Shown here one piece after another: positions 1 to 64,000 of a stretch of 64,000 nucleotides of DNA. The stretch is from Candidatus Kerfeldbacteria bacterium (GTDB lineage Bacteria > Patescibacteriota > Patescibacteriia > UBA10025 > JAHIVO01). A program made the position numbers and the translations under genes. The stretch covers positions 37,820-101,819 of the forward strand of contig JACROE010000002.1 of assembly GCA_016214565.1 (NCBI GenBank). The letters are read 5' to 3'. How positions within the stretch are numbered: the first letter of the stretch is position 1; each line of letters opens with the position of its first letter. The notes beneath the pieces are model-generated. The model was not told where the DNA came from. It did no database searches and was given only the letters and a program-made list of their open reading frames with translations.

Positions 1-180
1 TCTCCCCCCACGGTAGCCCTACCGCTTCACCGGAAGCCTGCAGCGCGACGGTCGGATAATGCTCAATCAAAGCATCAAACGTCGGAGTCGGCGCATTACG
101 TATGGGATTGCCGGGGCCAACCGGCGCAATGCCGAAGCCATCATACACGATTAAAACTACTGGACGATTCGGTATTTGCA
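1..180 (-). CDS. gpmI: Second 2,3-bisphosphoglycerate-independent phosphoglycerate mutase paralog, N-terminal part only; the gene continues past the window start
   Basis: Reverse-strand ATG at 180-178. The translation MQIPNRPVVLIVYDGFGIAPVGPGNPIRNAPTPTFDALIEHYPTVALQASGEAVGLPWGE matches the iPGM N-terminal motif (LIVxDGxGI ... ASG..VGLP.G). It overlaps the end of the downstream complete gpmI by 24 nt. Confidence 0.6.
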
Positions 181-1728
181 TAAAATATGGTCACTCATTT
201 CAGGAGGACGCGGTATGCCTAGCATATGCAGCATCGTTGGAGCGATGTCGCCAAGCACGCCACGGATAACTTTAGTATTTTTAGGAATACTCTTATGTAC
301 AATAATTAGCGGCACGGGAGATTTTGAATGAGAAGTAATAATCTGCTCGGTCTCGACATCAAACTTTTCGTCAGCATTGCCATGATCCGCCGTCACCATC
401 ATGGTTCCATTATGCTTCAAAATCGACTCGGCCAATCTCCCGATCTGGCTATCGACAAACTCAACGGCGCGGATGCAAGCCGGAAAATCACCCGTATGCC
501 CCACCATATCTGGATTGGCGAAATTCATCACCATAAAATCATGCTTTTGGTATTCAATCGAATCGCAAACAATATCAGTGATTTCCTTCGCGCGCATCTC
601 CGGCTTCGTGCGATACGTGTACGCCACGGGTGATTTGATAATTACGCGATCCTCGCCCCCCACCGGGTGGTCGTATCCACCATTGAAGAAATAGGTAACA
701 TGCGCATATTTTTCACTTTCCGCGACGTACAACTGACGATAATCTTTCAAAACAAAAGGTACGGTATTTTTTAAAGGCTGCAACGTTGGATAGGCTTCGA
801 CGATACTGGGCAAATCAGGGCCAAAGCTGGTCATGGAAACGAATCGAAGATTCTTGAGCACCTTTTTCCGCTTAAATCCGACAAATTTCTTTTGAACAAA
901 AGCTTTAGCTAACTGCCGCACTCGATCCGAACGGACATTAAAAAAAATAACCGCGTCATTATTGTTAATCCGTCCTCCCTTATCATGATTATTTTTGATC
1001 ACCGTCGGCTGGATGTATTCATCGTTCTCATTTCGATTATACGCTTGCATCACGGCTTCTTCAGCTGATTTTGCCTGAAAGCCTTCCCCCATCACGAGTG
1101 CATTATACGCTCGTTCAGTCCGCGACCACTGCTTAATCCGATCCATCGCGTAGAACCGGCCACACACTGAAGCGATTTGATTGCGTCGGCTCAGCGCCGG
1201 CTTAAAACGATCAAGTAGTTTTGTGGCTGAGTACTGGTATGAATCGCGTCCGTCAGTAAATAAATGCAAATATACCTTGATGGACGAACTGACGTGCTCC
1301 AATGATAAATTGAATAACGTAATCAATCCCAACAAATGATCAGGGTCAGCGTGGGGCGACTGATCATCGGTTAAAAGACCCATCAAATGGACGTCTGATT
1401 TATATTTCTTCACATGTTCAACGACATCCAAAAGCGCTCGATTTTTGAAAAAACTTCCATCACTAATGCATCGGGAGACGCGCACCGAATCCTGCTCCAC
1501 GATGCGTCCCGCGCCAATGTTCATATGCCCGGCTTCCGAATTACCCGTTTGCGCCGGCGGCAAACCCACGTCACGACCCGAGGCGCCTAACGTCGTGTTA
1601 GGATAATTTTTCATCAGCTGATCCATGACCGGTGTATGCGCCTGGGCGATGGCATTACCCGCTTTTGCTTTGCGGATGCCCCAACCGTCGATGATGACTA
1701 ATAAAAATGGTTTGATCGGATTTTTCAT
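157..1728 (-). CDS. gpmI: 2,3-bisphosphoglycerate-independent phosphoglycerate mutase
   Basis: 523 aa. Carries the LLVIIDGWGI N-terminal motif, GNSEAGHMNIGAGR, and a C-terminal TADHGNADE...GDIAPTMLHMLGI segment typical of iPGM. Confidence 0.9.
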   Translation of the reverse strand: MKNPIKPFLLVIIDGWGIRKAKAGNAIAQAHTPVMDQLMKNYPNTTLGASGRDVGLPPAQTGNSEAGHMNIGAGRIVEQDSVRVSRCISDGSFFKNRALLDVVEHVKKYKSDVHLMGLLTDDQSPHADPDHLLGLITLFNLSLEHVSSSIKVYLHLFTDGRDSYQYSATKLLDRFKPALSRRNQIASVCGRFYAMDRIKQWSRTERAYNALVMGEGFQAKSAEEAVMQAYNRNENDEYIQPTVIKNNHDKGGRINNNDAVIFFNVRSDRVRQLAKAFVQKKFVGFKRKKVLKNLRFVSMTSFGPDLPSIVEAYPTLQPLKNTVPFVLKDYRQLYVAESEKYAHVTYFFNGGYDHPVGGEDRVIIKSPVAYTYRTKPEMRAKEITDIVCDSIEYQKHDFMVMNFANPDMVGHTGDFPACIRAVEFVDSQIGRLAESILKHNGTMMVTADHGNADEKFDVETEQIITSHSKSPVPLIIVHKSIPKNTKVIRGVLGDIAPTMLHMLGIPRPPEMSDHILCKYRIVQ

Positions 1729-2996
1729 GTGCGCTTCAACTCGTCCTCGATTGCCATTAAACGATTATATTTTGCAGTACGTTCGCCGCGAGCTGGACCA
1801 ACTTTGACATACTCGGCATTCACCGCTACCGCCACATCAATCATGCCGGTATCCTCGGTCTCTCCACCGCCACGATGCGATACGACTTGCCAGAAACCCT
1901 GCGACTGACCCAAACGAATGGTGCGGATTGTTTCCGTGAGGCTCCCAATCTGATTGAGCTTAATCAGTACGGCGTTAATCGTTTTCAGCTTAATTGCTTT
2001 CCGCACTCGTTCGATATTCGTCACCGTCAAATCATCACCCACGATCCGAATCCGATCGTGCATCTCCTGATAAAAAGCCTGCCACCCCTCCCAATCATCT
2101 TCAGCCAGCGGATCTTCGATGGAGAGAATTGGGTACTTATCCACCCAGCCCTTGAAAAGGCCCACCATCTGACTCGATAACAAACCCGCGTTCTCGCGCT
2201 TCAAAATATATTTTTTTTGCTTCTCATCATACAATTCTGACACCGCCGGATCCAGCGACACGGATATATCCTTGCCCGGACGATATCCAGCCTTTTTGAT
2301 CGCTTCGACCAGTACCTCGAGCGGTGCTTCATTCGTCTCGATGCCCGCCGGTGCAAATGCACCTTCATTGCCCACATTCGTATTGAAGCCGCGCGCTTTC
2401 AAAATTTTCTTGACCTGAATATACGCCTCTTCTCCCCAGCGGACTGCCTCACGAACGCTCGGTGCGCCATTGACGCTCAGCAGATACTCCTGAAAATCAG
2501 TGGAGTTATCCGCGTGAACACCGCCCTCGATCACCACCATCATCGGTTTGGGTAATGTCCATTTTTTATACGGCAATTTGTAGGTTGAACGAATGTATTG
2601 ATACAACGGCTGTTTCTTCGATGCGGCGGCTGCACGCGCGACTGCCATGGATACTGCTAAAATCGCGTTGCCCCCCAGTTTCTTCTTATTGGCTGTGCCA
2701 TCAAGCTTAATCATTGCCTCGTCAATTTTTTCTTGGCTGGTAGCTGACATACCTTTTAATTTTTTGGCAATCGGACCATTAACGTTTTCACAAGCTTTCA
2801 GCATGCCGTTGCCGTTATACCGTTTCGGGTCGCCATCAAGCATGACATACGCTTCATGAATACCAGCCGACGCGCCAAATGGCACTGAAGCGCTTCCGGT
2901 AATCCCTCCCTCAAGTTCAACAATCGCCTCCAGGCTCGGCACTCCGCCTGAGGCAAGCACTTCACGCGCTATGATCTTTTTGATTTTTGTCGACAT
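1725..2996 (-). CDS. eno: Enolase (phosphopyruvate hydratase)
   Basis: 423 aa with enolase signatures (SGASTGIHEA-like GASAGIHEAYV, LKAC.NVN, SHRSGETED-like SHRGGGETEDT). Overlaps gpmI by 4 nt, so an operon. Confidence 0.95.
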   Translation of the reverse strand: MSTKIKKIIAREVLASGGVPSLEAIVELEGGITGSASVPFGASAGIHEAYVMLDGDPKRYNGNGMLKACENVNGPIAKKLKGMSATSQEKIDEAMIKLDGTANKKKLGGNAILAVSMAVARAAAASKKQPLYQYIRSTYKLPYKKWTLPKPMMVVIEGGVHADNSTDFQEYLLSVNGAPSVREAVRWGEEAYIQVKKILKARGFNTNVGNEGAFAPAGIETNEAPLEVLVEAIKKAGYRPGKDISVSLDPAVSELYDEKQKKYILKRENAGLLSSQMVGLFKGWVDKYPILSIEDPLAEDDWEGWQAFYQEMHDRIRIVGDDLTVTNIERVRKAIKLKTINAVLIKLNQIGSLTETIRTIRLGQSQGFWQVVSHRGGGETEDTGMIDVAVAVNAEYVKVGPARGERTAKYNRLMAIEDELKRT

Positions 2997-3000
2997 GCGT

Positions 3001-4191
3001 TTATGAGATAATTAATGATTCAATTCCGGGCAAAGTTCCTTTTTCCAAAAATTTAAGCATCGCCCCACCGCCCATGGACATAAAAGTCATGCGCTCACCC
3101 AATCCCTGCTGTTGGATAGAGGCGATCGTCTCACCCCCGCCCACCACGGTGCGGGCCGATGATTTCGCGAGTGCCTGAGCAATGTCATTTGTTCCTGTGG
3201 CAAAGGCCGGCAGCTCAAACCACCCCATCGGCCCATTCCAGACAATGGTTTTCGCCTGGCTGATAACTTTTTGAAATAACTTAACCGTGTCCGGGCCGAT
3301 GTCCAATATTTTTTCATCCTTTTTCAAATTCCCGACAGCTCGAATATGCGTGGGCAATCCTTCGGTAATATCAGTCGCGGTAATCACATCAACCGGGATG
3401 TGCAAACGTGTATCAGTTAAATTCATTGATTTCGCTTCTGCAATCATCTCTTCTTCGATTAACGAGGTACCGACTTGCAAGCCTTGAGCACGAAGGATGG
3501 TGTTGGCCAACGCTCCTCCCAGCAGAATATTATCTACTTTGCCCAAAAGCGATTTGATCACGCCCATTTTTGTAGAAATCTTTGCGCCTCCAATAATTGC
3601 CACAAACGGACGAGTAGGGTTTTCTAAAAGATTGGATAGTTCAGTCACTTCCTTTTCTAGTTCTGGTCCAGCATAGCTCGGTATAAATTTCGGGATTCCA
3701 ATAATTGAAGCGACTTTCCGATGACTCTGGCCAAAGGCGTCATTGACAAACATATCCGCGTACTCTGCCAGTTGCTTGGCATACGCTTCGTCATAAACTT
3801 TCTCCCCCGCTTCTCCAGGATGGAATCGGACATTTTCCAGTAGCGCGACGGCGCCGGGCTGCATGTTGGCAACGGCTTGCTTCACCGGTTCACCGATACA
3901 GTCTGGCACAAAAGCCACTGGTTTGCCCAATAACTCAGTTAGTCGAGCAGCCACCGGCGCCAGGCTCATCTCCGGATTTGGTTTTCCTTCTGGCCGCTGC
4001 AGCCATGACATGAGCAGCACTTTTGCTCCCCGACCGGCCAATAACTGTACCGATGGCACAATAGCGCGGACCCGAGTATCATCTTCGATCACTTTTTTGC
4101 CGTTTTCATTATGAAAATGAACATCCAGCGCCACGCGCAGGATGACCACTTTATTATTAACATCGACGTCGTTGAGTGTACGAAGCTGCAT
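3001..4191 (-). CDS. pgk: Phosphoglycerate kinase
   Basis: 396 aa. N-terminal VILRVALDV...DTRVRA and C-terminal GGGAMLKFLEGK-like motifs (GGGAMLKFLEKGTLPGIESL) are typical of PGK. Confidence 0.95.
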   Translation of the reverse strand: MQLRTLNDVDVNNKVVILRVALDVHFHNENGKKVIEDDTRVRAIVPSVQLLAGRGAKVLLMSWLQRPEGKPNPEMSLAPVAARLTELLGKPVAFVPDCIGEPVKQAVANMQPGAVALLENVRFHPGEAGEKVYDEAYAKQLAEYADMFVNDAFGQSHRKVASIIGIPKFIPSYAGPELEKEVTELSNLLENPTRPFVAIIGGAKISTKMGVIKSLLGKVDNILLGGALANTILRAQGLQVGTSLIEEEMIAEAKSMNLTDTRLHIPVDVITATDITEGLPTHIRAVGNLKKDEKILDIGPDTVKLFQKVISQAKTIVWNGPMGWFELPAFATGTNDIAQALAKSSARTVVGGGETIASIQQQGLGERMTFMSMGGGAMLKFLEKGTLPGIESLIIS

Positions 4192-4217
4192 AGGTGATTT
4201 TTGTTTGTATGTTTTAC

Positions 4218-4246
4218 ATTATAACACATTTTTCGACAATAATCAA
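4218..4246 (-). promoter_or_regulatory. Sigma70-type promoter for the pgk-eno-gpmI operon
   Basis: Read on the minus strand: TTGATT, a 17-nt spacer, then TATAAT preceded by TGT (extended -10). It lies 27 nt upstream of the pgk start. Confidence 0.5.
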
Positions 4247-4269
4247 CCCTATATTAATAATCGTTAGGG

Positions 4270-4294
4270 TGTCCTGAATGTAGCGAAGAATCTC
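4270..4294 (+). repeat. Partial solo copy of the dispersed 28-nt repeat family, ending in ...agcgaagaatctc
   Basis: gtcctgaatgtagcgaagaatctcg matches the 3' half of the motif found at 16086-16113, and in reverse complement at 16173-16220 and 11297-11317. Confidence 0.35.
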
Positions 4295-4312
4295 GTTTTT
4301 TACTAATCCGAT

Positions 4313-7213
4313 CTATTCTTGAGCCGGCAAAGATGACGATGCTTCATCATCTGCCAATTTCTTCACCGCCTCCTCCATCCCCTCATGGTAAATCGGTATA
4401 CGCACGTGGAATGTAGAGCCCTTGCCTATTCCTTCTGAATCAACCCAAATTCTACCGCTGTGAGCTTCGGTTAAACGACGTGCCACATACAGCCCAAGGC
4501 CTGAACCGTCGGGGTTCACCTGAGCTATCCCGAATCCACGGACAAATTTAGTAAATAATTTTTTAGCTTCCTCGGGATCAATGCCGCGGCCAGTATCATG
4601 AACCGTTGTCTCAATAAATGCGCCGTCAAGTTTTTGAGCCACCGTAACGCTTCCTTTGTCAGTATACTTTATTGCGTTATCAACCAAGTTCATGATGACG
4701 TCGCCTAATTTATCAGCATCGGCAAATACGGGCGGTAATTTTTCTTTTTGCGACTTGTAAATTAATTTCAAACCTTTGTCAGTCGCCGCTTTCTTGGAAA
4801 TATTTACAACCTTTTCTATCAATCCTTCCATCTGCATCGGTACTTGGTTGAGAGTCATCTTGCCAGACTCAATCTTGGACACGTTAAGGAAAAGATTGAT
4901 CAACCGAATCATGCGCTGTGATTCTTCGAGCAAGCCCTGAAGGATCTTCAGCTGTTCGTTTGGCACTTTACCAAAGTCGCCTTGAGTAATCATGGAAAGA
5001 TATCCCATAATGCCAGTCATCGGCGTACGCAATTGGTGTGAAGCTATCGAAACAAATTCCGACTTTGCCTGATCGAGCTGCTGCAAATGGACGTTTGCTT
5101 CAGCCAGATGGACGTTTGATTCCTCAATTTGTTTATATAACTGAATATTGCGATAGACGATGCCGGTCTGACTAGCCAATGCTTTCATGGCATCGAGATC
5201 GGTCGCTTTCAATTCCCCGTGTTCTTGCTGAAGCATAAAATTAATAACACCCACAATAACATTTTCCGCATACACCGGCACTCCCACGACCGTCTTAATC
5301 CCCGCTAATTTCTGCATGCCAAATGCGACCAAGGGTGGCACCGCGGGTGAAATAAAGTCTGACAGTTTTTCGCTGATTTGGACTTTCCCGGTACTAATCG
5401 CTTTTACCGAATAACTGTCATCTTCGGGGAAATATCCATAATACGAATTCAACGGCTTGGGCAATAGCTTGAGCGCTTTCTCGGTCAATGGAGTCCGGGT
5501 GACGGCTTCAGGAAATAATTTATGCCGGTCTTTACCCAGCAATAATAATACACCGCCCAAGTAGCCCAGCTCTGAGGCAATGCTGTCCACAACTGATTGG
5601 GTGACTTTTGCAAAATCAAGAGTGCGGGAAATAAGCGTCGTCACCTTTTGTAATGCTTGGAGGAACCGATTCCGCTCTTGCAGCTGCATATTCGCATTGC
5701 GCAAATCGCCCGTCGCTACCGCCACCTCTTTTTTCAAACGCTCAGTAAATTGCTGCGCCTCTTCATACAGCCGCGATTTCTCAAGTGCGGAGGCAAGTTG
5801 CGGACCGATCAGGCTCAATACATTCAGGTCTTCACTGCCAAATGGATCTCCGGATAATTTCGGTCCCAGCACCATGACTGCATTAATGGTATTCCCGACG
5901 GTCACTGGTGCGACGACGGCCGCGTCAAGCGTGTCGAGTGAAGCTTTTGATGATTCTAATATTTTTCTCGATTCTTCGTCTTGGGTATCTTCGATCTTTC
6001 GCTCCAGCGCCTCGAGCACAATAATATCTTGCTTTGAACGCAAATATTTAATCAATGGATTGTCATGCCGTATCCGATTGGCAATGTCGGTTTTTTCTTC
6101 TTCAGTCAGTTGTTCAAACACTTGGTCGCTCACCTTATGGCCACCCTTGTCCACTCGGCCAATGCGTTTGTAGAATGCTCCGCCCGTAGAACCAGCTAAA
6201 TAAATGCTCACATTTTTTATCTTCAGGTCTTTCTCTAATCTATGCGTCAAGGAAAAAAGCAAAATGTCCAAATCAATTTCCCGATTAATAATCTCCGACA
6301 GCTCGCTGGAAAGTTTTTGGTAATCCACGCGGGCTTTGAAGAAAAGTTTATCTGTGGCGCTTGCAATCCATCGTTTAAGTGGATCTAGAATTGAAACTAT
6401 AACCCCCGCAATAGTAACGGCGGCAAGTGCTTTTATACTATCATCAACTTTCAAATACTCGGGAATGAAAATTATTACACCCACAACTGTTGCCGATACA
6501 ATTATTACAACAATGGAATAAGTTACAGTTCTTAATACAAATATTCTTATATCTAAAAGCTTATGTTTTAATATTGCGTAAACAATAAATATTAGCCAAA
6601 TAATTGAAAAAGAGGGTCCAATTTGAATTAATTTATAATTACCAATCCAAGGTAAAATTAAATTAAACGTAACCCCAAGAATGCCTGACATTAGGGTGCC
6701 AATGAGTAAATATTTAAATTGTAACTTTAGTATACCCCGAGCTCTTTGATAGTTTCGGAAAAGGTTAAAAAATAGCAACAAAAAGTATATTATAAACCAC
6801 ACCCCAAAAAAATGGTACGCTGGACCTAAAGTAACAATATTTGGTTCCGAAATTGTTACTTTTTCTATGAATATCTTAGTTGGAATGATTAATAAAAAAA
6901 TTACAAATGGAAGAAATGAGATAATTTGCAAGCTTCTTGAAAATTTACTGTGCCGATACGGAAATAAATAAGAAAACTGAAATAAAGTTGTAGCAATTAC
7001 CCCAGCCGAAATATAGTAAATAACTACCCAAATTTTTGCTGTAATAACATCACTCGATATTCTAAACATAGCTATGCCGAAAACCCATCCAATAATTCCG
7101 ACCACATAAAAAAGAAAAACTTTATTCTTTAAAGTCTTACTTTTCCTATAAACAAGAAGTAGTAATAAAACCAATTCTAATATGGCCTCAGAGATGAGAA
7201 TGACATTAAACAT
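4313..7213 (-). CDS. Sensor histidine kinase: N-terminal 7TM receptor module, two GAF domains with a coiled coil, HisKA and HATPase_c
   Basis: 966 aa. About 7 hydrophobic helices in the first 250 aa. H-box SHQLRTPMTGIMGYLSMI. HATPase motifs NLVDNAIKYT, HDTGRGI, GSGLGL. No receiver domain. Confidence 0.85.
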   Translation of the reverse strand: MFNVILISEAILELVLLLLLVYRKSKTLKNKVFLFYVVGIIGWVFGIAMFRISSDVITAKIWVVIYYISAGVIATTLFQFSYLFPYRHSKFSRSLQIISFLPFVIFLLIIPTKIFIEKVTISEPNIVTLGPAYHFFGVWFIIYFLLLFFNLFRNYQRARGILKLQFKYLLIGTLMSGILGVTFNLILPWIGNYKLIQIGPSFSIIWLIFIVYAILKHKLLDIRIFVLRTVTYSIVVIIVSATVVGVIIFIPEYLKVDDSIKALAAVTIAGVIVSILDPLKRWIASATDKLFFKARVDYQKLSSELSEIINREIDLDILLFSLTHRLEKDLKIKNVSIYLAGSTGGAFYKRIGRVDKGGHKVSDQVFEQLTEEEKTDIANRIRHDNPLIKYLRSKQDIIVLEALERKIEDTQDEESRKILESSKASLDTLDAAVVAPVTVGNTINAVMVLGPKLSGDPFGSEDLNVLSLIGPQLASALEKSRLYEEAQQFTERLKKEVAVATGDLRNANMQLQERNRFLQALQKVTTLISRTLDFAKVTQSVVDSIASELGYLGGVLLLLGKDRHKLFPEAVTRTPLTEKALKLLPKPLNSYYGYFPEDDSYSVKAISTGKVQISEKLSDFISPAVPPLVAFGMQKLAGIKTVVGVPVYAENVIVGVINFMLQQEHGELKATDLDAMKALASQTGIVYRNIQLYKQIEESNVHLAEANVHLQQLDQAKSEFVSIASHQLRTPMTGIMGYLSMITQGDFGKVPNEQLKILQGLLEESQRMIRLINLFLNVSKIESGKMTLNQVPMQMEGLIEKVVNISKKAATDKGLKLIYKSQKEKLPPVFADADKLGDVIMNLVDNAIKYTDKGSVTVAQKLDGAFIETTVHDTGRGIDPEEAKKLFTKFVRGFGIAQVNPDGSGLGLYVARRLTEAHSGRIWVDSEGIGKGSTFHVRIPIYHEGMEEAVKKLADDEASSSLPAQE

Positions 7214-7214
7214 T

Positions 7215-8096
7215 TTATTTTTTTATTAACAATGCAATCCCATGAACTAACAATGGTTCATAAATTATTTCCAAACTTTCAAATTTTGTATTACACAAAA
7301 CTTTATAAAAATCCTTTGGATAACGATGAATCATCTGCCATTTAACTGTTTTGGAAATAAATCTTTCCTCAATATTTTTATTAATATTACCAGTAATCAG
7401 AATTGAACCATGATCTAAAACATCGTACAAACTATTTATCACCCTAACCACTCTTTCATCCTTAAAATAATCTAATATACCCACCATCTCAATAATATTT
7501 GGATTAAAACTCTTAATAATTGAGTAGGAATCCTCAATTTTTATATTATGCTGCGAGATCAAATAATCAATTTTAAACTGGTGAGCCAATTCTTTACTGT
7601 AATTTATAGCATTCAAATCTTGGTCAATTAGCTTGGCATGAATATTTTTTTTGTCCTTTTTAATTTCAGCAATTGTCTCTACAACACCTCTTGCAGAGCC
7701 GCACCCCAAGCTCAAAATTCTCGTTTCATCTTGACCATTACGATTTATTGCATCAGTTAAAAGTTTTTTGAAAAGTTTTAATCGATTTCTTAACGCTTTT
7801 GGATTTTTTTGATTTAACCATAGATAATCAAAAAATCGTGTATTGAGAATATTTCTACTTTTCTGGTGAAAAGTATACATTTCCTCTAAAGCACGATACT
7901 GAGTTGAATTTGCTTTAATAATTTCAGCTTTTTTACTCGCAACTAATAACCTATGACTAATACTATACGGAATTATGGTTGAAAATGATATCCAAAAAAA
8001 ATTTAAAACTTTTGATACTGGCGTCATTACTTCATACTCTTCACTAATATCAACTTTATAATAATTTTGTATAACTAATTTGTCTTTATTTTCCAT
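7215..8096 (-). CDS. Class I SAM-dependent methyltransferase-like protein
   Basis: 293 aa. Motif I LSLGCGSARG, an acidic motif-II end KLIDQD, and a later GSILITGN. AT-rich gene, translationally coupled to the kinase gene with a 1-nt gap. Confidence 0.5.
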   Translation of the reverse strand: MENKDKLVIQNYYKVDISEEYEVMTPVSKVLNFFWISFSTIIPYSISHRLLVASKKAEIIKANSTQYRALEEMYTFHQKSRNILNTRFFDYLWLNQKNPKALRNRLKLFKKLLTDAINRNGQDETRILSLGCGSARGVVETIAEIKKDKKNIHAKLIDQDLNAINYSKELAHQFKIDYLISQHNIKIEDSYSIIKSFNPNIIEMVGILDYFKDERVVRVINSLYDVLDHGSILITGNINKNIEERFISKTVKWQMIHRYPKDFYKVLCNTKFESLEIIYEPLLVHGIALLIKK

Positions 8097-8181
8097 TTAT
8101 TTAATTTTATTAAATAGATATTTGACTCTACCATACCACAAAATCGTCTTTTTTTCAATATTGCCCCATTTATTAAAGATT

Positions 8182-8868
8182 TTATGTATGTTTTTTTAGA
8201 TGAATATATGTTGAAAAACCAACCCATAATATTGATACTTCTGGCCCAAAGGCGCTCTCAAATATTTCCCATTCTGAATATCCTAACCAAGGAATAATGA
8301 TATTAGTCACGACGATAATACCTCCAGCAAGAATAACGCTAACCATGAAATACTTAAGTTGCCATCTATAAATTCCGTCAGATTCTCTAAATTTTCGATA
8401 CAAAGATACCACTGCCCACAGTAAGTATCCAAAAATTAAGGTATTGTACAAACCGTATGATGGCCCTTGCTCATTTGAACGCCACGCGGTCATTTGTGTT
8501 TTTTCAACAACTGGTGCATATGGTGATAAAATCAAAAAGGTAAAAACGATTATTGGCAAAATAATGACTACCCAATTCCATAGTTTGATTGGTTGTGATT
8601 TATACGGCCATATCCATACTAGAAAAAGCAATGTAGTAACGATTAAGACACCCCCTATCCATGGAAAGTAGCCGATAATTATAACCGCTTTTTTTGCGGA
8701 TACTAAAATATCCAATCCTAATGACCCAACCCATATTGCGACACTTAAAGCAAACATGGCATACCACCGCCTCACCTGACTTTTAATATCTCCAAGCAGC
8801 GTGTACATTGCTAGCGCAATTTCTACACCAGCAATTATTAATAGAATGATTGCGTGAGTATGAGACAT
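8182..8868 (-). CDS. 7TM receptor-module-only membrane protein, paralogous to the N-terminus of the kinase
   Basis: 228 aa with 6-7 TM helices. Shares the motif RWQLKYF...NIIIPWLG with the kinase (KLQFKYL...NLILPWIG) and with the 465-aa neighbour. Confidence 0.55.
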   Translation of the reverse strand: MSHTHAIILLIIAGVEIALAMYTLLGDIKSQVRRWYAMFALSVAIWVGSLGLDILVSAKKAVIIIGYFPWIGGVLIVTTLLFLVWIWPYKSQPIKLWNWVVIILPIIVFTFLILSPYAPVVEKTQMTAWRSNEQGPSYGLYNTLIFGYLLWAVVSLYRKFRESDGIYRWQLKYFMVSVILAGGIIVVTNIIIPWLGYSEWEIFESAFGPEVSILWVGFSTYIHLKKHT

Positions 8869-8879
8869 ATATTTCCTTT

Positions 8880-10277
8880 TTATTTCCTACCAATCCGCTC
8901 CATAGCCTGTTTATACATGAGGGCATTGGCAATCGCACTGGTCATGTGAGGCTGTAGTTCCTTAATGTATTTGATATTATCCTCGGTAAAAGCCGCCGAT
9001 CGTGCTTTCTGCCCAAAAAGAAATAATCCAAAAAGTTCACCTGGCTCCCCGATGGGTACAACCATACTAATGCCCGCCTGCTGCAATTCCGGTTGAATTT
9101 TCTGCAGCTGCTCTCGTTCATCAGCACCGACCTCCTCCATTCGATAGGGTATTTCTTCAGTTACCAAAATTTCCGGTTTATGAGTTAAATACGCATACCC
9201 CGCACCTTCAATATCCAGCTGTGGATCTAATTTTCTCGCAGCCGTCATTTTTTGGGCAGCCAAATCGCGGTACATAAAATTACTCTGCTTTACACTCAAA
9301 AACGATTCCAGAGCCGATAGTGACTTCTCAATCAACGTCTCAAACTGAACGGTTGAGCCAAATAACAATTGTAAACGATTCACTTTCTCTTGGGCATTCT
9401 TCTCGCGAGAAATAAAAACCGTATGTACTAACTTGGTAGTGATTCTCCGTAGGGGCTCAAAGGTTGTGGCAATAATGAGTACAAGAACAATCGTCGTCGC
9501 TTGTTCAGACCAATTATATTCCTGAGAGACAAAATCTCTAGAGAGTAAAAGCAAATACACATAAAAAGCAAGAAGTGCGGCCAGGGAAATAAAGTGTGTC
9601 AACCCTTCTTTAATTACTAACTGGATGTCGAAAAACCGATACCGAAAAATTGCATACGAAATTGCCAGGGCAAAAACAAGTGTTGACAGCATGTCAAAAC
9701 TTGAAAACTGGGTGTATGAAAAGTACGGGAGGATAAAATCAACCAATATGACAAAAATTGCTGGGACAGTAAAACCAAGAAAAATATACTTTGTCTGCAA
9801 TCGAACAATCCCCGTTGTATTACGTAGGTGCTTCAAAAGCACTCCAATGAGTACCAATAGCTGCGCGGTAACCAAAATTGCAAAAAATAGAAAGAATCTT
9901 CCAATGCCGATTTCAAACCCATAATCTTTAACTACAATATTCTGTAAAATGACTGCATCAGGTATCAACGAAGAAATAAAAACACTTGCCACAATAATAA
10001 AGAAACAGACTTTCTGAATTATGCTCAGATGGATTTTGGCATAGCTCAAAACCCATAAAAAAATCGACGATACAACCAGGCTTCCTGCCGCGTAAGAGAA
10101 ATTAACAAACGGATATTCTGGCTTCATGAAATATTGTAGATTGACCAGATTCCAAATTGTAATGACAAAAACCACGAATGAAAATTGGCGCTGAATATTA
10201 TTTTTTGACTTAACAAAAAGGAATGTTCCTAGAAATAAATTACATAATGCCGCTAAAAAAATTAGTGATTGCGCCAT
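8880..10277 (-). CDS. Membrane sensor: 7TM receptor module plus a C-terminal GAF-like domain, with no output domain
   Basis: 465 aa. 7 TM helices with RLQTKYIF...DFILPYFS. The C-terminal roughly 170 aa have a GAF-like pattern (GYAYL...ISMVVPIGEPGELFGLFLFGQK). Confidence 0.55.
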   Translation of the reverse strand: MAQSLIFLAALCNLFLGTFLFVKSKNNIQRQFSFVVFVITIWNLVNLQYFMKPEYPFVNFSYAAGSLVVSSIFLWVLSYAKIHLSIIQKVCFFIIVASVFISSLIPDAVILQNIVVKDYGFEIGIGRFFLFFAILVTAQLLVLIGVLLKHLRNTTGIVRLQTKYIFLGFTVPAIFVILVDFILPYFSYTQFSSFDMLSTLVFALAISYAIFRYRFFDIQLVIKEGLTHFISLAALLAFYVYLLLLSRDFVSQEYNWSEQATTIVLVLIIATTFEPLRRITTKLVHTVFISREKNAQEKVNRLQLLFGSTVQFETLIEKSLSALESFLSVKQSNFMYRDLAAQKMTAARKLDPQLDIEGAGYAYLTHKPEILVTEEIPYRMEEVGADEREQLQKIQPELQQAGISMVVPIGEPGELFGLFLFGQKARSAAFTEDNIKYIKELQPHMTSAIANALMYKQAMERIGRK

Positions 10278-10279
10278 AC

Positions 10280-10876
10280 TTACTTCCCCTCCCCCTCCAT
10301 TAGTTTATCAATTAAATCGCGTAAGTAGTCAGCCTTCGTCTTCTTGGATCGCTTTGCCTTTTGCTCCAGATATCGTTCCATACGAGGCGTGATGCGAAGC
10401 GTAAATTTAATGGTGGGGCGCTGTTTCAAGCCTTTGCCTGAGGTAACATCATCTATAAAATTCATCAGAACCTGCTCCAACGATTCGCGTGAATACTCCT
10501 CCATACACACGAATTCCGGGGTATTTTTCTTGGTTAAATACCCATGAGAAACTCGATCAGGCGTATTCTTATGAAACAAATAGAGCAACGGCTTTTTCTG
10601 GGAAATCGCGTAGGCCAATAAATACCCAATCTCCTGATCCGGCTGAGATGCCTCAATCACGAAGCAATCCATTTTATCCAGCAAAATTTCCCCCGACTGC
10701 TGCATCGCCTCCAGATCTTCCTTGCGGAAATCGGTATTATTTTCATTTGATGATGAAACGACAAAGACGCCGGCATTGCGGAGAATTTCCGCGATGCGTC
10801 CGTATTGGTCGCTCAGGTTATTATTTGATATGGCTGGCTGGAAAAAGTAAGCTCTCATGTTTTTATAAGTTGTCAC
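10280..10876 (-). CDS. Fusion of a nucleoside 2-deoxyribosyltransferase-like (NDT-fold) domain to a C-terminal ribbon-helix-helix DNA-binding domain
   Basis: 198 aa. The N-terminus shows the NDT pattern RAYFFQP ... DCFVIEASQPDQEIGYLLAYAISQKKPLLYLF (D-x-E-hG-Y-h-h-A-x-x-KP). The C-terminus TIKFTLRITPRMERYLEQKAKRSKKTKADYLRDLIDKLME is CopG/RHH-like. Stop is 2 nt from the next gene start. Confidence 0.5.
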   Translation of the reverse strand: MTTYKNMRAYFFQPAISNNNLSDQYGRIAEILRNAGVFVVSSSNENNTDFRKEDLEAMQQSGEILLDKMDCFVIEASQPDQEIGYLLAYAISQKKPLLYLFHKNTPDRVSHGYLTKKNTPEFVCMEEYSRESLEQVLMNFIDDVTSGKGLKQRPTIKFTLRITPRMERYLEQKAKRSKKTKADYLRDLIDKLMEGEGK

Positions 10877-11317
10877 TCTGAGTTATGTGGCAGGAGATGC
10901 CGAAACAAGTTCGGCATGAGGACTTTTTTATACCCATCATTCGTCCTCCCGCCTCATCCTGAACTCGTTTCAGGATCTCAGACATACCATTCTACTGATA
11001 AATCATTAAAGTGTTGGTTCATAGCTCGTACTAAATTTAACTTCCAGTCACGATGCCAATTCTTCAATTGTTTCTCTCGTGCAAACGCATCGGTTGCCAT
11101 GAAAAATTCTTCATAATATACAAGCTTATTAACATTATATTTCTTTGCGAAGCCTAGAATTTCCTTTGACTTATGCTGTCTTACTCTACCCTCCAGATTC
11201 CTTGTGGTTCCAATATATAAAACTGAGTTGGTCTTATTTGTCATAATATATACGTAATACTGCTTTTCAGTCGGCATAGAGATGCTTCACTCCACTGCGT
11301 TTCGTTCAGAATGACAA
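10871..11317 (-). mobile_element. GIY-YIG gene cassette bounded by imperfect terminal inverted repeats
   Basis: Left end tgtcactctgag at 10871-10882. Right end ttcagaatgaca at 11305-11316, which is the reverse complement tgtcattctgaa, a 10/12 match. The right end extends into the longer family motif cgtttcgttcagaatgacaa. No target-site duplication is evident. Confidence 0.4.
10978..11277 (-). CDS. GIY-YIG nuclease family protein, YhbQ/Slx1-like single domain
   Basis: 99 aa. YYVYIMTN...VLYIGTTRNLEGRVRQH has the GIY-YIG core with Arg and Glu/His. Confidence 0.8.
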   Translation of the reverse strand: MPTEKQYYVYIMTNKTNSVLYIGTTRNLEGRVRQHKSKEILGFAKKYNVNKLVYYEEFFMATDAFAREKQLKNWHRDWKLNLVRAMNQHFNDLSVEWYV

Positions 11318-12310
11318 TTAATATTTCTCCCACATCATTAAGCGGATTTTGCCGAGATCATTCGTCTGGCCAAGCACCCACATGAATTTCACAAACGCAG
11401 TTTCAAAAGTCAAATGATTGACTAAAATATACTCCCGCTTCTTTTTTTTCAGATCCAGGGCAAATGGATTATGCGCCACGACTGGGATACCTTTCTGGTA
11501 CGCCAACGCCAGCACCTTTTCAAACGATTGAGGGAACAAATTCGTATTAAAACTGCGTATCATAATTCCGTGATATTTTTTCTCAACCAGTGATTCCAAT
11601 TGGCTTGCCTGCACCCCGGGGACAAGTTGGAAAAGGCAGACCTGATCATCAACTGCATCAGTCAGCCGCGGTGTTTGGCGTGATCGCGGTCGGACCTGAT
11701 TAAATAATTTAATGCCAAAATCAACTTTACCCAACATGCCGTGCTCTGAACTAGCATCAAAGAAATTAAACGACGCCGAGTCGCTCTTCACTGTCTCGAC
11801 GGCTTTGATAAGGCGGTTGCCAAACATGATCGCCACCTCGGCAATGTTCATGGTAGCCACTTGCGCAGCATTGATGAGATTTGCCTTAACGCCTAAGGTT
11901 TTGTAGCTCGACATCATGCCGGCCAAATCGTGATCCGCGCTTTCCGCATCCTGCGCTAATGGTGAGCCAGTAAAAATGATGGGCTTCGGCAATTGAGCCA
12001 GCATGAATGATTGCATGGCAGCAGTGTAAATGATGGTATCAATGCCATGCGTCACCACGAATCCGTCATACTGGTCAATCCGCTTATATATTTCTCGCGC
12101 CAAACGCTGCCACAGGCCGGGCTCAATCTCTGATGCATCGCCGCCATACACAAAAACCGGATCAATATTTGCAATCAATCCTAATTCCGGCATGGCTGCC
12201 AGCCATTTCTTCATATCGCCCTCCTGCTGCACGGTCAATATACCGTCATCGGTGATGATTGACGATCCTCCGCAGAAAAGCAGGCATATATTGTGATTCT
12301 TTGATGGCAT
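11318..12310 (-). CDS. ansA: L-asparaginase, type I family
   Basis: 330 aa. The N-terminal LLFCGGSSI, a THGIDT motif (the hGTDT counterpart) and an overall asparaginase/glutaminase pattern. Confidence 0.75.
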   Translation of the reverse strand: MPSKNHNICLLFCGGSSIITDDGILTVQQEGDMKKWLAAMPELGLIANIDPVFVYGGDASEIEPGLWQRLAREIYKRIDQYDGFVVTHGIDTIIYTAAMQSFMLAQLPKPIIFTGSPLAQDAESADHDLAGMMSSYKTLGVKANLINAAQVATMNIAEVAIMFGNRLIKAVETVKSDSASFNFFDASSEHGMLGKVDFGIKLFNQVRPRSRQTPRLTDAVDDQVCLFQLVPGVQASQLESLVEKKYHGIMIRSFNTNLFPQSFEKVLALAYQKGIPVVAHNPFALDLKKKKREYILVNHLTFETAFVKFMWVLGQTNDLGKIRLMMWEKY

Positions 12311-12599
12311 ATAATTAATTCTCTTTATGCCATATCTAAGTCTAATTGATTATATGCGCCGTCGCAATTATTAGAGCCGTCGGTATGTATAAACCCTAAT
12401 ACTATCCTCAATTTCCGTAAAGAGTATAGGCTGTGGATAACTCTCTTTGCATTACCCACTAAATCCATATATTATGTGAACTCCCCCTTGAAATCGACCT
12501 TTTGTCCCAATATTCCCACCTATCAGCCCAGTACCGCGGAATTCTTCCTCCCCCTCCGCATCGGAAAAGCTGGTAGGTGGTTTTTCTTTTTTGCAAACT

Positions 12600-12628
12600 A
12601 TTGATATATCAATTGCCAGTGCTATACT
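12600..12628 (+). promoter_or_regulatory. Strong orphan sigma70-type promoter (TTGATA, 16 nt, TATACT) overlapping a 14-bp perfect palindrome ATTGATATATCAAT
   Basis: The -35 is at 12601-12606, the -10 at 12623-12628, and the palindrome at 12600-12613. There is no plus-strand ORF downstream. It points antisense into the 645-aa gene. Confidence 0.45.
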
Positions 12629-12674
12629 AGGGCTGAAACGACCACCGACCCACGTTGGTCGTTTCGCTTATATT

Positions 12675-12717
12675 TACCAAAAAGAAACCCCTGGCAGTAT
12701 AGACTGTCAGGGGCAAA
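12675..12717 (-). terminator. Rho-independent terminator of the 645-aa gene
   Basis: Hairpin cccctgacagtctatactgccagggg on the minus strand, followed by TTTCTTTTT. A second 10-bp stem (gaaacgacca / tggtcgtttc) sits at 12640-12670. Confidence 0.6.
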
Positions 12718-12738
12718 AAAGAATTGAAAGACGAACAG

Positions 12739-14676
12739 TTATTGAGTCCGAATCTTGACTTGATGCATGAACGAGACAACCCGCTCAATGATCGGACGAC
12801 CGATCTCATCAGCCTCTTTGGCGCGCGTATTGAAGCTATACCCTTCTTTGGTTCGGGTTCGCTTGTAGAGCAGGATCACTTGATGGTCAAGTAACCATTC
12901 AAACGCCACCTGAAAGGATTCATCACTGTATGCCTCGATTTTATTGCGAACGTCCCGCCGAATATTTTCCAAATGTGTATAGGCGTGTTTTACATACGGA
13001 ATACCGCCGGTCGGGTTAATAAAGGCAAGGATAATCCAGATCACATGAGAACGATCGACTGAGGATGGCAGGAGACCATTGAAATCAATGAGTGAATCTA
13101 GTTCACCTACTGAATGAATGACTGATGCATCCGCTACGTGATTGACACTTGATACAGCTGGGTGTTCAGTGTTCACAAGCGTGCAATCATCTGACCGAGT
13201 GCTAATACAGGCTTGTGCCTGCATTAGATAATAGCGTCGTTTTGCTGGTCGACCACGAGCCGCTTCTGCATCTCGAAGATAATTCAAAAATGCATAACGT
13301 ACTTCAGGTGCGAGGTCATCTAGATTGATTGCCAAAATATTGCGTTCGAGTTCGATATCACTACGTTCCTGCTCAGCACGCTGCGCAGCTTCATTTACCG
13401 CTTCCTGGTGTAGACGAAATAATCGCTGCGCTTCTCGGAAAAAAGCTTGACGATTAGTCAGCGATAAATCGCCTCGCTCAGCTTGGACCAGTACATCGAT
13501 TATATTCCCAGGAACATCAGCATCAAAAAAGGTATCCAGCTGTTTACGAAACAACAAGACCTCCTGCGCATATTCCTCCTCCATTTGGGCATAGAGCTGT
13601 GCTTCCTGCGCTTGTCGCTTTTTTGAGGCAATCTCCCCATCCAGTATCAGACGATACCAGTTGAAAAAATTATGAACATCACGCTGTCTAAAGAAACGCC
13701 GCAATGCTGTGGCCGGATGAGTTAAATCCAAACCGTACTGTGGAATACCGCACAAATAAATCTGATGCGCCTGAATGTACTCTTGTCTAAAATCGCTCCA
13801 GGCTGCTTGGTGGCGCTTGATCCACCACCAACACAAAAGTGAAAACGTGGCAGTCAGAATACCTATGATGCGATTGCTCCATGGTACTTGTCTATGATCC
13901 AGAACATACTCAGTGACAATATCCATACTTTGATTCGCCCGTGCTTTGAGTGTGTCAGCTGTCGCACGCGATGCATCATCGAGCACGCCACCGGAATACA
14001 AAGTCACGACTGAATCAATGAATGCACCAATGGCAACACGATTACCACGATCGCTGGTTTGAATCACGTATGGGACCGATTGAAACGCCACCGTCGGAAG
14101 ACGACGCAGACAATCAACCTGAAATTGTATCTCTTGGCCTGTATCCACGACCGGGGTCATATCCGGTAACCGACCAATCATACGATAGACTGGATCAGCT
14201 GCGACAAAACAGGAATCGGGAAGGTTGAACAGAACGATACTATTACGATCCACATACCAGATATACTGAATACGGCCAATGTCATCGACATCGGCAAAAT
14301 CTTCAATAGAAGCTGGCTGGACCGCAGTAAGCCCCCGGGCGATACTGTCGAGCGACTGAAAATTGCCGTTGATCTGGTTAAATGACGAATCATCCATCCA
14401 CAGATACCCACTTGGTATTTGTACATACATACTACCCAAGGCGTGTATTCCATGTATAAATGCAAAATGTGGATCATCACCTGGCAATGGCGGGAAGGCT
14501 TCCTGCCATACTCCTGGCAGCACCGTCCCGAAGCTGATGAGACCGACGATCAGCAACCCAAAGACAATCCACCATGACCGGAAACGACAATTCAGACACT
14601 GGCAAGAAGTGTGATTGTGAACTCCTTGTTTTTTTCTCACAATTTCCTCCGTTTCTATGGCTGTGAGGTTTTTCAA
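12739..14676 (-). CDS. Hypothetical two-TM membrane protein with an extracytoplasmic domain and a cytoplasmic coiled-coil plus C-terminal domain
   Basis: 645 aa. TM1 is near aa 34-56 and TM2 near 275-292 (IIGILTATFSLLCWWWI). An E/Q/R-rich coiled-coil segment follows. No recognisable catalytic motif. Confidence 0.45.
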   Translation of the reverse strand: MKNLTAIETEEIVRKKQGVHNHTSCQCLNCRFRSWWIVFGLLIVGLISFGTVLPGVWQEAFPPLPGDDPHFAFIHGIHALGSMYVQIPSGYLWMDDSSFNQINGNFQSLDSIARGLTAVQPASIEDFADVDDIGRIQYIWYVDRNSIVLFNLPDSCFVAADPVYRMIGRLPDMTPVVDTGQEIQFQVDCLRRLPTVAFQSVPYVIQTSDRGNRVAIGAFIDSVVTLYSGGVLDDASRATADTLKARANQSMDIVTEYVLDHRQVPWSNRIIGILTATFSLLCWWWIKRHQAAWSDFRQEYIQAHQIYLCGIPQYGLDLTHPATALRRFFRQRDVHNFFNWYRLILDGEIASKKRQAQEAQLYAQMEEEYAQEVLLFRKQLDTFFDADVPGNIIDVLVQAERGDLSLTNRQAFFREAQRLFRLHQEAVNEAAQRAEQERSDIELERNILAINLDDLAPEVRYAFLNYLRDAEAARGRPAKRRYYLMQAQACISTRSDDCTLVNTEHPAVSSVNHVADASVIHSVGELDSLIDFNGLLPSSVDRSHVIWIILAFINPTGGIPYVKHAYTHLENIRRDVRNKIEAYSDESFQVAFEWLLDHQVILLYKRTRTKEGYSFNTRAKEADEIGRPIIERVVSFMHQVKIRTQ

Positions 14677-14783
14677 AGATCTGCAACTGTTTAACTAGAT
14701 ATATTCTATCAGGGAATGGTGAGGGTACCAAAAATCAGCCACCACCGTCAATGGCGGGAAGGACAACCACGATGCCTCCGTAC

Positions 14784-16073
14784 TTACCTCCACTCAGCGC
14801 TCTGTCTGACCAAGAGCTCCCCTGCCTGAGTCGGCTCGGCCATCAATTCCTTAGTTACCCGCTCCATGCGAGCTCCCTGCGATCCTTTAATAAGGATAAT
14901 GTCTCCGGTTTTAATTTTTTCTTGGACAAATTTACCAGCCGCCTCAGTATCAGAAAAACGAACCACGCGATCAACGGGCATACCAGCAGCTTCAGCGCCA
15001 TCGGCGATCCATTTTGCCCGTTCACCGACGGTAACCAAATAATCAGCGGCACCCATGACATGTTGACCCACATCTTCATGTCCCTCCTGGGTATACTGCC
15101 CCAGCTCAAGCATGTCCCCCATCACCACATATTTCTTCCCTGAAACTTTAACCTCTTTCAAAAGTTGTAACGCCGCATTTGCCGCCAATGGCGAGGAATT
15201 ATAGGTATCGTCAATCAATGACGTATGTTTAATGCCGGGGATGAGACGCATCCGACCCGCGGGAGACTGATACTCGCGCAACGCAGCTGAAATGTCCGCC
15301 AGGTTCATGCCAAAAGCGATGCCGACCGCTGCAGCCGCTAGACCAGCATACACTTGATGCTGACCTAAGACCGAGGGAAGAAAAACGGGGACATTGGCAC
15401 CCTTGTATTGTAATTTAAAACTTAATCCCTTTATCTGGACGTCCACCCAGGGATCATCCGATGGACCTGAGGAAATGCGCACGTCGCTGGCGCGTACCGT
15501 GGCACTGTCAGAAAAACCAAAAGAAATGATTTCCGCCCGGACCTTATCCTGACAACTCATGACTAATGAATCATCCGCGTTCATCACTGCAAAATTATCC
15601 TTCTTCAGATGTGTAACAATAATGGATTTTTCCCGCGCGACCTTTTCCACACTGCTAAATAATTCGAGATGTGCCGGACCAACTGCCGTGATCACGCCGA
15701 CGGTACAGGGCGCCAGCTCAGTCAGCGCCTGAATGTCGCCGGGCCGATCCGCGCCCATTTCTAATACCAGATATTCCGGATATGAGGTATCGCGCACCAG
15801 AATCAACCAAAGTGCCTTGAAAAAAACACCGAGCCAGGCAAACGGATTTGAATTTCCGGAAGCCGCTCCTATGATCGACAACGGCGTACCAAATTCATTA
15901 TTGTAGTTCTTGTAATTTTTTCGGGTGCGGTATTTCGTGCGCAGTACCGTATAAATTGCCTCAACGGTAGACGTCTTACCCACGCTTCCCGTCACGCCAA
16001 TAACGTGTGGCTGATATTTTCTTAATATCATCCGTGCCAGCATTTGTAATTTCCAGATAATGAGTTTCTTCAT
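14784..16073 (-). CDS. murF: Mur ligase family protein, MurF-like UDP-MurNAc-tripeptide--D-Ala-D-Ala ligase lacking the usual N-terminal domain
   Basis: 429 aa. P-loop VIGVTGSVGKTST at aa 24-36, whereas MurF normally has it near aa 105. Central and C-terminal Mur ligase domains are present (DDTYNSSP, GDMLELG). Confidence 0.7.
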   Translation of the reverse strand: MKKLIIWKLQMLARMILRKYQPHVIGVTGSVGKTSTVEAIYTVLRTKYRTRKNYKNYNNEFGTPLSIIGAASGNSNPFAWLGVFFKALWLILVRDTSYPEYLVLEMGADRPGDIQALTELAPCTVGVITAVGPAHLELFSSVEKVAREKSIIVTHLKKDNFAVMNADDSLVMSCQDKVRAEIISFGFSDSATVRASDVRISSGPSDDPWVDVQIKGLSFKLQYKGANVPVFLPSVLGQHQVYAGLAAAAVGIAFGMNLADISAALREYQSPAGRMRLIPGIKHTSLIDDTYNSSPLAANAALQLLKEVKVSGKKYVVMGDMLELGQYTQEGHEDVGQHVMGAADYLVTVGERAKWIADGAEAAGMPVDRVVRFSDTEAAGKFVQEKIKTGDIILIKGSQGARMERVTKELMAEPTQAGELLVRQSAEWR

Positions 16074-16085
16074 ATTGTTTTTGCT

Positions 16086-16220
16086 GTCACTCTGAGCGAA
16101 CGCGAAGAGTCTCTATGACATTAATTAAACGATACATTAACAGTATACCACTCCACATGGTCAATCGTCATTGAGATTCTTCGGTCGTCGAGCTGAGCTC
16201 GACTTCCCTCAGAATGACAA
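16086..16220. mobile_element. ORF-less 135-bp miniature element made of two inverted copies of the 28-nt repeat motif
   Basis: The forward copy gtcactctgagcgaacgcgaagagtctc is at 16086-16113. The reverse copy gagattcttcg[gtcgtcgagctgagctcgacttcc]ctcagaatgacaa is at 16173-16220 and carries a 24-nt internal palindromic insertion. It sits in the murF-ftsI intergenic space. Confidence 0.4.
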
Positions 16221-16229
16221 GTGAGGTGA

Positions 16230-17999
16230 TCACTCAACCGTCTCTTCCGGCGGCACATTATAATAATTCAACATAAATTGAGCGAGATCGCCGAAGAGCG
16301 GCGCAGCGGTGGACTCGGCAAATCGCACGTCGCGCGGCTTGTCCAGCTTGACGCACATAGCAAAGATTGGGTTATCGGCTGGCGCAAACCCACAAAATGT
16401 TCCAATAGTAAAATCTGGATCATAACCTGGGCCATCCGTGCGAGGAATTTGTGCTGTGCCAGTTTTACCTGCGACGAAATACCCCGGCACGCCCGCGCGC
16501 TGGCCGTGGCCATTTTGCACTACCTTTACCAGCATGGCCCCCAGCGTCGTGGCGGTTTGAGGCTTCAATACCTGACGGATTTCTTTTGGCTCTGTTTTAA
16601 TGCTGACCTCATCAGATTTCACTACTTCATCAACAATATATGGCTGCATCAGTTTGCCACCATTGGCGATGGCACTATAGGCGGCCACCATTTGCAGTGG
16701 AGTGACAGATAAGCCCTGCCCAAATGAGGCAGTCGCATTGTAAATCTCCTGATGCTTTTCCACAGATGAAATATCACCCTGGGCTTCTGAATTCAATTCA
16801 AGATTATATTTTTCACCAAATCCAAATTTCTTCACATATTCCTCCATGGTTTCTGGTTGTAGCTGACGTGAAACAAAAATCATTCCGGTATTTAATGACT
16901 GCTCCAATACTTGCGTCATCGTATTCGTACCATGCGCTTCACCGTCAGAATTTTTAATAGTGTACGGCCCGATTTTTTCTGAGCCGGTATCAACATAGGT
17001 GGTGGTTGGCGTCACCGCTCCGGTATCAAGAGCCGCGCCCATGATAATCGGTTTAAACACCGAGCCTGGTTCATAAATATAGAATGTAGCCGGATTAAGA
17101 TATGTGTTAATATCCTCCACCTTATTATATTCATTCGGATCAAAATCCGGCGCGCCGCACATCGCGAGTATGGCGCCCGTATGAGGATTCATGATGGTGA
17201 CGCTACCTCCGTCCGCCCCATGCTTGGCTACCGCTTCATCCAACCGTTTACAAGTCTCGTATTGGATTGTTCGATCAATGGTTAAAATAAGGTCTGAACC
17301 GTCATCAGCCTCCTCAAGCAATTTTGTACCAAACGTTATCCAGCGACCTTGCGCGTCTTTTTCTGCCTGGAGAAACCCCGCCGTACCAGCGAGTTCTTCA
17401 TCCCAGTATCCCTCCAGGCCGTATTGTCCTTTTTTTTGATCAGTGGTAAATCCAAGGAATCCCAGCAGGTGCGAGCCTATATTTTTTTCTGGATAATACC
17501 GGTAATACTCTTCCTGAAACTGAATGCCCGTCAGATTCATTGCCTTAATTGTATTCATAGTCGCCTCGTCAACTTGGCGCTTGATTGGCTCATATAAATC
17601 ATTTTCTCGTTTCAAACGCTCGAGAATTTGAACTTTTTCCTCATCGTCAAATTGAATCACTGAGGCCAGTTTGTCATACGTGCCTTGCGGATCCTCAATG
17701 CGCATTGGCTCAGCATATACCAAAAAGAATGATTTATTGGTCGCCAGGGGGTACTTCGTATCAGGATCATCCTTGTCTCGTACAAAAATTTCTCCGCGGC
17801 GCGGCGACAGCTGTTCATACAAATTATGCTGATCCGCCGCCAAGGCCTCATAAAATGAATGTTGAAATATTTGAATATCAGCCAATCTAACGGTAATAAT
17901 TGCTCCGATGAAAAAAATCGCCCCGGTCAAATAATCGAGTCGTTCATAACGCCGCGTGGTTCTGGTATTCTGTTGTGCGTGCGGTGATCGTCGTCGCAT
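16230..17999 (-). CDS. ftsI: Peptidoglycan D,D-transpeptidase, penicillin-binding protein 2/3 class
   Basis: 589 aa. N-terminal TM segment, SVFKP (SxxK), SNT-like and KTGTA motifs, and a PBP dimerisation domain. Confidence 0.9.
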   Translation of the reverse strand: MRRRSPHAQQNTRTTRRYERLDYLTGAIFFIGAIITVRLADIQIFQHSFYEALAADQHNLYEQLSPRRGEIFVRDKDDPDTKYPLATNKSFFLVYAEPMRIEDPQGTYDKLASVIQFDDEEKVQILERLKRENDLYEPIKRQVDEATMNTIKAMNLTGIQFQEEYYRYYPEKNIGSHLLGFLGFTTDQKKGQYGLEGYWDEELAGTAGFLQAEKDAQGRWITFGTKLLEEADDGSDLILTIDRTIQYETCKRLDEAVAKHGADGGSVTIMNPHTGAILAMCGAPDFDPNEYNKVEDINTYLNPATFYIYEPGSVFKPIIMGAALDTGAVTPTTTYVDTGSEKIGPYTIKNSDGEAHGTNTMTQVLEQSLNTGMIFVSRQLQPETMEEYVKKFGFGEKYNLELNSEAQGDISSVEKHQEIYNATASFGQGLSVTPLQMVAAYSAIANGGKLMQPYIVDEVVKSDEVSIKTEPKEIRQVLKPQTATTLGAMLVKVVQNGHGQRAGVPGYFVAGKTGTAQIPRTDGPGYDPDFTIGTFCGFAPADNPIFAMCVKLDKPRDVRFAESTAAPLFGDLAQFMLNYYNVPPEETVE

Positions 18000-18056
18000 A
18001 AGCTTACTCCCCCTTCTCTATTCTATACTACTACATCAGCTGTATCACGCTCGCTT

Positions 18057-18413
18057 TTAGCGCTGGGCCACCGTAGTCCCCACCGCCGGGAGGTACTCGA
18101 TTGAAGAGGTGGATACCAATTGAAGGTCGGCGCTCGCTGTTTCAATGGTGGACAATGACTGCAATTCAGCCACGCGCAACTCCAGTGAAGAATTTTCTTT
18201 TTGTAAATCGGTAATACGGTTCTCAATTCCTTTAATATCAAATCCGCCCGTAGCCGTCTGGTTCATATAAAATAAATAGGCAAGGCTGGCGAAAACGATG
18301 ACCCCGAGCAAGAGCACCTGCACGGATAGCCGCGGCATGACAGCCACGCGAACCGGCTGGTCAGACCATCGATTAGATTGCTTTTGATATTGCTGGCGTG
18401 AAAATTTTGTCAT
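18057..18413 (-). CDS. ftsL: FtsL-like cell division protein: single TM segment plus coiled coil
   Basis: 118 aa. Sits between rsmH and ftsI. TM segment LSVQVLLLGVIVFASLAYLFY followed by a leucine-rich heptad region (ITDLQKENSSLELRVAELQSL). Confidence 0.5.
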   Translation of the reverse strand: MTKFSRQQYQKQSNRWSDQPVRVAVMPRLSVQVLLLGVIVFASLAYLFYMNQTATGGFDIKGIENRITDLQKENSSLELRVAELQSLSTIETASADLQLVSTSSIEYLPAVGTTVAQR

Positions 18414-18421
18414 TGTCTTTG

Positions 18422-19384
18422 TTATATTTTTTCTACAACTCTGAGCTTAGCGCTGCGACTCCGGGGATTCTTTTCAATTTCTTCCGCGGAAGGAGTTATA
18501 GGTTTTTTAGTTATGAGACGGACACGGGCGCGATGACCGCAGACACAGATTGGTACGTCTGGCCCACAGATACAGTCGCGTGATTCTTGACGAAAATAAT
18601 TTTTAACGATTCGATCTTCAAGTGAATGAAATGAGATGACGGCCAATCGTCCACCAGTACGGAGGAGCGAAATAGCCTCCGGCAATACGGCAGTGACGGC
18701 ATCGAGCTCTTCGTTGACCGCAATTCGTAGTGCTTGAAATACGCGTGTGGCAGGATGAATTCCCCCAATCCAGGGAACTTCGTGTTTTGAATGTAGTTTT
18801 TCTCGGTAAACCGAGAGTATGACAGCAACTAATTGCTTAGTTGTTTGTATTTTTTGTTTTTGTTGGCGCAGGGCGAGCAATGCTCGTATGATTTCGGGCG
18901 CCAAAGGTTCGTTGCCATACTCTCGGAATACTTTTTGTAAACGTTCAGCCGGCCATTCATTGATCATGTCTGCTGCGGTCAGTGACTGCCGAAGGTCAAA
19001 CCGCATGTCGAGCGGAGCGTCTATTTGGAAAGAAAATCCTCGAGACCTATCTTCGAGCTCAATACTGGATATACCAAGATCGAGTAAAATACCGCTAATC
19101 TGATATAGGCCGAAATATTCATGGTACGCTTGTTGAATAGTGATATACGAATCGTGGACAAAACTCACGCGATCCCCAAACGATGCAAGAAACTCCTGGC
19201 TGATACGAAGCGCCTCAGCGTCTCGATCAAGAGCTAAGAGATGCCCGTCTGGCGTGGTGGCTTCTAAAATTTCTTTAGCATGTCCCCCACCCCCGACGGT
19301 TCCGTCGATGAAATGCTGGCCCGGCTTCGGTTGCAAAAGTTCAACTACTTCGCGAATAAGCACCGGAACGTGTGTTCCTGGCAT
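18422..19384 (-). CDS. rsmH: 16S rRNA (cytosine1402-N4)-methyltransferase
   Basis: 320 aa. HVPVL, DGTVGGGGH motifs, and a C-terminal NPRSRSAKLRV. Confidence 0.95.
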   Translation of the reverse strand: MPGTHVPVLIREVVELLQPKPGQHFIDGTVGGGGHAKEILEATTPDGHLLALDRDAEALRISQEFLASFGDRVSFVHDSYITIQQAYHEYFGLYQISGILLDLGISSIELEDRSRGFSFQIDAPLDMRFDLRQSLTAADMINEWPAERLQKVFREYGNEPLAPEIIRALLALRQQKQKIQTTKQLVAVILSVYREKLHSKHEVPWIGGIHPATRVFQALRIAVNEELDAVTAVLPEAISLLRTGGRLAVISFHSLEDRIVKNYFRQESRDCICGPDVPICVCGHRARVRLITKKPITPSAEEIEKNPRSRSAKLRVVEKI

Positions 19385-19389
19385 ACGCG

Positions 19390-19821
19390 CTATACTCCTA
19401 ATTCGCCAAGTGCTTCAGCAATATCACCCGACTGCTTCTCCGTACCAGCTTTATAACGGTTCCAGGCATCCTCGTCCCAGATTTCCAAACGGTTATACAA
19501 TCCGGCAATGACCACTTTCTTACTCACGGTGGCATATTGGCGCAAATAATCAGGAACCACGATACGACCCTGGCTATCAATCTCCACGTCCATGGCACCC
19601 GCAAGCATGAGCCGGGCGAAGGCGCGTGTATTTGCTTTGGAAATAGGTAATTTAGCTAATTTATCAGCTAATTCTTTCCATTCAGTTGCAGTATACAAGA
19701 AAAGACAGTTATCCAGGCCCCGGGTCACCACTGCGCCTTTTTGGAGGTCACGACGAAATTTAACCGGAACGGCTAACCGCCCTTTTTCGTCTATTGAATG
19801 ATGATATTCGCCGATAAACAT
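19390..19821 (-). CDS. mraZ: Transcriptional regulator MraZ
   Basis: 143 aa. MFIGEYHHSIDEKGRLAVP, and two DXXXR-type MraZ repeats. Confidence 0.9.
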   Translation of the reverse strand: MFIGEYHHSIDEKGRLAVPVKFRRDLQKGAVVTRGLDNCLFLYTATEWKELADKLAKLPISKANTRAFARLMLAGAMDVEIDSQGRIVVPDYLRQYATVSKKVVIAGLYNRLEIWDEDAWNRYKAGTEKQSGDIAEALGELGV

Positions 19822-19875
19822 TAGGTTTTTGTTTCTTTATGTAAAAAAAGAATATTTGACCGGTGTCAGGGGGTT

Positions 19876-19996
19876 GTCCACAGTATTTTTGACTTATCCC
19901 CACTTTTATCCACTTTTCACCTCACATACCCATTTTACTCCACTATTATGTTTTGGTCAACCACCGTCTCCCCCACCCAAACTGTGGATAAATAGG
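19876..19996. promoter_or_regulatory. mraZ promoter/operator region with direct GTGRR repeats spaced about 10 bp apart (MraZ-box-like) that also resemble DnaA boxes
   Basis: On the minus strand: GTGAGgtgaaaaGTGGAtaaaaGTGGGgataa. On the plus strand: ttgtccaca, ttatccact, and a perfect TGTGGATAA at 19990-19998. Confidence 0.4.
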
Positions 19997-20020
19997 AAAT
20001 AAACACCTATTTTCGTCAAT

Positions 20021-20049
20021 AAATAAAAGACGCCGTGGTTTGGGAAACC
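20021..20049 (-). terminator. Rho-independent terminator of the FG-GAP protein gene
   Basis: Hairpin gacgccttggtttcccaaaccacggcgtc on the minus strand, followed by TTTTATTTATT. Confidence 0.55.
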
Positions 20050-20083
20050 AAGGCGTCATATTGAGAGGAAAGAAGAGGTAAAA

Positions 20084-21955
20084 TTACTTAAGCAAGAGCA
20101 TTTTGTCGGATCGAGTAACCGATCCTGATATGAGGTGATAAATATATACCCCAGTCGCCTTACCACTAGCATCCCACTCGATCGAATGAGTGCCCGCGGC
20201 AAGGACCTGATGATCGACCAGCACAGCAACTCGCTGGCCGGTTACGTTATAAACCGAAAGTGTTACCTCGGCGGTTTCCGGAAGGCTAAATGAAATGGTG
20301 GTTGTAGGGTTGAACGGATTTGGATAGTTCTGTTTGAGCTGAACTGATTCAGGTTGCTCGGAAACAGCTTGAAGCGTGTCAGACTCATCCATCTCAGCGA
20401 TTTTTGCCGAACTTCCAACGGCTTGGATGCCCCAGTTCCGAAGAACTGCGCCACCGCCTGCCGCACCATTGACTACTCGAAACTCGGTTCCCCAATTAAA
20501 GGCCATCCACCACTCACCGGCAGTGAGATCTGCCTGAACGTAATCGGCATAATTGTCACCAGAAAAATCGGTGCTGAGTACGGAAAAGTTAAGCCCCGCT
20601 TTCCAACCAATGAGCATAGCTCCACCGGCATGCGGACCAAACTTCGGCCTAAACTCATTACCAACCTTCTCAGTGATGAATATGGCTCCGAGGGGCGGAT
20701 GCCAGCAGCTCACTTCTTTCAGCGAGTCACCATTATATTCATCGAGAAAAGACACATACGGTGCCTGCCCCCAGCCGCTTGCGATCCAAGAATAATTAAT
20801 ATACTTGCCTTTTGCGATGACAAACTTTGGTGGTTCAGGAACGGCATAGTTATATAAGCCAGTCCATCGTCCATTACTTGTTTGAAGCGCAAAGACATCG
20901 GGGTATCCATCTCCGGATACATCACCTGAAAATGGAATATACGACCCACGTGACCCAGCGTTCCAATTGGTGATCCATGATTTACCGGTTGAGGTACCAA
21001 ATGCAGGAACAAAATGATTACCCGCATTATAGGCAACAAAGAGACGACCATAGATCGGATGAAAAACGCAAACATCAATTAGGCCATCATGTGAATAATC
21101 ATCAACCATGAGATAGTATGGATATTCTCCCCAACCACTAGGCATCCAGGCATTGTTAGGATACGGACTCCGCGCCACCTCAAAATGTGGCTGTCCTGGA
21201 GCAATCCAATTAAATGCAACATAGAGTGCGCCATTGGATAGGTCAACGAGCAACATATCGCAATACCCATCCCGAGAAAAATCAGCATAATACTCTCGGT
21301 ATGGTCCGACGCCAGGCAACCAACCATTTGCAAACATAGACCCTTGGTATCCAGGTCCATGTACCGGAAAGAATTGATTGTGTCCATTACCAAGCGCGAT
21401 CCATACATCACCAGTAAGTGTATCGCGCAACACGAGATCACCTAAACCGTCACTGTTAAAATCGCCTTTTCCTGCACGGTATATGCCACCGGTAACTGGG
21501 ACGTGCTTTGTCCCCCTCATCACCACGTTCGACAGTCCTGACCAATTATATACCTCATCGGCTGACTTGATGGCCCAATAATATGTTGTCCCCGGCGTTA
21601 AACCAGTAACCAGCATTGATTGGCGCGTGCCTGGATCCGCAGGAATTGGTTCACCGGCAACCGGAGTTGCCAAATCCCAATTCAAGGATGTAATCACATT
21701 AAACGAATAACGTAGATCAAATACCGCGCACGATCCGCTTGCCATGTTACCAGAGTCATCGGCAGGAGCTGTCCAAGACAGGTTGACTGAGTTTGTTGAG
21801 TCTGACTCTGTAGCCGTCATCACAATCCCTGAGGACTGAAGACTTATCTCTGAAGTTGGTACAGTGTTGCTCAAAGCAACATCAGATCCTCCAAATACAA
21901 CTGAGGGTACAGAGACTGCACCTACAATCATACAAACGAACGCAAAAATTCTCAT
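20084..21955 (-). CDS. Secreted FG-GAP / VCBS-repeat protein with a type IX secretion-type C-terminal sorting domain
   Basis: The six-frame ORF runs to 22054. The likely start is at M33, MRIFAFVCMIVGAVSV (signal peptide), with an AGGAAGG ribosome-binding site. FG-GAP-like repeats DFNSDGLGDLV, DVSGDGYPDV, DFSGDNYADYV. The C-terminus NYPNPFNPTTTISFSLPETAEVTLSVYNVTGQRVAVLV...GVYIYHLISG...KMLLLK matches the Por-secretion C-terminal domain pattern. Confidence 0.7.
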   Translation of the reverse strand: MRIFAFVCMIVGAVSVPSVVFGGSDVALSNTVPTSEISLQSSGIVMTATESDSTNSVNLSWTAPADDSGNMASGSCAVFDLRYSFNVITSLNWDLATPVAGEPIPADPGTRQSMLVTGLTPGTTYYWAIKSADEVYNWSGLSNVVMRGTKHVPVTGGIYRAGKGDFNSDGLGDLVLRDTLTGDVWIALGNGHNQFFPVHGPGYQGSMFANGWLPGVGPYREYYADFSRDGYCDMLLVDLSNGALYVAFNWIAPGQPHFEVARSPYPNNAWMPSGWGEYPYYLMVDDYSHDGLIDVCVFHPIYGRLFVAYNAGNHFVPAFGTSTGKSWITNWNAGSRGSYIPFSGDVSGDGYPDVFALQTSNGRWTGLYNYAVPEPPKFVIAKGKYINYSWIASGWGQAPYVSFLDEYNGDSLKEVSCWHPPLGAIFITEKVGNEFRPKFGPHAGGAMLIGWKAGLNFSVLSTDFSGDNYADYVQADLTAGEWWMAFNWGTEFRVVNGAAGGGAVLRNWGIQAVGSSAKIAEMDESDTLQAVSEQPESVQLKQNYPNPFNPTTTISFSLPETAEVTLSVYNVTGQRVAVLVDHQVLAAGTHSIEWDASGKATGVYIYHLISGSVTRSDKMLLLK

Positions 21956-22127
21956 TTTAGAACCGCCTTCCTTTTGATTTTCAAATTGCCCTATCTTTTT
22001 TGTTTTACCGCATAGACTACCGCATTTACTGCATTTTGTCAAGCGTAATGACACTAAATCAGCCGCCCCCTACTTTTCCACAGGGTGGAATTGACTTTCG
22101 GTTTTTATTCGGTTATACTTAATTTAA

Positions 22128-22922
22128 TCAAATACTCCCCTTTTTCATGAACTTTCCCATCATACTCAGCCCTCCCATCACCAACAAGCTGACAAAGCTG
22201 AAGAATATACCGATAGTAAGAAATTGGGCCAAGAAATAAACCGGGCCGCTCAACCATTGTACTACTATCCAAGTAGCCTGCGTCTGTAGCCATCGATCTA
22301 TCAGGATAAGCAAGAAAAAAAGAATGCCCAACCCAGCCACACCAAAGTATGTATGCTTCAGATCCACATTAGACGGTGCCGCATGGGAACTCAACGTAAT
22401 CATCAGGTAGAGAAATAGATAAGTCTGCCATTGTCCAAAATCAATCACTGATAGCAATTCAGTTAACGAATCCCAATACTGAGAAATGAAAGCTCCTGAT
22501 AAACTAAAAAAATGTGAGTAGGTATCAGCGTCCTGCAGCGCGCCCCTGACAACACCGAGCTGATCATGATAAAACGTCGGCATTGCCCACCGCGTTAACA
22601 ACCACATAATAAATGTCACGCCAAAGAGCGGCGCAATGGATATAATAATATTTTTAATCGGATTCCGCGTTTGTACATGCTCAACCATCCCCAGCGTATT
22701 GCCATGCGGATGAAATAATTCCACACGAGTAACGCGAGTAAAGGTTATAATGCACCCAACAAAATGAGAAAGCTCGTGAACCACTACCCCCGGCCAGGTC
22801 AACGCCAGATACCACCCCCGACCCAAATACCGAAGCACTAAACGATCAATCGCCTGAGATACGCCATAGAGTACCAATAATTGCAGTACCAGTGGTAAAA
22901 ATACATTTAAGACTATTTCCAT
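22128..22922 (-). CDS. Polytopic membrane protein with an HExxH motif, a putative zinc metallopeptidase
   Basis: The ORF reaches 22961, but the likely start is MEIVLN at 22922 because of the lexA start at 22955. HELSH within VVVHELSHFVGC, and at least 6 TM helices. Confidence 0.4.
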   Translation of the reverse strand: MEIVLNVFLPLVLQLLVLYGVSQAIDRLVLRYLGRGWYLALTWPGVVVHELSHFVGCIITFTRVTRVELFHPHGNTLGMVEHVQTRNPIKNIIISIAPLFGVTFIMWLLTRWAMPTFYHDQLGVVRGALQDADTYSHFFSLSGAFISQYWDSLTELLSVIDFGQWQTYLFLYLMITLSSHAAPSNVDLKHTYFGVAGLGILFFLLILIDRWLQTQATWIVVQWLSGPVYFLAQFLTIGIFFSFVSLLVMGGLSMMGKFMKKGSI

Positions 22923-22954
22923 ACAATTAGTATAGCAAACTATTAATAAAGAGT

Positions 22955-23569
22955 ATGACAAAAATTCTCCCCAAGAAAAAACAGCAGATACTCAAATTTC
23001 TAAAAGAATACATTAAGCAGTATGGCTATGCCCCGACATTAACGGAGATTGCCGAAGAATTTGACGTTTCATCGCTGGCAACAATTCATGAGCACCTCCA
23101 ATACCTAGAAGAGCACGGCTTTATCGTGCGTGATCCAAATGAATCGCGTGGCATTACTATCCCCGAACTTGAACGTGAGGTGGCTCAGGAAGAATCCATC
23201 CTCCTCCCCTTAGTCGGCACCATTACGGCCGGCCAACCGATTGAAGCGATCGAAGACCGTGAGCTCGATATCCCCGTCCCTCAAACCATGGTCAAAGGAA
23301 AAAACGCCTACATCCTGAAGGTCAAAGGTGACTCCATGATCGAGAGCCTGATCGCTGATGGTGACTATGTCATTATCGAGAAAACCGAATACGCCAAAGA
23401 CGGCGACACGGTGGTGGCGATGCTGGAGGATGGAACCGCTACCCTGAAAAAATTCTTTAAAACTAAAAATCTGATTCGCCTCCAGCCTGCCAATAAAAAA
23501 TACAAACCCCTGTATACGAATAGTGTCATTATCCAGGGAAAAGTATTAGGCATCATCAGGAAATTTTAG
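22955..23569 (+). CDS. lexA: LexA repressor, S24 peptidase
   Basis: 204 aa. N-terminal winged helix LTKKQQQILKFLKEY...GYAPTLTEIAEEF. C-terminal VKGDSMIE and a catalytic-lysine region. Confidence 0.9.
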   Translation: MTKILPKKKQQILKFLKEYIKQYGYAPTLTEIAEEFDVSSLATIHEHLQYLEEHGFIVRDPNESRGITIPELEREVAQEESILLPLVGTITAGQPIEAIEDRELDIPVPQTMVKGKNAYILKVKGDSMIESLIADGDYVIIEKTEYAKDGDTVVAMLEDGTATLKKFFKTKNLIRLQPANKKYKPLYTNSVIIQGKVLGIIRKF

Positions 23570-23575
23570 AAAAAA

Positions 23576-23606
23576 AGAAAGGTCTGACGAGATGCCAAAC
23601 CTTTCG
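23576..23606. terminator. Bidirectional stem-loop terminator between lexA and the convergent hypothetical gene
   Basis: gaaaggtctgacgagatgccaaacctttc flanked by an A-run on the plus side and a T-run on the minus side. Confidence 0.45.
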
Positions 23607-23624
23607 AGTACATATAAACGTTCA

Positions 23625-24218
23625 TTACCAACGTATACCAGGCTGTTTCTGCAATAGCGCGGCAATGGCCGGCGTCATTACAGGAGATTGGTCATCGGCT
23701 GCGGTTGACGCATCCAGTTCGGGATGTGCCAGCGCCATAATCATGTACATCACGCACATAATAGCGTGGTAAGTATTACTCTCGCTACCGACAATCTTCC
23801 TAATGAAATCCTTCAGATCGGCATAGAGCGGTTTACACTCAGCTTGTTCGAAGATCTGGATCCCCCGAGCCAGTTTCTCCATCTTTTCTAAATGAATTGG
23901 GTCGCCCAGACTGCTGGTGAGCGCCTCGCCCATGTCCGCCACATCTTGCGGTGAAATCTTCCGAATCGGCTCGAGCGCGGCAATGAGTAGGGCGATGGAT
24001 TCATAGTAAATTTCTCGCTGATACTCTGGAAAAATATTGCGGTTATCCCCCAGTCGTATGAGTAATTCACGCAATGGCTCATTGTCAATCCGGAGCTCCC
24101 CGATTATTCTGGAGTAAAAGGTTCGCCAACCTTCCTTACCTGCTTGGGTATATGCTTCTTGTAAACGAACGTAATAGGTGTGTTCGATTGCCATGATCGC
24201 CTCCTTTGATGGATGCAT
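23625..24218 (-). CDS. Hypothetical cytoplasmic protein, divergent from dinB
   Basis: 197 aa, no recognisable motif. Shares its 115-bp upstream region with dinB. Confidence 0.4.
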   Translation of the reverse strand: MHPSKEAIMAIEHTYYVRLQEAYTQAGKEGWRTFYSRIIGELRIDNEPLRELLIRLGDNRNIFPEYQREIYYESIALLIAALEPIRKISPQDVADMGEALTSSLGDPIHLEKMEKLARGIQIFEQAECKPLYADLKDFIRKIVGSESNTYHAIMCVMYMIMALAHPELDASTAADDQSPVMTPAIAALLQKQPGIRW

Positions 24219-24333
24219 GGTTCAGTAAATGTTCTGTATCTACCCACTCTATCTGTAAATATGAACACCCGTCAAATTTTTTTACTTTATATCTTCGGTT
24301 TTTATTCGGCTAATTATCTAACCCCATAATCAT

Positions 24334-25506
24334 ATGAAGCCAACAACTTCCCTCCGTACCATCCTTTATATTTCGCTCGATGCTTTCTTTACTTCGGTAG
24401 AGCAGGCGCTCAATCCATCACTGCGCGGCCAGCCTATCATTGTCTGTAGCAATCCCCTGTCACGGAACGTTGTGGCCGGTGTCAGCTATGAGGCGCGGGT
24501 GTTTGGTGTGCGATCCGGCATGACAATCTCGACCGCTCAGCAGTTGGCTCGCCAAGCTCAATTTGTAGAAGGATCGTTCAGCCAATATGAAAAATTTTCT
24601 GAAGAATTTTATCGTATCCTCAGTCGATTTTCTGATATCATCGAACCAGTCAGCCTTGATGAGGCGTACCTAGAACTGAAAAAATTTGAAACCCAATGGA
24701 TCAATGCCGAGGCAGTCGCCGAGGAAATCCGAAAAACAATCCAGCGTGAACTGGAAATCCCAGTTTCCATCGGCATTGCCAGCAATAAAGTGACTGCCCG
24801 CGCCGCCGCAAAAACATTTAAACCTCGCCAGGTCACTTATGTTCCCTGGGGGCAAGAAAATTTATTTCTCAAGCCACTCCCCATAACCAGCTTACCCACT
24901 ATTGGGCCTCGCACCGCTGACGTTTTACGCGAATACGGGGTGCAAACGATTGGTGACTTGGCCATGCAAAGTGATTCATTTTTGGACGAAATATTTGGGC
25001 CGCACAGCCGATGGTTGTGGACATTAGCTCATGGCATCGATCTCCGCCCGGTGCTAGCACCAGGTCGCACCAAATCAATTACCCGATCACGAACATTTTC
25101 ATTTGCGACGCAGGATAGCTCAATTCATGCCAAAATAATTTATGAATTGCTTGATGCTGCATGTTCCACCATCCGTACCACACGCCAAATTGGTCGAGTG
25201 CTGCAGATCACGGGCATCACGCACTGGGGAAAGCACATTTCGCGCCAGCGCCGCCTGGAGGTGCCGACTAATTCGACGCATCAACTTTCCACATGTGCAG
25301 AATTACTACTTGATCAAATTCATCGCGAATGTTCAATTTTGACCGGAGTGCAGGTGCGCATTGATGAACTTGAGCGGCGCGATGCTTCCAGTCCCGCTTT
25401 TACCGTTTCATTTCGCAGGTTGCACAAAATCCGCGCATCACTCGAATTACTCGAACGCCAATTCGGATTTCGTCCAACAGCCAGCCTATCTCGACAGATC
25501 GGCTAA
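24334..25506 (+). CDS. dinB: DNA polymerase IV, Y-family
   Basis: 390 aa. ILYISLDAFFTSVE, SYEAR.FGV..GM and other UmuC/DinB palm and finger motifs. Confidence 0.9.
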   Translation: MKPTTSLRTILYISLDAFFTSVEQALNPSLRGQPIIVCSNPLSRNVVAGVSYEARVFGVRSGMTISTAQQLARQAQFVEGSFSQYEKFSEEFYRILSRFSDIIEPVSLDEAYLELKKFETQWINAEAVAEEIRKTIQRELEIPVSIGIASNKVTARAAAKTFKPRQVTYVPWGQENLFLKPLPITSLPTIGPRTADVLREYGVQTIGDLAMQSDSFLDEIFGPHSRWLWTLAHGIDLRPVLAPGRTKSITRSRTFSFATQDSSIHAKIIYELLDAACSTIRTTRQIGRVLQITGITHWGKHISRQRRLEVPTNSTHQLSTCAELLLDQIHRECSILTGVQVRIDELERRDASSPAFTVSFRRLHKIRASLELLERQFGFRPTASLSRQIG

Positions 25507-25511
25507 TTGGA

Positions 25512-25928
25512 TCACTTTTTGGGATGGGTGATATTCGGTGATCGACCGTATTTCGGCATTACCAGTCTCAGCTTTCCTCGAGTTGTTTTCAGGGACCTGG
25601 CGATTTTCTGTAATCGAGTTTCCAGACGCTCAGTTTCTCGATGCATTATTCCGACAACCGGGATATGCAGCGCATAGGCAAGTGCGTTAGCCGTGCTGAT
25701 GCCGAGTCGAAGTGCGGTAAATCCACCCTCGCCTTGTACTACCCCGATACCAGTAATATCAGTTAATTTCAATTTGCTGGATCGCAAAAGAGCTTCGATT
25801 GCTGGAAGCAGCTGTACTGATTGATCACGATCATGATGTAGCACCCGCTGACGCACCACTAACCCGGCACGATTCGCAGTAGCCAGGGTGCTGGTATCCC
25901 CATGATGCGTATCAATATAAAGAATCAT
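25512..25928 (-). CDS. tsaB: TsaB-like protein (tRNA t6A biosynthesis, inactive Kae1 homolog), short form
   Basis: 138 aa. MILYIDTHHGDTSTLAT...LLP...LTDITGIGVVQGEGGFTALRLGISTANALAY resembles the YeaZ/TsaB N-terminal domain. Confidence 0.55.
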   Translation of the reverse strand: MILYIDTHHGDTSTLATANRAGLVVRQRVLHHDRDQSVQLLPAIEALLRSSKLKLTDITGIGVVQGEGGFTALRLGISTANALAYALHIPVVGIMHRETERLETRLQKIARSLKTTRGKLRLVMPKYGRSPNITHPKK

Positions 25929-26494
25929 GCAGCAGAATTGAAAATGCTGTCGGAAACGACTATCTTTGGGTTTTCTAAAATCTGATAGAGAAATTTATCG
26001 GTCAGCGAATTGCGATAATCAAACTCCTTACGCGTCATAACGGTATAACGGATCTTTTTATCGAAGTCTTTATGAAAACGATCAATTAATCGAGTCAGCT
26101 TTGACCGATTTACTTTTCCGACGATCAACATATCAGTTTGTGCATCAGGCACGCCTGTGAAGACGCCGGTCAATACGAGATATGAAATCTGCCCTACCGC
26201 ACGGATGCTCTGCGCCAAATTCCGCTCCAGAGTCATTTGAGACTTCAAAATTAAATTTTTGAGTTCAGGAAAGAGAACAAAATTAGTATTCGCTCGGTAA
26301 AACTTCTTTTGGCCGTTCTGATAGGCGGTCACGGCACCCAACGATTCGAGATTCTCCAATTCACGACGAACTGAATTGATCCGCTCATTTACTTTCCTGG
26401 TTAATTCCCTGACGAAGTAATCTGTTTCGGGATTAGTCAGAAAAAGTCGGAGCAATTTTACCCGCGTTCGTGAACCAAATAATTGATCAAGCAT
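25925..26494 (-). CDS. Hypothetical protein with an N-terminal winged-helix-like segment
   Basis: 189 aa. SRTRVKLLRLFLTNPETDYFVRELTRKVNERINSVRRELENLESLGAV is HTH-like. Overlaps tsaB by 4 nt. Confidence 0.4.
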   Translation of the reverse strand: MLDQLFGSRTRVKLLRLFLTNPETDYFVRELTRKVNERINSVRRELENLESLGAVTAYQNGQKKFYRANTNFVLFPELKNLILKSQMTLERNLAQSIRAVGQISYLVLTGVFTGVPDAQTDMLIVGKVNRSKLTRLIDRFHKDFDKKIRYTVMTRKEFDYRNSLTDKFLYQILENPKIVVSDSIFNSAA

Positions 26495-26578
26495 AGGGGC
26501 AAGCCATCTTTACGATTGAAAGTGAATATAGTATACTATGGCTACTTTCATTGAGCAAGTCTGGCGTATTGAGCGGAC

Positions 26579-28855
26579 ATGATGGACACAGGATTTTCAT
26601 ACGGTAAATTACTGATACAGCCCCGCGAGCGGCATCGATCCATCGCGACGGTATACGTATCCCAACCTCCCGCTGCAGAAGCGCAGCGCCTGGGGAGGAT
26701 ATTTTTTGTTGGGGAAATCGCGCTGCCCGATGAGCGGCTCGCGCGTATTCTCGATTCCCTCGCTGACGAAGTGACACGCAATTATTACGGAACAGATGAC
26801 CTCAATACCGAAAAAGCATTTGAGCGTTCCCTGGAGTTCCTCAATCACCGTATTGCCGACCTGATTGGCGATGCAGATACAAATTGGCTGGATCATTTCG
26901 GAGGGCTCGTGGCCGCAGTAACCACGCAGACCATATATATGAGCACCGTTGGTCCGATTAATGCATTTTTGATTCGCCACCAGCGCATTACCGACATTAT
27001 TGCCGCAGCCGGTGACACCAATGAGCGCCAAGCGCCAAATCCACTTAAGGCATTTTCAAATATTATTTCCGGAGACGCCGCGCCAGATGACGTACTCATG
27101 TTTACCACTCCCAGCGTACTTGATTATTTCTCGCTCGAAAAATTGCGCCGTACGGTCAGCGATCGCCATCCCAGCCAAGCGGCCAGTCAGTTGCAATCTC
27201 TATTGATGGAGAATGAAAATCGCGCCACATTTGCCGCGGCGTTGGTTCAAATCAGACCGATGCCGGTGCCTAGCCAAGCAATGAGTGCAACGCAGCCTAG
27301 TAATACACCTTCGTACACTCGTCCGCTTCCACAATCCCCCGCCGAATCAATGCAGAGTTTATTGCAAAAGCAGGCTGACACGGGCAATATTCTTACCCCG
27401 TCGCTGACACGGTACCTGCGAGAACGCATCGGCGGCATGGTTGAGCGTGCTTTTGACTTTATGCGCCTCAAATTATTCCGCCAATCTCCTCGTCGCGTCC
27501 GGCTTGAGCGCGACCTCCGCGCCTACCAAGCCGCGCACCGTCCACCCGCACGGGTCACGGACGGAGAACGCCATCAGCCGACTCCGACAGTTATCGACGT
27601 AGCAAAAAAAGTCAGCGCAGCTGGAGCACACGTGGGAAAAGGACTGCGTAATCTGGTGGGACAACGAAAGCAAGTTACCACGACTGTGCAGGAAGCTCCA
27701 CGACGGCTACAGCACTGGCTGACCACTGCTATCAAAGCTTTCCAGCGCCTACCACGAGTGAGCAAAATCTTGCTTGGACTCGCCATCATTATTGCCTTTG
27801 CCCTATCTCAAGGCCTCTATTCGACGGCGATGTCTCGCTTTAAAAACCAAGAAAGCATCGCGCACGACCAGCTATTTAACCAGGCCGAAGACGCAATTAT
27901 TCGAGCGCAGGCGGCCATTAGTTATGACAATATGACTGGCGCCCAGGAACTACTGAATTCTGCGGAAACGTTGTTGGCTGATCTCGAGCCGTCCGGCGAT
28001 CAAGAAGAATCAAAACGAACCTCACTGCAAAACCAGATTGCCACTGAGCGCCAAAAAACATACCGAATTGTCAATTTAGAGAATCCGCGTCTCATGACTG
28101 ATCTAGCGACCACTGGTACAGCGCTCAATCCGATTGGACTCGTGCAGATTGGAGACGTGCTGTACTCAGCCGACTCAAATAGTAAAACCGTTTACCGCAT
28201 TGCCGCTGATGGAAATGTGACTTCATTCCCCAATTCCGCCACTGACCACACCTGGCTTGATATCGTAGTTGATAACAAAAAATTGGTGCTCCTCGGATCA
28301 AATAACTCCGTTGACTTCTTTAATACTGAAACAGAGCGGTTCGCTAATCAAGAATTCAAGCTCCCGGCTGAAGCAAACATTGTCGACACCGCCACCTACC
28401 TGGGCCGATATTACCTTCTCGACATCCGCAATAACCAAATTCTCCGCGCAAACGCGGCGGGCAACGGGTATGCCGCCCCAACCAATTGGATTACCGATGG
28501 CACTGAAGTCAGCCGTGGCACGAGCCTGGCAATTGATGGATCAATTTATGTCGGACAAGGTGATGGAAGCATAATCCGTCTAACCAGCAGCATCCGCCAA
28601 GAGTGGAGCGTTAACCAAATTGAACCAGCACTTTCCTCAATCGACACCGTCTGGACCGGCGCAGAGGCAGACTATCTCTATCTCCTCAATCGATCCAGCA
28701 AACGCATTGTTGTTATCACAAAAAATGGAAGTCTTGTTCGCCAATTCACCGCTGCATCTTTTGATAAGCTGACCGACCTATCGGTAAGTGCTGACGAAAA
28801 GCAAATTACCGTCTTGAACGGTACCGCGGTCGTCCAGTTTGCTAATGAAGAATAG
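26579..28855 (+). CDS. Membrane protein: degenerate cytoplasmic PP2C-fold (pseudophosphatase-like) domain, one TM segment, then an extracytoplasmic region ending in beta-propeller-like repeats
   Basis: 758 aa. PP2C-like blocks GGLVAAVTTQTIYMSTVGP, DDVLMFTTPSVLDYFS and ENENRATFAAALVQI have the canonical metal-binding Asp residues replaced. TM segment ILLGLAIIIAFALSQGLY. C-terminal repeats VYRIAADGNV, IYVGQGDGSIIRL, IVVITKNGSL. Confidence 0.45.
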   Translation: MMDTGFSYGKLLIQPRERHRSIATVYVSQPPAAEAQRLGRIFFVGEIALPDERLARILDSLADEVTRNYYGTDDLNTEKAFERSLEFLNHRIADLIGDADTNWLDHFGGLVAAVTTQTIYMSTVGPINAFLIRHQRITDIIAAAGDTNERQAPNPLKAFSNIISGDAAPDDVLMFTTPSVLDYFSLEKLRRTVSDRHPSQAASQLQSLLMENENRATFAAALVQIRPMPVPSQAMSATQPSNTPSYTRPLPQSPAESMQSLLQKQADTGNILTPSLTRYLRERIGGMVERAFDFMRLKLFRQSPRRVRLERDLRAYQAAHRPPARVTDGERHQPTPTVIDVAKKVSAAGAHVGKGLRNLVGQRKQVTTTVQEAPRRLQHWLTTAIKAFQRLPRVSKILLGLAIIIAFALSQGLYSTAMSRFKNQESIAHDQLFNQAEDAIIRAQAAISYDNMTGAQELLNSAETLLADLEPSGDQEESKRTSLQNQIATERQKTYRIVNLENPRLMTDLATTGTALNPIGLVQIGDVLYSADSNSKTVYRIAADGNVTSFPNSATDHTWLDIVVDNKKLVLLGSNNSVDFFNTETERFANQEFKLPAEANIVDTATYLGRYYLLDIRNNQILRANAAGNGYAAPTNWITDGTEVSRGTSLAIDGSIYVGQGDGSIIRLTSSIRQEWSVNQIEPALSSIDTVWTGAEADYLYLLNRSSKRIVVITKNGSLVRQFTAASFDKLTDLSVSADEKQITVLNGTAVVQFANEE

Positions 28856-28872
28856 TAGAAGGAAAAACAAAA

Positions 28873-28897
28873 CTGCCGAGCTCAGCTCGACAGTTTT
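28873..28897. terminator. Bidirectional rho-independent terminator for the 758-aa gene (plus strand) and rplL (minus strand)
   Basis: A 10-bp stem ctgccgagct / agctcgacag with T-runs on both strands. Confidence 0.6.
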
Positions 28898-28914
28898 TTG
28901 ATTTACATTGGCAA

Positions 28915-29331
28915 CTATTTCAGTGTAACCTTGGCGCCAGCTTCTTCGAGTTTCTTCTTCATAGTCTCGGCAGTCTCTTTGTCTACGCCTTCCTTGATAA
29001 CTTTCGGAGCGGCATCCACGAGGTCCTTGGCATCTTTCAAACCCATTTCAGTAACTTCACGCACGGCTTTAATGACGGAAATCTTATTGCCGCCAGCCTC
29101 AGTCAATTCAACAGTGAAGCTGGTCTTTTCCTCAGCTGCGGCGTCGCCACCGGCGGCTGCACCACCTGCGGCAGCCACTGCTACCGGAGCCTGGGCCGAT
29201 ACGCCAAATTTATCCTCAAGAACTTTAACCAATTCGGCTAAGTCCATTACGGACATTTTCTCAACCTCAGCGACGAGGTTTTTGAATTTCTCTGGAACTT
29301 CGACAGTTCCCTTTTGTGTTTCGTCGGTCAT
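28915..29331 (-). CDS. rplL: 50S ribosomal protein L7/L12
   Basis: 138 aa. An Ala-rich hinge and the C-terminus ...[33 protein letters not shown]. Confidence 0.95.
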
Positions 29332-29361
29332 AGTCGTAATCCTTATTAATGATTTATTATA

Positions 29362-29886
29362 TTAAACTTTTGAATCTTTAATGGCTGTCAGCGCGTACAA
29401 AAATTTGCGCAATGAGCCAGCCAGTACATTGACAAAACCAGTGGTCGGATATTGAATAAGCCAGAGCAATTTGACCAAGAGTTCCTCCTTCGATGGCAAC
29501 GTGGCTAATTGTTTGATGGCTGACGCATCCAAATAAGCGCCATTGACGATACCGCCAACTAACTTCAGAGCCTCTGCCTTTTTCGCAAAGGTAGCTAACG
29601 TTTTTGCCGGGGCGACCTCATCCTCATAACCAAATGCTACGCCAATGCCGCCTTTCATGTCGCTGAGCGGTACATCCTTGAGGTCAGCCTGGGTTAAAGC
29701 GATGGAAACCAGCTTCCGCTTTGCCACCGTATAATCAATGCTGGCGGAACGCAATGCCGCTCGTAATGCATCGGCATTTTTTACGCTCAGTCCATCAAAA
29801 TTAGTAAACACAACCGCTTTAGCCTCGGTAAATTTTTTCTGTAACGATTCGATTGTTTCTTTCTTTTGGGCGCGAGATTTTGGCAT
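29362..29886 (-). CDS. rplJ: 50S ribosomal protein L10
   Basis: 174 aa with the L10 family pattern. Immediately upstream of rplL. Confidence 0.95.
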   Translation of the reverse strand: MPKSRAQKKETIESLQKKFTEAKAVVFTNFDGLSVKNADALRAALRSASIDYTVAKRKLVSIALTQADLKDVPLSDMKGGIGVAFGYEDEVAPAKTLATFAKKAEALKLVGGIVNGAYLDASAIKQLATLPSKEELLVKLLWLIQYPTTGFVNVLAGSLRKFLYALTAIKDSKV

Positions 29887-30036
29887 ATAGGAGAATTAAT
29901 AAAAAATCTGTGGAAACCACAGACCGTTTGAGCGATTCACCGCCAGCCGGAGTGCTGTCGGGATCATTTCGCCTCGGTGGGATTTATATCCATTGTCGCT
30001 TCGGACAACCCACGGTCTATGGCATTCGTAATTTGT
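29887..30036 (-). promoter_or_regulatory. rplJ 5' leader, a candidate L10(L12)4 autoregulatory leader
   Basis: A roughly 150-nt untranslated region between a strong promoter and the rplJ start. Structured GC-rich segments (ccgccagccggagtgctgtcgggatcatttcgcctcggtggg). Confidence 0.4.
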
Positions 30037-30042
30037 GGTAGC

Positions 30043-30070
30043 AGTATAGCAGACGGTACAAAAGCGTCAA
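30043..30070 (-). promoter_or_regulatory. Sigma70-type promoter of rplJ-rplL
   Basis: Minus strand: TTGACG, 16-nt spacer, TATACT. Confidence 0.55.
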
Positions 30071-30099
30071 CCCTTTCAGCTGTAAACAGGGTAAAAAGG

Positions 30100-30786
30100 C
30101 TAGGAAATGGTGGTTCCCTGATATCGCTTTCCTAGTAAAATATTTTTAAGATTAGCCAAATTCCTGCCCTCGCACACAATCACACGCATTTTTTCCCGCT
30201 GAGCTAAAAGCGCCGCTTGCGGGTCAAACGGCACATGAGCACCGGGATGCCAGCGACGACCAGTAATACCAAGCAAAGCCCGCCACGTCATTTGGCGAAT
30301 CGGTTTTGCTGAAGGGACTCGGTGGGGGTCAGCCGTGTAGACATAGGGAATATTACTCATATTAATGACGAGCGCTGCACCATAGGTCCGTGCCAGCAGC
30401 ACCGCATCCTTATCCGATGAACAGCCTGGTTTCCAGCCTGAACCAATAATAATGGGCTGCCGTGAGCGAATCCGTACGGTCGGGTCATCCACGACCACGG
30501 GATATGCAGAAGAACCAAAAATCACCCGGACTAATTCCGCGTTTATCTTCGTGGCCGCAATCCCAACCCAGTCGAGCTGACGGGGTGACATCGGGGTGAC
30601 GGCATGAGCACCCGTTTGATACCGACGTGCGGTATTTCCGCCGCCGCAGACAATGATAAAACGAAAACCACGCGCCGCCTGAGCCAGAATCAACCTACGA
30701 AATCGTTTAAGGAAGGATACGGCGATGGCATCGGGAACGATCAATGAACCACCCAGGGAAAGGACGATTGTGGCGCGTCGTTTCAT
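30100..30786 (-). CDS. pyrH: UMP kinase (uridylate kinase)
   Basis: 228 aa, amino-acid kinase fold. IVLSLGGSLI, FIIVCGGGNTARRY, and a C-terminus that aligns with E. coli PyrH (VYTADP..., ...KEGTLI-like GTTIS). Confidence 0.8.
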   Translation of the reverse strand: MKRRATIVLSLGGSLIVPDAIAVSFLKRFRRLILAQAARGFRFIIVCGGGNTARRYQTGAHAVTPMSPRQLDWVGIAATKINAELVRVIFGSSAYPVVVDDPTVRIRSRQPIIIGSGWKPGCSSDKDAVLLARTYGAALVINMSNIPYVYTADPHRVPSAKPIRQMTWRALLGITGRRWHPGAHVPFDPQAALLAQREKMRVIVCEGRNLANLKNILLGKRYQGTTIS

Positions 30787-31808
30787 TGAAGATACTTAGC
30801 TTTATTCTCTAAATGCTCATCATACGTAACACTGAACACAGTTGAGCCATCTGGTTTCGTCAAAAAATAAAAATATTCAGTTTCGGCTGGATACACTGCC
30901 GCGCGCAGCGCCGACAATGAAGGATTACAAATAGGTCCAGGCGGCAACCCCTGATGCTTATAGGTATTGTATGGGTTATCAGTTTCTAAATCCTCAAGCG
31001 TCGGCTGAAGGGCTTGCTTGCCCGTCACATAATTGACCGTAGCGTCCGATTGAAGAGCAACACCTTGTTCCAGGCGCGCATAAAAAATTCCAGAAGCAAT
31101 CGCCCGGTCGTCATCGCTCCGTACTTCCTTTTCAATAATTGACGCAAGCGTCACGATCTCGTAGATGCTCATCCCCCGCGCCGCAGCTGCGCTCCGCAAT
31201 TCGTCAGAAAGCTTTACATCAAAATTATCTAACATTTTTTTTATTACGTCAGCAGAAGTTGCCCCGTCGTATATGCGATACGTGTCAGGAAACAAAAACC
31301 CCTCGAGCCCCTGGTTGTCAGGTTTATCTGCCAAAAAACCATACGTGACATCCGAAATAATATCACGCGAATCAGTCACCAGTGCTGCTTGCAAAAATTC
31401 ATCCTTGCGCACCACTCCACGTTCTTCCAGATACGCTCCCATATCCTCCGCCGTCCAACCTTCAATCATAGTAATATTTGCCTCAGGTGTCGTCTCACCG
31501 CTGGTAAGAACATCAACCACTTCTCGCGAATTTAATGATGGGGACAATGAATACGTCCCAGCAATAAACTGCGACTCGGAACCGTCAAAGAATACGTAGG
31601 TTTCAAACCAAAAGGTACTTTTGATCAATCCAGCCTCAAATAACCCTTGGGCAATTTCTTTGACCCCCTCACCTTCTCGGACGGCATATAATTTCGTACT
31701 GGTATCATCCGATACGGGCCAGCTAATTTGATTCCAATAATACAGCGTACCCAGCGCGCCACCGACAAATATGAGAACTACTACAATAATAAATAATTTC
31801 TTCATCAT
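30783..31808 (-). CDS. mltG: Endolytic murein transglycosylase, YceG/MltG family
   Basis: 341 aa. N-terminal TM segment, YceG-like domain, C-terminal GLPPGPICNPSLSALRAAVYP. Confidence 0.85.
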   Translation of the reverse strand: MMKKLFIIVVVLIFVGGALGTLYYWNQISWPVSDDTSTKLYAVREGEGVKEIAQGLFEAGLIKSTFWFETYVFFDGSESQFIAGTYSLSPSLNSREVVDVLTSGETTPEANITMIEGWTAEDMGAYLEERGVVRKDEFLQAALVTDSRDIISDVTYGFLADKPDNQGLEGFLFPDTYRIYDGATSADVIKKMLDNFDVKLSDELRSAAAARGMSIYEIVTLASIIEKEVRSDDDRAIASGIFYARLEQGVALQSDATVNYVTGKQALQPTLEDLETDNPYNTYKHQGLPPGPICNPSLSALRAAVYPAETEYFYFLTKPDGSTVFSVTYDEHLENKAKYLQ

Positions 31809-31810
31809 GA

Positions 31811-32887
31811 TTAAAGGTATTTATCTAATTTTTTCTTTTCAATTTCCGCCACGATTTTCTTTACGTCGTGCGCGCGATCCTGAGAGCAAATCAAGAGCGC
31901 ATCCTCCATATCAATAACGATCATGCGTTCGAGCCCAGCCGTACCGATCAAACGACCAGTATAGCTAAATATCAAATTTGATTTCGAATCAATGCCGATA
32001 TGTTGGCCACGGATGATATTATCATGCGGATGCTGCGCCAGGACTTCATGCACTGTCCGCCAATGCCCCACATCAGTCCAGTCAAACGTCGCCGGGAGCA
32101 CCAGCATCTTTTTTGTTTTCTCCATGATGGCATAATCAATGGAAACGGCGCGCATCTGGGCAAATTCTTTCTTGATCACGGCCTGCTCGCGCGACGTACC
32201 AATCGCTCGCTGAATAATCATCAATCGACGATAGTGCTCAGGCAAATACCGCTGGTACATCGCGAGCAGCGTATCCACCCGCCAGCAGAACATATTGGTA
32301 TTCCACAGATAATCCCAACTGTGTGCATACTTCTTAGCCGTAACCAGATCGGGTTTCTCGACAAACCGCTCACCATAAAAAATTTCCGTCTGTCCAACCT
32401 GAGAAAAAAGCTTATTAATTTTCACATAGCCATAGCCTATTTCAGGATACGTCGGCCTGACTCCAATCAGGAGCGAATACTCGGGATTCTTTTTAATAAT
32501 CTGCTCTGCTAATTTTGCCAATCTGATATACGCTCGTTCATCTTTGATGAAGTGATCAGACCCCACTGACATCATGATGCCATGTGGATTTCTCTTGTGA
32601 ATAGACACAGCCGCGAGGCCGATTGCCGGGGCGGTATCACGCTTGGCTGTCTCTAATATATAGTTCCGCCGCGGTACTGACGGCAACTGTTTTTTTATCA
32701 GTGGATACTGAGTAACGTTCGATGAAATAAAAATATCCTTTATCGGAAAACCCTTCCGCTGCCGGGCGTAGGTGACTTGCAGCAATGTTTTAGTTCCGAT
32801 AAATGGCTGCGCTTGTTTAGGATTTTTTTTGCGTGAGACGGGCCACAGTCGCGTACCGCCGCCTCCAGCCAATATGACGATGTTCAT
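31811..32887 (-). CDS. manC: Mannose-1-phosphate guanylyltransferase
   Basis: 358 aa. ILAGGGGTRLWPVS nucleotidyltransferase motif with the GMPP family pattern. Confidence 0.8.
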   Translation of the reverse strand: MNIVILAGGGGTRLWPVSRKKNPKQAQPFIGTKTLLQVTYARQRKGFPIKDIFISSNVTQYPLIKKQLPSVPRRNYILETAKRDTAPAIGLAAVSIHKRNPHGIMMSVGSDHFIKDERAYIRLAKLAEQIIKKNPEYSLLIGVRPTYPEIGYGYVKINKLFSQVGQTEIFYGERFVEKPDLVTAKKYAHSWDYLWNTNMFCWRVDTLLAMYQRYLPEHYRRLMIIQRAIGTSREQAVIKKEFAQMRAVSIDYAIMEKTKKMLVLPATFDWTDVGHWRTVHEVLAQHPHDNIIRGQHIGIDSKSNLIFSYTGRLIGTAGLERMIVIDMEDALLICSQDRAHDVKKIVAEIEKKKLDKYL

Positions 32888-32896
32888 GCGTATATA

Positions 32897-33550
32897 TTAA
32901 TTGTCTTCATGCCACTGCCGAGGAACCAAAGGTACAAATTGAAATCCCGGAATGCGCTCCTCTGTATAATCATGCTCACTAATTTTTTTCTTAAGCACCA
33001 TGTCTTGATCATGCTTACCCACCGGAATAACCAGCTTACCGCCGACGGCTAACTGCTCCAGCAAGATATCGGGTATGCCAATTTCTGCAGCGGCGGCAAC
33101 GATGATCCCCTGATATGGCGCGCCCTGCCGATACCCGCGTGTGCCATCGCCAACGAGCAGCGTCACATTTTTAAAATTGTAGGCAGCTATATTTTTTTCG
33201 GCGGTGCGCTTCAGCGCGGGAATTCGTTCAATGGCGAAAACATGTCCCTCGGGTCCAACGATTTCAGCAAGCAACGCGGTCTGCCAGCCTGACCCTGCGC
33301 CGATATCCAAGATATGATGGCCCGGAAGTGGCTGCAGCAGCTCGAGCATAATCGCAACGGTCAGCGGCTGAGAAATTGTCTGATTATACCCGATCGGCAC
33401 CGGATGATTTGCCGTAGCATAATCCCGATATTCCTCGGGGATAAATCCCGCACGATGAATCTTCCGAAAAGCGTCTATGATCCGTTTCGTCTTTAGATGT
33501 CCATCTTCGATCAATTCACTGATCAATGCCTCCATACAATGTACGCTCAA
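32897..33550 (-). CDS. pcm: Protein-L-isoaspartate O-methyltransferase
   Basis: 217 aa. QTISQP, LDIGAGSGWQTALLA, and the PIMT family pattern. Confidence 0.9.
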   Translation of the reverse strand: MSVHCMEALISELIEDGHLKTKRIIDAFRKIHRAGFIPEEYRDYATANHPVPIGYNQTISQPLTVAIMLELLQPLPGHHILDIGAGSGWQTALLAEIVGPEGHVFAIERIPALKRTAEKNIAAYNFKNVTLLVGDGTRGYRQGAPYQGIIVAAAAEIGIPDILLEQLAVGGKLVIPVGKHDQDMVLKKKISEHDYTEERIPGFQFVPLVPRQWHEDN

Positions 33551-33610
33551 TCTCGATACTCATGCAGTATAGCAAAAAAAGAGCATCCTCCATACTGCTA
33601 GACGCCCCTA

Positions 33611-33639
33611 TTGATTTTTCTCTAAAAAAATGATATAAT
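33611..33639 (+). promoter_or_regulatory. Sigma70-type promoter of the first CAP-domain gene
   Basis: TTGATT, 17-nt spacer, TATAAT, about 40 nt upstream of the start. Confidence 0.55.
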
Positions 33640-33677
33640 ACGAAATGTATTCAAAATAAAAACAAAAATTAAACAAA

Positions 33678-34307
33678 ATGATAAGCCATCAAACATCGGT
33701 ATTTCTAACCGTGGCAATAATTGTTGTCATGCTATTTGGCGTGTCTACCCTGGCTACCGCCACCACTGACACGCCCGTCCAACCGCGACTCATATATAGT
33801 ACGCTGAATGCCATTAATGAAGAACGGACTGCCGCCGGACTCAATTCGCTTGTTTTACATGATATGTTGAATGAAATCGCCTTAGCTCGGGTCAATGATA
33901 TGGTCTCCAAGGTATATTTTGGCCATGATTACGATCAGATGGGTACTGTTGTCGAATTTGCAGAAAAGATAGAGCTGCCATACATATACATTGGCGAAAA
34001 TCTCGCGCTCGGCTACTCAGATCCTATAAGCCTGGTTTCTGCCTGGATGGACAGTCCGGACCATAGAAAAAACCTACTGAATGGCAATTATCGAGGTTTT
34101 GGCCTTGCCGCAACCGAAACGCCAGATGGTATGCTTATTGCCACGATTTTCAGTGATGTTGTTCCCAAATCAACAAATCCAGCTGCGCTAGATCAACCAG
34201 TATCAATAATAAGGGCTGAAAAAAAAGCTAATTGGGATAATTGGCCTATTGTTATTAGCCAATTTCTTCAGCTGCGGTCAGTGCACTCTTTAGACTCAAA
34301 TCAATAA
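33678..34307 (+). CDS. Secreted CAP/SCP/PR1-like domain protein, YkwD-like
   Basis: 209 aa. Signal/TM segment, then CAP signatures GENLA..YS..IS.VSAWMDSPDHRKNLLNGNYRGFG. Confidence 0.75.
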   Translation: MISHQTSVFLTVAIIVVMLFGVSTLATATTDTPVQPRLIYSTLNAINEERTAAGLNSLVLHDMLNEIALARVNDMVSKVYFGHDYDQMGTVVEFAEKIELPYIYIGENLALGYSDPISLVSAWMDSPDHRKNLLNGNYRGFGLAATETPDGMLIATIFSDVVPKSTNPAALDQPVSIIRAEKKANWDNWPIVISQFLQLRSVHSLDSNQ

Positions 34308-34759
34308 CTATTCTTAATAGCACTTATCCACAGATGCAATCGTGCTGTTTTTATTGTGTTTTGACTAGGGTTGACAAAAATCCCAAATAGACTAAGATGG
34401 TGGGACATCAAAAGAAAAAATCTTGACAGATAAAACCAAAACTAGTGTAACGGAAAACAAAACATTCGTTCATTTTCAGGAGAATTTGCACCTTGTACAA
34501 TACGCTAAACCGTAGGAGGAGCGTAAAAAGACCAACAAAAAGTTATAAGATTCTAAAATCAGCACCAAGTAAGGTAGTAATGCCGAAACATCTCAATTTT
34601 GCAGAGTTTCTGGTAATTGCGCTGATGTGAATTAAAAAACAAGTTTTTTATAACTTTCTGTTGGTTTTTTTGATGCTTAATTGCTCATTGGACCAACCAT
34701 GCGGAGGGATAACGCAAACCATAATTTTAATAACTTTTCCAAGAAATAAGCTAAAACCT

Positions 34760-37700
34760 ATGAATACCTATATGAGTCCTAAGGCCCGACGGATAGCCTC
34801 AAAAGCCCTTCACCTTTTCACCGCCCTGGTGATGGTGCTCAACGTGACGACCGCCGGATTCCTCGTGAATCCGCAGGTGGCCAACGCGGCAAGTCCTTCG
34901 GCGAATTTAGACCAATGCGCTAACGATCCCGCTCCCTCACCAAGTACAAATGGCTGCTCAACCAGCGCCACTGAATGGGTCAATGGTAACCTCGGCGCAA
35001 GCAAATCTGTTTACTATGAAGGTGATTCAATCCCCTACCGCATGGTATTTGGGGATCTTTCGCTTGGCTCACATACGGTCACCATTGAATGGGATACCAC
35101 GAAATCCGGAAAGCATGCGATAGACTACCTCACCACCTACAACCGATCCGTGACAACGGCTGACCCGACACTCGGCATTGCTGGTCTCGGCGCTCCTACC
35201 ACGTTCGCCATCCCCGCTGACCCACAGGTCACCGGTGCTGGTGTCACCCCCATTACGGGAAACTTTACCTTATACGGTGGAACGATCACCGCTGCAAGCG
35301 CATATTCCTATTCTAACGGCGCTGGATTTGCCGGCGACAAATCAGCCAGCATCACGCTGACCTTCACCGCATCGGTAGCTAACCCAGTACTCGCCTGGGG
35401 TGGACACATCTCACATCGCGGCGATTGGGGAACTGAAAATTCCGCAGTGGCAATTCCAGGATCGCCGTATCATACTCGATTGATTAATCTTGACGGTTCT
35501 GGCGGTAATCAAGATCGTTCACTGTCTGCAGACGCGGTTATTTATCCAGCTTCCATCACCGTGGTAAAGGACGCTAATCCAAATGGTTCACAAAGCTTTA
35601 ACTACACCACCACTGGTGGCCTCTCACCGGCAAACTTCTCATTGGTTGATGACGGCACCACTGCAAACACCCGCGCCTACACTGGCATTACAAATTTCAC
35701 GACGTACACCGTGACTGAGTCGGCACTGGCTGGCTGGACACTAGCTGGTATCACCTGTGTGGTTACCTCTCCAAACGGCGGAAGCCAAACGGTTAATAAA
35801 CCGTCGGTATCTATTAGCCTTAAAGAAGGTGAAAATGTTACCTGTACCTACACCAATAACGGCTCTGCAAGTTTGAACATCAAGAAATACGTGCGCAAAG
35901 TATCAGCCGACGCGAATGTCGCGAGCAACTGGTACAACTGGGATGTTGCTGGACAAATTTTGACTGTACTGCCAGGTGAAACTGTTGAATATAAAGTGAT
36001 TACCTGGAATAGCGGTACCGCTCCTGGCACTGCCACGGTCGTTGACGCAACCAGCAATTCAACCATATACAATCCGACCTATACGGGCGGCACTCTATTC
36101 TCAAGCGTGTCAATCCCCAATCAGAATGGAGCCGCTATGCCATCGGTGACGACCGCAGCTGGAGATGGCGCCTATTGGAAAATTGTTACCTACCAAAAAC
36201 AAGTAGACGCAACGACAGCAACGAGCGGGACGACTTCTTCGATCAACACGGTTACCCTCAATGGCACTCAGACTTCAAAAGCGAAGATCCAAGTGACATA
36301 CGCTTGCGACCTCCGCATTACCAAATCGGTTGACTCAGTCGACACTCAAACCAACTCAATCATTTACAAACTCGATTACCAAAACATCGGCACGGCTGAC
36401 TGCACCGGCGGCGGTGTCCGCATTGACGACGCTATTCCTACAAACACGTCATACGCCAATTGGCATGCAGAACATTCCGCCGACACTAATGAAGTCAAAT
36501 TTGGATACGAGTACGCAAAATTTGGCACAACGAATACAACCGGCTATAACGGATCACTGTTGAGTTGGAATGCACGCGTGCTCAACCCCCAGGAAACTGG
36601 TTGGGTAAAATTCAAAGTCAATGTCCGCACCCTCCAGGAATGTGAAGAGCTAGATATTCTGAATAAAGGAAAAATTTACTCGAATGAAATTCCTGACGGT
36701 ATCTGGTCAAATGAGGTCAGTACGCACTTTGCTGCGCCCTGCACCACAACCATCAAAGTTATCAAGCACGTCATCAATGACAATGGTGGCACAAAAACCG
36801 CCAGCAATTTCACCCTGCATATCACGGGCACCGCAGGTGACTACACGTTCAACGGTTCAGAAGCTGGACAAACCTTCAATGTTGTCCCAGGAACATTCAC
36901 CGTCTCTGAAGATATCCTCTCCGGCTATGCCATGACCATGAGCGGCGATTGCTCGGGCAGTATTGCACTGGGCCAAGACAAAGTTTGCACCGTCACCAAC
37001 GATGACATTGCTCCAAAACTGAAGCTAGTGAAAACCGTCATTAATAACAACGGAGGAACATTACAAGTAGCTGACTTCCCGCTTTTCGTGAATGGCAATT
37101 CCGTCACCAGCGGTCAGTGGAATACGCTCACTGCGGGTGTCAAATACACCGCAACTGAGACTAATCAGTTTGGCTACCAAGCTTCAGTCTGGGGAACTGA
37201 TTGTGCTGCAAACGGCACTATCACGCTGCAGCCTGGCGAAGAAAAAGTTTGTACCATCACCAACGACGACATTCAGCCGAAATTGATTGTGACCAAGCAC
37301 GTCATCAATAATAACGGAGGTACCGCAGTTGCCGCTGACTTCACACTGAATGTGACGGGCATCAGCGCCACCCCATCGTCATTTACTGGCAATGAAGCAG
37401 GGACTGAGGTTGCGCTCAATGCTGGTGCGTACAACGTCGACGAAAATGCTTTTACGGGCTATGCAAAAACATTGGGCACTGATTGCTCAGGCACAATCAG
37501 CGTCGGTGAAACAAAATATTGCACGGTCACCAACGATGACATTGCTCCGAAACTCAAGCTGGTCAAGACTGTCATTAATAACAACGGCGGTACGAAACAG
37601 GTGTCTGACTTCCCGCTTTTCGTAAATGGCAATTCCGTCACCAGCGGTCAGTGGAATACGCTCACTGCCGGTGTCGAATACATCGCCACAGAAACCTCGG

Positions 37701-40700
37701 ACAAAGGCTACCAGGCATCGATCTGGGGTGGTGACTGCTCAGACAATGGAACCATCACGCTTCAGCCAGGAGACCAAAAAATCTGCACCATCACCAACGA
37801 CGACATTCAGCCAAAATTAACCGTCACCAAAATTGTCACCAATGACAATGGCGGCACGGCTGTCGTGTCTGACTTCCCATTGTACGTCGACCAAACACAA
37901 GTAACCTCAGGCGTACAGAACGGCTTTGACGCGAAATCATACATCGTCTCTGAAACAAGCCTGCCCGGCTATACTGCCACCATCTCGGGTGACTGTGACG
38001 CCCAGGGTAATGTGACCCTGCTCCCGGGAGACGAAAAATCGTGCACCATCACCAATGATGACCAAACGGCTCACCTGACGCTCATCAAATATGTAACCAA
38101 CGACGATGGCGGCTTATCCACTGCCGGCGATTGGCTCTTGAGCTCTTCAGGTCCGACTTCCCTCTCCGACTACGGCACGGCTGACGGTGATGTGAATACG
38201 GGAACTTACGCACTGTCTGAACAGGGCCCGACTGGTTATGATGCCAGCGACTGGATCTGCCGCGGTGGCATTCAGGATGAAGACACGATTACCCTCGCAC
38301 TTGGTGAGTCTGCCACCTGCACCATCACTAATGACGATATCGCCGGAAAAATCTGGGGATACAAATACGACGACAACAATGGCAATGGCCAATACGACCA
38401 GGATGACCAGGCTATCGAAGGCTGGACCATCTTCCTGAAGCAGGCCGGCCAAACCATTGGCACTGTCCAAACCAATAGCAATGGCTACTACGAATTTACC
38501 GACTTATCGGTCGGCAACTACTCAGTCGTGGAAAACATGCTGACCGGCTGGGTACCGGTTTCAGACCAGGGCTATGATTTCTCAGTCGTGCCTGGCTACA
38601 CGCATCAGTTTGACTTCCTCAATTATCAGCTCGGAACAATTTCCGGATACAAATTCGAAGATGTGAATGGCAATGGTAACTGGGATCAGGATGAACCAGC
38701 TATTGCAGATTGGACCATCAATCTGTCTGGATCAGCAACTGACACGCAAAAAACAGACGGTAACGGTTACTACGAATTTACCAATCTCGCGATTGGCAGC
38801 TACACCGTCAGCGAAGAAATGCAGTCCGGCTGGACCAACACTACCCCTGACAGCATTGCCGGTCTCCAAATCCTGAATTCCGGTACCAACCTAACCAGTA
38901 ACACCTTTGGCAACTTCAAGCTCGGTAAAATTGCTGGATACAAATTTGAAGACATGAATGGCAATGGTACTTGGGACCAAGGCGAACCAGCGCTCGATGG
39001 CTGGGAAATCTGCATTGACGAGGAAGAAGAATGCGTCATCACCGGCAGCGGTGAATGGCAAACTGGTTACTACGAATTCACTGGTCTTGAAGCGGGAACC
39101 TATTGTCTCTCAGAAGAAATCCAGGATGGTTGGGTACAAATGGCTGCTCCATCAAAAATCAAGGTTATCTCAGGAACAAATTCAACTGATAACAATTTCG
39201 GTAATACCGAACTCTCAACCATCACTGCCACTAAACTCATTGATGCTGATGGCGATCTCGAATCTGACGAGGATCAAACTGCCAAGGAAGGCTGGACCGT
39301 ACAGCTCTGGAAAGGTGATGCTCAGTTCGGCGATGATCAGACCACTGACGTGAATGGCCAGTACACCTGGAAAAACCTCATGCCCGGCACCTACACGGTC
39401 AAAGAAGTATTTGATACCAATGAATTCACTGCACTCACCAACACCGAATACACGATAGAAATCACCTCAGGTGATGAGGAATCAGTCACCTTCATTAACT
39501 TCGAAAACATCGACGTCACGGTCTGCAAATATGTGGACCTGAATGGCGATGGCGATCTCGAGGGCGATTCACTCTACACCGGTGGATGGGACATGTACTT
39601 GAATGAAGCAAAAGCCACTACTGATGACAAAGGCTGCTACACCTACGCCAATCTCGGTCCTGGATCATACGACTTGAGCGAAGCGTCAGATGAAGGCTGG
39701 ATGCAAACGTATCCGGTTGATCCCGATGAATATGAATTCGACGCCGTCTCAGGCCAGAATGTTCGCTATGACTTCGGCAACTTTGAGCTCGGCAAAATCT
39801 CCGGATATAAATTCGAAGACATTGACCGTAGTGGCACCTGGAACAACGAGGAAGGCGGCTTAGCCGGTTGGACCATCAATCTCTGGGATGAATCAGACGG
39901 TCAGCCCGATGAAATCATTGCCTCAACCATTACTGATGAAAATGGCTACTACGAATTCTCCGACTTGGAAGCAGGCACTTATTTCCTCTCAGAAAATCTG
40001 ACCGACGGCTGGGTACAGACCTATCCTGTCGCGCCCGGCATCCATGGCCCAATTGTCGTGACGTCCGGATATGATAATGGCAATCAAGAAGAATACTTCC
40101 TCTTCGGTAATGCGGAAAAGATTACCTTGCATGTAAATAAGACTACTGACAAACCAGTGGTCGAGGCAACCGAAACCGTGAATTACCGCATCGACTGGTC
40201 AGTTTCTGGCAATTCAATTGCCACCAATGTAACGCTAGTTGATACCATTCCGACCCAACTCAATATCAATCTCGCGAGCATCAGCGATGGTGGTGTCTGG
40301 GACGCAACTGCCCGCACGATCACCTGGAGCTTCGGCGATCAGCAGCCAAATGCCTCCGGCTTCGTTACCTATACGGCAAATATCGTCATCCCGATTGCCA
40401 ATGGCACTCCGATTGTAAACGTGGCTAAACTGTCTGCAGATAATTCAGACCCACTCTTCGATGAAGACGATGCGACGGTAACCGTCACCTCTGCTCCGAA
40501 ATTGACCATTGATAAATCGGTCAATGTCACTACCTTCGTCAATCCAAAAGCAGTCGTGACCTACACCGTAGTAATCGACAACGTCGGCACTGACACAGCC
40601 ATCGCCACTATGCTGGCTGACGCACTACCGGCTGGATTCACCTTCGTCGACACCGGCCTGGGCACCAAGACCTGGAGCCTCGGTGATCTCGCACCTGCAG

Positions 40701-41341
40701 ACGCACCTATTACGATTACCTACCAGGTAAAAGTTGGTGCTGATGTAGAAAAAGGTTTCTACGACAATCTGGCAGTTACCTGGGCGTCCAACCACCCCAG
40801 CATCTCTGACAAGGCAACCGTCGAAGTCCGCGTGCCAACTGTCTTAGCTGAAGAGGCTGACCCGGTCTTGATTATCCAGAAATCAGTCAATAAAGAATTT
40901 ATCAATCCAGGTGACAAGGTCATCTACACGGTGAAAGTCACCAACATCGGTGATGCACAGGCTGAAGCCGTGGCTATCAATGTCCGCATCCAGGATATTC
41001 TTCCATCCGGATTCACCTTCGAGGACGGCAGCCTCACCAAAGTCTTCCAGCTCGGCGACATCATGTACGGCGAATCAAAGACCATCACCTACACCGCCGT
41101 TTCCAGTAAATCAGTTCTTCCGGGTGATTACGAAAACGTCGCCATTGCTTGGGCAGACAATCATGGCAAAATCTCAGACTTTGCAGTCGTAGAAGTGCGC
41201 AAACCGCAAGTACTGGGCGCTGAAGCCCTCCCCACCACTGGTGGCGGCATGCTGGTCTGGCTCTACGGACTGGTCGCGCTTTCCCTTCTGGCTTTTGCTG
41301 GCTGGGTGCTGCGACTGACCTTTGACCGAAATGAGAACTAA
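34760..41341 (+). CDS. Giant sortase-substrate surface adhesin: conserved N-terminal domain, prealbumin-like and roughly 89-aa Ig-like repeats, SdrD-B-like Ca-binding repeats, DUF11-like repeats, and an LPXTG anchor
   Basis: The ORF opens at 34661, but the likely start is MNTYMSPKARR followed by a signal/TM segment (FTALVMVLNV). Repeated GYKFEDxNGNGxWDQDEPA..GWTI modules. C-terminus EALPTTGGG, a hydrophobic helix, then RLTFDRNEN. Confidence 0.8.
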   Translation: MNTYMSPKARRIASKALHLFTALVMVLNVTTAGFLVNPQVANAASPSANLDQCANDPAPSPSTNGCSTSATEWVNGNLGASKSVYYEGDSIPYRMVFGDLSLGSHTVTIEWDTTKSGKHAIDYLTTYNRSVTTADPTLGIAGLGAPTTFAIPADPQVTGAGVTPITGNFTLYGGTITAASAYSYSNGAGFAGDKSASITLTFTASVANPVLAWGGHISHRGDWGTENSAVAIPGSPYHTRLINLDGSGGNQDRSLSADAVIYPASITVVKDANPNGSQSFNYTTTGGLSPANFSLVDDGTTANTRAYTGITNFTTYTVTESALAGWTLAGITCVVTSPNGGSQTVNKPSVSISLKEGENVTCTYTNNGSASLNIKKYVRKVSADANVASNWYNWDVAGQILTVLPGETVEYKVITWNSGTAPGTATVVDATSNSTIYNPTYTGGTLFSSVSIPNQNGAAMPSVTTAAGDGAYWKIVTYQKQVDATTATSGTTSSINTVTLNGTQTSKAKIQVTYACDLRITKSVDSVDTQTNSIIYKLDYQNIGTADCTGGGVRIDDAIPTNTSYANWHAEHSADTNEVKFGYEYAKFGTTNTTGYNGSLLSWNARVLNPQETGWVKFKVNVRTLQECEELDILNKGKIYSNEIPDGIWSNEVSTHFAAPCTTTIKVIKHVINDNGGTKTASNFTLHITGTAGDYTFNGSEAGQTFNVVPGTFTVSEDILSGYAMTMSGDCSGSIALGQDKVCTVTNDDIAPKLKLVKTVINNNGGTLQVADFPLFVNGNSVTSGQWNTLTAGVKYTATETNQFGYQASVWGTDCAANGTITLQPGEEKVCTITNDDIQPKLIVTKHVINNNGGTAVAADFTLNVTGISATPSSFTGNEAGTEVALNAGAYNVDENAFTGYAKTLGTDCSGTISVGETKYCTVTNDDIAPKLKLVKTVINNNGGTKQVSDFPLFVNGNSVTSGQWNTLTAGVEYIATETSDKGYQASIWGGDCSDNGTITLQPGDQKICTITNDDIQPKLTVTKIVTNDNGGTAVVSDFPLYVDQTQVTSGVQNGFDAKSYIVSETSLPGYTATISGDCDAQGNVTLLPGDEKSCTITNDDQTAHLTLIKYVTNDDGGLSTAGDWLLSSSGPTSLSDYGTADGDVNTGTYALSEQGPTGYDASDWICRGGIQDEDTITLALGESATCTITNDDIAGKIWGYKYDDNNGNGQYDQDDQAIEGWTIFLKQAGQTIGTVQTNSNGYYEFTDLSVGNYSVVENMLTGWVPVSDQGYDFSVVPGYTHQFDFLNYQLGTISGYKFEDVNGNGNWDQDEPAIADWTINLSGSATDTQKTDGNGYYEFTNLAIGSYTVSEEMQSGWTNTTPDSIAGLQILNSGTNLTSNTFGNFKLGKIAGYKFEDMNGNGTWDQGEPALDGWEICIDEEEECVITGSGEWQTGYYEFTGLEAGTYCLSEEIQDGWVQMAAPSKIKVISGTNSTDNNFGNTELSTITATKLIDADGDLESDEDQTAKEGWTVQLWKGDAQFGDDQTTDVNGQYTWKNLMPGTYTVKEVFDTNEFTALTNTEYTIEITSGDEESVTFINFENIDVTVCKYVDLNGDGDLEGDSLYTGGWDMYLNEAKATTDDKGCYTYANLGPGSYDLSEASDEGWMQTYPVDPDEYEFDAVSGQNVRYDFGNFELGKISGYKFEDIDRSGTWNNEEGGLAGWTINLWDESDGQPDEIIASTITDENGYYEFSDLEAGTYFLSENLTDGWVQTYPVAPGIHGPIVVTSGYDNGNQEEYFLFGNAEKITLHVNKTTDKPVVEATETVNYRIDWSVSGNSIATNVTLVDTIPTQLNINLASISDGGVWDATARTITWSFGDQQPNASGFVTYTANIVIPIANGTPIVNVAKLSADNSDPLFDEDDATVTVTSAPKLTIDKSVNVTTFVNPKAVVTYTVVIDNVGTDTAIATMLADALPAGFTFVDTGLGTKTWSLGDLAPADAPITITYQVKVGADVEKGFYDNLAVTWASNHPSISDKATVEVRVPTVLAEEADPVLIIQKSVNKEFINPGDKVIYTVKVTNIGDAQAEAVAINVRIQDILPSGFTFEDGSLTKVFQLGDIMYGESKTITYTAVSSKSVLPGDYENVAIAWADNHGKISDFAVVEVRKPQVLGAEALPTTGGGMLVWLYGLVALSLLAFAGWVLRLTFDRNEN
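36744..38340 (+). repeat. Array of six roughly 267-nt (89-aa) intragenic tandem repeats, including two near-identical 534-nt units
   Basis: Units starting at 37003 and 37538 are nearly identical at the DNA level (gacattgctccaaaactgaagct... against gacattgctccgaaactcaagct...). Recurrent protein motif K.V.NDNGGT...DFPLFVNGNSVTSGQWNTLTAG. Confidence 0.7.
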
Positions 41342-41362
41342 CGCCATTTGATAGGCAAACCA

Positions 41363-41398
41363 CGAAACGGATTCCATCATATCAGTAGGAATCCGTTT
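41363..41398 (+). terminator. Perfect 12-bp stem-loop directly after the giant gene 1 stop, a candidate terminator with no U-tract
   Basis: gaaacggattcc, a 12-nt loop, ggaatccgtttc. Confidence 0.35.
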
Positions 41399-41608
41399 CT
41401 GGTGTGTCTGGCAAAAAAGGTGATAAAATATTTGACGAAACAAGGTATTATTGGTACAGTAGACTACCAATAATGATTGCTGATAAGATTGTATTGGTTT
41501 AAATACCAGTTCCGGCGTATAATGACCCATGGCATTAATAACAACCCACAGTACCGGTAGATAGATTAAAAAAAATAAACTAACCTTAGCCAATAATTAA
41601 GTGACTAT

Positions 41609-44600
41609 ATGTTAAAGAAATTATCACGATACGCAGAGCGCGGTCTGCACATTTTTGTGTTACTGACCATGCTCACCTACACCGCAGGTTTTGGCCTGTT
41701 TTTTAATGCGCCGATGGCGCGTGCTGCTCAAGCCGCAGCTAATCTTGACCAATGCCGAAACGGTTCAGCGGCATCCCATCAGAATTGCATTGATTCTACA
41801 TGGGTGAACGGAAATGCGGGTGAAGCAAATTCACATTACGTCGAGGGGGAATCTATTCCTTATCGTGCTGTATTGACAGGTCTTCCAACCGCAACCCCAA
41901 TTACCATCACCTTCGGCTACGATATTAAACACTCTGACAGACATGCGATCGACTACCTAACTCAGTACGACAGAACCGACGTGAGCGTTAACCCAATAAA
42001 TGACATTCCTGCAGCAAGTGGCCTGCCAAACACTTTTGCAATTCCTGCTCCCAGCTCCGTCGGGTCACCAGTTGCAGGACAACCAACAAATAGCTTCAAT
42101 AATCTTCCTGCGGCTGAACGCGTGATGTCAATCTGGAATGGAACGATCTCTTCTATGAACTATGTAACCGAGGGTGTCCTCACTGCATCAAACTCAGAAA
42201 CACGAATAGCCATAACTTTTACCGCCACCAATTCTACAGTCGTGCTTTCCTGGGGCGGCCACATCGGAAGTAGACTAGATTGGGGTTATGATGTATCAAA
42301 TGTTCCGCTTTCAGCGGGAGGTATTTCCGGCTCTCCATACCACATGCGTCTCATTGGCTGGTCACTGAGTAATCTTGGTAACCAAGATCGTTCACTCTCT
42401 GCGGGTGCAGTTGCTCCCCCAGCGAACATCATCATTGAGAAACAAACATTACCAGATGGAAGCACAGAACAATTTGCATTTACTGGAGACATTGCGGGGA
42501 CCATTTCCGATAATGGGCAATTGACCGCGAGCCTCCCGGCAGGAACATACTCAGTAACAGAAAGTGTAAAAACAAACTGGTCCCTCACCAGCTTGGTCTG
42601 CGATGATACTGACAGCGTGGAAAACGTTGGGACTCGTACCGCCACGATTAATGTAAGCTCCGGCGAATCTCTGAAGTGTACCTTTACCAATACTCGGGAT
42701 ACCGGCGACCTCAAAGTGGTCAAGCTGAATCAAAACCAACAGCCGATGGCCGGTGTTGATTTTACTATTGCTGGTGAGCCATACAGTACCGATGCAAATG
42801 GAGAAATTTTAATTACTGACCTCGAAACTGGTGACTATTCTGCGGAAGAAATTGTACCAAATAATTACACCCTTACCTCAGTATCGGGCACCAACTGTAC
42901 CAACGCAAACCCCTCAACAGCAACAGTCGTGAAAGATCAAACTACGACCTGTACCTTTACCAACACGCGCGATACCGGAACAATCAAAGTCAATAAGGAA
43001 GTAGACACCAATGGCGACGGAACATTTGATGGTGGCAATACTGAAGCTGCCTCACTTGGCTTTGTCTGGGGTATCGATGCCGAATCCCCTGCCCGCGCCA
43101 TGGGCAGCTCTGAAACAGTAGTCACCGGGAACTATGACATTAATGAAAACAGTGTTACCAATTATCACTTGAGTGGCTGGTACACCAATGGGTCAGATTA
43201 TTCTTGCGAAAACCCAGAAAGCACCACGCTCCCCGCAAACATTGATATAACAAAAGACAGCACTACGGAAATTACCCTTTGTAACACACGAGACACTGGT
43301 ATCATCACATTCGAAAAAATCGTCAATGGCGATGCCCTCGTAAGCAGGTGGATTTTTACGATTGATGGTGTTCTGGGCAGCTGGATGAGTGGCGATTCAG
43401 TCACTTTACCGACTGGCAGCTATACGGTATTTGAATCAGGCCCCGATGGCTATACAAATACTGATGTCTCCGGCGTTTGCTCACCGTCGACTCCAGGTCA
43501 AGGATTACTCACCGTTGATACCAATGGTGGCACTTGTACCTTCACCAATACCCGCGACACCGGAACAATCACTGGGCTGAAATTCAACGACTTAAACGGG
43601 AACGGCTCACTCGATGCTGGCGAGCCGGGTGTCCCGGGCGTAACAATCAACCTAAGCGACGGCCAGACTACGACTACAGATGCTAATGGCCAATTTTCAT
43701 TCAATGATGTGCCAACCGGCAACTATGACGTTGATGAAATTGTCCCGACTGGTTGGATGAACACTACTCAAACAAGTGTCAACCTAGACGTCACAAAAGA
43801 TGAACAGGCATATGCAGAATTTGGCAATTTCAAAAAAGTGAATATTACGGTCTGCAAAGCGCTCGACGCTGATGGTGACGATCAGACAACTGATGATCAA
43901 ACCTTAAAAGACGGATGGTCAATCTATCTAGCTAAAGACGGTAAAGCTGTAGATCAAGGACAGGTCACTGGCCAAGACGGCTGCTACACCTGGGCAGATA
44001 TGGGGCCAGGAAGCTACGAAGCCGCAGAAGCCACGCCGGATAACTGGATTCCACTCTATGACGACGGTACCCATAATTTCGGTACTGTTACGTCAGGCGA
44101 AACCTACACTCACACCTTCGTCAACACCAGGGAACGAGGCGAGGTTACCATCAACAAAGAAATCAGAAACCCTCAAAATGGATCAGCTGTTCCCTCAGAC
44201 TGGACATTCACGCTCCATCCAACCCAAGGCGGAGATGACATTACCGGAATCAATCATAATACCCCGATAAATATCCCCACTGGCTTTTACACTGTTTCTG
44301 AAAGCGGTCCGTCGCAGTATTCATTCCTCTACGCCTATGGTGACTGTAATGAAGACGGTGACATCTACCTTGAAATAACCAGCGAGGGAGCAACCTGCAC
44401 ATTTGTAAATGAAACCTACGCTGTTCATGGCCAGAAATGGAATGACGCAAATGGAAATGGCATCTGGGATCAAGATGAAACCGCGCTCAACGGGTGGAAT
44501 ATCTCCATCTACCAAAATGATGAGTTGATTGACTCAATACTGACGCAAACTCACAATTATGTGGACGGCTGGTATTGGTTTAACGACTTAGCTGCCGGGT

Positions 44601-45700
44601 CTTATGAAATCTGCGAAACACCCCAAGCTGGCTGGGTTCAGACATACCCTACGGCAAATAACGGATGTCACACGATTTCGGTTCCAATAGAAATTACCTA
44701 CGAGCAACAAATTCCTCAAATTGACAACTCTACCTGCTCACTAAATTTCTCTCGAGAACTTAGAATAACGGCAGTTGAAAACAGTATTGTTTCAGAGGCT
44801 CTCTGCAATTTTGGCAATACGCCTGAAGTAGTCGTCCTCGGCATTGCCAAGATCAATGACCAGGAAGTAGCGCAGGGCGGCAATGGTCTCCTGGAAACCA
44901 CCGAGACCATCACCTACCGCGTTGACTGGAACGTCGATGGCAATTCAAATGCAACCGATGTGGTGCTGACTGACATAATTCCTGCGGAACTGAATCTGAA
45001 TGTAGCTTCCATCTCGGATAGCGGCGTGTGGAACGCAGCCACCCGAACGATCACCTGGAACTTTGGTACTCAGGCTCCTGGAGCCAGTGGATTCGTCACT
45101 TATGAAGCAACGCTGAAAGTACCTGCCTCAGACGGCGATATCATCATCAACGTGGCTCGACTCTCGGCATCTAATACCGATCCGACTTTCGTCGAGGCCG
45201 ACTCTCCTGTCGAAGTGAACGTACCGGTTGTGCTCGGCGAAGAGGCATTACCCGCACTGACAATCGAAAAAACAGTCAATAAAGCCTTTGCCAATCCCGG
45301 CGACACTGTGACCTATACCATTGTCGTGACTAACACCGGTGATGCCGTAGCTGAAGGCGTAACCGTGATCGACACGCTCCCGGATGGCCTGCACTACACA
45401 GACACGATGGCCATGGACCACTCCTGGTTCCTCGGTGATATCCTCGACGGTGAGAGCAAAACCATCACCTATCAGGTAACGGTTAATGCCAATGCCATTG
45501 CTGGCAACTACATCAATACCGCCGTGGCCTGGGCCGCAGGAGTCAACAACGTGACCGACACAGCCACCCTGGAAGTCCGCAAACCTGCGGTACTGGGAGC
45601 TGAAGACCTGCCTGTGACTGGCGCTGGATTCTTAACCCTCGCCTTCTCTGCCCTGGCTGGATTCGGTGCGGTCGTCCTGTCCAAGCGCAAACGGAAGTAA
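41609..45700 (+). CDS. Second giant sortase-substrate surface adhesin, paralog of the upstream gene
   Basis: 1363 aa. The N-terminal domain is paralogous (ANLDQC...WVNGN...GESIPYR...AIDYLTQYDR...GSPYHMRL...GNQDRSLSA). It carries prealbumin-like, SdrD-B-like (NGNG.WDQDE) and DUF11-like repeats, and ends DLPVTGAG, a TM segment, then KRKRK. Confidence 0.8.
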   Translation: MLKKLSRYAERGLHIFVLLTMLTYTAGFGLFFNAPMARAAQAAANLDQCRNGSAASHQNCIDSTWVNGNAGEANSHYVEGESIPYRAVLTGLPTATPITITFGYDIKHSDRHAIDYLTQYDRTDVSVNPINDIPAASGLPNTFAIPAPSSVGSPVAGQPTNSFNNLPAAERVMSIWNGTISSMNYVTEGVLTASNSETRIAITFTATNSTVVLSWGGHIGSRLDWGYDVSNVPLSAGGISGSPYHMRLIGWSLSNLGNQDRSLSAGAVAPPANIIIEKQTLPDGSTEQFAFTGDIAGTISDNGQLTASLPAGTYSVTESVKTNWSLTSLVCDDTDSVENVGTRTATINVSSGESLKCTFTNTRDTGDLKVVKLNQNQQPMAGVDFTIAGEPYSTDANGEILITDLETGDYSAEEIVPNNYTLTSVSGTNCTNANPSTATVVKDQTTTCTFTNTRDTGTIKVNKEVDTNGDGTFDGGNTEAASLGFVWGIDAESPARAMGSSETVVTGNYDINENSVTNYHLSGWYTNGSDYSCENPESTTLPANIDITKDSTTEITLCNTRDTGIITFEKIVNGDALVSRWIFTIDGVLGSWMSGDSVTLPTGSYTVFESGPDGYTNTDVSGVCSPSTPGQGLLTVDTNGGTCTFTNTRDTGTITGLKFNDLNGNGSLDAGEPGVPGVTINLSDGQTTTTDANGQFSFNDVPTGNYDVDEIVPTGWMNTTQTSVNLDVTKDEQAYAEFGNFKKVNITVCKALDADGDDQTTDDQTLKDGWSIYLAKDGKAVDQGQVTGQDGCYTWADMGPGSYEAAEATPDNWIPLYDDGTHNFGTVTSGETYTHTFVNTRERGEVTINKEIRNPQNGSAVPSDWTFTLHPTQGGDDITGINHNTPINIPTGFYTVSESGPSQYSFLYAYGDCNEDGDIYLEITSEGATCTFVNETYAVHGQKWNDANGNGIWDQDETALNGWNISIYQNDELIDSILTQTHNYVDGWYWFNDLAAGSYEICETPQAGWVQTYPTANNGCHTISVPIEITYEQQIPQIDNSTCSLNFSRELRITAVENSIVSEALCNFGNTPEVVVLGIAKINDQEVAQGGNGLLETTETITYRVDWNVDGNSNATDVVLTDIIPAELNLNVASISDSGVWNAATRTITWNFGTQAPGASGFVTYEATLKVPASDGDIIINVARLSASNTDPTFVEADSPVEVNVPVVLGEEALPALTIEKTVNKAFANPGDTVTYTIVVTNTGDAVAEGVTVIDTLPDGLHYTDTMAMDHSWFLGDILDGESKTITYQVTVNANAIAGNYINTAVAWAAGVNNVTDTATLEVRKPAVLGAEDLPVTGAGFLTLAFSALAGFGAVVLSKRKRK

Positions 45701-45722
45701 TCTCGCTTCTCTAGAACTTCAA

Positions 45723-45757
45723 CCCCCACACCGTAGGACGGTGTGGGGGTTTTTGGT
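45723..45757 (+). terminator. Canonical rho-independent terminator of giant gene 2
   Basis: cccccacaccgt agg acggtgtggggg followed by TTTTTGG. Confidence 0.7.
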
Positions 45758-45870
45758 ATATATTTTCCCTTTATTTTTTGAATGTGGGGTCTGGGGGCGA
45801 CTCTAAGCCATTCCTACCCAGTACAACAATTCAAAATGGCGAGCGCATAGGAGCCCCCGGCGCTTCTTTT

Positions 45871-45902
45871 CTGTCACTTTTCTTGGCGTCAAGAAAAGTG
45901 AC
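45871..45902. promoter_or_regulatory. Perfect 14-bp inverted repeat with a 4-nt spacer, a candidate operator upstream of the CAP-PT gene promoter
   Basis: tgtcacttttcttg gcgt caagaaaagtgaca. Confidence 0.35.
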
Positions 45903-46021
45903 AAAGTATCGTAAAGAGATCCTGCCCACCCCACTTCGCGGAGCGAGGCCGGGAAAACGAGTTCAGGATGGCTTCGCCAGATTGTCACGTCGATCCGCTC
46001 CTCGCCATGACGGAGATAAGG

Positions 46022-46050
46022 CTTGACAAACCCTAAGCGACATGCTATTA
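46022..46050 (+). promoter_or_regulatory. Sigma70-type promoter of the CAP-PT gene
   Basis: TTGACA, 17-nt spacer, TATTAT. Confidence 0.5.
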
Positions 46051-46094
46051 TCATCTGTTAAAACATCATTAAATACGCTATAATTTTTATTGCA

Positions 46095-47627
46095 ATGCCG
46101 CAACCAACCGCGCAAAAGAAGAAATTCCACCACCACGTGATTCACCACACGCGGCATTTTTTGATTCCTCACCATGGCAATGACCACAAGCCGCACGCGC
46201 TGCGCCCACCGGCATTGCGCCTGTATGCTATTACGGTTATCGCGGTAAAACTCTTTGTCACCGGTTTTCTCTTTTTGACGAACCCCTCTGCCGGCTACTT
46301 TGCTGAGATTACCTCATCTCAGTTACTTACTTTAGCAAATCAGTCGCGGGCCGAAGCTGGCGTCGGACCATTAGTCATCAGCAACAAACTGAATTATGCC
46401 GCTTCGCTCAAAGCGCAGCACATGATGGAGAATGATTATTTTGCCCATACCGCTCCAGATGGCACCAAGCCCTGGTATTTCATTAAGCAGGCTGGCTACA
46501 GTTATACTGCAGCTGGTGAAAACCTGGCCATGGACTTCACTGAAGCAGAAACCGTCCACCAGGCATTTATGGATAGCGCCAGCCACCGAAAAAATATTCT
46601 CAATGATAAATACACGGAGATGGGAATTGCGGTGATGGAAGGCACCCTGCAAGGTAGTCAAACAACACTGTTGGTTGTTTTCTTTGGCGACCCATATGTG
46701 GCCACTCCAACACCAACCCCTACTCCAGAGCCAACGCCGACACCTACTCCAGAGCCAACGCCGACACCTACTCCAACCCCAACACCTACTCCAGAGCCAG
46801 CTCCAACACCGACTCCTACTCCCCAGCCAGTCCAAATCACAACCCCGCAGCCTAACTGGTACCGCGCTGAACTCTCTGACCAAAGTGCCGAGGAGCTTGG
46901 CATCAAACCGCTGGAAAAAATTACGTTCTGGGTAGAATTTAAGAATACCGGCAGCGCTGCCTGGGTGCGCACCGGCGATTACTTCGTCGCATTGAATGTG
47001 ACAAATCCCGCTGGACGAGAAAGCGAATTCTATGATGAATCATGGAAAGAGTTATATCGACCCGCCGTCCTTTCACAGGATCGAGTAAATCCAGGCGAAG
47101 TTGGAAGATTTGAATTCACTCTGAAGGCACCCGAAGAAGCCGGTACCTACGAGGAGGACTTTGGTCTGGTGGCGGAAAATGTTACCTTCATTGATGGTGG
47201 ATCAATCGAACTGCCAATCGTAGTCGTAGCGCCGCCGGAAAAAACAACTGAACTCGAGGTTGAAGTTGTGCCAACCCCCACCACCCCGGCGACAACCGAG
47301 CCTGACAAGCCAACCCCCACCACCCCAGGCGTCACTGAACAACCCTTAGCGGCTGATCAGCATTCTGACGCAGTGGTCAAAGCTCAAACTGTCGAAGTGC
47401 AAAACCCATCTATCATGCAGAATATACTGCAATACTCGCACCGGCTGTACCAAATATTCCTTGCCTTTATCGTCATCGCTTTACTCCTCAATATCGTCAT
47501 TGAGATTCGAGTGCAGCACCCGCATGTCATCGTTCAAACAATTCTCGTTATTATTATCGTGGTGACGGCAGTCGTGCTCAATACTCATTTCCTGGAGGGA
47601 ATTCCCGGCCAAATCAGAATTATTTAA
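46095..47627 (+). CDS. CAP-domain protein with a Pro/Thr-rich linker, an uncharacterised beta-rich domain and a C-terminal hydrophobic anchor
   Basis: 510 aa. CAP motifs [35 protein letters not shown]. (TPTPEP)n linker encoded by 27-nt tandem repeats at about 46714-46835. C-terminal TM helices. Confidence 0.7.
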
Positions 47628-47658
47628 ACCTTGCTACTGCCTGCATAGGCATCAGAAC

Positions 47659-47687
47659 CCCGCTTTCGGCGGGGTTTTTGTTTTCTG
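47659..47687 (+). terminator. Rho-independent terminator of the CAP-PT gene
   Basis: ccccgc tttcg gcgggg followed by TTTTTGTTTT. Confidence 0.65.
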
Positions 47688-47773
47688 AGATATTAGCTGC
47701 GCCTGGCGCTTGACCGGTACTGAAAAATCTAATAAGATAAGGTAATTATCTAATTACTCATTGAAGACATGTT

Positions 47774-48880
47774 ATGGCATACCGCGCACTGAGGAGGGTG
47801 GTTATGATTGCGCTTTTCGGGGCGTTAATTATAGCTGGATTATCGAGTACCCCGACACAGGCATTAGTCGGCAATAATGCACCTGAGATCACCTCTACCC
47901 CGCCGCTAACCATCCAGGCGGATGAAGCCTATGGCTATACCCTGGCTGCCACTGATACAAATAGTGATACACTCACCTGGCAACTAACGGTCAAACCAAA
48001 CGGTATGACCCTGGCGGGAAACACTATCAGCTGGAATCCGAGCATTGTCGGCACCTACAATGTCGTCGCTGAAGTAACTGATGGCAAGGATGGGTATGAC
48101 ACACAAGTCTGGCAAATCTCCGTCATACCTGGTGTAACTACACGGGTAACGATTGAGCCAAATGCTAACCTCTCCCCGATTATTCTCGGCCTCAGCAAGC
48201 AGTTTACCGTTTCAGCAATCGACGCTGAGGGGAATGCTACCAGCACCGCTGGCGTAGTCTGGAGTGCAGATTCAGCTATCGGCACGATTGGAACCGATGG
48301 ATTGTTCCAAGCTGAGCGTGGCGGCACCGGAATGATCACCGCAACGCTTGATGGTGTCAGTCAATCAGTGTCGCTAACCGTTGTGGATACGCGCGATGAC
48401 CAAGTCAGCCCGGCAACCAATGCGAATACGAATACCGCCGCACCAACAAATACCAATACCACAGTAACCAATACGAATACGGCTGGTGCAACGAATTCTA
48501 GCACCAACGAAAATGCCAACGAAGTTGCATCTAATACCAATACGGAAACTCCAGCCTCCGAAACTCCGGCGACAACCACTGATAAACAGCCCTGCGTCAA
48601 TCTGGTGCATTGGGCCATCATCGTGATTCTACTCGCCTACGGCCTGATCGTCATCCTCTACTACCGGTACGAACGAACGGCGCCGACACCAGCCTGGTGG
48701 ATATTGCCTCTCCTCGTTACTATTATCGCACTGATCATCTACTACCAACAGATTTGCCCAGGCGAATACCTCTGGTGGCCCTGGGCCATCGTCGGCATCG
48801 GCGTGATTGCTACCATCTACTACAAAGGCAAACGCGGTGGCGATGCGGGAGAAGATGTGCAAACCAAATTGCCGATCTAA
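47774..48880 (+). CDS. Surface protein with an Ig-like and a Big_2 domain, an N/T-rich low-complexity region and a C-terminal 2-3 TM anchor
   Basis: 368 aa. Signal peptide. Big_2 pattern FTVSAIDAEGNA...VVWSADSAIGTIGTDGLFQAERGGTGMITATLDGVSQSVSLTV. Low-complexity NTNT repeats. Hydrophobic C-terminus. Confidence 0.6.
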   Translation: MAYRALRRVVMIALFGALIIAGLSSTPTQALVGNNAPEITSTPPLTIQADEAYGYTLAATDTNSDTLTWQLTVKPNGMTLAGNTISWNPSIVGTYNVVAEVTDGKDGYDTQVWQISVIPGVTTRVTIEPNANLSPIILGLSKQFTVSAIDAEGNATSTAGVVWSADSAIGTIGTDGLFQAERGGTGMITATLDGVSQSVSLTVVDTRDDQVSPATNANTNTAAPTNTNTTVTNTNTAGATNSSTNENANEVASNTNTETPASETPATTTDKQPCVNLVHWAIIVILLAYGLIVILYYRYERTAPTPAWWILPLLVTIIALIIYYQQICPGEYLWWPWAIVGIGVIATIYYKGKRGGDAGEDVQTKLPI

Positions 48881-48887
48881 CCATCAA

Positions 48888-48930
48888 TTCAAAAAACCGC
48901 CCCATGGCTGAAAGCGCCCGGGGTGGTTTT
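48888..48930. terminator. Bidirectional rho-independent terminator, Big_2 gene against uppP
   Basis: aaaaaaccgcccc, a loop, then ggggtggtttttt, with T-runs on both strands. Confidence 0.6.
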
Positions 48931-49749
48931 TTATTTCAATAATACGTAGACAACCAGCGTCAAACCAAATGCAATCCGATAATAACCAAACACGTTGAGG
49001 GGGTGCTGCACTAAAAACTTCAGCAAAAACCGAATTGCCCCGTAGCCTACGATTGCGGAAACGACGAATCCGGCTGCCATCAGCAGCCAAGCATTGCCAC
49101 TGACGCCCTCAGAAAAAACTTTCAGCATTTGATTAATGCCCGCGGCAAAGACTATTGGGATTGAAAGCAAAAAAGAAAATCGAGCTGCCGTGGAACGAGA
49201 AAAACCGGCGCCTAAGCCAGCTAATATCGTCGCGCCAGACCGAGACACGCCTGGCACCAGCGCCAATGCCTGTGCCATACCGATCACTAACGTTCCGCGC
49301 CAGCCCAAGGCAGCTAAATCCTTAGTCGGCTTCAGATATCGCTCGAAGAGAATAAACAGGATGCCGCCCAGAATCAGCATGCTCGCCACCACCCAGACCG
49401 CCCGCACCGACGACTCGATCCAGTCCCCGAGGAAAAATCCAACGGCCGCAGCAGGAATCGTGCCCAGAACCAGCAGCCACGCCAATCGCTGATTAGCGTC
49501 AGTTTTTACTTGAAAATTGGCAAGGCTGCGCGCAAATGCTACAATGTACAGGCGAATGTCGCTCCAGAAATAGATGAAAAGCGCTACCAGCGTTCCGAGG
49601 TGGAGTGCTACGTCAAAGCTTAAACTATCAATAAAATCGAATTTCAGCACATCGTGGGCGATGACCAAATGCCCCGAGCTGGAAATCGGCCAAAACTCAG
49701 TTAACCCCTGTATTGCTCCAAAGAGCATTGCATATAAGAAATCTATCAT
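48931..49749 (-). CDS. uppP: Undecaprenyl-diphosphatase
   Basis: 272 aa. GLTEFWPISSSGHL (BacA motif), 8 TM helices. Confidence 0.9.
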   Translation of the reverse strand: MIDFLYAMLFGAIQGLTEFWPISSSGHLVIAHDVLKFDFIDSLSFDVALHLGTLVALFIYFWSDIRLYIVAFARSLANFQVKTDANQRLAWLLVLGTIPAAAVGFFLGDWIESSVRAVWVVASMLILGGILFILFERYLKPTKDLAALGWRGTLVIGMAQALALVPGVSRSGATILAGLGAGFSRSTAARFSFLLSIPIVFAAGINQMLKVFSEGVSGNAWLLMAAGFVVSAIVGYGAIRFLLKFLVQHPLNVFGYYRIAFGLTLVVYVLLK

Positions 49750-49752
49750 ACT

Positions 49753-50190
49753 ATGGCTATCTGGATAGAATTAATTGGTGCTCCCATCCTGACGATGATC
49801 GTCGTCCAGTCGATTAAACTGGCTACGGACGGCATTAAAGGCAATTTTACCATAAAAGGCTTCATGACGACATATGGAGGCATGCCTTCCGGCCATTCCG
49901 CCTATGTCACCGCTTTGACCACTTCAGTGGGCTTTAATTACGGGGTAGAAACCCCGGTCTTTGCCGTGGCAGTCATATTTTCGCTCCTCGTCATCACGGA
50001 TGCCATGTATTTACGGCGGCGCATTGACCTGGTGGCAAAAGCCGCCAATCACATCGTGGCGACGCTTCCGGCTGACCAGCGCAGCGGCTTCACCAAGCTG
50101 GAAACGAAAATCGAGCATACGTTCCCCCAGGTAGCGGTTGGTGCCCTCTGTGGCTTTATCATCGCCTACCTGCTCCATCTCTGGAATTAA
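49753..50190 (+). CDS. Divergent PAP2 / DUF212 family membrane protein
   Basis: 145 aa with a GGMPSGHSA motif. Confidence 0.55.
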   Translation: MAIWIELIGAPILTMIVVQSIKLATDGIKGNFTIKGFMTTYGGMPSGHSAYVTALTTSVGFNYGVETPVFAVAVIFSLLVITDAMYLRRRIDLVAKAANHIVATLPADQRSGFTKLETKIEHTFPQVAVGALCGFIIAYLLHLWN

Positions 50191-51057
50191 TCACCGCTGG
50201 CACTGTGGACAATAGGTGGTCCCCCGACCGCCGATTTTGAGTCCGCGGATGATCGTGCCGCACCGATGACACGACTGTCCCGCTCGACCGTACATCTGCA
50301 GCCGCGGAAAATATTTACCCGGTTCGCCATAGGCATCCACGTACCGGTCAGCTGAAGAGCCTTGGGCAGCCACCGCCCGGCGTAAAATAACTTTGATTGA
50401 CTGATACAATGCCGTCGCTTCGGCCTGGGTGATGGTTTTGACACGGCGCATAGGCTTGATATGAGCACGGAAGAGCGATTCAATTGCATAAATATTTCCA
50501 ATACCTGCAATGGCTGTCTGATCTAGCAATAATTGCTTGATAGTCGTGCCGGGGCGGCGTTTCAAAAGCCCGTCAAAATAATCCAGCGTAAAATCTGACA
50601 ACAATGGTTCGGGTCCCATTGCGATTTTCTTGAAATATTGATCAATTGATGGCGTGGGTAGTAATTCTAAAAATCCAAACTGGCGCAAGTCATTGAAATA
50701 AACGGTGCCGCCATTACTAAACTGAAATACGACATGGGTATAGCGATTTGGTAATCCATCAGTGCCTCGGGGAATTGGATGTCCGCCCACCCGCATCGTT
50801 CGCCCGCGCCGGTAAATCAGTTGGCCGGTCATTTTCAGATGGAGCATGATCGATTGACCTCCCTGCAGCACCCAATACAAATATTTTCCCCGGCGCTTGA
50901 TGGACAGGATGCGTTTCCCTCGCACCAGCCGAGCAAACCGAACCGCACTCCCCCGAATAATCTTCGGCAGGCGAACCGTCACCCGGGAAATCAAAACACC
51001 GACCAACTCATGTTCAAGCTGTCGACGAATAGTCTCTACTTCGGGAAGCTCCGGCAT
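50191..51057 (-). CDS. mutM: Formamidopyrimidine-DNA glycosylase
   Basis: 288 aa. N-terminal MPELPEVE, H2TH, and a C-terminal zinc finger CHRCG...CPQCQ. Confidence 0.9.
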   Translation of the reverse strand: MPELPEVETIRRQLEHELVGVLISRVTVRLPKIIRGSAVRFARLVRGKRILSIKRRGKYLYWVLQGGQSIMLHLKMTGQLIYRRGRTMRVGGHPIPRGTDGLPNRYTHVVFQFSNGGTVYFNDLRQFGFLELLPTPSIDQYFKKIAMGPEPLLSDFTLDYFDGLLKRRPGTTIKQLLLDQTAIAGIGNIYAIESLFRAHIKPMRRVKTITQAEATALYQSIKVILRRAVAAQGSSADRYVDAYGEPGKYFPRLQMYGRAGQSCHRCGTIIRGLKIGGRGTTYCPQCQR

Positions 51058-51059
51058 GA

Positions 51060-51512
51060 CTAAATATTCAACCGATTCTTCAGGATATTGTGATAGATGT
51101 CTTTACGAGTAACAATGCCAAGGATGGTGTTATCCTGGCCAACGACTACAACGCGATGAATACCCCGCACCAGCATGATCGAACCTACCTGCATCAAGGA
51201 TGCGTCAGGATTCACCGTCACCACTTCGCGGGTCATCAGGTCTACGATCGGCTTATCAGCCGCCTCGACAGTCCGTTCTTCGAGCTGATCCAAATCAATC
51301 CACACCCCAGGGCTATCGTAGAATTCAGCATGAGAGGGGTACAACGCTTTAAATATATCCTTTTCTGAAATAATGCCAATCAAGATGCCCTGTGCATTTG
51401 TTATCGGAGCACCTGAGACATTGTGTTCGCTCAAGATCTTAGCAGTTTCCAAGAGCGTAGCCCGCTCCGGAACCGTAATGACCTTCGTTATCATGATGTC
51501 TTTGACCTTCAT
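51060..51512 (-). CDS. CBS-domain pair protein
   Basis: 150 aa with two CBS motifs (VKDIMITKVITV... and LMTREVVTVNPD...). Confidence 0.8.
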   Translation of the reverse strand: MKVKDIMITKVITVPERATLLETAKILSEHNVSGAPITNAQGILIGIISEKDIFKALYPSHAEFYDSPGVWIDLDQLEERTVEAADKPIVDLMTREVVTVNPDASLMQVGSIMLVRGIHRVVVVGQDNTILGIVTRKDIYHNILKNRLNI

Positions 51513-51594
51513 AACCCTAGTATACCCTAAATACCTAATTTAATAAACGCCACGAAAAACTTGCTCTCCCCCGGTCCTTTCTCAATCAATGGCT

Positions 51595-51804
51595 TCAAAA
51601 TGGCTTATCGGGAAACGTATACTTTCGTTGGTACTCTTTATGCTCTTCAATTTTTGTATCCGAGGCATGCTGGCCTTTTTCCGTAGCATGCATAAAATAG
51701 AGAATCATGCCTAATCCCACTCCAATGACAATGGGCAACCCCATCCCTTCCGGATCAGTCGCCCAGTCAAAGACGATTTCAAATAGTGAATGCAGATCAC
51801 TCAT
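51595..51804 (-). CDS. Small hypothetical membrane protein
   Basis: 69 aa with one TM segment (LPIVIGVGLGMILYF). Overlaps the upstream gene by 8 nt. Confidence 0.35.
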   Translation of the reverse strand: MSDLHSLFEIVFDWATDPEGMGLPIVIGVGLGMILYFMHATEKGQHASDTKIEEHKEYQRKYTFPDKPF

Positions 51805-52240
51805 GGGTAGTTAGGACGAGCTCAACGTGCTTCTTCAAACCAATAATGGTGAAGGTAAGCGCAATCGCGTATAAAATCAATCCATAGGCACACGCTGGCA
51901 GCGATGATAATTCGTAGTCTTGCACGAACAATTCGTAGTACGTTAAGAATCCTGAGAAAAGGACGCCTACAATAGTAACCACCAAGAGCGCATTAAGGTA
52001 CGCGCGCATGTTTGATTTCATCATGCCAATGACGGCAAGAATTGAGGTAAGCGAAAACATAAAAAATCCATAGACACAGGTCGGCAGTCCAAAGATAAGA
52101 ATCGGTTCTGGGCCACCGCACTTGAGAAAAGCGTTGGTGCAACCCGGGCCCCATAAGTTATACCATGAAAGGTATCCGGATAGAGCCGCTCCCCCGAGAC
52201 CAGCTAGTAAAATGACTATAAATATCGTCTTGAATTTCAT
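51797..52240 (-). CDS. Polytopic membrane protein with paired loop cysteines, possibly VKOR/DoxX-like
   Basis: 147 aa, 4 TM helices. GPGCTNAFLKCGG loop, then LPTCVYG and LPACAYG. Confidence 0.4.
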   Translation of the reverse strand: MKFKTIFIVILLAGLGGAALSGYLSWYNLWGPGCTNAFLKCGGPEPILIFGLPTCVYGFFMFSLTSILAVIGMMKSNMRAYLNALLVVTIVGVLFSGFLTYYELFVQDYELSSLPACAYGLILYAIALTFTIIGLKKHVELVLTTHE

Positions 52241-52260
52241 AATGATAATATTGTAATTAA

Positions 52261-53451
52261 TTATTTTATTGCGCCGTGTTTCTTTCCCACCTTTTCGAAA
52301 GCAGCTAACGCTTGGTCAAGCTGCGCCGTGGTGTGTGCGGCGCTGATTTGCACGCGAATGCGCGCCTTTCCTTCAGGCACGACTGGATAGCTAAAGCCGA
52401 TCACGTAAATCCCTTCTTCCAGCAGATCTTTAGCCATGGCCGTTGCCACTTTTGCGTCGTACAGCATCACCGGGACGATCGGATGCTCACCCGGGCGTAC
52501 GTCCAGTCCCAACTGAGAAATCCCCTGACGGAAATGCTGAGTATTCTGGCGCAGCGTTTCTCGCAACGTACTGTCTTGCTGTACCAGCTGGATTGCCGCT
52601 ATGGATGTTGCCGCAATGGCTGGCGCGAGGGTATTTGAAAATAGATATGGTCGGGAACGTTGGCGCAAATAATCAACAATCTCCTGTGAAGCGGCAGTAA
52701 AGCCACCCGAGGCTCCCCCCAGGGCTTTTCCTAAAGTACTGGTAATGATATCAACTTTATCCAGTACTCCCCGATATTCAGCTGAACCACGGCCGTGATC
52801 GCCAATAAAGCCGGTGGCATGGGAATCGTCAACCATGACGAGCGCCCCATATTTCTCGGCTAAGGCAACTACCTGGTCAATATGGGCAATATCACCATCC
52901 ATGCTAAAGACGCCGTCCGTGACGATTAACTTCCGTTTGAAACTCTGAGCTTCCTTCAATTTCGCTTCCAGATCTGCCATATCATCATGTTCTGCCAGTA
53001 AGCGGTTTGCTTTGCACAGGCGAATGCCATCAATGATGCTCGCGTGATTAAGCTTATCAGAAATAATGACGTCGTCAGGGCCAAGCAAGGTTTCAAATAA
53101 TCCCGCATTCGCGTCAAAACAAGATGAGTACAAAATTGCATCGTCTTTTTGCAAAAAATCAGCAATCGTACGCTCTAATTCTTTATGAACCGTTTGGGTA
53201 CCACAGATAAATCGGACCGATGACATGCCGTAGCCATACTCATCCAGCCCCTTTTTCGCCGCAGCAATCAACGCCGGATGATTACTGAGGCCCAGATAAT
53301 TATTTGCACAAAAATTCAATACTTTCTTCCCATTGGTAATGATTGCTACCCCCTGAGGCGTTTCAATCACCCGTTCGGCTTTATACAATCCCTTTTCTTT
53401 AATCTCCGCTAGCTCCCCGGCAAGCGCGTCCCGTATTGTCTTGTCAATCAT
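52261..53451 (-). CDS. kbl: Glycine C-acetyltransferase (2-amino-3-ketobutyrate CoA ligase)
   Basis: 396 aa, collinear with E. coli Kbl ([62 protein letters not shown]). Confidence 0.9.
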
Positions 53452-53462
53452 ACATGTAGCTA

Positions 53463-53732
53463 TTACTTATTACTGATGCCTCTCTTTTTTAATTCGTGTT
53501 CTATATCATGGGCTAATCGATTGCCGATACCTTGAATTTTTTCCAATCCGACCAACCACCCGTGCTGGTAGATATCATCCAAACCGCGATCCAATTGGCG
53601 GATTGCGGTGGCCGCTCGAAGGTAGGCAAACGATCGAAACTTATACCGCTCCCCTTTTGCCTGAAGTGCTTGGGCTTTTCCCGAGAACACCTCAGCGATC
53701 TCGGCGTTCAGCTGTGCTTGTGCCGGTGTCAT
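53463..53732 (-). CDS. Small helix-hairpin-helix (PolX N-terminal-like) protein
   Basis: 89 aa. [16 protein letters not shown]...[21 protein letters not shown]. Confidence 0.45.
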
Positions 53733-54049
53733 AGGGTAAAAGCGCTCGGATCAAGCTCATGCCAATCATTATTTTTCCAGACGGACGCCGTAAACGTATG
53801 GACAAATTCTGAATCAGAATATTGATACTGCACCGATGTCTCTCCGCCGATCCGGTGTGAACCCATGCCTCGAGTCCCCATCACTTTTGGAGAAGTAGTG
53901 CGCGCCAACTTCATCTTTCCCAGCGGACCCGTAAAAATAATATACTCCACCGTACCTGGACGATCGTCGATCGGCTTCGTATCATGCTCCTCAACGGGAA
54001 AACTATCTTTTACTTTTTGGATGATCTCCTGCCAGCGATCGTCGTGCAT
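53729..54049 (-). CDS. Hypothetical protein
   Basis: 106 aa, no motif. Overlaps its neighbours (ATGA coupling at 53729-53732). Confidence 0.35.
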   Translation of the reverse strand: MHDDRWQEIIQKVKDSFPVEEHDTKPIDDRPGTVEYIIFTGPLGKMKLARTTSPKVMGTRGMGSHRIGGETSVQYQYSDSEFVHTFTASVWKNNDWHELDPSAFTL

Positions 54050-54485
54050 ATACGCGTTGTTTATTATGATGCAGCATGAGGAATTGATGGGCGCTTTTCA
54101 GTATAACTTTTGACGGTGGATATGACAACCGAGTCTGCGCCGATCTGAATGGTAGCCAAGAGAAGGCTAAATTCTCGTCGTCCAGCTGTACCGAGGTCTT
54201 CTTGGTTTCTGCCAGAAAATATACAACTTCCTTACGCACCCGCTTATGATAGTAATTAGTAAATGTCCAGCTCCGCGTCTGCCGAAAACCAGGGATAAAG
54301 GTCAGCCCCCGTAGCCCTGTTTCTTCGCGAATTTCACGAACCGCTGTATGATGCTCTGTTTCATGGCCTTCGACATGCCCACGTACAAATTCCCACACCC
54401 CATGGCGATACTGAACGAGCAAGTAGCGTACCTGATTCGCCTGGTTATGAAAAATGACTGCTCCGACAGACTTCTCTCGTACCAT
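54003..54485 (-). CDS. NUDIX hydrolase
   Basis: 160 aa. Nudix box GHVEGHETEHHTAVREIREETGL. Confidence 0.75.
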   Translation of the reverse strand: MVREKSVGAVIFHNQANQVRYLLVQYRHGVWEFVRGHVEGHETEHHTAVREIREETGLRGLTFIPGFRQTRSWTFTNYYHKRVRKEVVYFLAETKKTSVQLDDENLAFSWLPFRSAQTRLSYPPSKVILKSAHQFLMLHHNKQRVYARRSLAGDHPKSKR

Positions 54486-54528
54486 AAAACGTACTCCGAT
54501 TGAGTGCTCAATTTACCTCAATTGTAGG

Positions 54529-54675
54529 CTACATCAGCATCCAAACCACGACCCCAATAACAACAATAACCACCAGGACAATCAACCAGGTACCCATGCC
54601 GCTTTTCTTCGGCTGGTCCTGGCCACCCTGTGGCTGGGCCATAGACGGTTGCTGCTGCGGTTGTTGCTCATCCAT
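54529..54675 (-). CDS. Unlisted 48-aa Q/P-rich small membrane protein
   Basis: MDEQQPQQQPSMAQPQGGQDQPKKSGMGTWLIVLVVIVVIGVVVWMLM. Absent from the six-frame track because it is below the 60-aa cutoff. A single C-terminal TM segment. Confidence 0.3.
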   Translation of the reverse strand: MDEQQPQQQPSMAQPQGGQDQPKKSGMGTWLIVLVVIVVIGVVVWMLM

Positions 54676-54749
54676 ATATATGCAGTCAGACCTTATTAGC
54701 TACTTAATACCTACAGTATATGAGAAAACCGCACTTTCGTCTACCATGG

Positions 54750-55301
54750 CTACCCCTGGAAATATAAAAGCAATGAAGCCAGCAAATATGGGTCTTTTAT
54801 CTGCCGGGTCCGAATCATGCGCCGCACCTCCGCCCGGGTATACCAAACCGGTTGCAAATACTCCCCCTGGTCAAGCTGGTTAGTGCCTGGCGTCAATCTA
54901 GTTGCAATATACGTATAAAAGAATGTGTCGGAATTCGCTGGGCTAGCATAAAAAGTGCCCAACAGTCGAACGGAGCGTGCCTGATATCCCGTCTCTTCCA
55001 TCAGCTCGCGTTTTGCTCCCTGCAGCGGTGTTTCACCAGGATCTACCTCCCCGCCCACTGGTCCGATAATAACCTTTTGCAATGGATAACGATACTCGCG
55101 CAGCAGTAATATTCTCCCACGCGCATCAACAGGCAGAATAAAAGCAGATTTCTTTCCGCGATTCGTCAGGTAATATTCCCGGCGGGTTCCATCGGGTAAT
55201 TCAATAATATCTTTCTGAAACCCAACTCGCTGATTTACCAGAATTGGAATTGTCTTAATGCGTTTAATTTTCTTGATACCAAAGGCTCGCCGCATACTCA
55301 C
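54750..55301 (-). CDS. NUDIX hydrolase, ADP-ribose pyrophosphatase-like
   Basis: 183 aa. GGEVDPGETPLQGAKRELMEETG. Confidence 0.75.
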   Translation of the reverse strand: MSMRRAFGIKKIKRIKTIPILVNQRVGFQKDIIELPDGTRREYYLTNRGKKSAFILPVDARGRILLLREYRYPLQKVIIGPVGGEVDPGETPLQGAKRELMEETGYQARSVRLLGTFYASPANSDTFFYTYIATRLTPGTNQLDQGEYLQPVWYTRAEVRRMIRTRQIKDPYLLASLLLYFQG

Positions 55302-56191
55302 TGAGCTAATAAGTAGATACCACTAATAATAAGCGTAATCGCAATAAACTTATTAATCAATCCCGACTTCGTTATTGGCTCCCGCAATACCTGAGGAAAC
55401 CAGCGAGAGAGAATCAGGCCCCAGACAAAAATAAAAAAATACTGGAGCGAAGCTATGGTCTCTACCAGGGCGAGATACCAAACGGATAAAGCAATCGTAT
55501 AGAGCAATTCTGCGCCAAACCCGACGAGGTCGGTAATAATGCTGAGCGCTAAAATATTCCAGGTGACGCGCTGCATTGTTTCTCGAATATGTCGTCGCCA
55601 AATAAGTATGAGTAGTACCCCGGCCGCAGCCTGCAGCAAACCAGCGCTGGCAAATACCGAACCGTAACTAAAATCCGCTAAGAGCGTCTTGATAATGACG
55701 GCGTGAAGCGCAAAGGCGGTTCCACTCAAGAGCATGAACCGAAGCAGCCGGCCACGAAATATGCTGCGCCAATCCCCTGCCGCTGAAATGAGAATAGCGC
55801 CAATCAAAACAGTAGCAATGCCAAGGTATTGGATAAAAGAAAAAACTTCTCTCAAAAATACAGCGCTCATTAATACGATAAGCGCCGAGCCCAATCCAAA
55901 AAGTGGCACTACTCGAGACGCTTCTTCTGTCCGTAGCGCAGACAAATAACCAAACACCGCCACCAAATAACAAGCCGCTGCCGCTCCAGCCAGAAACCAC
56001 CCATCACCCGATACCAGCGGAAACCAAATTAATAAAACTCCGCCGATAAGGCCGGAGGCCAAGCTCAATGACAGCACGAGCAAAGCGGTACTTTGGACCA
56101 AGCGGCTGGCTAATACCTTATGAACGATATTGCCAATTGACCAAATTAGGCCAGCGCTCAGTGCCAGGGAAAAACCGAGTGCGACGTTCAT
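55298..56191 (-). CDS. Ten-TM membrane protein, EamA/DMT-like transporter
   Basis: 297 aa. Two repeated 5-TM halves. Overlaps both flanking genes by 4 nt. Confidence 0.45.
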   Translation of the reverse strand: MNVALGFSLALSAGLIWSIGNIVHKVLASRLVQSTALLVLSLSLASGLIGGVLLIWFPLVSGDGWFLAGAAAACYLVAVFGYLSALRTEEASRVVPLFGLGSALIVLMSAVFLREVFSFIQYLGIATVLIGAILISAAGDWRSIFRGRLLRFMLLSGTAFALHAVIIKTLLADFSYGSVFASAGLLQAAAGVLLILIWRRHIRETMQRVTWNILALSIITDLVGFGAELLYTIALSVWYLALVETIASLQYFFIFVWGLILSRWFPQVLREPITKSGLINKFIAITLIISGIYLLAQ

Positions 56192-56574
56192 TTCTTCTTT
56201 TTCAATTGTTCAACATCTGCAGTCATTTTAGTGACCATCAGTTTAATTTCTTGAATCGCGGATTCGGCTCGCTGGTCAACTTCATAATCCAGCTGTTCAC
56301 GAATTTCATTCCGGCGCGCCTCCCGATTTTGGGCGATCAAAACAAACGTGGACAGAAAAATTGCCTCAAGGGAAACAATAAACGTCATAAAATTAAACGG
56401 GTAGGGATCCCAACTCTTTTCCCCGGCGAGCCAATTGCCAATAACCCACACAAAAAATACTGCCACGTGCAGCCAAACAAATGACATATTGCCAGTGAAG
56501 GAAGCGATACGAATTGCCAGTCGGTCAGACCAGGTTAATTTCTCTTCAAATACCTTTTTTGGATGAAGTACCAT
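56188..56574 (-). CDS. DUF1003-like membrane protein
   Basis: 128 aa. WSDRLAIRIASFTGNMSFVWLHVAVFFVWVIGNW, followed by a charged coiled-coil tail. Confidence 0.45.
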   Translation of the reverse strand: MVLHPKKVFEEKLTWSDRLAIRIASFTGNMSFVWLHVAVFFVWVIGNWLAGEKSWDPYPFNFMTFIVSLEAIFLSTFVLIAQNREARRNEIREQLDYEVDQRAESAIQEIKLMVTKMTADVEQLKKKK

Positions 56575-56589
56575 ATAGCACGTATATTA

Positions 56590-57888
56590 TTATTTATTCT
56601 TTGGTTGATAATATTTTTTTCCTGCGAGCTTTTCCGGCAAATAATCCTGCTTTCCCTCTTCCGGCGTATAATCGTGCGAATACTTATAATCTTTGCCGTA
56701 TTGCAAATCTTTCATCAAATCAGTGACGGCATTGCGCAGATGCAACGGCACCGGCTCATTCATCGTATCTTTGACATCTTTCTTTGCTTCCAGCAAACCT
56801 ACATACGCAGAATTGTCCTTGGGCGCCTTTGCCAGGTAGACCACCCCATGCGCCAGATTAATCTGGCACTCGGGGTAGCCGATTTTTCGCACTGCCTCAA
56901 ATACGTCCAGCGCAATACGCAAGCCCTGCGGATCGGCCATGCCGATATCCTCCGAGGCAAAGACAACCATCCGACGGGCAATGAATTCCGGATCCTCCCC
57001 TGCCTCCACCATACGGTTGAGCCAATACAGCGCCCCATCAGGATCAGAGCCACGCATGGATTTAATAAATGCAGAAATAACATTATAATGCTCCTCGCCT
57101 TTCTTATCATACTGCAGTGCTTTATGTTGGAGCGCATCCTCAATCGTGGGCAAGTCAATGTGCTTAATCCCATCACTACCGGCACGCGTTGCTTTCACGG
57201 CGATCTCCAGGGCGTTTAACGCCGTTCGCGCATCGCCATTTGCCCCGCTGATCAAAACGTCCATAGCTTTCGCGGCAATCTTAATTTTTTGCACGCCAAA
57301 TCCCTGACGTGGGTCAGTCAGAGCGCGCTTGATAATACGGGATAATTCTGGTACCCCGTGCCGCTGCATGACAAACACCCGCGAACGGGAAAGCAACGGC
57401 GCGATCACTTCAAATGATGGATTCTCGGTCGTGGCGCCTATCAAGGTGATGATGCCATTTTCCACATACGGCAAAAAAGCGTCTTGCTGCGCTTTATTCC
57501 ATCGGTGAATTTCGTCCACAAATACAATCGTACGATCATTATGAAACTTCCGCCGCGTCTCTGCTTCGCGCACCACATTACGCAAATCATTAATGCCAGA
57601 AGTAACCGCACTCATGCTTACGAAATATGACTTGGTCATATTTGCAATAATCCGCGCTAATGTCGTCTTGCCTGATCCTGGCGGCCCCCAAAATATGATG
57701 GAGAATACTTCATCGTTCTCTATTGCCCGACGTAAAATCTTTCCCTCACCTATGATATCCTGTTGCCCCACAAAATCCTCCAGCGACTCTGGGCGGATGC
57801 GATCAGCCAACGGCGCACCACGCTGAAGTTCATGCTCCAGCTTACTATCGAATAAATCCTTTTCTTGTTTTTTCTTAGAAATAGGCAT
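56590..57888 (-). CDS. rarA: Replication-associated recombination protein A, AAA+ family (MgsA/WRNIP1)
   Basis: 432 aa. Walker A GPPGSGKTTLA, Walker B VFVDEIHR, and the MgsA C-terminal domain. Confidence 0.9.
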   Translation of the reverse strand: MPISKKKQEKDLFDSKLEHELQRGAPLADRIRPESLEDFVGQQDIIGEGKILRRAIENDEVFSIIFWGPPGSGKTTLARIIANMTKSYFVSMSAVTSGINDLRNVVREAETRRKFHNDRTIVFVDEIHRWNKAQQDAFLPYVENGIITLIGATTENPSFEVIAPLLSRSRVFVMQRHGVPELSRIIKRALTDPRQGFGVQKIKIAAKAMDVLISGANGDARTALNALEIAVKATRAGSDGIKHIDLPTIEDALQHKALQYDKKGEEHYNVISAFIKSMRGSDPDGALYWLNRMVEAGEDPEFIARRMVVFASEDIGMADPQGLRIALDVFEAVRKIGYPECQINLAHGVVYLAKAPKDNSAYVGLLEAKKDVKDTMNEPVPLHLRNAVTDLMKDLQYGKDYKYSHDYTPEEGKQDYLPEKLAGKKYYQPKNK

Positions 57889-58417
57889 AGGTTAGACCTT
57901 TTTTACTCCCCATCATTTCATTATAGTGCTGCTTGGACCAATCCGCACGCGCCACGCCAAGCCGCTCTAATGCCTTAGCTAATTTCAATTGATTGCTTTT
58001 CGTATTTGCCCCTTGGATCTCCACTTCCACAAACCAACCCAATCCTTTTACCTGGTCAATGACAATTTCAACTTTCCCCAACCGATACACACGCCTCTTC
58101 TTCTCCACTGCATACGCCTCTTTCATTCTTAATTCTTTCAACACTGTTCGCAGAATAGCCTCATCCCCTACCGGCACTTCAATCTCCGTGGCAGCATATC
58201 GACCCGAGCTCATATGAAGTTCGAGCCGTGTCTCCTTACTGATATAATCATGCCGCACGCGCAGTATTTTTCCTGATCGCTTGGTAAATGATAGGCCAAA
58301 TGGCTGATAATACCGATCTACTTGATGTTTCCGGCCAACATACCGTGCACCCAACTGCTTGAGCCTGCGTTCTAATTCAGGACGATTGCGAATATGTGCT
58401 TTAATTTCTATTTCCAT
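57875..58417 (-). CDS. CYTH-domain protein (triphosphate tunnel metalloenzyme, CyaB-like)
   Basis: 180 aa. Starts MEIEIKA (the ExExK motif). R/K/E residues pattern on alternating beta strands. Confidence 0.7.
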   Translation of the reverse strand: MEIEIKAHIRNRPELERRLKQLGARYVGRKHQVDRYYQPFGLSFTKRSGKILRVRHDYISKETRLELHMSSGRYAATEIEVPVGDEAILRTVLKELRMKEAYAVEKKRRVYRLGKVEIVIDQVKGLGWFVEVEIQGANTKSNQLKLAKALERLGVARADWSKQHYNEMMGSKKGLTYAYF

Positions 58418-59159
58418 GGCTTTTCCAGGTAATGCGTTTTAATAATGGCCCATACAAATCTTCATCCCAACCAATGGTAAATGCGCTGTACTTTTTTCGC
58501 GGGCGATAGGGTTGGGCGGTAAAGGCTACTTGGGGCACGTCTGAGATGACAACCAATGGAGTTTGCTCAGTCCCCTCACCCATGGCAAACACCGCCGCAC
58601 CCGCCAGTGCATCCACCACATTGGTGGTGGACACTTTAAACTTTCTGCCAAACAAGTCTTTGGTGCCGCGATAATCGTTAATCGGACGAAAACCATAGTG
58701 CCCCAGTCCAATGCCTAATACGCCGCGACGCATGGGCACGGTATGACTGTCAGTAATGACCACGCCAACTTTTTTCACGCGATACGTTTTCCGTAACCAT
58801 TGCCAAATTTCTTTGGCAATTTTTTCCGGCTGCTTGGGCCAGAGCACATAGTACTCGCCGCTATTTGAGGCATCAATGCCAGCAGATGGTATTAAAATAT
58901 TATGTTTGATAGTTAAAACGGCGTAGCCACCTGGAACAAATCGGCGCGGTATATATTTATCCGCTTCTTTGATAATGAGTTCATCTTTACTTTTCACCGA
59001 ATCCTTCCGGACGCACCGTCCCTGATGGATACTGACTACTTTCGAGGCAATAGCAATGATAGAACCCTCGTGCACCTGCCGCAAACCCTTACGCAAAACA
59101 GCGTACAGATCGTCCTGCGGCGGATAAAAAACTTTAGTTTTTATGGCTTTTACGCGCAT
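58401..59159 (-). CDS. CofE-like gamma-glutamyl ligase, coenzyme F420-0:L-glutamate ligase family
   Basis: 252 aa, collinear with archaeal CofE (IIAIASKVVSIHQGR, SAGIDASNSGE, VGVVITDSHTVPMRRGVLGIGLG, KDLFGRKFKVSTTNVVDALAGAAVFAMGEG). Confidence 0.7.
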   Translation of the reverse strand: MRVKAIKTKVFYPPQDDLYAVLRKGLRQVHEGSIIAIASKVVSIHQGRCVRKDSVKSKDELIIKEADKYIPRRFVPGGYAVLTIKHNILIPSAGIDASNSGEYYVLWPKQPEKIAKEIWQWLRKTYRVKKVGVVITDSHTVPMRRGVLGIGLGHYGFRPINDYRGTKDLFGRKFKVSTTNVVDALAGAAVFAMGEGTEQTPLVVISDVPQVAFTAQPYRPRKKYSAFTIGWDEDLYGPLLKRITWKSHGNRN

Positions 59160-59207
59160 AGAATTAACATAATCATAGCATTTTTAACACTTCTCCGATA
59201 TGGGGCT

Positions 59208-59236
59208 TGACACTAAACATGGTTAGTGGTATGGTA
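59208..59236 (+). promoter_or_regulatory. Candidate sigma70-type promoter upstream of the tRNA / GIY-YIG locus
   Basis: TTGACA, 17-nt spacer, TATGGT preceded by TGG. Confidence 0.4.
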
Positions 59237-59328
59237 CTGGGTTGTAAATTGAAAACCTTTCTCGAGATGCGCTTTATGTGTTAAAATGGCGTCTAGACCT
59301 ATGTTACCCACTCAGCCGCTCTGACTGC

Positions 59329-59388
59329 CGGGGATTGGCCTAATTTCCGCCTAAGGCGGATCAGCCTCTGGCTGAGGCGAAACTTCTT
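59329..59388 (+). pseudogene. 5' fragment of a tRNA, truncated by the GIY-YIG gene
   Basis: cggggattggcctaatt (17 nt) and ctaaggcg are identical to the acceptor 5' strand and D-arm of the downstream tRNA-Pro. No T-arm follows; the sequence runs straight into the ATG of the GIY-YIG ORF. Confidence 0.4.
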
Positions 59389-59637
59389 ATGTTTACTGTA
59401 TATGTTTTGAAAAGTAAACGTAACGGAAAACGCTACGTTGGATACACATCAAAGAAGCCAACTCTACGATTGGGGGAACATAACCAAGGTTCTAATACGT
59501 GGTCTCGACATAACGGTCCATTTTCACTGATACATACTGAAAAATTTCCTGATAAAACATCTGCTATCAAACGTGAACGATTTCTGAAGTCAGATGTGGG
59601 AAGAAAATGGCTTGACAGTTTCCTGTCTGATGTCTGA
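59389..59637 (+). CDS. GIY-YIG nuclease family protein, second copy
   Basis: 82 aa. VYVLKSKRNGKRYVGYTSK...RLGEHN GIY-YIG core. Confidence 0.75.
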   Translation: MFTVYVLKSKRNGKRYVGYTSKKPTLRLGEHNQGSNTWSRHNGPFSLIHTEKFPDKTSAIKRERFLKSDVGRKWLDSFLSDV

Positions 59638-59649
59638 CGCGATCTCCGT

Positions 59650-59723
59650 CGGGGATTGGCCTAATTGGCTAAGGCGCACGATTCGGGTTCGTGAGATTCC
59701 GGGTTCAAGTCCCGGATCCCCGA
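59650..59723 (+). tRNA. tRNA-Pro (anticodon CGG)
   Basis: Cloverleaf by hand. Acceptor CGGGGAT / ATCCCCG with C1:G72, as in bacterial tRNA-Pro. U8. D-stem GCCT/AGGC. Anticodon stem CACGA/TCGTG. Loop TTCGGGT with U33, anticodon CGG, G37. T-arm CCGGG-TTCAAGT-CCCGG. Discriminator A73. No encoded CCA. Confidence 0.85.
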
Positions 59724-59778
59724 CGGAGATCGGATCAAAAGCTAATAAAAAAGTCACAACAGCTGTATATTACAATTG

Positions 59779-59836
59779 TGCCTGCACATGAATAATTCAT
59801 TCGCGAATCGTTCATGTGCATTCATAATTACGTGAA
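59779..59836. promoter_or_regulatory. Cluster of palindromes built from ATTCA/TGAAT half-sites, a candidate operator upstream of a small gene
   Basis: ATGAATAATTCAT (a 13-bp perfect palindrome) and GCATTCATAATTACGTGAATGC within 60 bp. Confidence 0.35.
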
Positions 59837-59978
59837 TGCGAAACCTTCACCCTTCCTTTTTAGGAGGACACCTTGATCCTTTCATCTTCTCCTCACAGTC
59901 CGCCGAGACATTGATTCATTATTTGGATCACACAGATGAGTAACCAAAAACTTTTCAATGTCATCGGAGGACTATCTA

Positions 59979-60211
59979 TGAGTAAATCTACGCAAGTTCA
60001 GCTGGCTGAACTGTTCCCCAAGGGTTCCGGCCGTGCACCAGAAGGCACCAGAATTCACTTTCAGCCGGACGGGCTGAATGAAACGGTGACCGGTACGGTC
60101 AAGAAAAGATCGGGCAATATGGCCCGCATCGAATTCCTGGATCCCAATAAGAGTGGGGCGCCAACCAGAGTTGACCTTCCTCTCACACAGGTCGTCACCA
60201 AACTCGGCTAA
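59979..60211 (+). CDS. Small hypothetical protein
   Basis: The ORF opens at 59936, but the likely start is MSKST, with a GGAGG ribosome-binding site 7 nt upstream. 77 aa, no motif. Confidence 0.4.
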
Positions 60212-60343
60212 ATCAGCCACACTTCGCGTATTATCTCATTTCAACGGCTCGCGCATCTTTGCACGGGCCGTTATTTTTTTATGTTATAAAATCGCCGTCG
60301 GTCGAAAAACCAACGGCGATACAAAACAAGACAGATCAAAGGA

Positions 60344-61720
60344 TCAACAATTCGGCTCAAGCGCAGCAGTCAGGTCGAGTCCGTTCCGCTGATACACAAC
60401 CGGCATGTTCTGCTGGAGTGCCTTCTTGAAATCGAAACAAGGATCGAGGCAACCAACAGGAATCATGTCTCGCAACAGTCGAGCGCCTTCGGCATCTGAA
60501 CGCGGGAACAAGGACTGTCGGAGCGCATACCCTAGGTCTCGCTCTTCCTCCATCGCTTTGAAAGCGCATCCCTGGACGAAATAGTAGACGTCATCAGCAG
60601 TAAAGCCATGTTCAGGAGTACAGAGCTGTTCACAGAGCACCGTCTTTACCTGCTCCGATGCCCAGCAGCCAAAAGTGCGCTGAATGCCCTTTGCCATTCG
60701 GTCGCGCTGGACTTCCATGCCCGAAACTATTTTTGTCATCAGTTGCAGCATGTAGCTGATAAGAATGGTAGAATCCGGCAGAATAATCCGCTCGACCGAG
60801 GACTGCGAGATATCACGCTCCAATGGCGTGGCGATGTTCTCCATCGCCGCATGCGCGTAACCGCGTAGCGCGCGCGGCATGCCGCGCTCACGCTCATTCA
60901 TGATCGTGTTCTTCTTGTGCGGCATGGCACTTGACCCCTTCTGTTTCTTCTTCCGAGGCTCAAGCACTTCTCGATACGCAGTCTGACCGAGGATATAATT
61001 ATCCATGGCCATCTTTTCCAGAACGCCGCCCAGGATGGCAATCTCGGACAAAAGCCGGGCCATGCTGTCACGTAAGACAATCTGCGATGCCGCCGGCCGG
61101 ACGCGCAGACCCAACAGTTTGAGAATGTCAGCCTCCAGCTCAGGAGTGAGAGAGCCGTAGGTGCCCATAGCTCCAGAACACTTCGTCATCTCCAACTGAC
61201 TACCAACGAATTGCAGGCTTTCTCGAGACTGCCGCAGCCCATCGAGATATACGAGCAATCGCGCCGCATAGGTAATCACCTGACCATCCTGGCCGTGGGT
61301 GATACCCATACAGTAAGTCCACTGGTGCGCGCTTGCCTGGTGGCAAGTCGCGTCAATCAGCGCATCGAGATCACGTGTAATTTCCTTCAATGCCAATCGC
61401 AACAGCAACGCCATAGCCGGATCTTCGGTATCATACGAAGTAACCAGCTCGTGAAATTTCCCCTGTAATTCTACAGGAAGATACTGACGAACCACGTCGA
61501 CAAACGCCTGGAGATCATGCTCGATCTCCTTTTCTCGCTGTTCGATTTCCCGAGCAGTGAAACGCGCTGCATCTTTGATGCGCTGGTGAGTTCCGACAGG
61601 ATACTCGCCCCGCAGTTCACGTGCTTTAATGACGGCCAATTCAACCTGTAGCCACATCTTAAATTTACGATGCAGCAGCCAGACCTGGCCAATGCGTTTT
61701 GGTGTATATCGTTTAATCAC
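60344..61720 (-). CDS. purB: Adenylosuccinate lyase
   Basis: 458 aa. Fumarate-lyase signature GSSAMPHKKN. Confidence 0.9.
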   Translation of the reverse strand: MIKRYTPKRIGQVWLLHRKFKMWLQVELAVIKARELRGEYPVGTHQRIKDAARFTAREIEQREKEIEHDLQAFVDVVRQYLPVELQGKFHELVTSYDTEDPAMALLLRLALKEITRDLDALIDATCHQASAHQWTYCMGITHGQDGQVITYAARLLVYLDGLRQSRESLQFVGSQLEMTKCSGAMGTYGSLTPELEADILKLLGLRVRPAASQIVLRDSMARLLSEIAILGGVLEKMAMDNYILGQTAYREVLEPRKKKQKGSSAMPHKKNTIMNERERGMPRALRGYAHAAMENIATPLERDISQSSVERIILPDSTILISYMLQLMTKIVSGMEVQRDRMAKGIQRTFGCWASEQVKTVLCEQLCTPEHGFTADDVYYFVQGCAFKAMEEERDLGYALRQSLFPRSDAEGARLLRDMIPVGCLDPCFDFKKALQQNMPVVYQRNGLDLTAALEPNC

Positions 61721-61880
61721 GACACACCTCCTCTTTTAGTTATAGGGTTCTTTGTTTATTTCAGCCTCCAAATTCCCCTACCTTAGCACCGCGACCTACA
61801 ATCGTCAATAATAAAAATCTCGTTCCCACCGAAGTGAAAACGAGATCTCGATCTAACAATAGAACTAATCCTCCATTTGA

Positions 61881-63398
61881 TTATGCAGACTTGTGTCGCG
61901 AACGCTTCGCCACATCCGGACGAATGATAATGGCGTCCCGTTCAGGGCCAGTACCAATGAGCAGAATCGGCACGCCCAGTCGCTTCTCCAGCTTCCAGAT
62001 GTATCGTTTCGCCGCTGCCGGCAATTTGTTCCAATCGGTTATTCCGGTGATATCCTGATCCCATCCCTCCCAGAACTCATAGACCGGGCGGATGCGCGAG
62101 AGTGAATCGGTATCGGGCATCATACCGGGGGACAATTGCTTATCGTCAAGCAGATACCCGATCACCACCGGAATTTTTTTGATTCCAGATAGCATGTCGA
62201 ATCGCGTCAAAGCGAAATACTGCGGACCATTGATGCGGATGACATAGTGAAGCCACATCAGGTCCATAAATCCCACGCTTCGACCACGACCAGTCGTGGC
62301 GCCGAGCTCATAGCCCAACACTTGGAAGTACTGGCTCCAGTCGGCCATGGTAGCGCGGCCATCATTGATCCGCTGAAGTTTGTCACGGAGAAATGCATTG
62401 CGTTCCGCCGTATTTTTGAAGAGGTTGGGATGCATTTTGGCAAACCAACTCGCCTTCTTCCGATCCCAAATCTCCGATGGGAATGGACCCTCACCAACAC
62501 GAGTTGGCAAAGCTTTCATGACCATCAGTACGATAGCTTTGGCGAATGCCTTCAGCGGCAAACCACTCCCCAAGGGAGCGCCACCGGCGACCGAATGTCC
62601 CGATGACACATACGGCCAGGTACCAAGATCAATATCCAGACCTGGTGCTTGGGCCGCCTCGAAAAGTATGCGCAAACCAGCGGTATACGCTCCAGAAAGC
62701 TCGTGGGCAGTATCGGTGACCATTGACTTGATAATCGCCGCATCGCGGAGCAACGCCTTCTCAACGGCGATAGGCAAGGGAATGTCCTGACGCTTGATCA
62801 AACCCGCTTTGACCATCGCGTCAAAATCAGGCTTGAGCGCCCGATACAATCCCTGAAGTCGTAAGCGGAGTGCTTTCGACTGATAGAGATGATGAACCTG
62901 CGGACCACACCGCAAAACTTTTAGTCCTGCGAGTGGACCAATTGCCTTGCCAGTCGTGCCGACTTTCTTGCCGCCAGCTGAATGCTCCAGCCAGCGCTCG
63001 AAGAGTTCGTGCCACGGTGTCCAGAGTGGCGAGTATTTATCCACCCAGATGGGGGGTAACTTCTTGCCGAGGACGCGCCGAGCATCCTCAAATTCAGCGA
63101 TAAACCGCTTGAGGTCAAAGAAGACCCCGCGCGCCAACACGCACCGAATACCCTGTGCAATTCCGCACGGAATCAGATGGCCAACGAACTTTTTACCCTC
63201 GGGGGTCACCAGCGTATGGCCAGCACCAGCGCCGCCACTGTAGCGGACAGCCAGATCATACAAATGGGAAAGAAAATCGACGATCTTGCCCTTACCCTCA
63301 TCCCCCCAGTATGAACCGGTGATGATGAGCATTTGAGCGGAACAAAAGATGCGCCGCGCCTGTGCGTACAAACGCTGCATTTTCTGAGAAACTGACAT
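61881..63398 (-). CDS. purA: Adenylosuccinate synthetase
   Basis: 505 aa. GSYWGDEGKGKIVDFL P-loop, GAGHT. Longer than the typical PurA. Confidence 0.85.
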   Translation of the reverse strand: MSVSQKMQRLYAQARRIFCSAQMLIITGSYWGDEGKGKIVDFLSHLYDLAVRYSGGAGAGHTLVTPEGKKFVGHLIPCGIAQGIRCVLARGVFFDLKRFIAEFEDARRVLGKKLPPIWVDKYSPLWTPWHELFERWLEHSAGGKKVGTTGKAIGPLAGLKVLRCGPQVHHLYQSKALRLRLQGLYRALKPDFDAMVKAGLIKRQDIPLPIAVEKALLRDAAIIKSMVTDTAHELSGAYTAGLRILFEAAQAPGLDIDLGTWPYVSSGHSVAGGAPLGSGLPLKAFAKAIVLMVMKALPTRVGEGPFPSEIWDRKKASWFAKMHPNLFKNTAERNAFLRDKLQRINDGRATMADWSQYFQVLGYELGATTGRGRSVGFMDLMWLHYVIRINGPQYFALTRFDMLSGIKKIPVVIGYLLDDKQLSPGMMPDTDSLSRIRPVYEFWEGWDQDITGITDWNKLPAAAKRYIWKLEKRLGVPILLIGTGPERDAIIIRPDVAKRSRHKSA

Positions 63399-63528
63399 AG
63401 AATACCTCCTGGCGTTGCCTGAAATGTCAAAGCAGGCTATTTTTCATGTTTATTGTTATTTCAAATTATCTCACCTTATCATTCCACTGGCATGCCGTCA
63501 ATTCTATCAAAAATGATTATTTCTAATG

Positions 63529-63558
63529 CCTGGCTTGACGACACGTCAGCCCAAGACG
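63529..63558 (+). promoter_or_regulatory. Sigma70-type promoter of the terminal partial gene
   Basis: TTGACG, 18-nt spacer, TACAAT. Confidence 0.4.
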
Positions 63559-63614
63559 TACAATACGTCAAAACCAACACATAAACCGCCTTCATGGTTT
63601 CATAGGAGGAACCC

Positions 63615-64000
63615 ATGTACCAGCTCATTACCATAGTACTGCTCTACACGTGTATGAGCACGGCAACGGCAACCGCCAACACCACCCAAACCGCTACCGA
63701 CACAACCGTCGACTCTCTTACTGCACAATGCCAGGAACTGCAATTGGATCGTGACTCAGTCGTGGCAGCCTTTCAGACAATGGATGCATTACTCGCCGGG
63801 GAGCTGACATACTTTGAACGGAGCTCTACCGTTGACACGGGCAAAACATACTATTATGCAGCCGTCGATAGTGAAATAACAGCTCAGCACCTCGCTCGAA
63901 AACTATCGTGTACCTTACCACCTAGTTTTATTACGGAACCTGACTACTATTTTGTCGTCGGCTATCGCCTCAGTGAGGACTATGGAGATAAGCCCTGTCG
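63615..64000 (+). CDS. Secreted hypothetical protein, 5' part; the gene continues past the window end
   Basis: GGAGG ribosome-binding site 8 nt upstream of the ATG at 63615. N-terminal hydrophobic signal MYQLITIVLLYTCMSTATATA, then a Thr-rich region. Open to the end of the window. Confidence 0.45.
   Translation, partial: MYQLITIVLLYTCMSTATATANTTQTATDTTVDSLTAQCQELQLDRDSVVAAFQTMDALLAGELTYFERSSTVDTGKTYYYAAVDSEITAQHLARKLSCTLPPSFITEPDYYFVVGYRLSEDYGDKPC

What the first reader, a model, noticed from the sequence alone, without database searches (positions are those of the whole stretch)
10871..11317. GIY-YIG nuclease gene bounded by imperfect 12-bp terminal inverted repeats
The 99-aa GIY-YIG ORF is bracketed by tgtcactctgag at 10871-10882 and by the reverse complement tgtcattctgaa at 11305-11316, a 10/12 match. 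The same termini occur elsewhere in the window as parts of a longer 28-nt motif. This looks like a small mobile cassette, analogous to a freestanding homing-endonuclease gene or a MITE, that has inserted between an operon and the asparaginase gene.
Basis: seen in the sequence. Interest (0 to 1): 0.55.

Follow-up and report, generated by a model that had tools for sequence, protein, structure and literature searches.

The report
Ssn nuclease gene with hairpin repeats
The small nuclease gene and its inverted end sequences are real, but they are an ordinary new example of the Ssn single-strand DNA nuclease and its hairpin target repeats, a system described in 2025, here in a candidate-phyla (Kerfeldbacteria) bacterium.

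Summary
TGTCACTCTGAG (10871-10882, +) and TGTCATTCTGAA (11305-11316, -) bracket an intact 99-aa GIY-YIG ORF (10978-11277, -). The same 12-mers bracket a gene-less 135-bp element at 16085-16219 (4 hits against 0.95 expected).

The termini are the outer ends of oriented ~27-nt hairpin repeats, GTCA-stem-loop-stem-TC. A covariance model built from hairpins next to 80 unrelated metagenomic homologues finds four significant copies in the 64 kb. All four lie in these two elements.

This is the published Ssn/SRM system (Chenal et al., Nat Commun 2025, PMC11893778). SsnA is a 94-aa single-domain GIY-YIG enzyme. It binds such hairpins only as single-stranded DNA and cuts a few nucleotides upstream. Most ssnA homologues are flanked by these repeats.

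The window protein is 44% identical (E=7e-25) to the Neisseria gonorrhoeae SsnA orthologue, and the three residues that paper mutated are conserved.

The mobile-cassette reading is only partly supported. The slot between the asparaginase gene and the 192-aa gene turns over among relatives: ssnA, a 23S-rRNA-IVS-protein gene, or hairpins alone. However, a relative without the gene keeps the homologous outer hairpins, there is no target-site duplication, and identical proteins always sit in one context.

Verdict: new member of a known kind.

The parts
10978..11277 (-). ssnA-type gene: a 99-aa single-domain GIY-YIG nuclease, intact. Residues Y10, Y21 and E68 align with the SsnA residues Y6, Y17 and E64.
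   Evidence: Pfam PF01541 E=2.7e-20. BLASTP against the N. gonorrhoeae SsnA orthologue gives 44% identity over 88 aa, E=7e-25. The identical protein P0001 is annotated as a GIY-YIG nuclease family protein of a Candidatus Kerfeldbacteria MAG, on a contig of 1,116,013 bp.
11277..11317 (-). 5' SRM hairpin copy, forward relative to the gene: TTGTCATTCTGAACG..[11-nt insertion]..TGAAGCATCTCT, abutting the ATG. It is degenerate.
   Evidence: Model R1 hit of 22.2 bits, E=0.0029. It does not fold as DNA (-0.4 kcal/mol, z=+1.5). It is homologous to the intact first SRM of L108, TTGTCATGCTGAGCG...GAAGCATCTCT, and to the motif 5' of the L003 gene.
10954..10981 (+). 3' SRM hairpin, reverse relative to the gene. 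In gene orientation it reads TGA-GATCCTGAAACGAGTTCAGGATGAGG. It overlaps the stop codon.
   Evidence: R1 hit of 31.9 bits, E=1.2e-5. DNA fold -6.1 kcal/mol, z=-3.24. Conserved in L001 and L003.
10892..10922 (-). Second 3' SRM hairpin, forward relative to the gene: CCTCATGCCGAACTTGTTTCGGCATCTC. With the previous hairpin it forms an inverted doublet (82% complementary, 30-nt spacer).
   Evidence: R1 hit of 32.4 bits, E=8.8e-6. Inverted repeat I1. DNA fold -7.9 kcal/mol, z=-4.42. Identical in L003; similarity to relatives ends at 10894.
10871..10882 (+). It lies 12 nt before the start codon of the 192-aa gene (counting from 10871).
   Evidence: It corresponds in position and sequence (CTCAGAGTGACAAC against CTCGGAGTGACAAC) to the 3' half of the last, complete SRM of L108, GAGAATCTTCACTCCGCTCGGAGTGACAAC.
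16084..16115 (+). Left arm of a gene-less SRM doublet between a MurF-like ligase gene and a penicillin-binding-protein gene: CTGTCACTCTGAGCGAACGCGAAGAGTCTCT.
   Evidence: R1 hit of 27.2 bits, E=1.7e-4. Sequence. Neighbouring ORFs.
16173..16219 (-). Right arm of the same doublet, an SRM with an extra inner hairpin in its loop: TGTCATTCTGAGGGAAGTCGAGCTCAGCTCGACGACCGAAGAATCTC.
   Evidence: The arm folds at -11.6 kcal/mol, z=-2.44. The whole 141-nt element folds as one long hairpin at -27.1 kcal/mol, z=-4.65.
11318..12310 (-). Upstream neighbour that defines the slot: an asparaginase-family gene. Its stop codon abuts the 5' SRM.
   Evidence: Pfam Asparaginase E=4.8e-34 and Asparaginase_C.
10280..10858 (-). 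Downstream neighbour that defines the slot: a conserved 192-aa gene of unknown function, starting MRAYFF as in its relatives.
   Evidence: ORF. Orthologues of 192-196 aa in L001, L004, L005, L106 and L108.

Best explanation
The locus is an ssnA-type gene with its cognate SRM hairpins, that is, a member of the Ssn/SRM system.

Shown here:
- The ORF encodes a 99-aa stand-alone GIY-YIG nuclease homologous to Neisseria SsnA, with the mutagenesis-defined residues conserved.
- The gene is flanked by oriented hairpin repeats of the form GTCA / 5-8-bp stem / loop / stem / TC. One copy, now decayed, lies directly before the ATG. An inverted doublet starts at the stop codon. A half copy lies at the far edge.
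- The same layout, with a forward hairpin upstream and a reverse hairpin at the stop codon, recurs around homologues in dozens of unrelated metagenomic contigs, and the stems covary.

Taken from the literature (PMC11893778): Ssn enzymes bind the hairpin only when the DNA is single-stranded and only in one orientation. They cut a few nucleotides 5' of it, and they do not act on double-stranded DNA or RNA. In N. meningitidis this restricts incoming transforming single-stranded DNA that carries the repeats.

Inferred for this organism:
- The Kerfeldbacteria enzyme recognises its own hairpin flavours (ATCCTGAAC.., ATGCCGAAC.., AYTCTGAGCG..CGAAGART).
- It would cut single-stranded DNA just outside the hairpins that bracket its gene and just outside the doublet at 16084-16219.
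- The repeat-gene-repeat unit is an IS-like, probably once selfish and now largely resident module.
- It is gained, lost and replaced at intergenic slots over evolutionary time rather than actively transposing.
For: Protein:
- Pfam GIY-YIG only, 99 aa.
- 44% identity, E=7e-25, covering 88 of 94 residues of the N. gonorrhoeae 94-aa protein. That protein has Y6, Y17 and E64 and is embedded in NTS copies.
- tblastn E=3e-15 against a 7.3-Gb database.

Motif:
- Model R1, built only from hairpins of metagenomic loci, gives 4 significant hits in the window, all in the two flagged elements.
- It also detects the Neisseria NTS copies.
- Invariant G3 T4 C5 A6 before the stem and T26 C27 after it. This matches the paper's finding that the three nucleotides before the palindrome govern cutting and the C after it governs binding.
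- 89 of 158 pattern-collected GTCA-N19-TCT sites have all 8 pairs, against 1 of 29 in shuffles. Covariation score is 0.532 against 0.186 in shuffles.

Association:
- 245 hairpin hits in 84 loci.
- Among the 225 hits with the lowest E-values, within 60 nt before the ATG there are 38 forward and 12 reverse. At or after the stop there are 47 reverse and 14 forward.
- An exact Neisseria NTS consensus lies next to a homologue in L057.

Literature.
Against: - The published degenerate SRM search pattern does not match any of the window's hairpins, so membership of the motif rests on architecture and on my own model.
- The CDD assignment (cd10448) used by the authors could not be run.
- The comparison was with a N. 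gonorrhoeae protein that I infer to be the SsnA orthologue, not with CAX49033.1 itself.
- The window holds only 4-6 copies in 64 kb, far from the hundreds per genome reported for Neisseria or Wolbachia.
- The 5' copy no longer folds.
- No biochemical or transformation data exist for any Patescibacteria member.
Confidence: 0.85

Rival explanations
1. An autonomous mobile cassette bounded by terminal inverted repeats, with MITE-like derivatives. The nuclease would cut at its own ends and the unit would move as a whole.
For: - IS-like repeat-gene-repeat layout.
- A gene-less doublet with the same ends at 16084-16219.
- Occupancy of the asparaginase|192-aa slot differs within both sub-clades of relatives.
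- L003 has a 71%-identical gene in an unrelated context with conserved non-coding flanks.
- Pseudogenised copies exist (L001 8595-8789).
- L001's insert is flanked by an 81-nt target duplication.
Against: - L108 keeps the homologous outer hairpins without the gene.
- The left terminus lies outside the shared cassette.
- There is no target-site duplication in the window.
- Identical proteins on 22 and 15 contigs are always in one context.
- Paralogues within a genome are diverged, not near-identical (26-54% identity).
- Ssn is a hydrolytic single-strand nuclease with no known strand-transfer activity.
Confidence: 0.15
2. A free-standing GIY-YIG homing endonuclease gene. It would cut the gene-less allele as double-stranded DNA and be copied in by repair.
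For: - The GIY-YIG fold.
- Weak sub-threshold NCBIfam similarity to group I intron endonucleases (23.4 bits against a cut-off of 56).
- Repeated occupation of the same slot in the window and L001, although flanking genes place them in different sub-clades.
- The duplication in L001 differs only at synonymous positions.
Against: - The protein has 99 aa and no NUMOD, HTH or other DNA-binding domain.
- The four characterised Ssn homologues cut their cognate repeat as single-stranded DNA, and the N. meningitidis enzyme did not act on double-stranded DNA.
- The slot in relatives is filled by unrelated cassettes rather than being empty.
Confidence: 0.04
3. RNA-level elements. The inverted repeats would pair in the operon transcript, like the stems of rRNA intervening sequences, and serve as processing or stability signals for the inserted gene.
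For: - The slot lies inside a co-directional gene string.
- The 23S_rRNA_IVP cassettes that occupy the same slot in relatives have long flanking inverted repeats.
- No T-run follows the hairpins on the transcribed strand.
Against: - SsnA does not bind RNA.
- In near-perfect hairpins, G-T mismatches (6) are no commoner than A-C mismatches (7), so no single transcribed strand is favoured.
- The 3' doublet occurs in the opposite orientation relative to the flanking genes in L108.
- The window's 5' and 3' copies are poorly complementary to each other.
- No Rfam family matches.
Confidence: 0.04

Closest known systems
Ssn nucleases and their NTS/SRM hairpin repeats (SsnA of Neisseria meningitidis; cd10448; Chenal et al., Nat Commun 2025, PMC11893778)
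   Same: - A single-domain GIY-YIG protein of about 94-99 aa, 44% identical to the Neisseria enzyme, with Y/Y/E residues conserved.
- Oriented hairpin repeats with GTC(A) before the stem and C after it.
- Repeats on both sides of the gene.
- Extra repeat doublets near other genes.
   Different: - The host is a Patescibacteria (Kerfeldbacteria) MAG.
- The stem and loop flavours (CCTGAAC/GCCGAAC with a CTYGT loop, and AYTCTGAGCG..CGAAGART) are not matched by the published degenerate SRM pattern.
- Few copies are seen (4-6 in 64 kb).
- Activity and biological role are untested here.
REP/REPIN elements with RAYT (TnpA-REP) genes, and IS200/IS605
   Same: - A single gene flanked by inverted copies of a short hairpin repeat that is also scattered as singlets and inverted doublets.
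- The hairpin is recognised as single-stranded DNA, with a conserved unpaired tetranucleotide next to the stem.
- The gene is stably located while the repeats spread.
   Different: The enzyme is a hydrolytic GIY-YIG nuclease, not an HUH/Y1 transposase. No covalent intermediate or strand transfer is known.
Free-standing GIY-YIG homing endonucleases (phage T4 Seg proteins, I-TevI family)
   Same: - The GIY-YIG catalytic fold.
- A small gene inserted between conserved genes.
- Patchy presence among relatives.
   Different: Those enzymes have roughly 200-270 aa with C-terminal DNA-binding modules and cut double-stranded DNA (size and domain make-up from my own knowledge, not checked with the tools). 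This one is a bare 99-aa domain of a single-strand-specific family.
UPF0213 / prokaryotic Slx1-like minimal GIY-YIG proteins (BH0048 1zg2, EF2693 1ywl; PMC1564403)
   Same: They are the closest solved structures by profile search (E=1.1e-5 and 1.3e-4), and they are minimal stand-alone domains.
   Different: They are a different subfamily. The Ssn authors treat Ssn (cd10448) as a family separate from Slx1. The window's other GIY-YIG gene (59389-59637) is the UPF0213-like one.
23S rRNA intervening-sequence protein cassettes (Pfam PF05635)
   Same: They occupy the very same intergenic slot in relatives (L004, L005, L106). They are small single-gene inserts bracketed by inverted repeats. In L005 the bracket is SRM-like.
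   Different: The protein is an unrelated four-helix bundle. Most copies have their own, different inverted repeats.

Membership tests
Ssn nuclease family (cd10448) | Single-domain GIY-YIG protein of about 94-150 aa with no auxiliary domain | tested here: met
   99 aa. The GIY-YIG catalytic domain is the only domain type found: Pfam GIY-YIG covers residues 6-81, and the only other Pfam match is the related T5orf172 model over the same residues.
Ssn nuclease family (cd10448) | BLASTP similarity to Neisseria SsnA at E<1e-10 with at least 75% coverage (the authors' criterion) | tested here: met
   E=7e-25, 44% identity, 88 of 94 residues of the N. gonorrhoeae 94-aa protein (L111 1498-1782). I infer that protein to be the SsnA orthologue from its length, Y6/Y17/E64 and surrounding NTS copies. 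CAX49033.1 itself was not available.
Ssn nuclease family (cd10448) | Residues needed for cleavage (Y6, Y17, E64 of Nm SsnA) conserved | tested here: met
   They align with Y10, Y21 and E68. These columns are invariant or nearly so among 30 homologues.
Ssn nuclease family (cd10448) | Top CDD hit cd10448 (GIY-YIG_unchar_3), or placement in that clade | not testable with these tools
   No CDD library or rpsblast was available.
Ssn nuclease family (cd10448) | Site-specific cleavage of single-stranded DNA a few nucleotides 5' of the hairpin, with no activity on double-stranded DNA or RNA | not testable with these tools
   Biochemical property, shown for four homologues in PMC11893778.
SRM / NTS repeats | Match to the published degenerate pattern HGTCWYN(0-2)YYVSBRHN(0-5)WNVSBRGN(0-2)RNCYNB | tested here: not met
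   None of the window's hairpins match. The only 2 window hits are unrelated sites. The pattern does match 13 hairpins in my 85 loci, including an exact NTS consensus in L057.
SRM / NTS repeats | Oriented hairpin, 20-50 nt, with conserved GTC(A) 5' of the palindrome and C 3' of it | tested here: met
   Model R1 hits of 22-32 bits. Invariant GTCA and TC columns. Two of the three complete hairpins next to the gene fold with z of -3.2 and -4.4. The 5' copy does not fold, and of the two arms of the doublet at 16084-16219 the left one folds only weakly (z=+0.73) and the right one at z=-2.44.
SRM / NTS repeats | At least one copy within 500 bp on both the 5' and 3' sides of the ssn gene | tested here: met
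   5' copy at 11277-11317; 3' copies at 10954-10981 and 10892-10922.
SRM / NTS repeats | Many copies per genome, clustered around genes | tested here: inconclusive
   Only 64 kb of a 1.1-Mb contig was seen. It holds 4 significant copies plus 2-3 degenerate ones, in three intergenic clusters.
TIR transposon / MITE | Target-site duplication flanking the inverted termini | tested here: not met
   No direct repeat abuts 10871 and 11316.
TIR transposon / MITE | Empty sites in relatives that lack the element including its termini, with breakpoints at the termini | tested here: not met
   L108 lacks the gene but keeps the homologous outer hairpins. L106 lacks everything but carries an unrelated cassette, so no breakpoint can be read.
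TIR transposon / MITE | Several near-identical copies in one genome | tested here: not met
   One other element shares only the hairpin ends. Identical proteins elsewhere are always in a single context.
Free-standing GIY-YIG homing endonuclease | GIY-YIG domain joined to sequence-specific DNA-binding domain(s) | tested here: not met
   99 aa with no further domain. The group I intron endonuclease model scores 23.4 bits against a cut-off of 56.
REP-RAYT | HUH / Y1 transposase-like protein | tested here: not met
   The protein is GIY-YIG. Only the layout is analogous.

The most novel reading that the evidence does not exclude
In candidate-phyla bacteria, SRM-ssnA-SRM units may be real single-strand-DNA-based mobile cassettes. 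Because the upstream hairpin is forward and the downstream one reverse, Ssn would cut just outside the unit on opposite strands. The unit would spread between genomes through natural transformation and homologous recombination. It would compete with 23S-rRNA-IVS-protein cassettes for the same intergenic slots in operons. Traces of this would be the 81-nt duplication in L001 that differs only at synonymous positions, and gene-less hairpin doublets.
Probability: 0.15. Interest if true: 0.6.

Novelty: new member of a known kind. Interest (0 to 1): 0.28.

Why it matters
In itself it matters little: it re-finds a system published in 2025. It does add four things.
- A Patescibacteria example.
- Hairpin flavours that the published search pattern misses, so the true spread of Ssn/SRM pairs is probably under-counted.
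- An orientation rule around the gene: forward upstream, reverse at the stop codon.
- A clear case of slot turnover among six related genomes. This bears on the open question, raised by the authors themselves, of whether repeat-ssn-repeat units are domesticated mobile elements.

New enzyme/hairpin pairs are also candidate reagents for site-specific cutting of single-stranded DNA.

Tried and rejected
- Two hand-written hairpin scanners. They gave only chance-level hits in the window because the window's stems are short or imperfect. I replaced them with covariance model R1.
- Rfam at gathering threshold and at E up to 10: no family.
- Literature searches for GIY-YIG with palindromic/intergenic/mobile/repeat terms, with Patescibacteria, with RAYT, with COG2827, with 'miniature inverted', and for the motif letters themselves. 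Nothing relevant came up until one search found the Ssn paper.
- The genome-collection scan with the asparaginase found only 2 loci, and the window's own genome is not in that collection.
- An exact look-up of the window's asparaginase was not on record, so no strain-level comparison was possible.
- Look-ups of proteins seen on many contigs (P0065, P0098), done to find multi-site copies, showed one context each.
- phmmer of the protein against PDB gave no hit. Only the profile reached UPF0213 structures.
- The paper's supplements are not held as text, so the Nm SsnA sequence was replaced by the N. gonorrhoeae orthologue found in a mislabelled PLSDB record.
- I considered and rejected an intrinsic-terminator role, because no T-run follows the hairpins on the transcribed strand.
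- I considered and rejected long-range pairing of the 5' and 3' copies in the window, because their complementarity is poor.
Full report
**1. The observation**

The repeat finder extends them to 18 nt at 83% complementarity.

The degenerate 12-mer occurs four times in the window against 0.95 expected, and none of 100 shuffles reached four. The four hits form two convergent pairs. The second pair (16085-16096 + and 16208-16219 -) brackets a 135-bp stretch without a gene, between a MurF-like ligase gene and a penicillin-binding-protein gene.

The ORF 10978-11277 (-) encodes 99 aa and matches Pfam GIY-YIG at E=2.7e-20. It lies in a co-directional string on the - strand: asparaginase-family gene (11318-12310), GIY-YIG gene, a conserved 192-aa gene (10280-10858) and a 7TM histidine-kinase-like gene. 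The identical protein is on record from a Candidatus Kerfeldbacteria MAG, on a contig of 1,116,013 bp.

**2. What the termini are**

I collected 80 metagenomic loci encoding homologues (48-65% identical) and printed the flanks of each gene. The same picture recurs in very different contexts. A hairpin of the form tGTCA-stem-loop-stem-TCTC lies 0-25 nt before the ATG. Its reverse complement, GAGA-stem-loop-stem-TGACA, lies at or just after the stop codon. Some ORFs read into that hairpin, giving C-terminal tails such as DPETSSG.

The stems differ between lineages but stay complementary: CCTGAA/TTCAGG, GCTGAA/TTCAGC, CCCGAA/TTCGGG, CCCGCA/TGCGGG, TCCGTG/CACGGA and others.

- Sites collected by the pattern GTCA-N19-TCT, with no pairing required: 89 of 158 distinct sites have all eight pairs, against 1 of 29 in shuffled loci.
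- Seventy-nine hairpins selected for pairing at the five outer stem positions: 93% of cells pair, and the covariation score is 0.532 against 0.186 in shuffles. The selection inflates the paired fraction, so the pattern-collected count is the fairer figure.
- GTCA before the stem and TC after it are invariant.

Covariance model R1 was built from these metagenomic hairpins only. In the 64-kb window it gives four significant hits, all inside the two flagged elements:
- 10892-10922 (-), 32.4 bits
- 10954-10981 (+), 31.9 bits
- 16084-16115 (+), 27.2 bits
- 11277-11317 (-), 22.2 bits

In gene orientation the locus reads as follows. A forward hairpin (decayed) comes first, then the ATG, the gene and the TGA. 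A reverse hairpin follows, then 30 nt, a forward hairpin, 10 nt, and finally the outer half of a reverse hairpin (CTCAGAGTGACA).

As single-stranded DNA, the two 3' hairpins fold well (z=-3.2 and -4.4). The 5' copy does not fold (-0.4 kcal/mol). The 135-bp element folds as one long hairpin (-27.1 kcal/mol, z=-4.65).

Across 84 loci the model finds 245 copies. I analysed the 225 with the lowest E-values. Within 60 nt before the ATG, 38 are forward and 12 reverse. At or after the stop, 47 are reverse and 14 forward.

**3. What it is**

Rfam has no matching family and most literature searches found nothing. One search turned up Chenal et al., Nat Commun 2025 (PMC11893778), which describes this system:
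- The Neisseria repeat NTS, CGTCATTCCCGCGMAVGCGGGAATCYRG, is an oriented hairpin.
- SsnA, a 94-aa single-domain GIY-YIG protein (CDD cd10448), binds it only as single-stranded DNA and cuts a few nucleotides upstream.
- The three nucleotides before the palindrome govern cutting, and the C after it governs binding.
- Y6A, Y17A and E64A abolish cutting.
- SsnA does not act on double-stranded DNA, on RNA or on the reverse strand.
- Seventy-one per cent of homologues have such 'Ssn-related motifs' (SRM) nearby, and 42% have them on both sides.
- The authors note that NTS-ssnA-NTS looks like an insertion sequence. They compare it with REP/RAYT and suggest domestication.
- In N. meningitidis the enzyme lowers transformation by DNA that carries NTS.

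A tblastn of the window protein against the plasmid collection hit two 2.17-Mb N. gonorrhoeae records (E=3e-15). One of them holds a 94-aa ORF with Y6, Y17 and E64, embedded in NTS copies. BLASTP of the window protein against it gives 44% identity over 88 residues, E=7e-25, with Y10, Y21 and E68 aligned to the three residues. This meets the authors' similarity criterion.

The published degenerate SRM pattern does not match the window's hairpins. It does match 13 hairpins in my loci, one of them an exact NTS consensus next to a homologue (L057). R1 also detects the Neisseria copies. The window's hairpins are therefore diverged flavours of the same motif class.

The closest solved structures are the UPF0213 proteins 1zg2 and 1ywl, a neighbouring subfamily of minimal GIY-YIG domains (PMC1564403).

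**4. Is it mobile?**

I compared the slot between the asparaginase gene and the 192-aa gene in six genomes.

| Genome | Asparaginase identity to window | Slot content |
|---|---|---|
| Window | 100% | ssnA with hairpins |
| L106 | 88% | 23S_rRNA_IVP gene (PF05635), no hairpins |
| L108 | 75% | Five hairpins, no gene |
| L001 | 59% | ssnA (70% identical protein) with the 3' doublet, no 5' hairpin, and an 81-nt duplication of the asparaginase 3' end |
| L004 | 65% | PF05635 gene |
| L005 | 60% | PF05635 gene, bracketed by SRM-like hairpins |

Identities of the flanking proteins suggest the grouping ((window, L106), L108) and ((L004, L005), L001). If that grouping is right, both states occur in both groups, which would need several gains, losses or replacements.

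In L108 the first and last hairpins are homologous in sequence and position to the window's two termini. In L001 the duplication is 71/81 identical, and all ten differences are synonymous in the asparaginase frame.

A 71%-identical gene in L003 sits after an aminoacyl-tRNA synthetase gene. It has the same 5' motif and an identical second 3' hairpin, and similarity to the window ends at 10894.

Against active transposition:
- L108 keeps the outer hairpins without the gene.
- The left terminus lies outside the shared cassette.
- No target-site duplication is present.
- Identical proteins seen on 22 and 15 contigs always have the same neighbours.
- Paralogues are diverged.

Among near-perfect hairpins, G-T mismatches (6) are no more common than A-C mismatches (7). 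This does not favour one transcribed RNA strand, and SsnA does not bind RNA.

**5. Verdict**

The finding is a real feature and a correct observation. It is a new member of a known kind: an ssnA-type single-strand nuclease gene with its SRM hairpins. The mobile-cassette idea is only partly supported, as evolutionary turnover of an IS-like module. The homing-endonuclease analogy is not supported.

The new points are modest: the Patescibacteria host, hairpin flavours that the published pattern misses, the orientation rule, and the slot turnover shared with PF05635 cassettes.

**6. Seen in passing**

The window's other GIY-YIG gene (59389-59637, UPF0213-like) lies directly before tRNA-Pro(CGG). 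It is preceded by a partial copy of the tRNA's 5' part and then a double hairpin, TCCGCC-NNNG-GCGGA / YCNGCC-NNNG-GCNGR.

The same double hairpin, next to tRNA-gene fragments and a homologous gene, is present in all four homologue loci for which DNA could be read. It is absent from the other 111 loci. I found no description of this and did not pursue it further.

Noticed in passing
window 59329-59724: A second, UPF0213-like GIY-YIG gene (59389-59637, 82 aa) lies directly 5' of tRNA-Pro(CGG). It is preceded by a partial copy of the tRNA's 5' part (CGGGGATTGGCCTAATT..CTAAGGCG) and then a double hairpin, TCCGCC-TAAG-GCGGA / TCAGCC-TCTG-GCTGA.

The same double hairpin with tRNA fragments and a homologous gene occurs next to tRNA-Pro (L112), tRNA-Asn (L114), tRNA-Val (L115) and, in tandem copies, in L113. 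It is absent from the 111 other loci. It looks like a distinct nuclease/hairpin pairing that targets tRNA genes. I found no description of it.
   Followed up: partly
L001 5922-6002 and 6450-6530: In a related Kerfeldbacteria genome the ssnA insert is flanked by an 81-nt direct duplication of the asparaginase 3' end. The copies are 71/81 identical, and all 10 differences are synonymous in the asparaginase frame. The two copies therefore seem to come from two diverged functional alleles, as after Campbell-type integration of a circle carrying a foreign copy.
   Followed up: partly
L004 5087-5482, L005 4190-4570, L106 4601-5038 and 5659-6114, L108 5614-6009: 23S_rRNA_IVP (PF05635) genes fill the same intergenic slots in relatives. 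Most are bracketed by their own long inverted repeats, for example ttctaatttctaat / attagaaattagaa. The L005 copy is bracketed by SRM-like hairpins.
   Followed up: partly
window 16115-16174: Inside the gene-less hairpin doublet, an ATG directly follows the left hairpin and a TGA overlaps the right one. This is the same arrangement as in the ssnA cassette, and it encloses an in-frame 19-codon ORF (MTLIKRYINSIPLHMVNRH). It could be chance or a remnant of a deleted gene.
   Followed up: no
window 45872-45971: The intergenic region between two large + strand ORFs holds a perfect palindrome, TGTCACTTTTCTTGgcgtCAAGAAAAGTGACA (45872-45903). It also holds a hairpin copy split by a 29-nt insertion, GAGATCCTG[..]AAAACGAGTTCAGGATGG (45916-45971). 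Both are below the model's threshold.
   Followed up: no
L106 7738-7993 and L001 8595-8913: Another ssnA-type gene sits after the 7TM histidine-kinase-like gene in two relatives. It is intact, with a forward hairpin abutting the ATG, in L106, and pseudogenised by an in-frame TAG in L001. The window has no gene at that site.
   Followed up: partly
loci L001-L085 (hairpin flavour GTCAYYCTGAGCGAAGCGAAGRRTCTC): One common flavour has a loop containing GCGAAGC. From my own knowledge this is an unusually stable DNA mini-hairpin, here flanked by tandem G-A mismatches. That asymmetry fits a single-stranded DNA role for the forward strand.
   Followed up: no
PLSDB records NZ_CP119140.1 and NZ_CP119142.1: Two records filed as plasmids are 2.17-Mb Neisseria gonorrhoeae chromosomes. 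This is what made a Neisseria SsnA orthologue available for comparison.
   Followed up: no

What the first reader, a model, noticed from the sequence alone, without database searches (positions are those of the whole stretch)
16086..16220. ORF-less 135-bp miniature inverted-repeat element built from the same 28-nt motif, plus a solo fragment at 4270-4294
Between murF and ftsI there are two inverted copies of the motif gtcaYtctgagcgaa(c)gcgaagaRtctc, one forward at 16086-16113 and one as reverse complement at 16173-16220, about 60 bp apart. The second copy carries a 24-nt palindromic insertion, gtcgtcgagctgagctcgacttcc. A truncated copy, ...tagcgaagaatctcg, sits upstream of the pgk promoter. 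Together with the termini of the GIY-YIG cassette, this defines a dispersed repeat family that inserts into intergenic spaces of essential operons. The 13-mer cgagctgagctcg from the inserted palindrome recurs, in reverse complement, inside the terminator at 28884-28896.
Basis: seen in the sequence. Interest (0 to 1): 0.5.

Follow-up and report, generated by a model that had tools for sequence, protein, structure and literature searches.

The report
Paired hairpin sites for Ssn nuclease
The 135-bp element is a real pair of inverted hairpin repeats of the kind recognised, as single-stranded DNA, by a small GIY-YIG nuclease (Ssn) that is encoded 5 kb away; this repeat-nuclease system was described in 2025, so this is a new example with a variant hairpin, not a new kind of element.

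Summary
Two inverted copies of GTCAYTCTGAG…GAAGARTCTC lie at 16086-16113 (+) and 16173-16218 (-), 59 nt apart, between ftsI and murF. Each copy is itself a hairpin. The "24-nt insertion" is the variable hairpin tip that is normal for this family.

The motif occurs in at least 120 genomes across many phyla, and 57% of copies sit in the same convergent pairs. The GIY-YIG gene at 10978-11277 fills the spacer of such a pair. So do its relatives: 67 of 80 have a flanking hairpin.

That gene is 44% identical, without gaps, to the gonococcal counterpart of SsnA. SsnA is the site-specific single-stranded-DNA nuclease of Chenal et al. 2025 (PMC11893778), whose genes are flanked by hairpin repeats (NTS/SRM).

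The element is therefore an ORF-less SRM doublet in a Patescibacteria genome. New here:
- a hairpin class with tandem G·A pairs that the published SRM search string misses;
- the convergent-doublet layout;
- presence or absence of the element at the same site in related genomes.

Whether Ssn moves these repeats is unproven. The 28875 palindrome match is real but unexplained.

The parts
16086..16113 (+). Left hairpin of the doublet (SRM-type, tandem-G·A class): GTC tag, stem ACTCT/AGAGT, tandem G·A, GC/GC, loop GAAC, then C
   Evidence: profile E=7e-7
16114..16172 (.). 59-nt spacer. Its ends (TATGAC / GTCATT) extend the inverted symmetry. No ORF of note (a 19-codon reading frame only).
16173..16218 (-). 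Right hairpin of the doublet: GTC tag, stem ATTCT/AGAAT, tandem G·A, GG/CC, and a long tip with the 7-bp stem GTCGAGC/GCTCGAC (16187-16203)
   Evidence: (DNA fold z=-2.5)
10978..11277 (-). ssn homolog: single-domain GIY-YIG protein of 99 aa; Y10, Y21 and E68 align with Y6, Y17 and E64 of the gonococcal SsnA counterpart
11279..11315 (-). Degenerate hairpin copy 1 nt upstream of the ssn ATG (GTCATTCTGAAC…TGAAGCATCTC); it no longer folds well
10954..10977 (+). Fully paired hairpin copy (TCATCCTGAA-CTCGT-TTCAGGATC) abutting the ssn stop codon, whose TGA overlaps the GAGA end of the motif. Together with 11279-11315 it forms a convergent pair that encloses the gene.
   Evidence: z=-4.0; E=2e-8
10872..10919 (.). 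Further hairpin copy at 10896-10919 (-), plus a half copy GTCACTCTGAG at 10872-10882 (+): a decayed second doublet beside the cassette
   Evidence: (z=-5.8)
4270..4295 (+). Solo decayed copy (tgtcctgaatgtagcgaagaatctc) 82 nt upstream of pgk
   Evidence: (E=6e-4)
45916..46011 (-). Two overlapping same-strand degenerate hairpin copies (GTCATGGCGAGG…CGAAGCCATC, then CATCCTGAAC…GCAGGATCTC) in the spacer between a surface protein gene and a CAP-domain gene
   Evidence: (E=0.03)

Best explanation
The 135-bp element is a convergent pair of Ssn-related motifs (SRM, the class that includes the Neisseria NTS/dRS3 repeats).

Anatomy. Each arm is a small DNA hairpin that reads 5'-(T)GTC-A-stem … stem-T-C-3' on one strand only. 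The left arm reads correctly on the + strand and the right arm on the - strand.

Partner. The partner is the 99-aa single-domain GIY-YIG protein at 10978-11277, a member of the Ssn family. Its own gene sits inside such a pair.

Mechanism.
- Shown for four homologs in PMC11893778: when the DNA is single-stranded, the hairpin folds, Ssn binds it (stem sequence plus the C just after the stem) and cuts a few nucleotides 5' of the GTC tag. It acts on neither duplex DNA, nor RNA, nor the complementary strand.
- Inferred here: the window's Ssn treats these hairpins the same way.
- Inferred here: because the pair carries one readable hairpin on each strand, whichever strand is exposed or imported carries a cut site. 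The two predicted cuts fall just outside the element, near 16080 on + and near 16224 on -.

Origin (inferred). The doublet is an ORF-less relative of the hairpin-ssn-hairpin cassette. It was gained at this site in one lineage, since a related genome has an empty site.

Effect on the host. Unknown. Control of recombination with single-stranded DNA, as in Neisseria, is the only tested precedent.
For: 1. Hairpin with covariation. At positions my selection pattern left free, Watson-Crick pairing is 92/92 and 92/92 in the G·A class and 85/85, 78/85 and 84/85 in the paired class. Shuffle means are 34-73. In the genome scan every GTCAC went with GAGTC and every GTCAT with GAATC, 140 of 140. Opposite the 'GA' lie GA (227) or TC (45) in 286 unique copies.

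2. Conserved tag. G before TCA and C after TGA are present in 100% of 108 doublets, although the pattern did not require them. T at -2 is 76% and A at +2 is 83%. These are the positions the paper finds critical for cutting (3 nt upstream) and for binding (C after the stem).

3. Doublet layout. 154 of 269 hairpins lie in + then - pairs with gaps of 2-99 nt; the counts are 77 convergent, 15 divergent and 9 tandem. In 80 of 110 pairs the two arms have different stems, so the local hairpin is what is kept, not arm-to-arm pairing.

4. Link to the gene.
- The ssn ORF fills the spacer of a pair in the window, in L056 (Omnitrophota) and in L064 (Lutibacter).
- Among 80 relatives picked by protein alone, 30 have a + hairpin within 120 nt upstream and 28 a - hairpin within 120 nt downstream under the strict pattern; the downstream gaps cluster near the stop codon.
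- Under a general GTCA-hairpin pattern the counts are 51, 51 and 67 (either side) of 80, where well under 1 is expected.

5. Family membership. BLASTP to a 94-aa N. gonorrhoeae ORF gives 44% identity over 88 residues with no gaps, E=7e-25; tblastn against a 7.3-Gb database gives E=3e-15. That ORF has Y6, Y17 and E64 and is flanked by NTS repeats. 8 of 80 relatives are flanked by dRS3-type hairpins, 2 of them by the exact NTS consensus.

6. Gain or loss at the same site. The ftsI-murF spacer is 30 nt and empty in L202. In L206 it holds a different doublet (stems ATCCT and ACACT, both self-complementary).
Against: - The published degenerate SRM search string matches none of the window's hairpins, nor the consensus of either class.
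- The hairpins next to the window's own ssn gene are of another class (paired CTGAA type) or degenerate. They are not the G·A class of the doublet, so it is not shown that this enzyme is the cognate one.
- In the gonococcal locus the nearest hairpins point the other way round (- upstream, + downstream).
- No biochemistry exists for this branch of the family.
- Only 64 kb of the genome is available, so copy number is unknown.
- The CDD assignment to cd10448 could not be run.
Confidence: 0.8

Rival explanations
1. The doublets are the primary, independent repeats, maintained by something other than Ssn. The ssn gene is a selfish passenger that homes into their spacers, so the 16086-16220 element owes nothing to Ssn.
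For: No transposase-like family, and only 3 ssn genes, lie near the hairpins in 120 genome loci. None lies near them in 120 viral-contig loci. The ORF fits the spacer precisely, as expected of an insertion into a pre-existing pair.
Against: The conserved tag positions are the ones that published SsnA needs for binding and cutting. Protein similarity tracks hairpin class (59% against 55% identity, permutation p=0.0005). The paper reports that 81% of genomes with more than 200 SRMs have an Ssn homolog.
Confidence: 0.1
2. Its main role is in RNA: an intercistronic stem-loop in the ftsI-murF transcript that stabilises or attenuates the mRNA, as proposed for REP elements.
For: The element lies inside the dcw operon on the transcribed region. 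As RNA the whole element folds at -56.5 kcal/mol, z=-5.9.
Against: - A close relative has a 30-nt spacer with no structure at the same site.
- The conserved unit is the local hairpin, not the long arm-to-arm stem: 80 of 110 pairs have unlike arms.
- Loops are C-GNA-G, and the tandem G·A pairs are readable on one strand only. Any transcript therefore carries one good arm and one arm with pyrimidine mismatches.
- Copies lie in either orientation and in any kind of spacer.
- SsnA does not bind RNA.
- Rfam gives nothing.
Confidence: 0.07
3. It is a REP/REPIN element mobilised by a RAYT or IS200/IS605-type tyrosine (HUH) transposase.
For: The overall layout is the same: two inverted palindromic units, a short spacer, and a conserved 4-nt tag next to the stem.
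Against: The tag is GTCA, not GTAG or CGTC. No shared transposase family turned up among ORFs of 120 loci. The enclosed gene is GIY-YIG in the window and in its relatives.
Confidence: 0.02
4. It is a chance inverted repeat.
For: None beyond its short length.
Against: 4 hits against 0.15 expected in the window. At least 120 genomes and at least 120 viral contigs carry exact matches. Covariation is strong.
Confidence: 0.01

Closest known systems
NTS / SRM repeats with SsnA (Ssn family, GIY-YIG cd10448), Chenal et al. 2025, PMC11893778
   Same: Both have a hairpin repeat with an oriented GTC tag before the stem and a C after it. Both have copies flanking a roughly 94-99-aa single-domain GIY-YIG gene and many ORF-less copies in intergenic DNA. 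The protein is 44% identical to the gonococcal counterpart and has the same catalytic Tyr, Tyr and Glu.
   Different: - The stem here is AYTCT + tandem G·A (or CTGAA/TTCAG) instead of ATTCCCGCG, and the published search string does not find it.
- The host is Patescibacteria.
- In this branch the hairpins around the gene converge (+ gene -). In the gonococcal locus the nearest ones diverge.
- No biochemical data exist for this branch.
dRS3 repeats and Neisseria intergenic mosaic elements (NIME)
   Same: Both have short palindromic units in inverted orientation that bracket 50-150-bp segments in intergenic DNA. dRS3 is the core of the NTS. 8 of 80 relatives of the window's protein are flanked by ATTCCC-N8-GGGAAT.
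   Different: The stem sequence differs. No arrays occur in this window. The link of NIME layout to this doublet is from my own knowledge, and was not tested further.
REP / REPIN / BIME with RAYT (TnpA-REP)
   Same: Both show doublets of inverted palindromes with a spacer, a conserved tag next to the stem, a small nuclease gene flanked by its own repeats, and action on single-stranded hairpins.
   Different: The enzyme fold differs (GIY-YIG hydrolase, not an HUH tyrosine enzyme that forms a covalent intermediate). The tag is GTCA. The same motif is spread across many phyla, whereas REP classes are lineage-specific.
IS200/IS605 insertion sequences
   Same: Both have subterminal hairpins recognised as single-stranded DNA, and neither makes a target-site duplication.
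   Different: There both end hairpins are on the same strand and the transposase is a Y1 HUH enzyme. Here the two hairpins are on opposite strands.
Bacterial MITEs such as Correia elements
   Same: Both are short, ORF-less, bounded by terminal inverted repeats and intergenic, and both can be co-transcribed with neighbouring genes.
   Different: No target-site duplication is seen here. Each terminus is itself a hairpin. The related coding element carries a nuclease, not a DDE transposase.

Membership tests
SRM / NTS repeats (Ssn-related motifs) | 20-50-nt inverted repeat that forms a hairpin | tested here: met
   Stems pair at free positions in 92/92, 92/92, 85/85, 78/85 and 84/85 cases. The pair closing the stem after GA is Watson-Crick or G-T in 263 of 286 unique copies.
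SRM / NTS repeats (Ssn-related motifs) | Oriented, conserved GTC just upstream of the stem and C just after it (the positions critical for cutting and binding) | tested here: met
   Both window arms read GTCA…T-C. G at -1 and C at +1 are present in 108/108 doublets without being required by the pattern.
SRM / NTS repeats (Ssn-related motifs) | Match to the published search string HGTCWYN(0-2)YYVSBRHN(0-5)WNVSBRGN(0-2)RNCYNB | tested here: not met
   0 of 4 window hairpins and neither class consensus match. The string does match the NTS control. There are only 19 hits in the 80 ssn loci. The string is a search aid built from 29 genomes, not a definition.
SRM / NTS repeats (Ssn-related motifs) | Copies flank an ssn gene on both sides | tested here: met
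   Window copies at 11279-11315 and 10954-10977 flank the gene at 10978-11277. The same holds in L056 and L064. Among relatives, 51/80 have a copy upstream, 51/80 downstream and 35/80 both.
SRM / NTS repeats (Ssn-related motifs) | Bound and cut by the cognate Ssn as single-stranded DNA only, on one strand only | not testable with these tools
   Needs purified protein and oligonucleotides.
Ssn nuclease family (cd10448) | Single-domain GIY-YIG protein of about 94 aa | tested here: met
   99 aa; Pfam GIY-YIG covers residues 6-81, E=2.7e-20, with no other domain.
Ssn nuclease family (cd10448) | Homology to Neisseria SsnA at E<1e-10 (the paper's criterion) | tested here: met
   tblastn to the N. 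gonorrhoeae chromosome gives E=3e-15. BLASTP to the 94-aa ORF there gives 44% identity, no gaps, E=7e-25. That ORF has Y6, Y17 and E64 and NTS flanks. The gonococcal counterpart was used as a stand-in for N. meningitidis SsnA.
Ssn nuclease family (cd10448) | CDD assignment to cd10448 (GIY-YIG_unchar_3) | not testable with these tools
   No CDD search is available. The nearest solved structures are UPF0213 proteins 1zg2 and 1ywl at E=6.5e-9 and 4.7e-6, which are a neighbouring family.
Ssn nuclease family (cd10448) | Catalytic Tyr, Tyr, Glu (Y6, Y17, E64 in SsnA) | tested here: met
   The gap-free alignment puts Y10, Y21 and E68 opposite them.
REP / REPIN - RAYT | Associated Y1 (HUH) transposase gene flanked by the repeats | tested here: not met
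   Clustering of all ORFs of 80 aa or more in 120 loci gave no shared transposase family. The enclosed gene is GIY-YIG. Limit: only 8 kb per locus was searched.
REP / REPIN - RAYT | Inverted doublet of palindromic units with a short spacer | tested here: met
Classical MITE | Target-site duplication at the ends | tested here: not met
   No excess of 2-8-nt direct repeats at three offsets in 108 doublets.

The most novel reading that the evidence does not exclude
The convergent hairpin doublets are non-autonomous mobile units copied by the Ssn nuclease. That would make a small GIY-YIG single-stranded-DNA nuclease the engine of a REPIN-like system found across bacterial phyla.

Because the two hairpins are on opposite strands, the predicted cuts bracket the unit on opposite strands. 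Fill-in of such ends would duplicate the whole unit, which would also explain the tandem arrays seen in some genomes.

The 2025 paper raises mobility only as a hypothesis. Here the empty and filled orthologous sites, and the ORF that exactly fills a doublet spacer, fit the idea but do not prove it.
Probability: 0.3. Interest if true: 0.75.

Novelty: new member of a known kind. Interest (0 to 1): 0.35.

Why it matters
The finding extends the Ssn/SRM system to Patescibacteria and to a hairpin class that the published search pattern does not detect. That class has tandem G·A pairs and GNA loops. Current counts of SRMs are therefore likely too low.

The convergent-doublet layout and the empty and filled ftsI-murF sites give concrete material for testing whether Ssn spreads its own sites. 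That is the main open question about this family.

Each new enzyme-hairpin pair is also a candidate tool for site-specific cutting of single-stranded DNA.

Tried and rejected
- Rfam at gathering threshold over the whole window, and at E-value threshold over 15900-16400, gave only a tRNA and two chance hits.
- A hammerhead-like reading of CTGAG…GAA was considered by eye and dropped: the core GA before stem II and A14 are missing.
- Full-text searches for the motif as a word returned only primers. Searches for GIY-YIG with CPR, MITE, COG2827, YhbQ or REP/RAYT found nothing relevant. The dRS3 lead from memory found the Ssn paper.
- The search for a shared transposase near the hairpins was negative.
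- The target-site duplication test was negative.
- The published SRM string gave no match.
- The paper's supplementary files are not held.
- MAFFT alignment of the three orthologous spacers was uninformative because of indels. The comparison rests on reading.
- A possible remnant of the ssn ends in the doublet spacer (ATGACGATTGA against ATGCCGACTGA after the hairpin) is too short to judge and is confounded by the inverted symmetry.
- The viral-contig scan shows the motif there too, but no ssn gene beside it.

Full report
**The sequence**

The + strand at 16086-16113 reads GTCACTCTGAGCGAACGCGAAGAGTCTC. The reverse complement of 16173-16218 reads GTCATTCTGAG-GGAAGTCGAGCTCAGCTCGACGAC-CGAAGAATCTC. 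The two are 59 nt apart. The repeat finder reports both arm pairs.

The element lies between a PBP transpeptidase gene (ftsI, 16230-17999) and a Mur ligase gene (murF, 14784-16073), both on the - strand. MurF relatives place the contig in Patescibacteria. The contig is a 74.7-kb Logan assembly of SRR12113407.

**Each arm is a hairpin**

The pyrimidine at position 5 and the purine near the 3' end change together: C with G in the left arm, T with A in the right.

The fold is A-YTCT / AGAR-T, then a tandem G·A, then a G:C pair, then a variable tip. In the right arm the tip is a 7-bp stem. In the left arm it is two pairs and a 4-nt loop.

**Is it more than chance, and how widespread is it?**

A pattern that asks for TCAxyCYGA, then within 5-48 nt its complement Y'Gy'x'TC, finds 4 sites in the window against 0.15 in shuffles. 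The sites are the two arms plus 10896-10919 (-) and 10954-10977 (+). A profile search adds four further sites:
- the solo decayed copy at 4273-4295;
- the degenerate copy at 11278-11317;
- the half copy at 10870-10882;
- a probable pair of same-strand decayed copies at 45916-46011.

The hits span Chloroflexota, Acidobacteriota, Nitrospirales, Bacteroidota, Omnitrophota, Verrucomicrobiota, delta- and gammaproteobacteria, Clostridia and several CPR groups. In all 140 matches C went with G and T with A. The tip ranged from 3 to 33 nt and was nearly always self-complementary, most often with a C-GNA-G loop.

At stem positions that my selection pattern left free, pairing was 92/92 and 92/92 in the G·A class. 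It was 85/85, 78/85 and 84/85 in a second, fully paired class (CTGAA…TTCAG). Both are far above shuffles. Opposite the 'GA' stand GA (227) or TC (45) in 286 unique copies.

**The doublet is the usual form**

Of 269 hairpins in those loci, 154 lie in + then - pairs with gaps of 2-99 nt. The counts are 77 convergent pairs, 15 divergent and 9 tandem. The window's 59-nt gap lies in the upper part of that range.

The base before TCA is G and the base after TGA is C in all 108 doublets with full flanks. T at -2 is 76% and A at +2 is 83%, so the ends read YTGTCA…TGACAR. No target-site duplication appears.

In 80 of 110 pairs the two arms carry different stems. The conserved structure is therefore the local hairpin, not the long arm-to-arm stem that the folding programs prefer for the whole element.

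**The GIY-YIG link**

On the - strand the window reads as follows: hairpin (11315-11279), one base, the ATG at 11277, a 99-codon GIY-YIG ORF, then a TGA stop that overlaps the GAGA end of an inverted hairpin (10977-10954). The same layout occurs in an Omnitrophota locus and a Lutibacter locus.

I then collected 80 relatives by protein similarity alone (47-65% identity).
- Under the strict pattern, 30 have a + hairpin within 120 nt upstream, 28 a - hairpin within 120 nt downstream, and 18 both. Downstream gaps cluster near the stop codon (about half lie between -8 and +8 nt) and most upstream gaps are under 60 nt.
- A broader pattern (GTCA, five paired bases, then C) raises this to 51, 51 and 35, with 67 of 80 having at least one. 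Well under one is expected.
- The stems fall into many classes: ATCCT, ATGCT, ATTCC, ATTGC, ACCCT and others.
- Proteins whose flanks share a class are slightly more alike (59% against 55%, p=0.0005). Host relatedness may explain part of that.

No transposase family recurs near the hairpins.

**What is known**

The stem ATTCCC…GGGAAT in some flanks recalled the Neisseria dRS3 repeat, and a search on that term found Chenal et al. 2025. Their findings:
- Half of the dRS3 copies are a longer oriented repeat, NTS (CGTCATTCCCGCGMAVGCGGGAATCYRG).
- NTS-like hairpins (SRM) flank homologs of a 94-aa single-domain GIY-YIG gene, ssnA, in 71% of cases.
- SsnA binds the hairpin only as single-stranded DNA and only on one strand, and cuts a few nucleotides upstream.
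- The C after the stem is the key base for binding. The three bases before the stem are key for cutting.
- Y6, Y17 and E64 are needed for catalysis.
- RNA and duplex DNA are not touched.
- In N. meningitidis the system lowers transformation by NTS-bearing DNA.
- The NTS-ssnA-NTS layout is compared to IS200/IS605 and REP/RAYT, but spread by the enzyme is left as a hypothesis.

A later preprint already treats these repeats as a standard class.

**Membership**

Two Neisseria gonorrhoeae chromosomes are filed as plasmids in PLSDB. The window's protein hits one of them at E=3e-15. The ORF there is 94 aa, has Y6, Y17 and E64, and is surrounded by NTS copies.

BLASTP gives 44% identity over 88 residues without a gap, E=7e-25. 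Y10, Y21 and E68 lie opposite the three catalytic residues. Eight of the 80 relatives are flanked by dRS3-type stems, two of them by the exact NTS consensus. The protein is thus an Ssn by the paper's homology criterion. The CDD assignment could not be run.

The hairpins meet the structural and positional features of SRMs. They do not match the published degenerate search string, which also misses both class consensuses. I read that as a limit of a string built from 29 genomes, and I file the element as a new member with a variant stem.

One difference is noted. Around the gonococcal gene the nearest hairpins diverge (- upstream, + downstream), whereas in the window's branch they converge.

**Gain or loss at the site**

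The orthologous ftsI-murF spacer was compared in related genomes.

| Locus | MurF identity to window | ftsI-murF spacer |
|---|---|---|
| L202 | 74% | 30 nt, no hairpin |
| L206 | 76% | a doublet with other stems (ATCCT/AGGAT and ACACT/AGTGT) and a 16-nt spacer, between similar flanks |
| L203-L205 | 73% | an unrelated 208-nt insert |

The element is therefore not an ancestral part of the operon. Where it persists, both stems stay paired through double changes.

**How it most likely works**

- Shown for homologs: strand-specific binding of the folded hairpin and cutting 5' of the tag.
- Inferred: the window's enzyme does the same on these stems.
- Inferred: the tandem G·A pairs and GNA loops are favourable on the GTCA strand but become pyrimidine mismatches on the complement, which fits a single-strand, one-strand-only reader.
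- Inferred: a convergent pair places one readable site on each strand, so either exposed strand is cuttable, with cuts just outside the unit.

Whether this serves the host (control of recombination with incoming single strands) or the element (copying) is open.

The palindrome of the right arm does recur at 28875-28891, in a T-tailed hairpin between an unnamed ORF and rplL: 2 hits against 0.07 expected. I have no explanation for it. Nothing points to a preference for essential operons.

**Verdict**

This is a real and well-defined feature. It belongs to a system published in 2025. It carries a variant hairpin class, a clear doublet architecture, and comparative evidence of gain or loss. Interest is modest.

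Noticed in passing
window 59329-59724: A second, different small GIY-YIG ORF (59389-59634, 82 aa; 37% identical to gonococcal SsnA over 67 residues) lies between a 17/18-nt copy of the 5' end of tRNA-Pro (59329-59346) and the intact tRNA-Pro(cgg) at 59650-59724. No GTCA hairpins flank it. The layout looks like an insertion at the tRNA gene.
   Followed up: partly
window 28875-28891: GCCGAGCTCAGCTCGAC lies in a T-tailed hairpin between ORF 26579-28855 and rplL. It matches the tip of the right arm (16187-16203) in 16 of 17 bases: 2 hits against 0.07 expected. Unexplained.
   Followed up: partly
L203-L205, 2293-2500: Relatives with 73% MurF identity carry an unrelated 208-nt insert, with its own hairpin (GTGACCGCTTTT…AAAAGCGGTCA), at the same ftsI-murF spacer. 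The site seems prone to insertions.
   Followed up: no
L005, L012, L039, L065, L073: Doublets from Acidobacteriota (and one bin labelled Saccharimonadales) share a box caggctgcggaaaaa about 15 nt upstream of the left hairpin, as if a longer unit were repeated.
   Followed up: no
L068 3547-4078; L139, L141, L154: Some genomes hold arrays of hairpins. Pedobacter nototheniae has 5 direct copies about 135 nt apart, and some metagenome loci have 4-14 hairpins around the ssn gene.
   Followed up: no
L207-L326 (IMG/VR contigs): The same motif occurs in at least 120 viral or proviral contigs: 264 hairpins and 37 convergent pairs in 1.09 Mb, with no Ssn-like ORF in those stretches.
   Followed up: partly
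L327 (N. gonorrhoeae NZ_CP119140.1, 1880778-1884041): A 2.17-Mb gonococcal chromosome is filed as a plasmid in PLSDB and has almost no annotation. The ssnA counterpart there (locus 1498-1782) is unannotated.
   Followed up: yes
window 10280-10876 (-): The 198-aa ORF just downstream of the ssn cassette has no Pfam match. Its GTG start lies within the half hairpin copy at 10872-10882.
   Followed up: no

Follow-up and report, generated by a model that had tools for sequence, protein, structure and literature searches.

In the 64-kb window, the whole stretch of DNA analysed here, positions 33678-48880 encode two CAP-domain proteins, two paralogous LPXTG giants and one Ig-domain membrane protein. 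The five open reading frames (33678-34307, 34661-41341, 41609-45700, 46095-47627 and 47774-48880) are co-directional, all on the plus strand. Together with the Pfam domains and the sorting signals, they confirm the five-gene surface-protein cluster of the initial annotation, and export or membrane anchorage is predicted for all five products. The cluster lies between rplL-rplJ-kinase-YceG-NTP transferase-PCMT (pcm) and UppP (uppP)-DUF212-Fpg, and the same slot is present in other Kerfeldbacteria-like Patescibacteria (L003, L004, L007, L015, L025 and L031). Peptidoglycan synthesis genes for a Mur ligase, a PBP transpeptidase and MraW also occur within the window.

Domain architecture of the five proteins

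Two proteins carry CAP (SCP/YkwD-like) domains, one of them with a (TPTPEP)n stretch, as initially described. CAP1 (33678..34307, plus strand, 209 aa) has a predicted N-terminal signal/anchor followed by a CAP domain at aa 43-152 (Pfam PF00188, E 6.3e-16, above the cut-off). CAP2 (46095..47627, plus strand, 510 aa) consists of an N-terminal TM anchor, a CAP domain at aa 80-188 (PF00188, E 4.9e-19), the (TPTPEP)n linker, an Ig-like domain at aa ~277-362, a second Pro/Thr linker and C-terminal TM segments. The (TPTPEP)n linker corresponds to a tandem DNA repeat at nt 46707-46835 (TRF), and N_BRCA1_IG matches this protein at E 7e-5, below its cut-off. The closest solved relative of CAP2 is 4ifa, an SCP-domain protein (E 5e-24).

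The open reading frame of giant 1 opens at 34661 with TTG and would give 2226 aa, the size first reported. The start is probably the ATG at 34760, supported by aligning the two paralogues and by a separate gene call, and this gives 2193 aa (34760..41341, plus strand). In the numbering of the longer frame, a predicted signal peptide is followed by a head domain (aa 76-300; 34886..35560, plus strand), SpaA_4 (aa 299-400), a DUF11-like region (aa ~400-700), six SpaA_2 modules to aa ~1225, SdrD_B/SpaA modules (aa ~1229-1810) and four DUF11 modules (aa 1823-2172). Pfam matches comprise SpaA_4, six SpaA_2, five SdrD_B, three SpaA and four DUF11 domains. The internal repeats are 62-82% identical in DNA and are therefore diverged rather than assembly duplicates. 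The protein ends in an LPTTG motif (nt 41228-41242), a TM segment and a basic tail.

Giant 2 (41609..45700, plus strand) has the 1363 aa originally assigned. Its predicted signal peptide and head (aa 39-275, nt 41723-42433) precede SpaA_4 and a stalk of SpaA-like, two SdrD_B, SpaA_2 and two DUF11 modules, the same Pfam families as in giant 1 at lower copy number. An LPVTG motif (nt 45608-45622), a TM segment and a KRKRK tail follow. These two motifs are the only ones in the window succeeded by a hydrophobic segment and then a basic tail, in agreement with the sortase signals proposed earlier, and the prealbumin-like, SdrD_B-like and DUF11-like repeats noted there correspond to SpaA-type, SdrD_B and DUF11 matches. 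Signal peptide, head, ~12-22 Ig-like stalk modules and LPXTG fit the plan of a sortase-anchored fibrillar adhesin; giant sortase-anchored adhesins were what was first suggested from the sequence.

The fifth protein (47774..48880, plus strand, 368 aa) has a predicted signal peptide, two Ig-like domains, an Asn/Thr-rich linker and a C-terminal three-TM module in which Cys and Trp residues are conserved. Its description as an Ig protein with a C-terminal TM anchor holds, while the Big_2 assignment of the second Ig-like domain (aa 114-205, nt 48113-48388) is more tentative: Pfam gave no Big_2 match even at E<=10, and a sequence search of the PDB aligned these residues with Ig domains of the Big_2 type from Leptospira LigA (E 2.9e-4).

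From homology and gene context, on which our functional statements are based, we consider it probable that this is the chromosomal surface-adhesin locus of an ultra-small, Kerfeldbacteria-like bacterium of the Patescibacteria (CPR), in which the giants are monomeric fibrillar adhesins and the CAP and Ig/three-TM proteins are membrane accessories.

Gene neighborhoods in related genomes

Searches of the window and of ~16 kb added beyond its ends revealed no sortase gene, a dedicated pilin sortase included. Sortases are encoded in over half of CPR genomes (PMC6744442). The cluster of the closest relative (L003) itself includes a sortase gene, and in eight relatives one directly adjoins a head-domain adhesin (PF04203 confirmed on one representative, L003). 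A homologue of the fifth protein is encoded 3' of the sortase gene in L003 (E 3.5e-30), and its C-terminal module alone is found 3' of the sortase gene in L041.

A CAP gene adjoins a head-domain adhesin in nine relatives, always co-directional and within 4 kb, and there are no CAP matches elsewhere in the +/-10 kb flanks of these nine loci. CAP and adhesin genes are thus clustered in related genomes rather than scattered, the arrangement that the initial annotation had named as refuting it. Full-length CAP2 homologues sit beside head-domain adhesins in L047 (E 3e-94) and L004 (E 2e-82). There is no CAP gene beside the adhesin in L015, L025, L035, L051 and L063; CAP adjacency is frequent, not obligatory. 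A reverse scan from CAP genes covered 80 loci: 19 carry a sortase gene, which in 17 is immediately next to CAP (-69 to +303 nt) and on the same strand, and just 1 of the 80 has a head domain next door. In 24 loci the sequence extends 2.5 kb or more on each side, and 12 of these 24 show, no more than 3 kb away, either a sortase or an ORF of 700 aa or longer. The link between CAP and sortase is therefore the stronger general one, compared with that between CAP and adhesins with this head, and the adjacency points to a recurrent CPR module of CAP, sortase and large anchored protein.

The five genes might instead encode independent envelope proteins that merely share a variable surface-protein slot, with the CAP proteins in a general wall or division role. 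We regard this as doubtful. Slot content does differ among relatives, with a SipW-like peptidase, a LamG protein and a dockerin protein in L003, type IV pilus genes in L015, and TasA-like and SipW-like genes in L031. Several adhesin loci have no CAP gene, and each gene of the cluster has a promoter-like site, two of them also a terminator. Rhodobacter DalA, a CAP protein, binds peptidoglycan and belongs to the divisome (PMC10470522), and its NCBIfam model (NF052539) matches the CAP domains here, as does TIGR02909 (YkwD), both with scores under their cut-offs. Mere co-location is nevertheless difficult to reconcile with nine of nine CAP genes on the adhesin strand at such short range, or with the position of CAP, which from one CPR class to the next (Kerfeldbacteria-like, Microgenomates and Parcubacteria) stays next to a sortase, a large anchored protein or both.

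A conserved head domain

Pairwise alignment shows that the two giants are true paralogues: their N-terminal regions are 36% identical over 424 aa (E 4e-52), and all of the shared blocks listed earlier (ANLDQC, WVNGN, IPYR, AIDYLT, GSPYH.RL and GNQDRSLSA) are seen in it. The head of giant 1 (225 aa) is unannotated and highly conserved; that of giant 2 is a divergent paralogue, 46% identical to it and at most 47% identical to every other family member examined. The 225-aa head has no sequence match in Pfam, NCBIfam or PDB, to catalytic families or otherwise, in line with its original description as a domain without assigned function.

The head family comprises ~2,500 cluster representatives from several phyla. 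In every case the domain occupies the N-terminal part of a very large protein (1,000-3,300 aa); the C-terminal anchors vary, with LPxTG in the CPR relatives L031, L038, L051, L063 and L067. Head plus SpaA_4 is 58-71% identical among Patescibacteria, Actinomycetota, Chloroflexota and Acidobacteriota, compared with 33-47% for the stalks, and no other part of the protein is as conserved across phyla, free-living and symbiotic, as the head. This argues against a host-specific receptor. Of the adhesion or host-attachment toolkit initially envisaged, a role in host attachment is plausible though unproven. Conserved residues of the giant 1 head include a Cys pair (C10/C23) and invariant polar residues (N34, E44, H195, D209 and others), among them three His plus Asp, Glu, Asn and Arg.

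Structure prediction, which the initial annotation had proposed for this domain, gave a confident model of an elaborated beta-sandwich. The model is nearest to Ig-like domains of Gram-positive pilins and adhesins (CppA, RrgB, BcpA, EbpB, SpaA, AgI/II and PrgB), with fold-level likeness also to cohesins and CBM3. Superposition on the Ig-like adhesin domains covers only about half of the head, and structure comparison found no close solved structure.

Adhesive tips are not usually so extremely conserved, and the pattern would also suit an enzyme or a structural cap. We consider it unlikely that the head is a stalk-displayed enzyme or effector, such as a hydrolase or a metal-dependent activity, with which the locus attacks or feeds on neighboring cells. 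The unusually many invariant polar residues, the conservation of the head above the stalk and the partial superposition all speak for an enzyme, but the lack of catalytic-family matches does not, a beta-sandwich is typical of binding modules such as pilins, cohesins and CBM3, and the domain is placed as adhesive domains are in fibrillar adhesins.

Conservation between phyla bears also on the origin of the cluster. The head, and in non-CPR phyla a C-terminal domain as well, is 63-80% identical between distant phyla, so that some inter-phylum gene transfer is hard to avoid. Yet a horizontally acquired genomic island is quite improbable here. GC content (0.47-0.51) and GC skew are the same as in the flanks, so the cluster is not set apart by its composition; there is no integrase, transposase or tRNA-flanked border at the cluster, the sole tRNA of the window being at 59650; and orthologous genes fill the same slot in at least six related genomes. 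The word island used at first is misleading because this chromosomal slot is conserved.

A sortase-polymerised pilus with the giants as its subunits is very improbable. In its favour, the head finds its best structural matches among pilins, both major and minor (CppA, RrgB, BcpA, EbpB and SpaA), the stalk families are SpaA-type and tandem paralogues resemble shaft and tip genes. Against it, neither a conserved lysine nor a pilin-motif-like element occurs in the head (K75, the one Lys that is frequent there, is replaced by Arg in giant 2), each protein already contains 12-22 stalk domains, and the cluster has no sortase gene, those adjoining in relatives being single genes.

Proposed function and comparison with known systems

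As fibrillar adhesins, the giants would be exported via their Sec signal peptides and retained by LPXTG, TM segment and basic tail so that a sortase can link them to peptidoglycan; without sortase action, the TM helix would keep them in the membrane. Ig/transthyretin-like modules (SpaA_4, SpaA_2, Ca-binding SdrD_B and DUF11), about 22 in giant 1 and about 12 in giant 2, could carry the head tens of nanometres off the cell. The head would be the disulfide-containing working end, most likely binding a ligand, which is probably a widespread, invariant molecule given the conservation across phyla. The two CAP proteins and the Ig/three-TM protein may serve the CPR sortase/adhesin module as accessories tethered to the membrane. 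The CAP proteins probably act on anchored proteins or the surrounding wall, either by processing or regulation, as PrgA does on PrgB, or by binding peptidoglycan, as DalA does.

The locus is of a familiar kind, an adhesin locus with an unannotated conserved head, not a novel kind of system. MSCRAMM-type fibrillar adhesins (S. aureus SdrD and Cna) share with the giants the signal peptide, non-repetitive N-terminal head, Ig-like stalk, SdrD B-type Ca-binding repeats, SpaA-type domains, LPXTG, TM segment and basic tail. In contrast to these, the giants belong to a CPR organism, and their head is not among the known adhesive domains, forms one elaborated sandwich rather than an N2-N3 dock-lock-latch pair, and is the most conserved region instead of the most variable; against NCBIfam MSCRAMM models they score 71 (cut-off 2500). 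Sortase-assembled pili (SpaA, RrgB, BcpA and CppA) resemble the giants in head fold, SpaA-type stalk and the adjoining sortase of relatives, but polymerise small subunits where the giants are single polypeptides. The Pam pili of Saccharibacteria (Ca. Mycosynbacter amalyticus), CPR-specific Ig-like filaments proposed to reach host cells, are small-pilin polymers formed by donor-strand exchange with chaperone-like factors and include no LPXTG, CAP or giant proteins.

The pairing of CAP proteins with giant adhesins had been called undescribed, which is only partly right. On pCF10 of E. faecalis, the gene for PrgA, a CAP surface protein, neighbors that for the LPXTG adhesin PrgB, and the CAP domain of PrgA takes part in PrgB processing (10.1101/2020.06.18.156562). 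PrgA itself has an LPXTG anchor and presents its CAP domain on a coiled-coil stalk of 40 nm, whereas the CAP proteins of this locus have TM anchors and Pro/Thr linkers; the PrgA-PrgB-PrgC module is plasmid-borne and conjugation-linked, while this locus is chromosomal. The CAP profile did not retrieve PrgA at E<=0.01. The position of its proposed catalytic Ser, preceding the conserved His, varies here (S/T/D/A/N/G), so a PrgA-like serine mechanism is not conserved. The signature H...GENLA...S..H..N(I/L)L is common to SCP/YkwD-type CAP proteins, which are extracytoplasmic envelope proteins (4ifa, Sav1118 4h0a, Borrelia BB0689 4d53 and Rhodobacter DalA); CAP2 differs in its Ig-like domain and anchors at both ends. 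In the literature searched, we found no consistent sortase or adhesin linkage for these families.

Transcription signals

A strong promoter and terminator had been proposed for every gene. Promoter-like sites do occur upstream of each, including 33611-33639 (CAP1), 34371-34398 and 34473-34501 (giant 1), 41432-41460 (giant 2) and 46023-46051 (CAP2, 11/12 matches), but their total of 18 equals the 18.7 expected from shuffled sequence. Only two terminators are convincing, a strong one after giant 2 (45721-45751) and one after CAP2 (47654-47678).

The 452-nt leader of giant 1 contains a long hairpin (34528..34672, plus strand; arms 34528-34548 and 34648-34670) followed by a U-run, with an RNA fold z of -4.05 and no Rfam family. 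In L007, L031, L003 and L004 the region upstream of the orthologous gene preserves both arms. Seven of 14 stem pairs are changed on both sides, 94.6% of cells are paired, and 0 of 500 shuffles were as good, with arms extracted by hand. This conserved, terminator-like hairpin is a candidate attenuator and appears to control giant 1.

Gene content and architecture of the cluster

The five plus-strand ORFs at 33678-48880 encode proteins of 209, 2226, 1363, 510, and 368 amino acids, and ORF calls together with Pfam searches bear out the initial annotation, which described co-directional genes for CAP-domain proteins and giant LPXTG proteins. We read the cluster as a CPR locus for fibrillar adhesins of the sortase-anchored type. 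Pfam places CAP domains in the first and fourth proteins (CAP1 and CAP2). Giant 1 is built from one SpaA_4, six SpaA_2, five SdrD_B, three SpaA, and four DUF11 modules, and giant 2 contains the same Pfam families in lower copy numbers. The length of 1363 aa first reported for giant 2 stands, but the 2226 aa reported for giant 1 counts from a longer ORF that opens at TTG; alignment with the paralogue and an independent gene call both place the start at ATG 34760, giving 2193 aa. The proposal that the giants share an N-terminal domain holds: they align with 36% identity over 424 aa (E 4e-52), and every motif block originally listed for the domain falls within this alignment. Cysteine pairs are conserved both in this head domain and in each SpaA_2 repeat.

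The internal repeats of the giants have diverged (62-82% DNA identity) and thus are not assembly duplications. Logan short-read assemblies of the same population (a contig end from SRR12113407, L001, and L166) are interrupted within giant 1 and at the CAP2 linker or just 5' of the fifth gene. They do not span these repeat-rich genes, and the window must therefore derive from a better assembly. The (TPTPEP)n stalk attributed to one of the CAP proteins is a genuine DNA tandem repeat (46707-46835) that forms the CAP2 linker. Promoter-like sites lie 5' of each gene, as had been suggested, but only two clear intrinsic terminators were found (45721-45751 and 47654-47678) where one per gene had been claimed. 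For the fifth protein, Pfam does not return the Big_2 domain that was expected, even at E<=10, yet phmmer matches residues 114-205 to the Big_2-type Ig-like domains of LigA (whole-sequence E 2.9e-4).

Both giants have a putative export signal at one end and a sorting signal at the other. By eye, each N-terminus has a basic n-region, a hydrophobic core, and an Ala-X-Ala-like site. Giant 1 ends in LPTTG, GGMLVWLYGLVALSLLAFAGWVL, and RLTFDRNEN, and giant 2 ends in LPVTG, AGFLTLAFSALAGFGAVVL, and SKRKRK, so that in each an LPXTG motif leads into a hydrophobic segment and then a basic tail. The window has no further sorting signals of the LPXTG type. In Gram-positives, fibrillar adhesins have an adhesive domain at the N-terminus, stalk domains in tandem, and a sortase signal at the C-terminus (PMC8286594), and the giants match this overall plan. 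Measured against the definition of Monzon et al. (2021), they carry tandem modules from recognised stalk families but not a recognised adhesive domain; the head only holds the position of one. On these features of the sequences, we consider it fairly likely that the giants are anchored fibrillar adhesin-like proteins.

Related classes of surface protein were compared as well. The giants fall outside the MSCRAMM family of the SdrC/SdrD type, since they reach 71 bits against a cut-off of 2500 for NF012181, over the B-repeat region only, and their head is a single 225-aa domain whereas MSCRAMMs have tandem IgG-like N2-N3 subdomains. Sortase-assembled pilins have a pilin-motif lysine and a pilin sortase in their cluster, whereas the heads of the giants have no invariant lysine and their cluster does not include a sortase. 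Polymerisation into a pilus was rejected, as no pilin motif was found. The Pam pili of Saccharibacteria, which are assembled by donor-strand exchange, are a separate system from this cluster. Attachment of CPR bacteria to hosts and surfaces is little understood beyond type IV pili and these newly described Pam pili.

A resident locus in a conserved chromosomal slot

The cluster had been described as a surface-protein island. A recently inserted or compositional island was rejected on GC content, which is the same as that of the flanks, and on synteny, as the chromosomal slot is conserved in relatives. On one side the cluster is flanked by rplL, rplJ, an amino-acid kinase, YceG/MltG, a sugar nucleotidyltransferase, and PCMT, and on the other by UppP, DUF212, Fpg, a CBS protein, and VKOR; genes for glycolysis, a Mur ligase, a PBP transpeptidase, MraW, LexA, and DinB lie further out in the window. 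The same arrangement with orthologous flanks (E down to 1e-187) occurs in six loci from other genomes (L003, L004, L007, L015, L025, and L031). The genomes that share the slot are Patescibacteria MAGs and a complete Candidatus Kerfeldbacteria chromosome. The conserved flanks identify the cluster as resident, in a chromosomal slot that is maintained within a Kerfeldbacteria-like CPR lineage.

What the slot contains differs from genome to genome. In L003 a CAP gene and one giant share it with a SipW-like signal peptidase, a LamG protein whose signal is of the TasA type, a dockerin protein, a sortase, and a protein homologous to the fifth one of the window. L031 combines CAP and one giant with a TasA-like protein, a small LPVTG protein, and a SipW-like fusion, and in L015 the slot holds type IV pilus genes. 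The extra surface genes are located at 6614-9309 in L003 and 17261-20453 in L031; the SipW-like peptidase belongs to S26, and the dockerin protein is of the dockerin-repeat type. From these extra genes in L003 and L031, it follows that the slot collects several surface-fibre systems.

Three of the MAG loci compared (L004, L025, and L047) are labelled as from uncultured Gammaproteobacteria. For two of them, L004 and L025, both the gene order and close orthologues are shared with the window, L007, and L031. L047 encodes a full-length CAP2 homologue, a CPR-type sortase, and a head-bearing adhesin; its flanks do not match the window. Given the synteny of the first two and the CAP2, sortase, and adhesin set of the third, the labels are probably wrong.

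The head is a conserved domain found across phyla

Neither Pfam (searched to E<=10) nor NCBIfam recognises the 225-aa head (34886-35560 in giant 1), and a profile search of PDB sequences returned nothing for it. A Foldseek search of the PDB with the modelled beta-sandwich returned nothing significant, the best hits being a type II cohesin and CBM3a (E ~0.06). The family itself is large. A word-indexed protein search yielded 387 matches and GTDB species representatives 381 loci, and an exhaustive search recovered 2,510 cluster representatives at E<=1e-3, or 596 at E<=1e-30. Heads occur in Patescibacteria, Actinomycetota, Chloroflexota, Acidobacteriota, and one Methanoperedens bin, and in a cultured organism, Intrasporangium oryzae NRRL B-24470 (Actinomycetota). 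In every complete example the head is at or near the N-terminus of a protein of 1,000-3,300 aa.

The alignment of the family contains a near-invariant pair of cysteines (C10 and C23) and the invariant polar residues N34, E44, S47, Y50, R51, D69, H76, D79, H173, S192, H195, Q208, D209, and R210. Together with SpaA_4, the head is the most conserved part of these proteins, with 58-71% identity between phyla compared with 33-47% for the stalks. This pattern is the reverse of that expected for a fast-evolving, host-specific tip and suggests a conserved ligand or activity. The head of giant 2 is a divergent paralogue, with at most 47% identity to any other member examined.

Two more specific ideas about the head were set aside. 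A thioester, isopeptide, or ester cross-link is unsupported, as there is no invariant Lys or Thr in the first strand, and the presence of the near-invariant C23 besides C10 makes a disulfide likelier. A cohesin-dockerin interaction was raised by the cohesin-like fold matches and by the dockerin gene 5' of the adhesin in L003; it was rejected, as no dockerin-like gene is present in the other loci or in the window.

In the non-CPR phyla and in one Patescibacteria-labelled MAG (L035), an extra Ig-like domain precedes the head. We compared these proteins in I. oryzae (L011, 9410-15181) and in L005, L012, L013, L020, L033, L035, and L039. They do not have an LPXTG motif and end instead in a domain of ~165 aa (GVTRTQGFWATHPQLA...FTPGTSADSK.AR.IA..FWN..P) without a Pfam match, which may be another anchoring or functional module. 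This domain is nearly identical across Actinomycetota, Chloroflexota, and Acidobacteriota, which hints at transfer between phyla, and, given the conservation of the head, some inter-phylum transfer of the genes for head proteins has probably occurred. The head is thus widespread, unannotated, and strikingly conserved, and makes a candidate adhesin class that is accessible in a cultured actinomycete. Its definition as a family would allow better annotation of thousands of "hypothetical" giants in soil and groundwater metagenomes.

CAP proteins recur beside sortases and large anchored proteins

The CAP domains of CAP1 and CAP2 are confidently assigned to PF00188 (59.7 and 69.7 bits against a gathering cut-off of 21.1), and H58, E82, and H104 are invariant in the alignment of CPR CAP domains. 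A profile search of the PDB places them in the bacterial SCP group, closest to 4ifa (E 5e-24), followed by Sav1118 and BB0689. Matches to two NCBIfam models fall below their cut-offs: YkwD (TIGR02909; 77.5 and 106.7 bits against 171) and DalA (NF052539; 38 and 51 bits against 200).

Clustering of CAP genes with adhesins in related genomes, which had been proposed as a check, was found in 9 of the 80 genome loci retrieved with the head (L003, L004, L007, L031, L038, L041, L047, L067, and L068). In all nine the CAP gene is on the strand of the adhesin and at most 4 kb from it, with no CAP gene elsewhere in the flanks. A sortase gene lies directly beside the head-bearing adhesin in eight loci. 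Pfam PF04203 was checked on two sortases, one from an adhesin locus (L003) and one from the reverse scan described below (L089).

For the reverse scan, a profile of the CAP2-type CAP domain, built from five sequences, was used to collect 80 loci from JGI metagenome contigs. The head is next door in only one of them. A sortase gene is present in 19, and in 17 of these it is immediately adjacent to the CAP gene (-69 to +303 nt) and co-directional. Where at least 2.5 kb was available on both sides (24 loci), half (12/24) have either a sortase or an ORF of 700 aa or more within 3 kb, and in several of the large ORFs the C-terminus is a TM segment with a basic tail. All of these CAP-sortase counts are raw, without phylogenetic correction or a measured background rate. 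From the reverse-scan counts we derive a recurrent CPR unit of a CAP membrane protein, a sortase, and a large anchored protein, in which the head-bearing adhesin is one among several types of cargo. The presence of CAP proteins beside sortases and their substrates offers a testable lead to the poorly defined function of CAP proteins in bacteria.

The pairing of CAP proteins with giant sortase-anchored adhesins had been presented as an undescribed system, which is partly right. PrgA, encoded by the Enterococcus faecalis plasmid pCF10, is a CAP-domain surface protein whose gene lies beside that of the LPXTG adhesin PrgB, and it takes part in PrgB processing via Ser, His, and Asp residues arranged in the CAP cleft (10.1101/2020.06.18.156562). 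A CAP protein that works with a sortase-anchored adhesin therefore has a precedent. For the CPR CAP-sortase linkage or a CAP-sortase-adhesin module, we found no description in the literature on CPR sortases and LPXTG proteins, on Patescibacteria adhesins, or on sortases with CAP/SCP domains; under YkwD and CAP domains, the literature yielded papers on unrelated "cap domain" enzymes only. PrgA also differs in structure: it has an LPXTG anchor and a long coiled-coil stalk, whereas CAP1 and CAP2 have TM helices and neither a coiled coil nor an LPXTG motif. The Ser of PrgA is not conserved in the CPR proteins, where the residue before the conserved His varies (S/T/D/A/N/G), and PrgA was not retrieved among the CAP-profile matches. 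DalA is a peptidoglycan-binding, divisome-associated protein (PMC10470522); it is tied to CAP1 and CAP2 solely via the below-cut-off NCBIfam match, whereas PrgA is a bona fide CAP-domain protein. By analogy, PrgA and DalA may serve as mechanistic leads for the CPR CAP proteins. A functional coupling of CAP1 and CAP2 to the giants is a real possibility, to which we give slightly less than even chances.

Other small membrane proteins occur in such loci. The C-terminal three-TM module of the fifth protein (gene at 47774-48880; residues ~275-355) is rich in Trp and Tyr, has two conserved cysteines, and does not belong to a Pfam family. It recurs directly 3' of the sortase gene in two adhesin loci (L003, 16232-17257; L041, 10411-10953), and may be a further accessory of the sortase module. 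Separately, proteins of ~315 aa with a signal peptide and a TM anchor are encoded directly 3' of the head-bearing adhesin in four loci of Microgenomates or Gottesmanbacteria type (L038, 14643-15590; L051, 7584-8543; L063, 15021-16031; L067, 13232-14173), 5' of the sortase where the sortase is downstream. They show only a weak Ig_3 match in Pfam and are mutually homologous (E 1e-19 to 1e-67).

The window itself is unusual in that it has two CAP genes and two LPXTG giants without a sortase gene. No sortase was identified in the 64 kb by a TLxTC motif scan, by Pfam searches of every large ORF, by an HMM from eight CPR sortases run with --max on all window ORFs of at least 30 aa, or by phmmer searches that used S. 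aureus SrtA or a CPR sortase as the query. Neither the 10 kb left of the window nor the 5.7 kb on its right contains one. More than half of CPR genomes encode a sortase (PMC6744442).

A hairpin in the leader of giant 1

In the 452-nt leader of giant 1, the segments 34528-34548 and 34648-34670 form the arms of an 18-bp stem that encloses ~100 nt and is followed by a U-run. Its fold is better than that of all 200 shuffles (z = -4.05). Both arms are conserved 5' of the orthologous gene in L007, L031, L003, and L004, and the hairpin spans 34528-34672 in the window, 9604-9785 in L007, 9597-9730 in L031, and 9552-9662 in L003. We replaced a whole-leader MAFFT/RNAalifold analysis, in which the 5' arm was misaligned, with an arms-only count based on four distinct sequences with arms extracted by hand. 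In that count, 7 of 14 pairs have changed on both sides and yet remain paired, and 94.6% of cells are paired; 0 of 500 shuffles were as good, and slid controls were far lower. Rfam has no match in the leader or in the rest of the cluster, its sole match in the window being a tRNA at 59650, and the hairpin is absent 5' of giant 2. From its structure, the element looks like a terminator-type attenuator before a 6.6-kb gene, and it may be a new cis-regulatory element.

Proposed function of the locus

From homology or gene context only, we infer the following course of events. The giants would be exported via Sec and folded oxidatively, as indicated by the conserved cysteine pairs of the head and of every SpaA_2 repeat and by a VKOR-family gene (51797-52240, minus strand) 3 kb 3' of the cluster. 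VKOR/MdbA-type disulfide machinery has been reported alongside pili and sortase families in CPR genomes (Meheust et al., 2019). The sorting signal would retain the giants, and a sortase encoded elsewhere would link them to peptidoglycan. Some 22 and 12 Ig-like modules, some of them Ca-binding, could hold the heads ~50-90 nm from a very small cell, assuming ~4 nm per module, where the heads would bind a conserved ligand. The CAP proteins and the fifth, Ig/three-TM protein would sit in the membrane beneath the giants, where either these anchored proteins or the adjacent cell wall would be their target.

A more far-reaching proposal joins three parts, and we regard it in its entirety as rather unlikely. 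The CAP membrane proteins would be dedicated partners of a Patescibacteria-specific sortase display, where they process, release, or position the giants as a chromosomal, lineage-wide counterpart of PrgA/PrgB; the head would be a new binding or catalytic family, exchanged between phyla, for a universal envelope or environmental ligand; and a new leader RNA of the terminator type would gate expression of the giant.

Other features of the window

Several genes outside the cluster are of separate interest. A minus-strand region at 4313-10277 has a low GC content (0.32-0.37, against ~0.47 elsewhere) and contains three paralogous genes with a 7TM histidine-kinase N-terminal domain, one of which encodes a complete 966-aa kinase (GAF-HisKA-HATPase); a methyltransferase-like gene is interspersed. 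The gene at 20084-22054 (minus strand) encodes a 656-aa protein with FG-GAP repeats that also matches Por_Secre_tail (E 4.5e-9), the C-terminal sorting domain of type IX secretion, which one would not expect in a Patescibacterium whose envelope is Gram-positive-like. A 758-aa protein without a Pfam match is encoded beside rplL/rplJ at 26579-28855 (plus strand). Its position is kept in L004, L007, L025, and L031 (E down to 4e-247), and the protein is conserved in the lineage.
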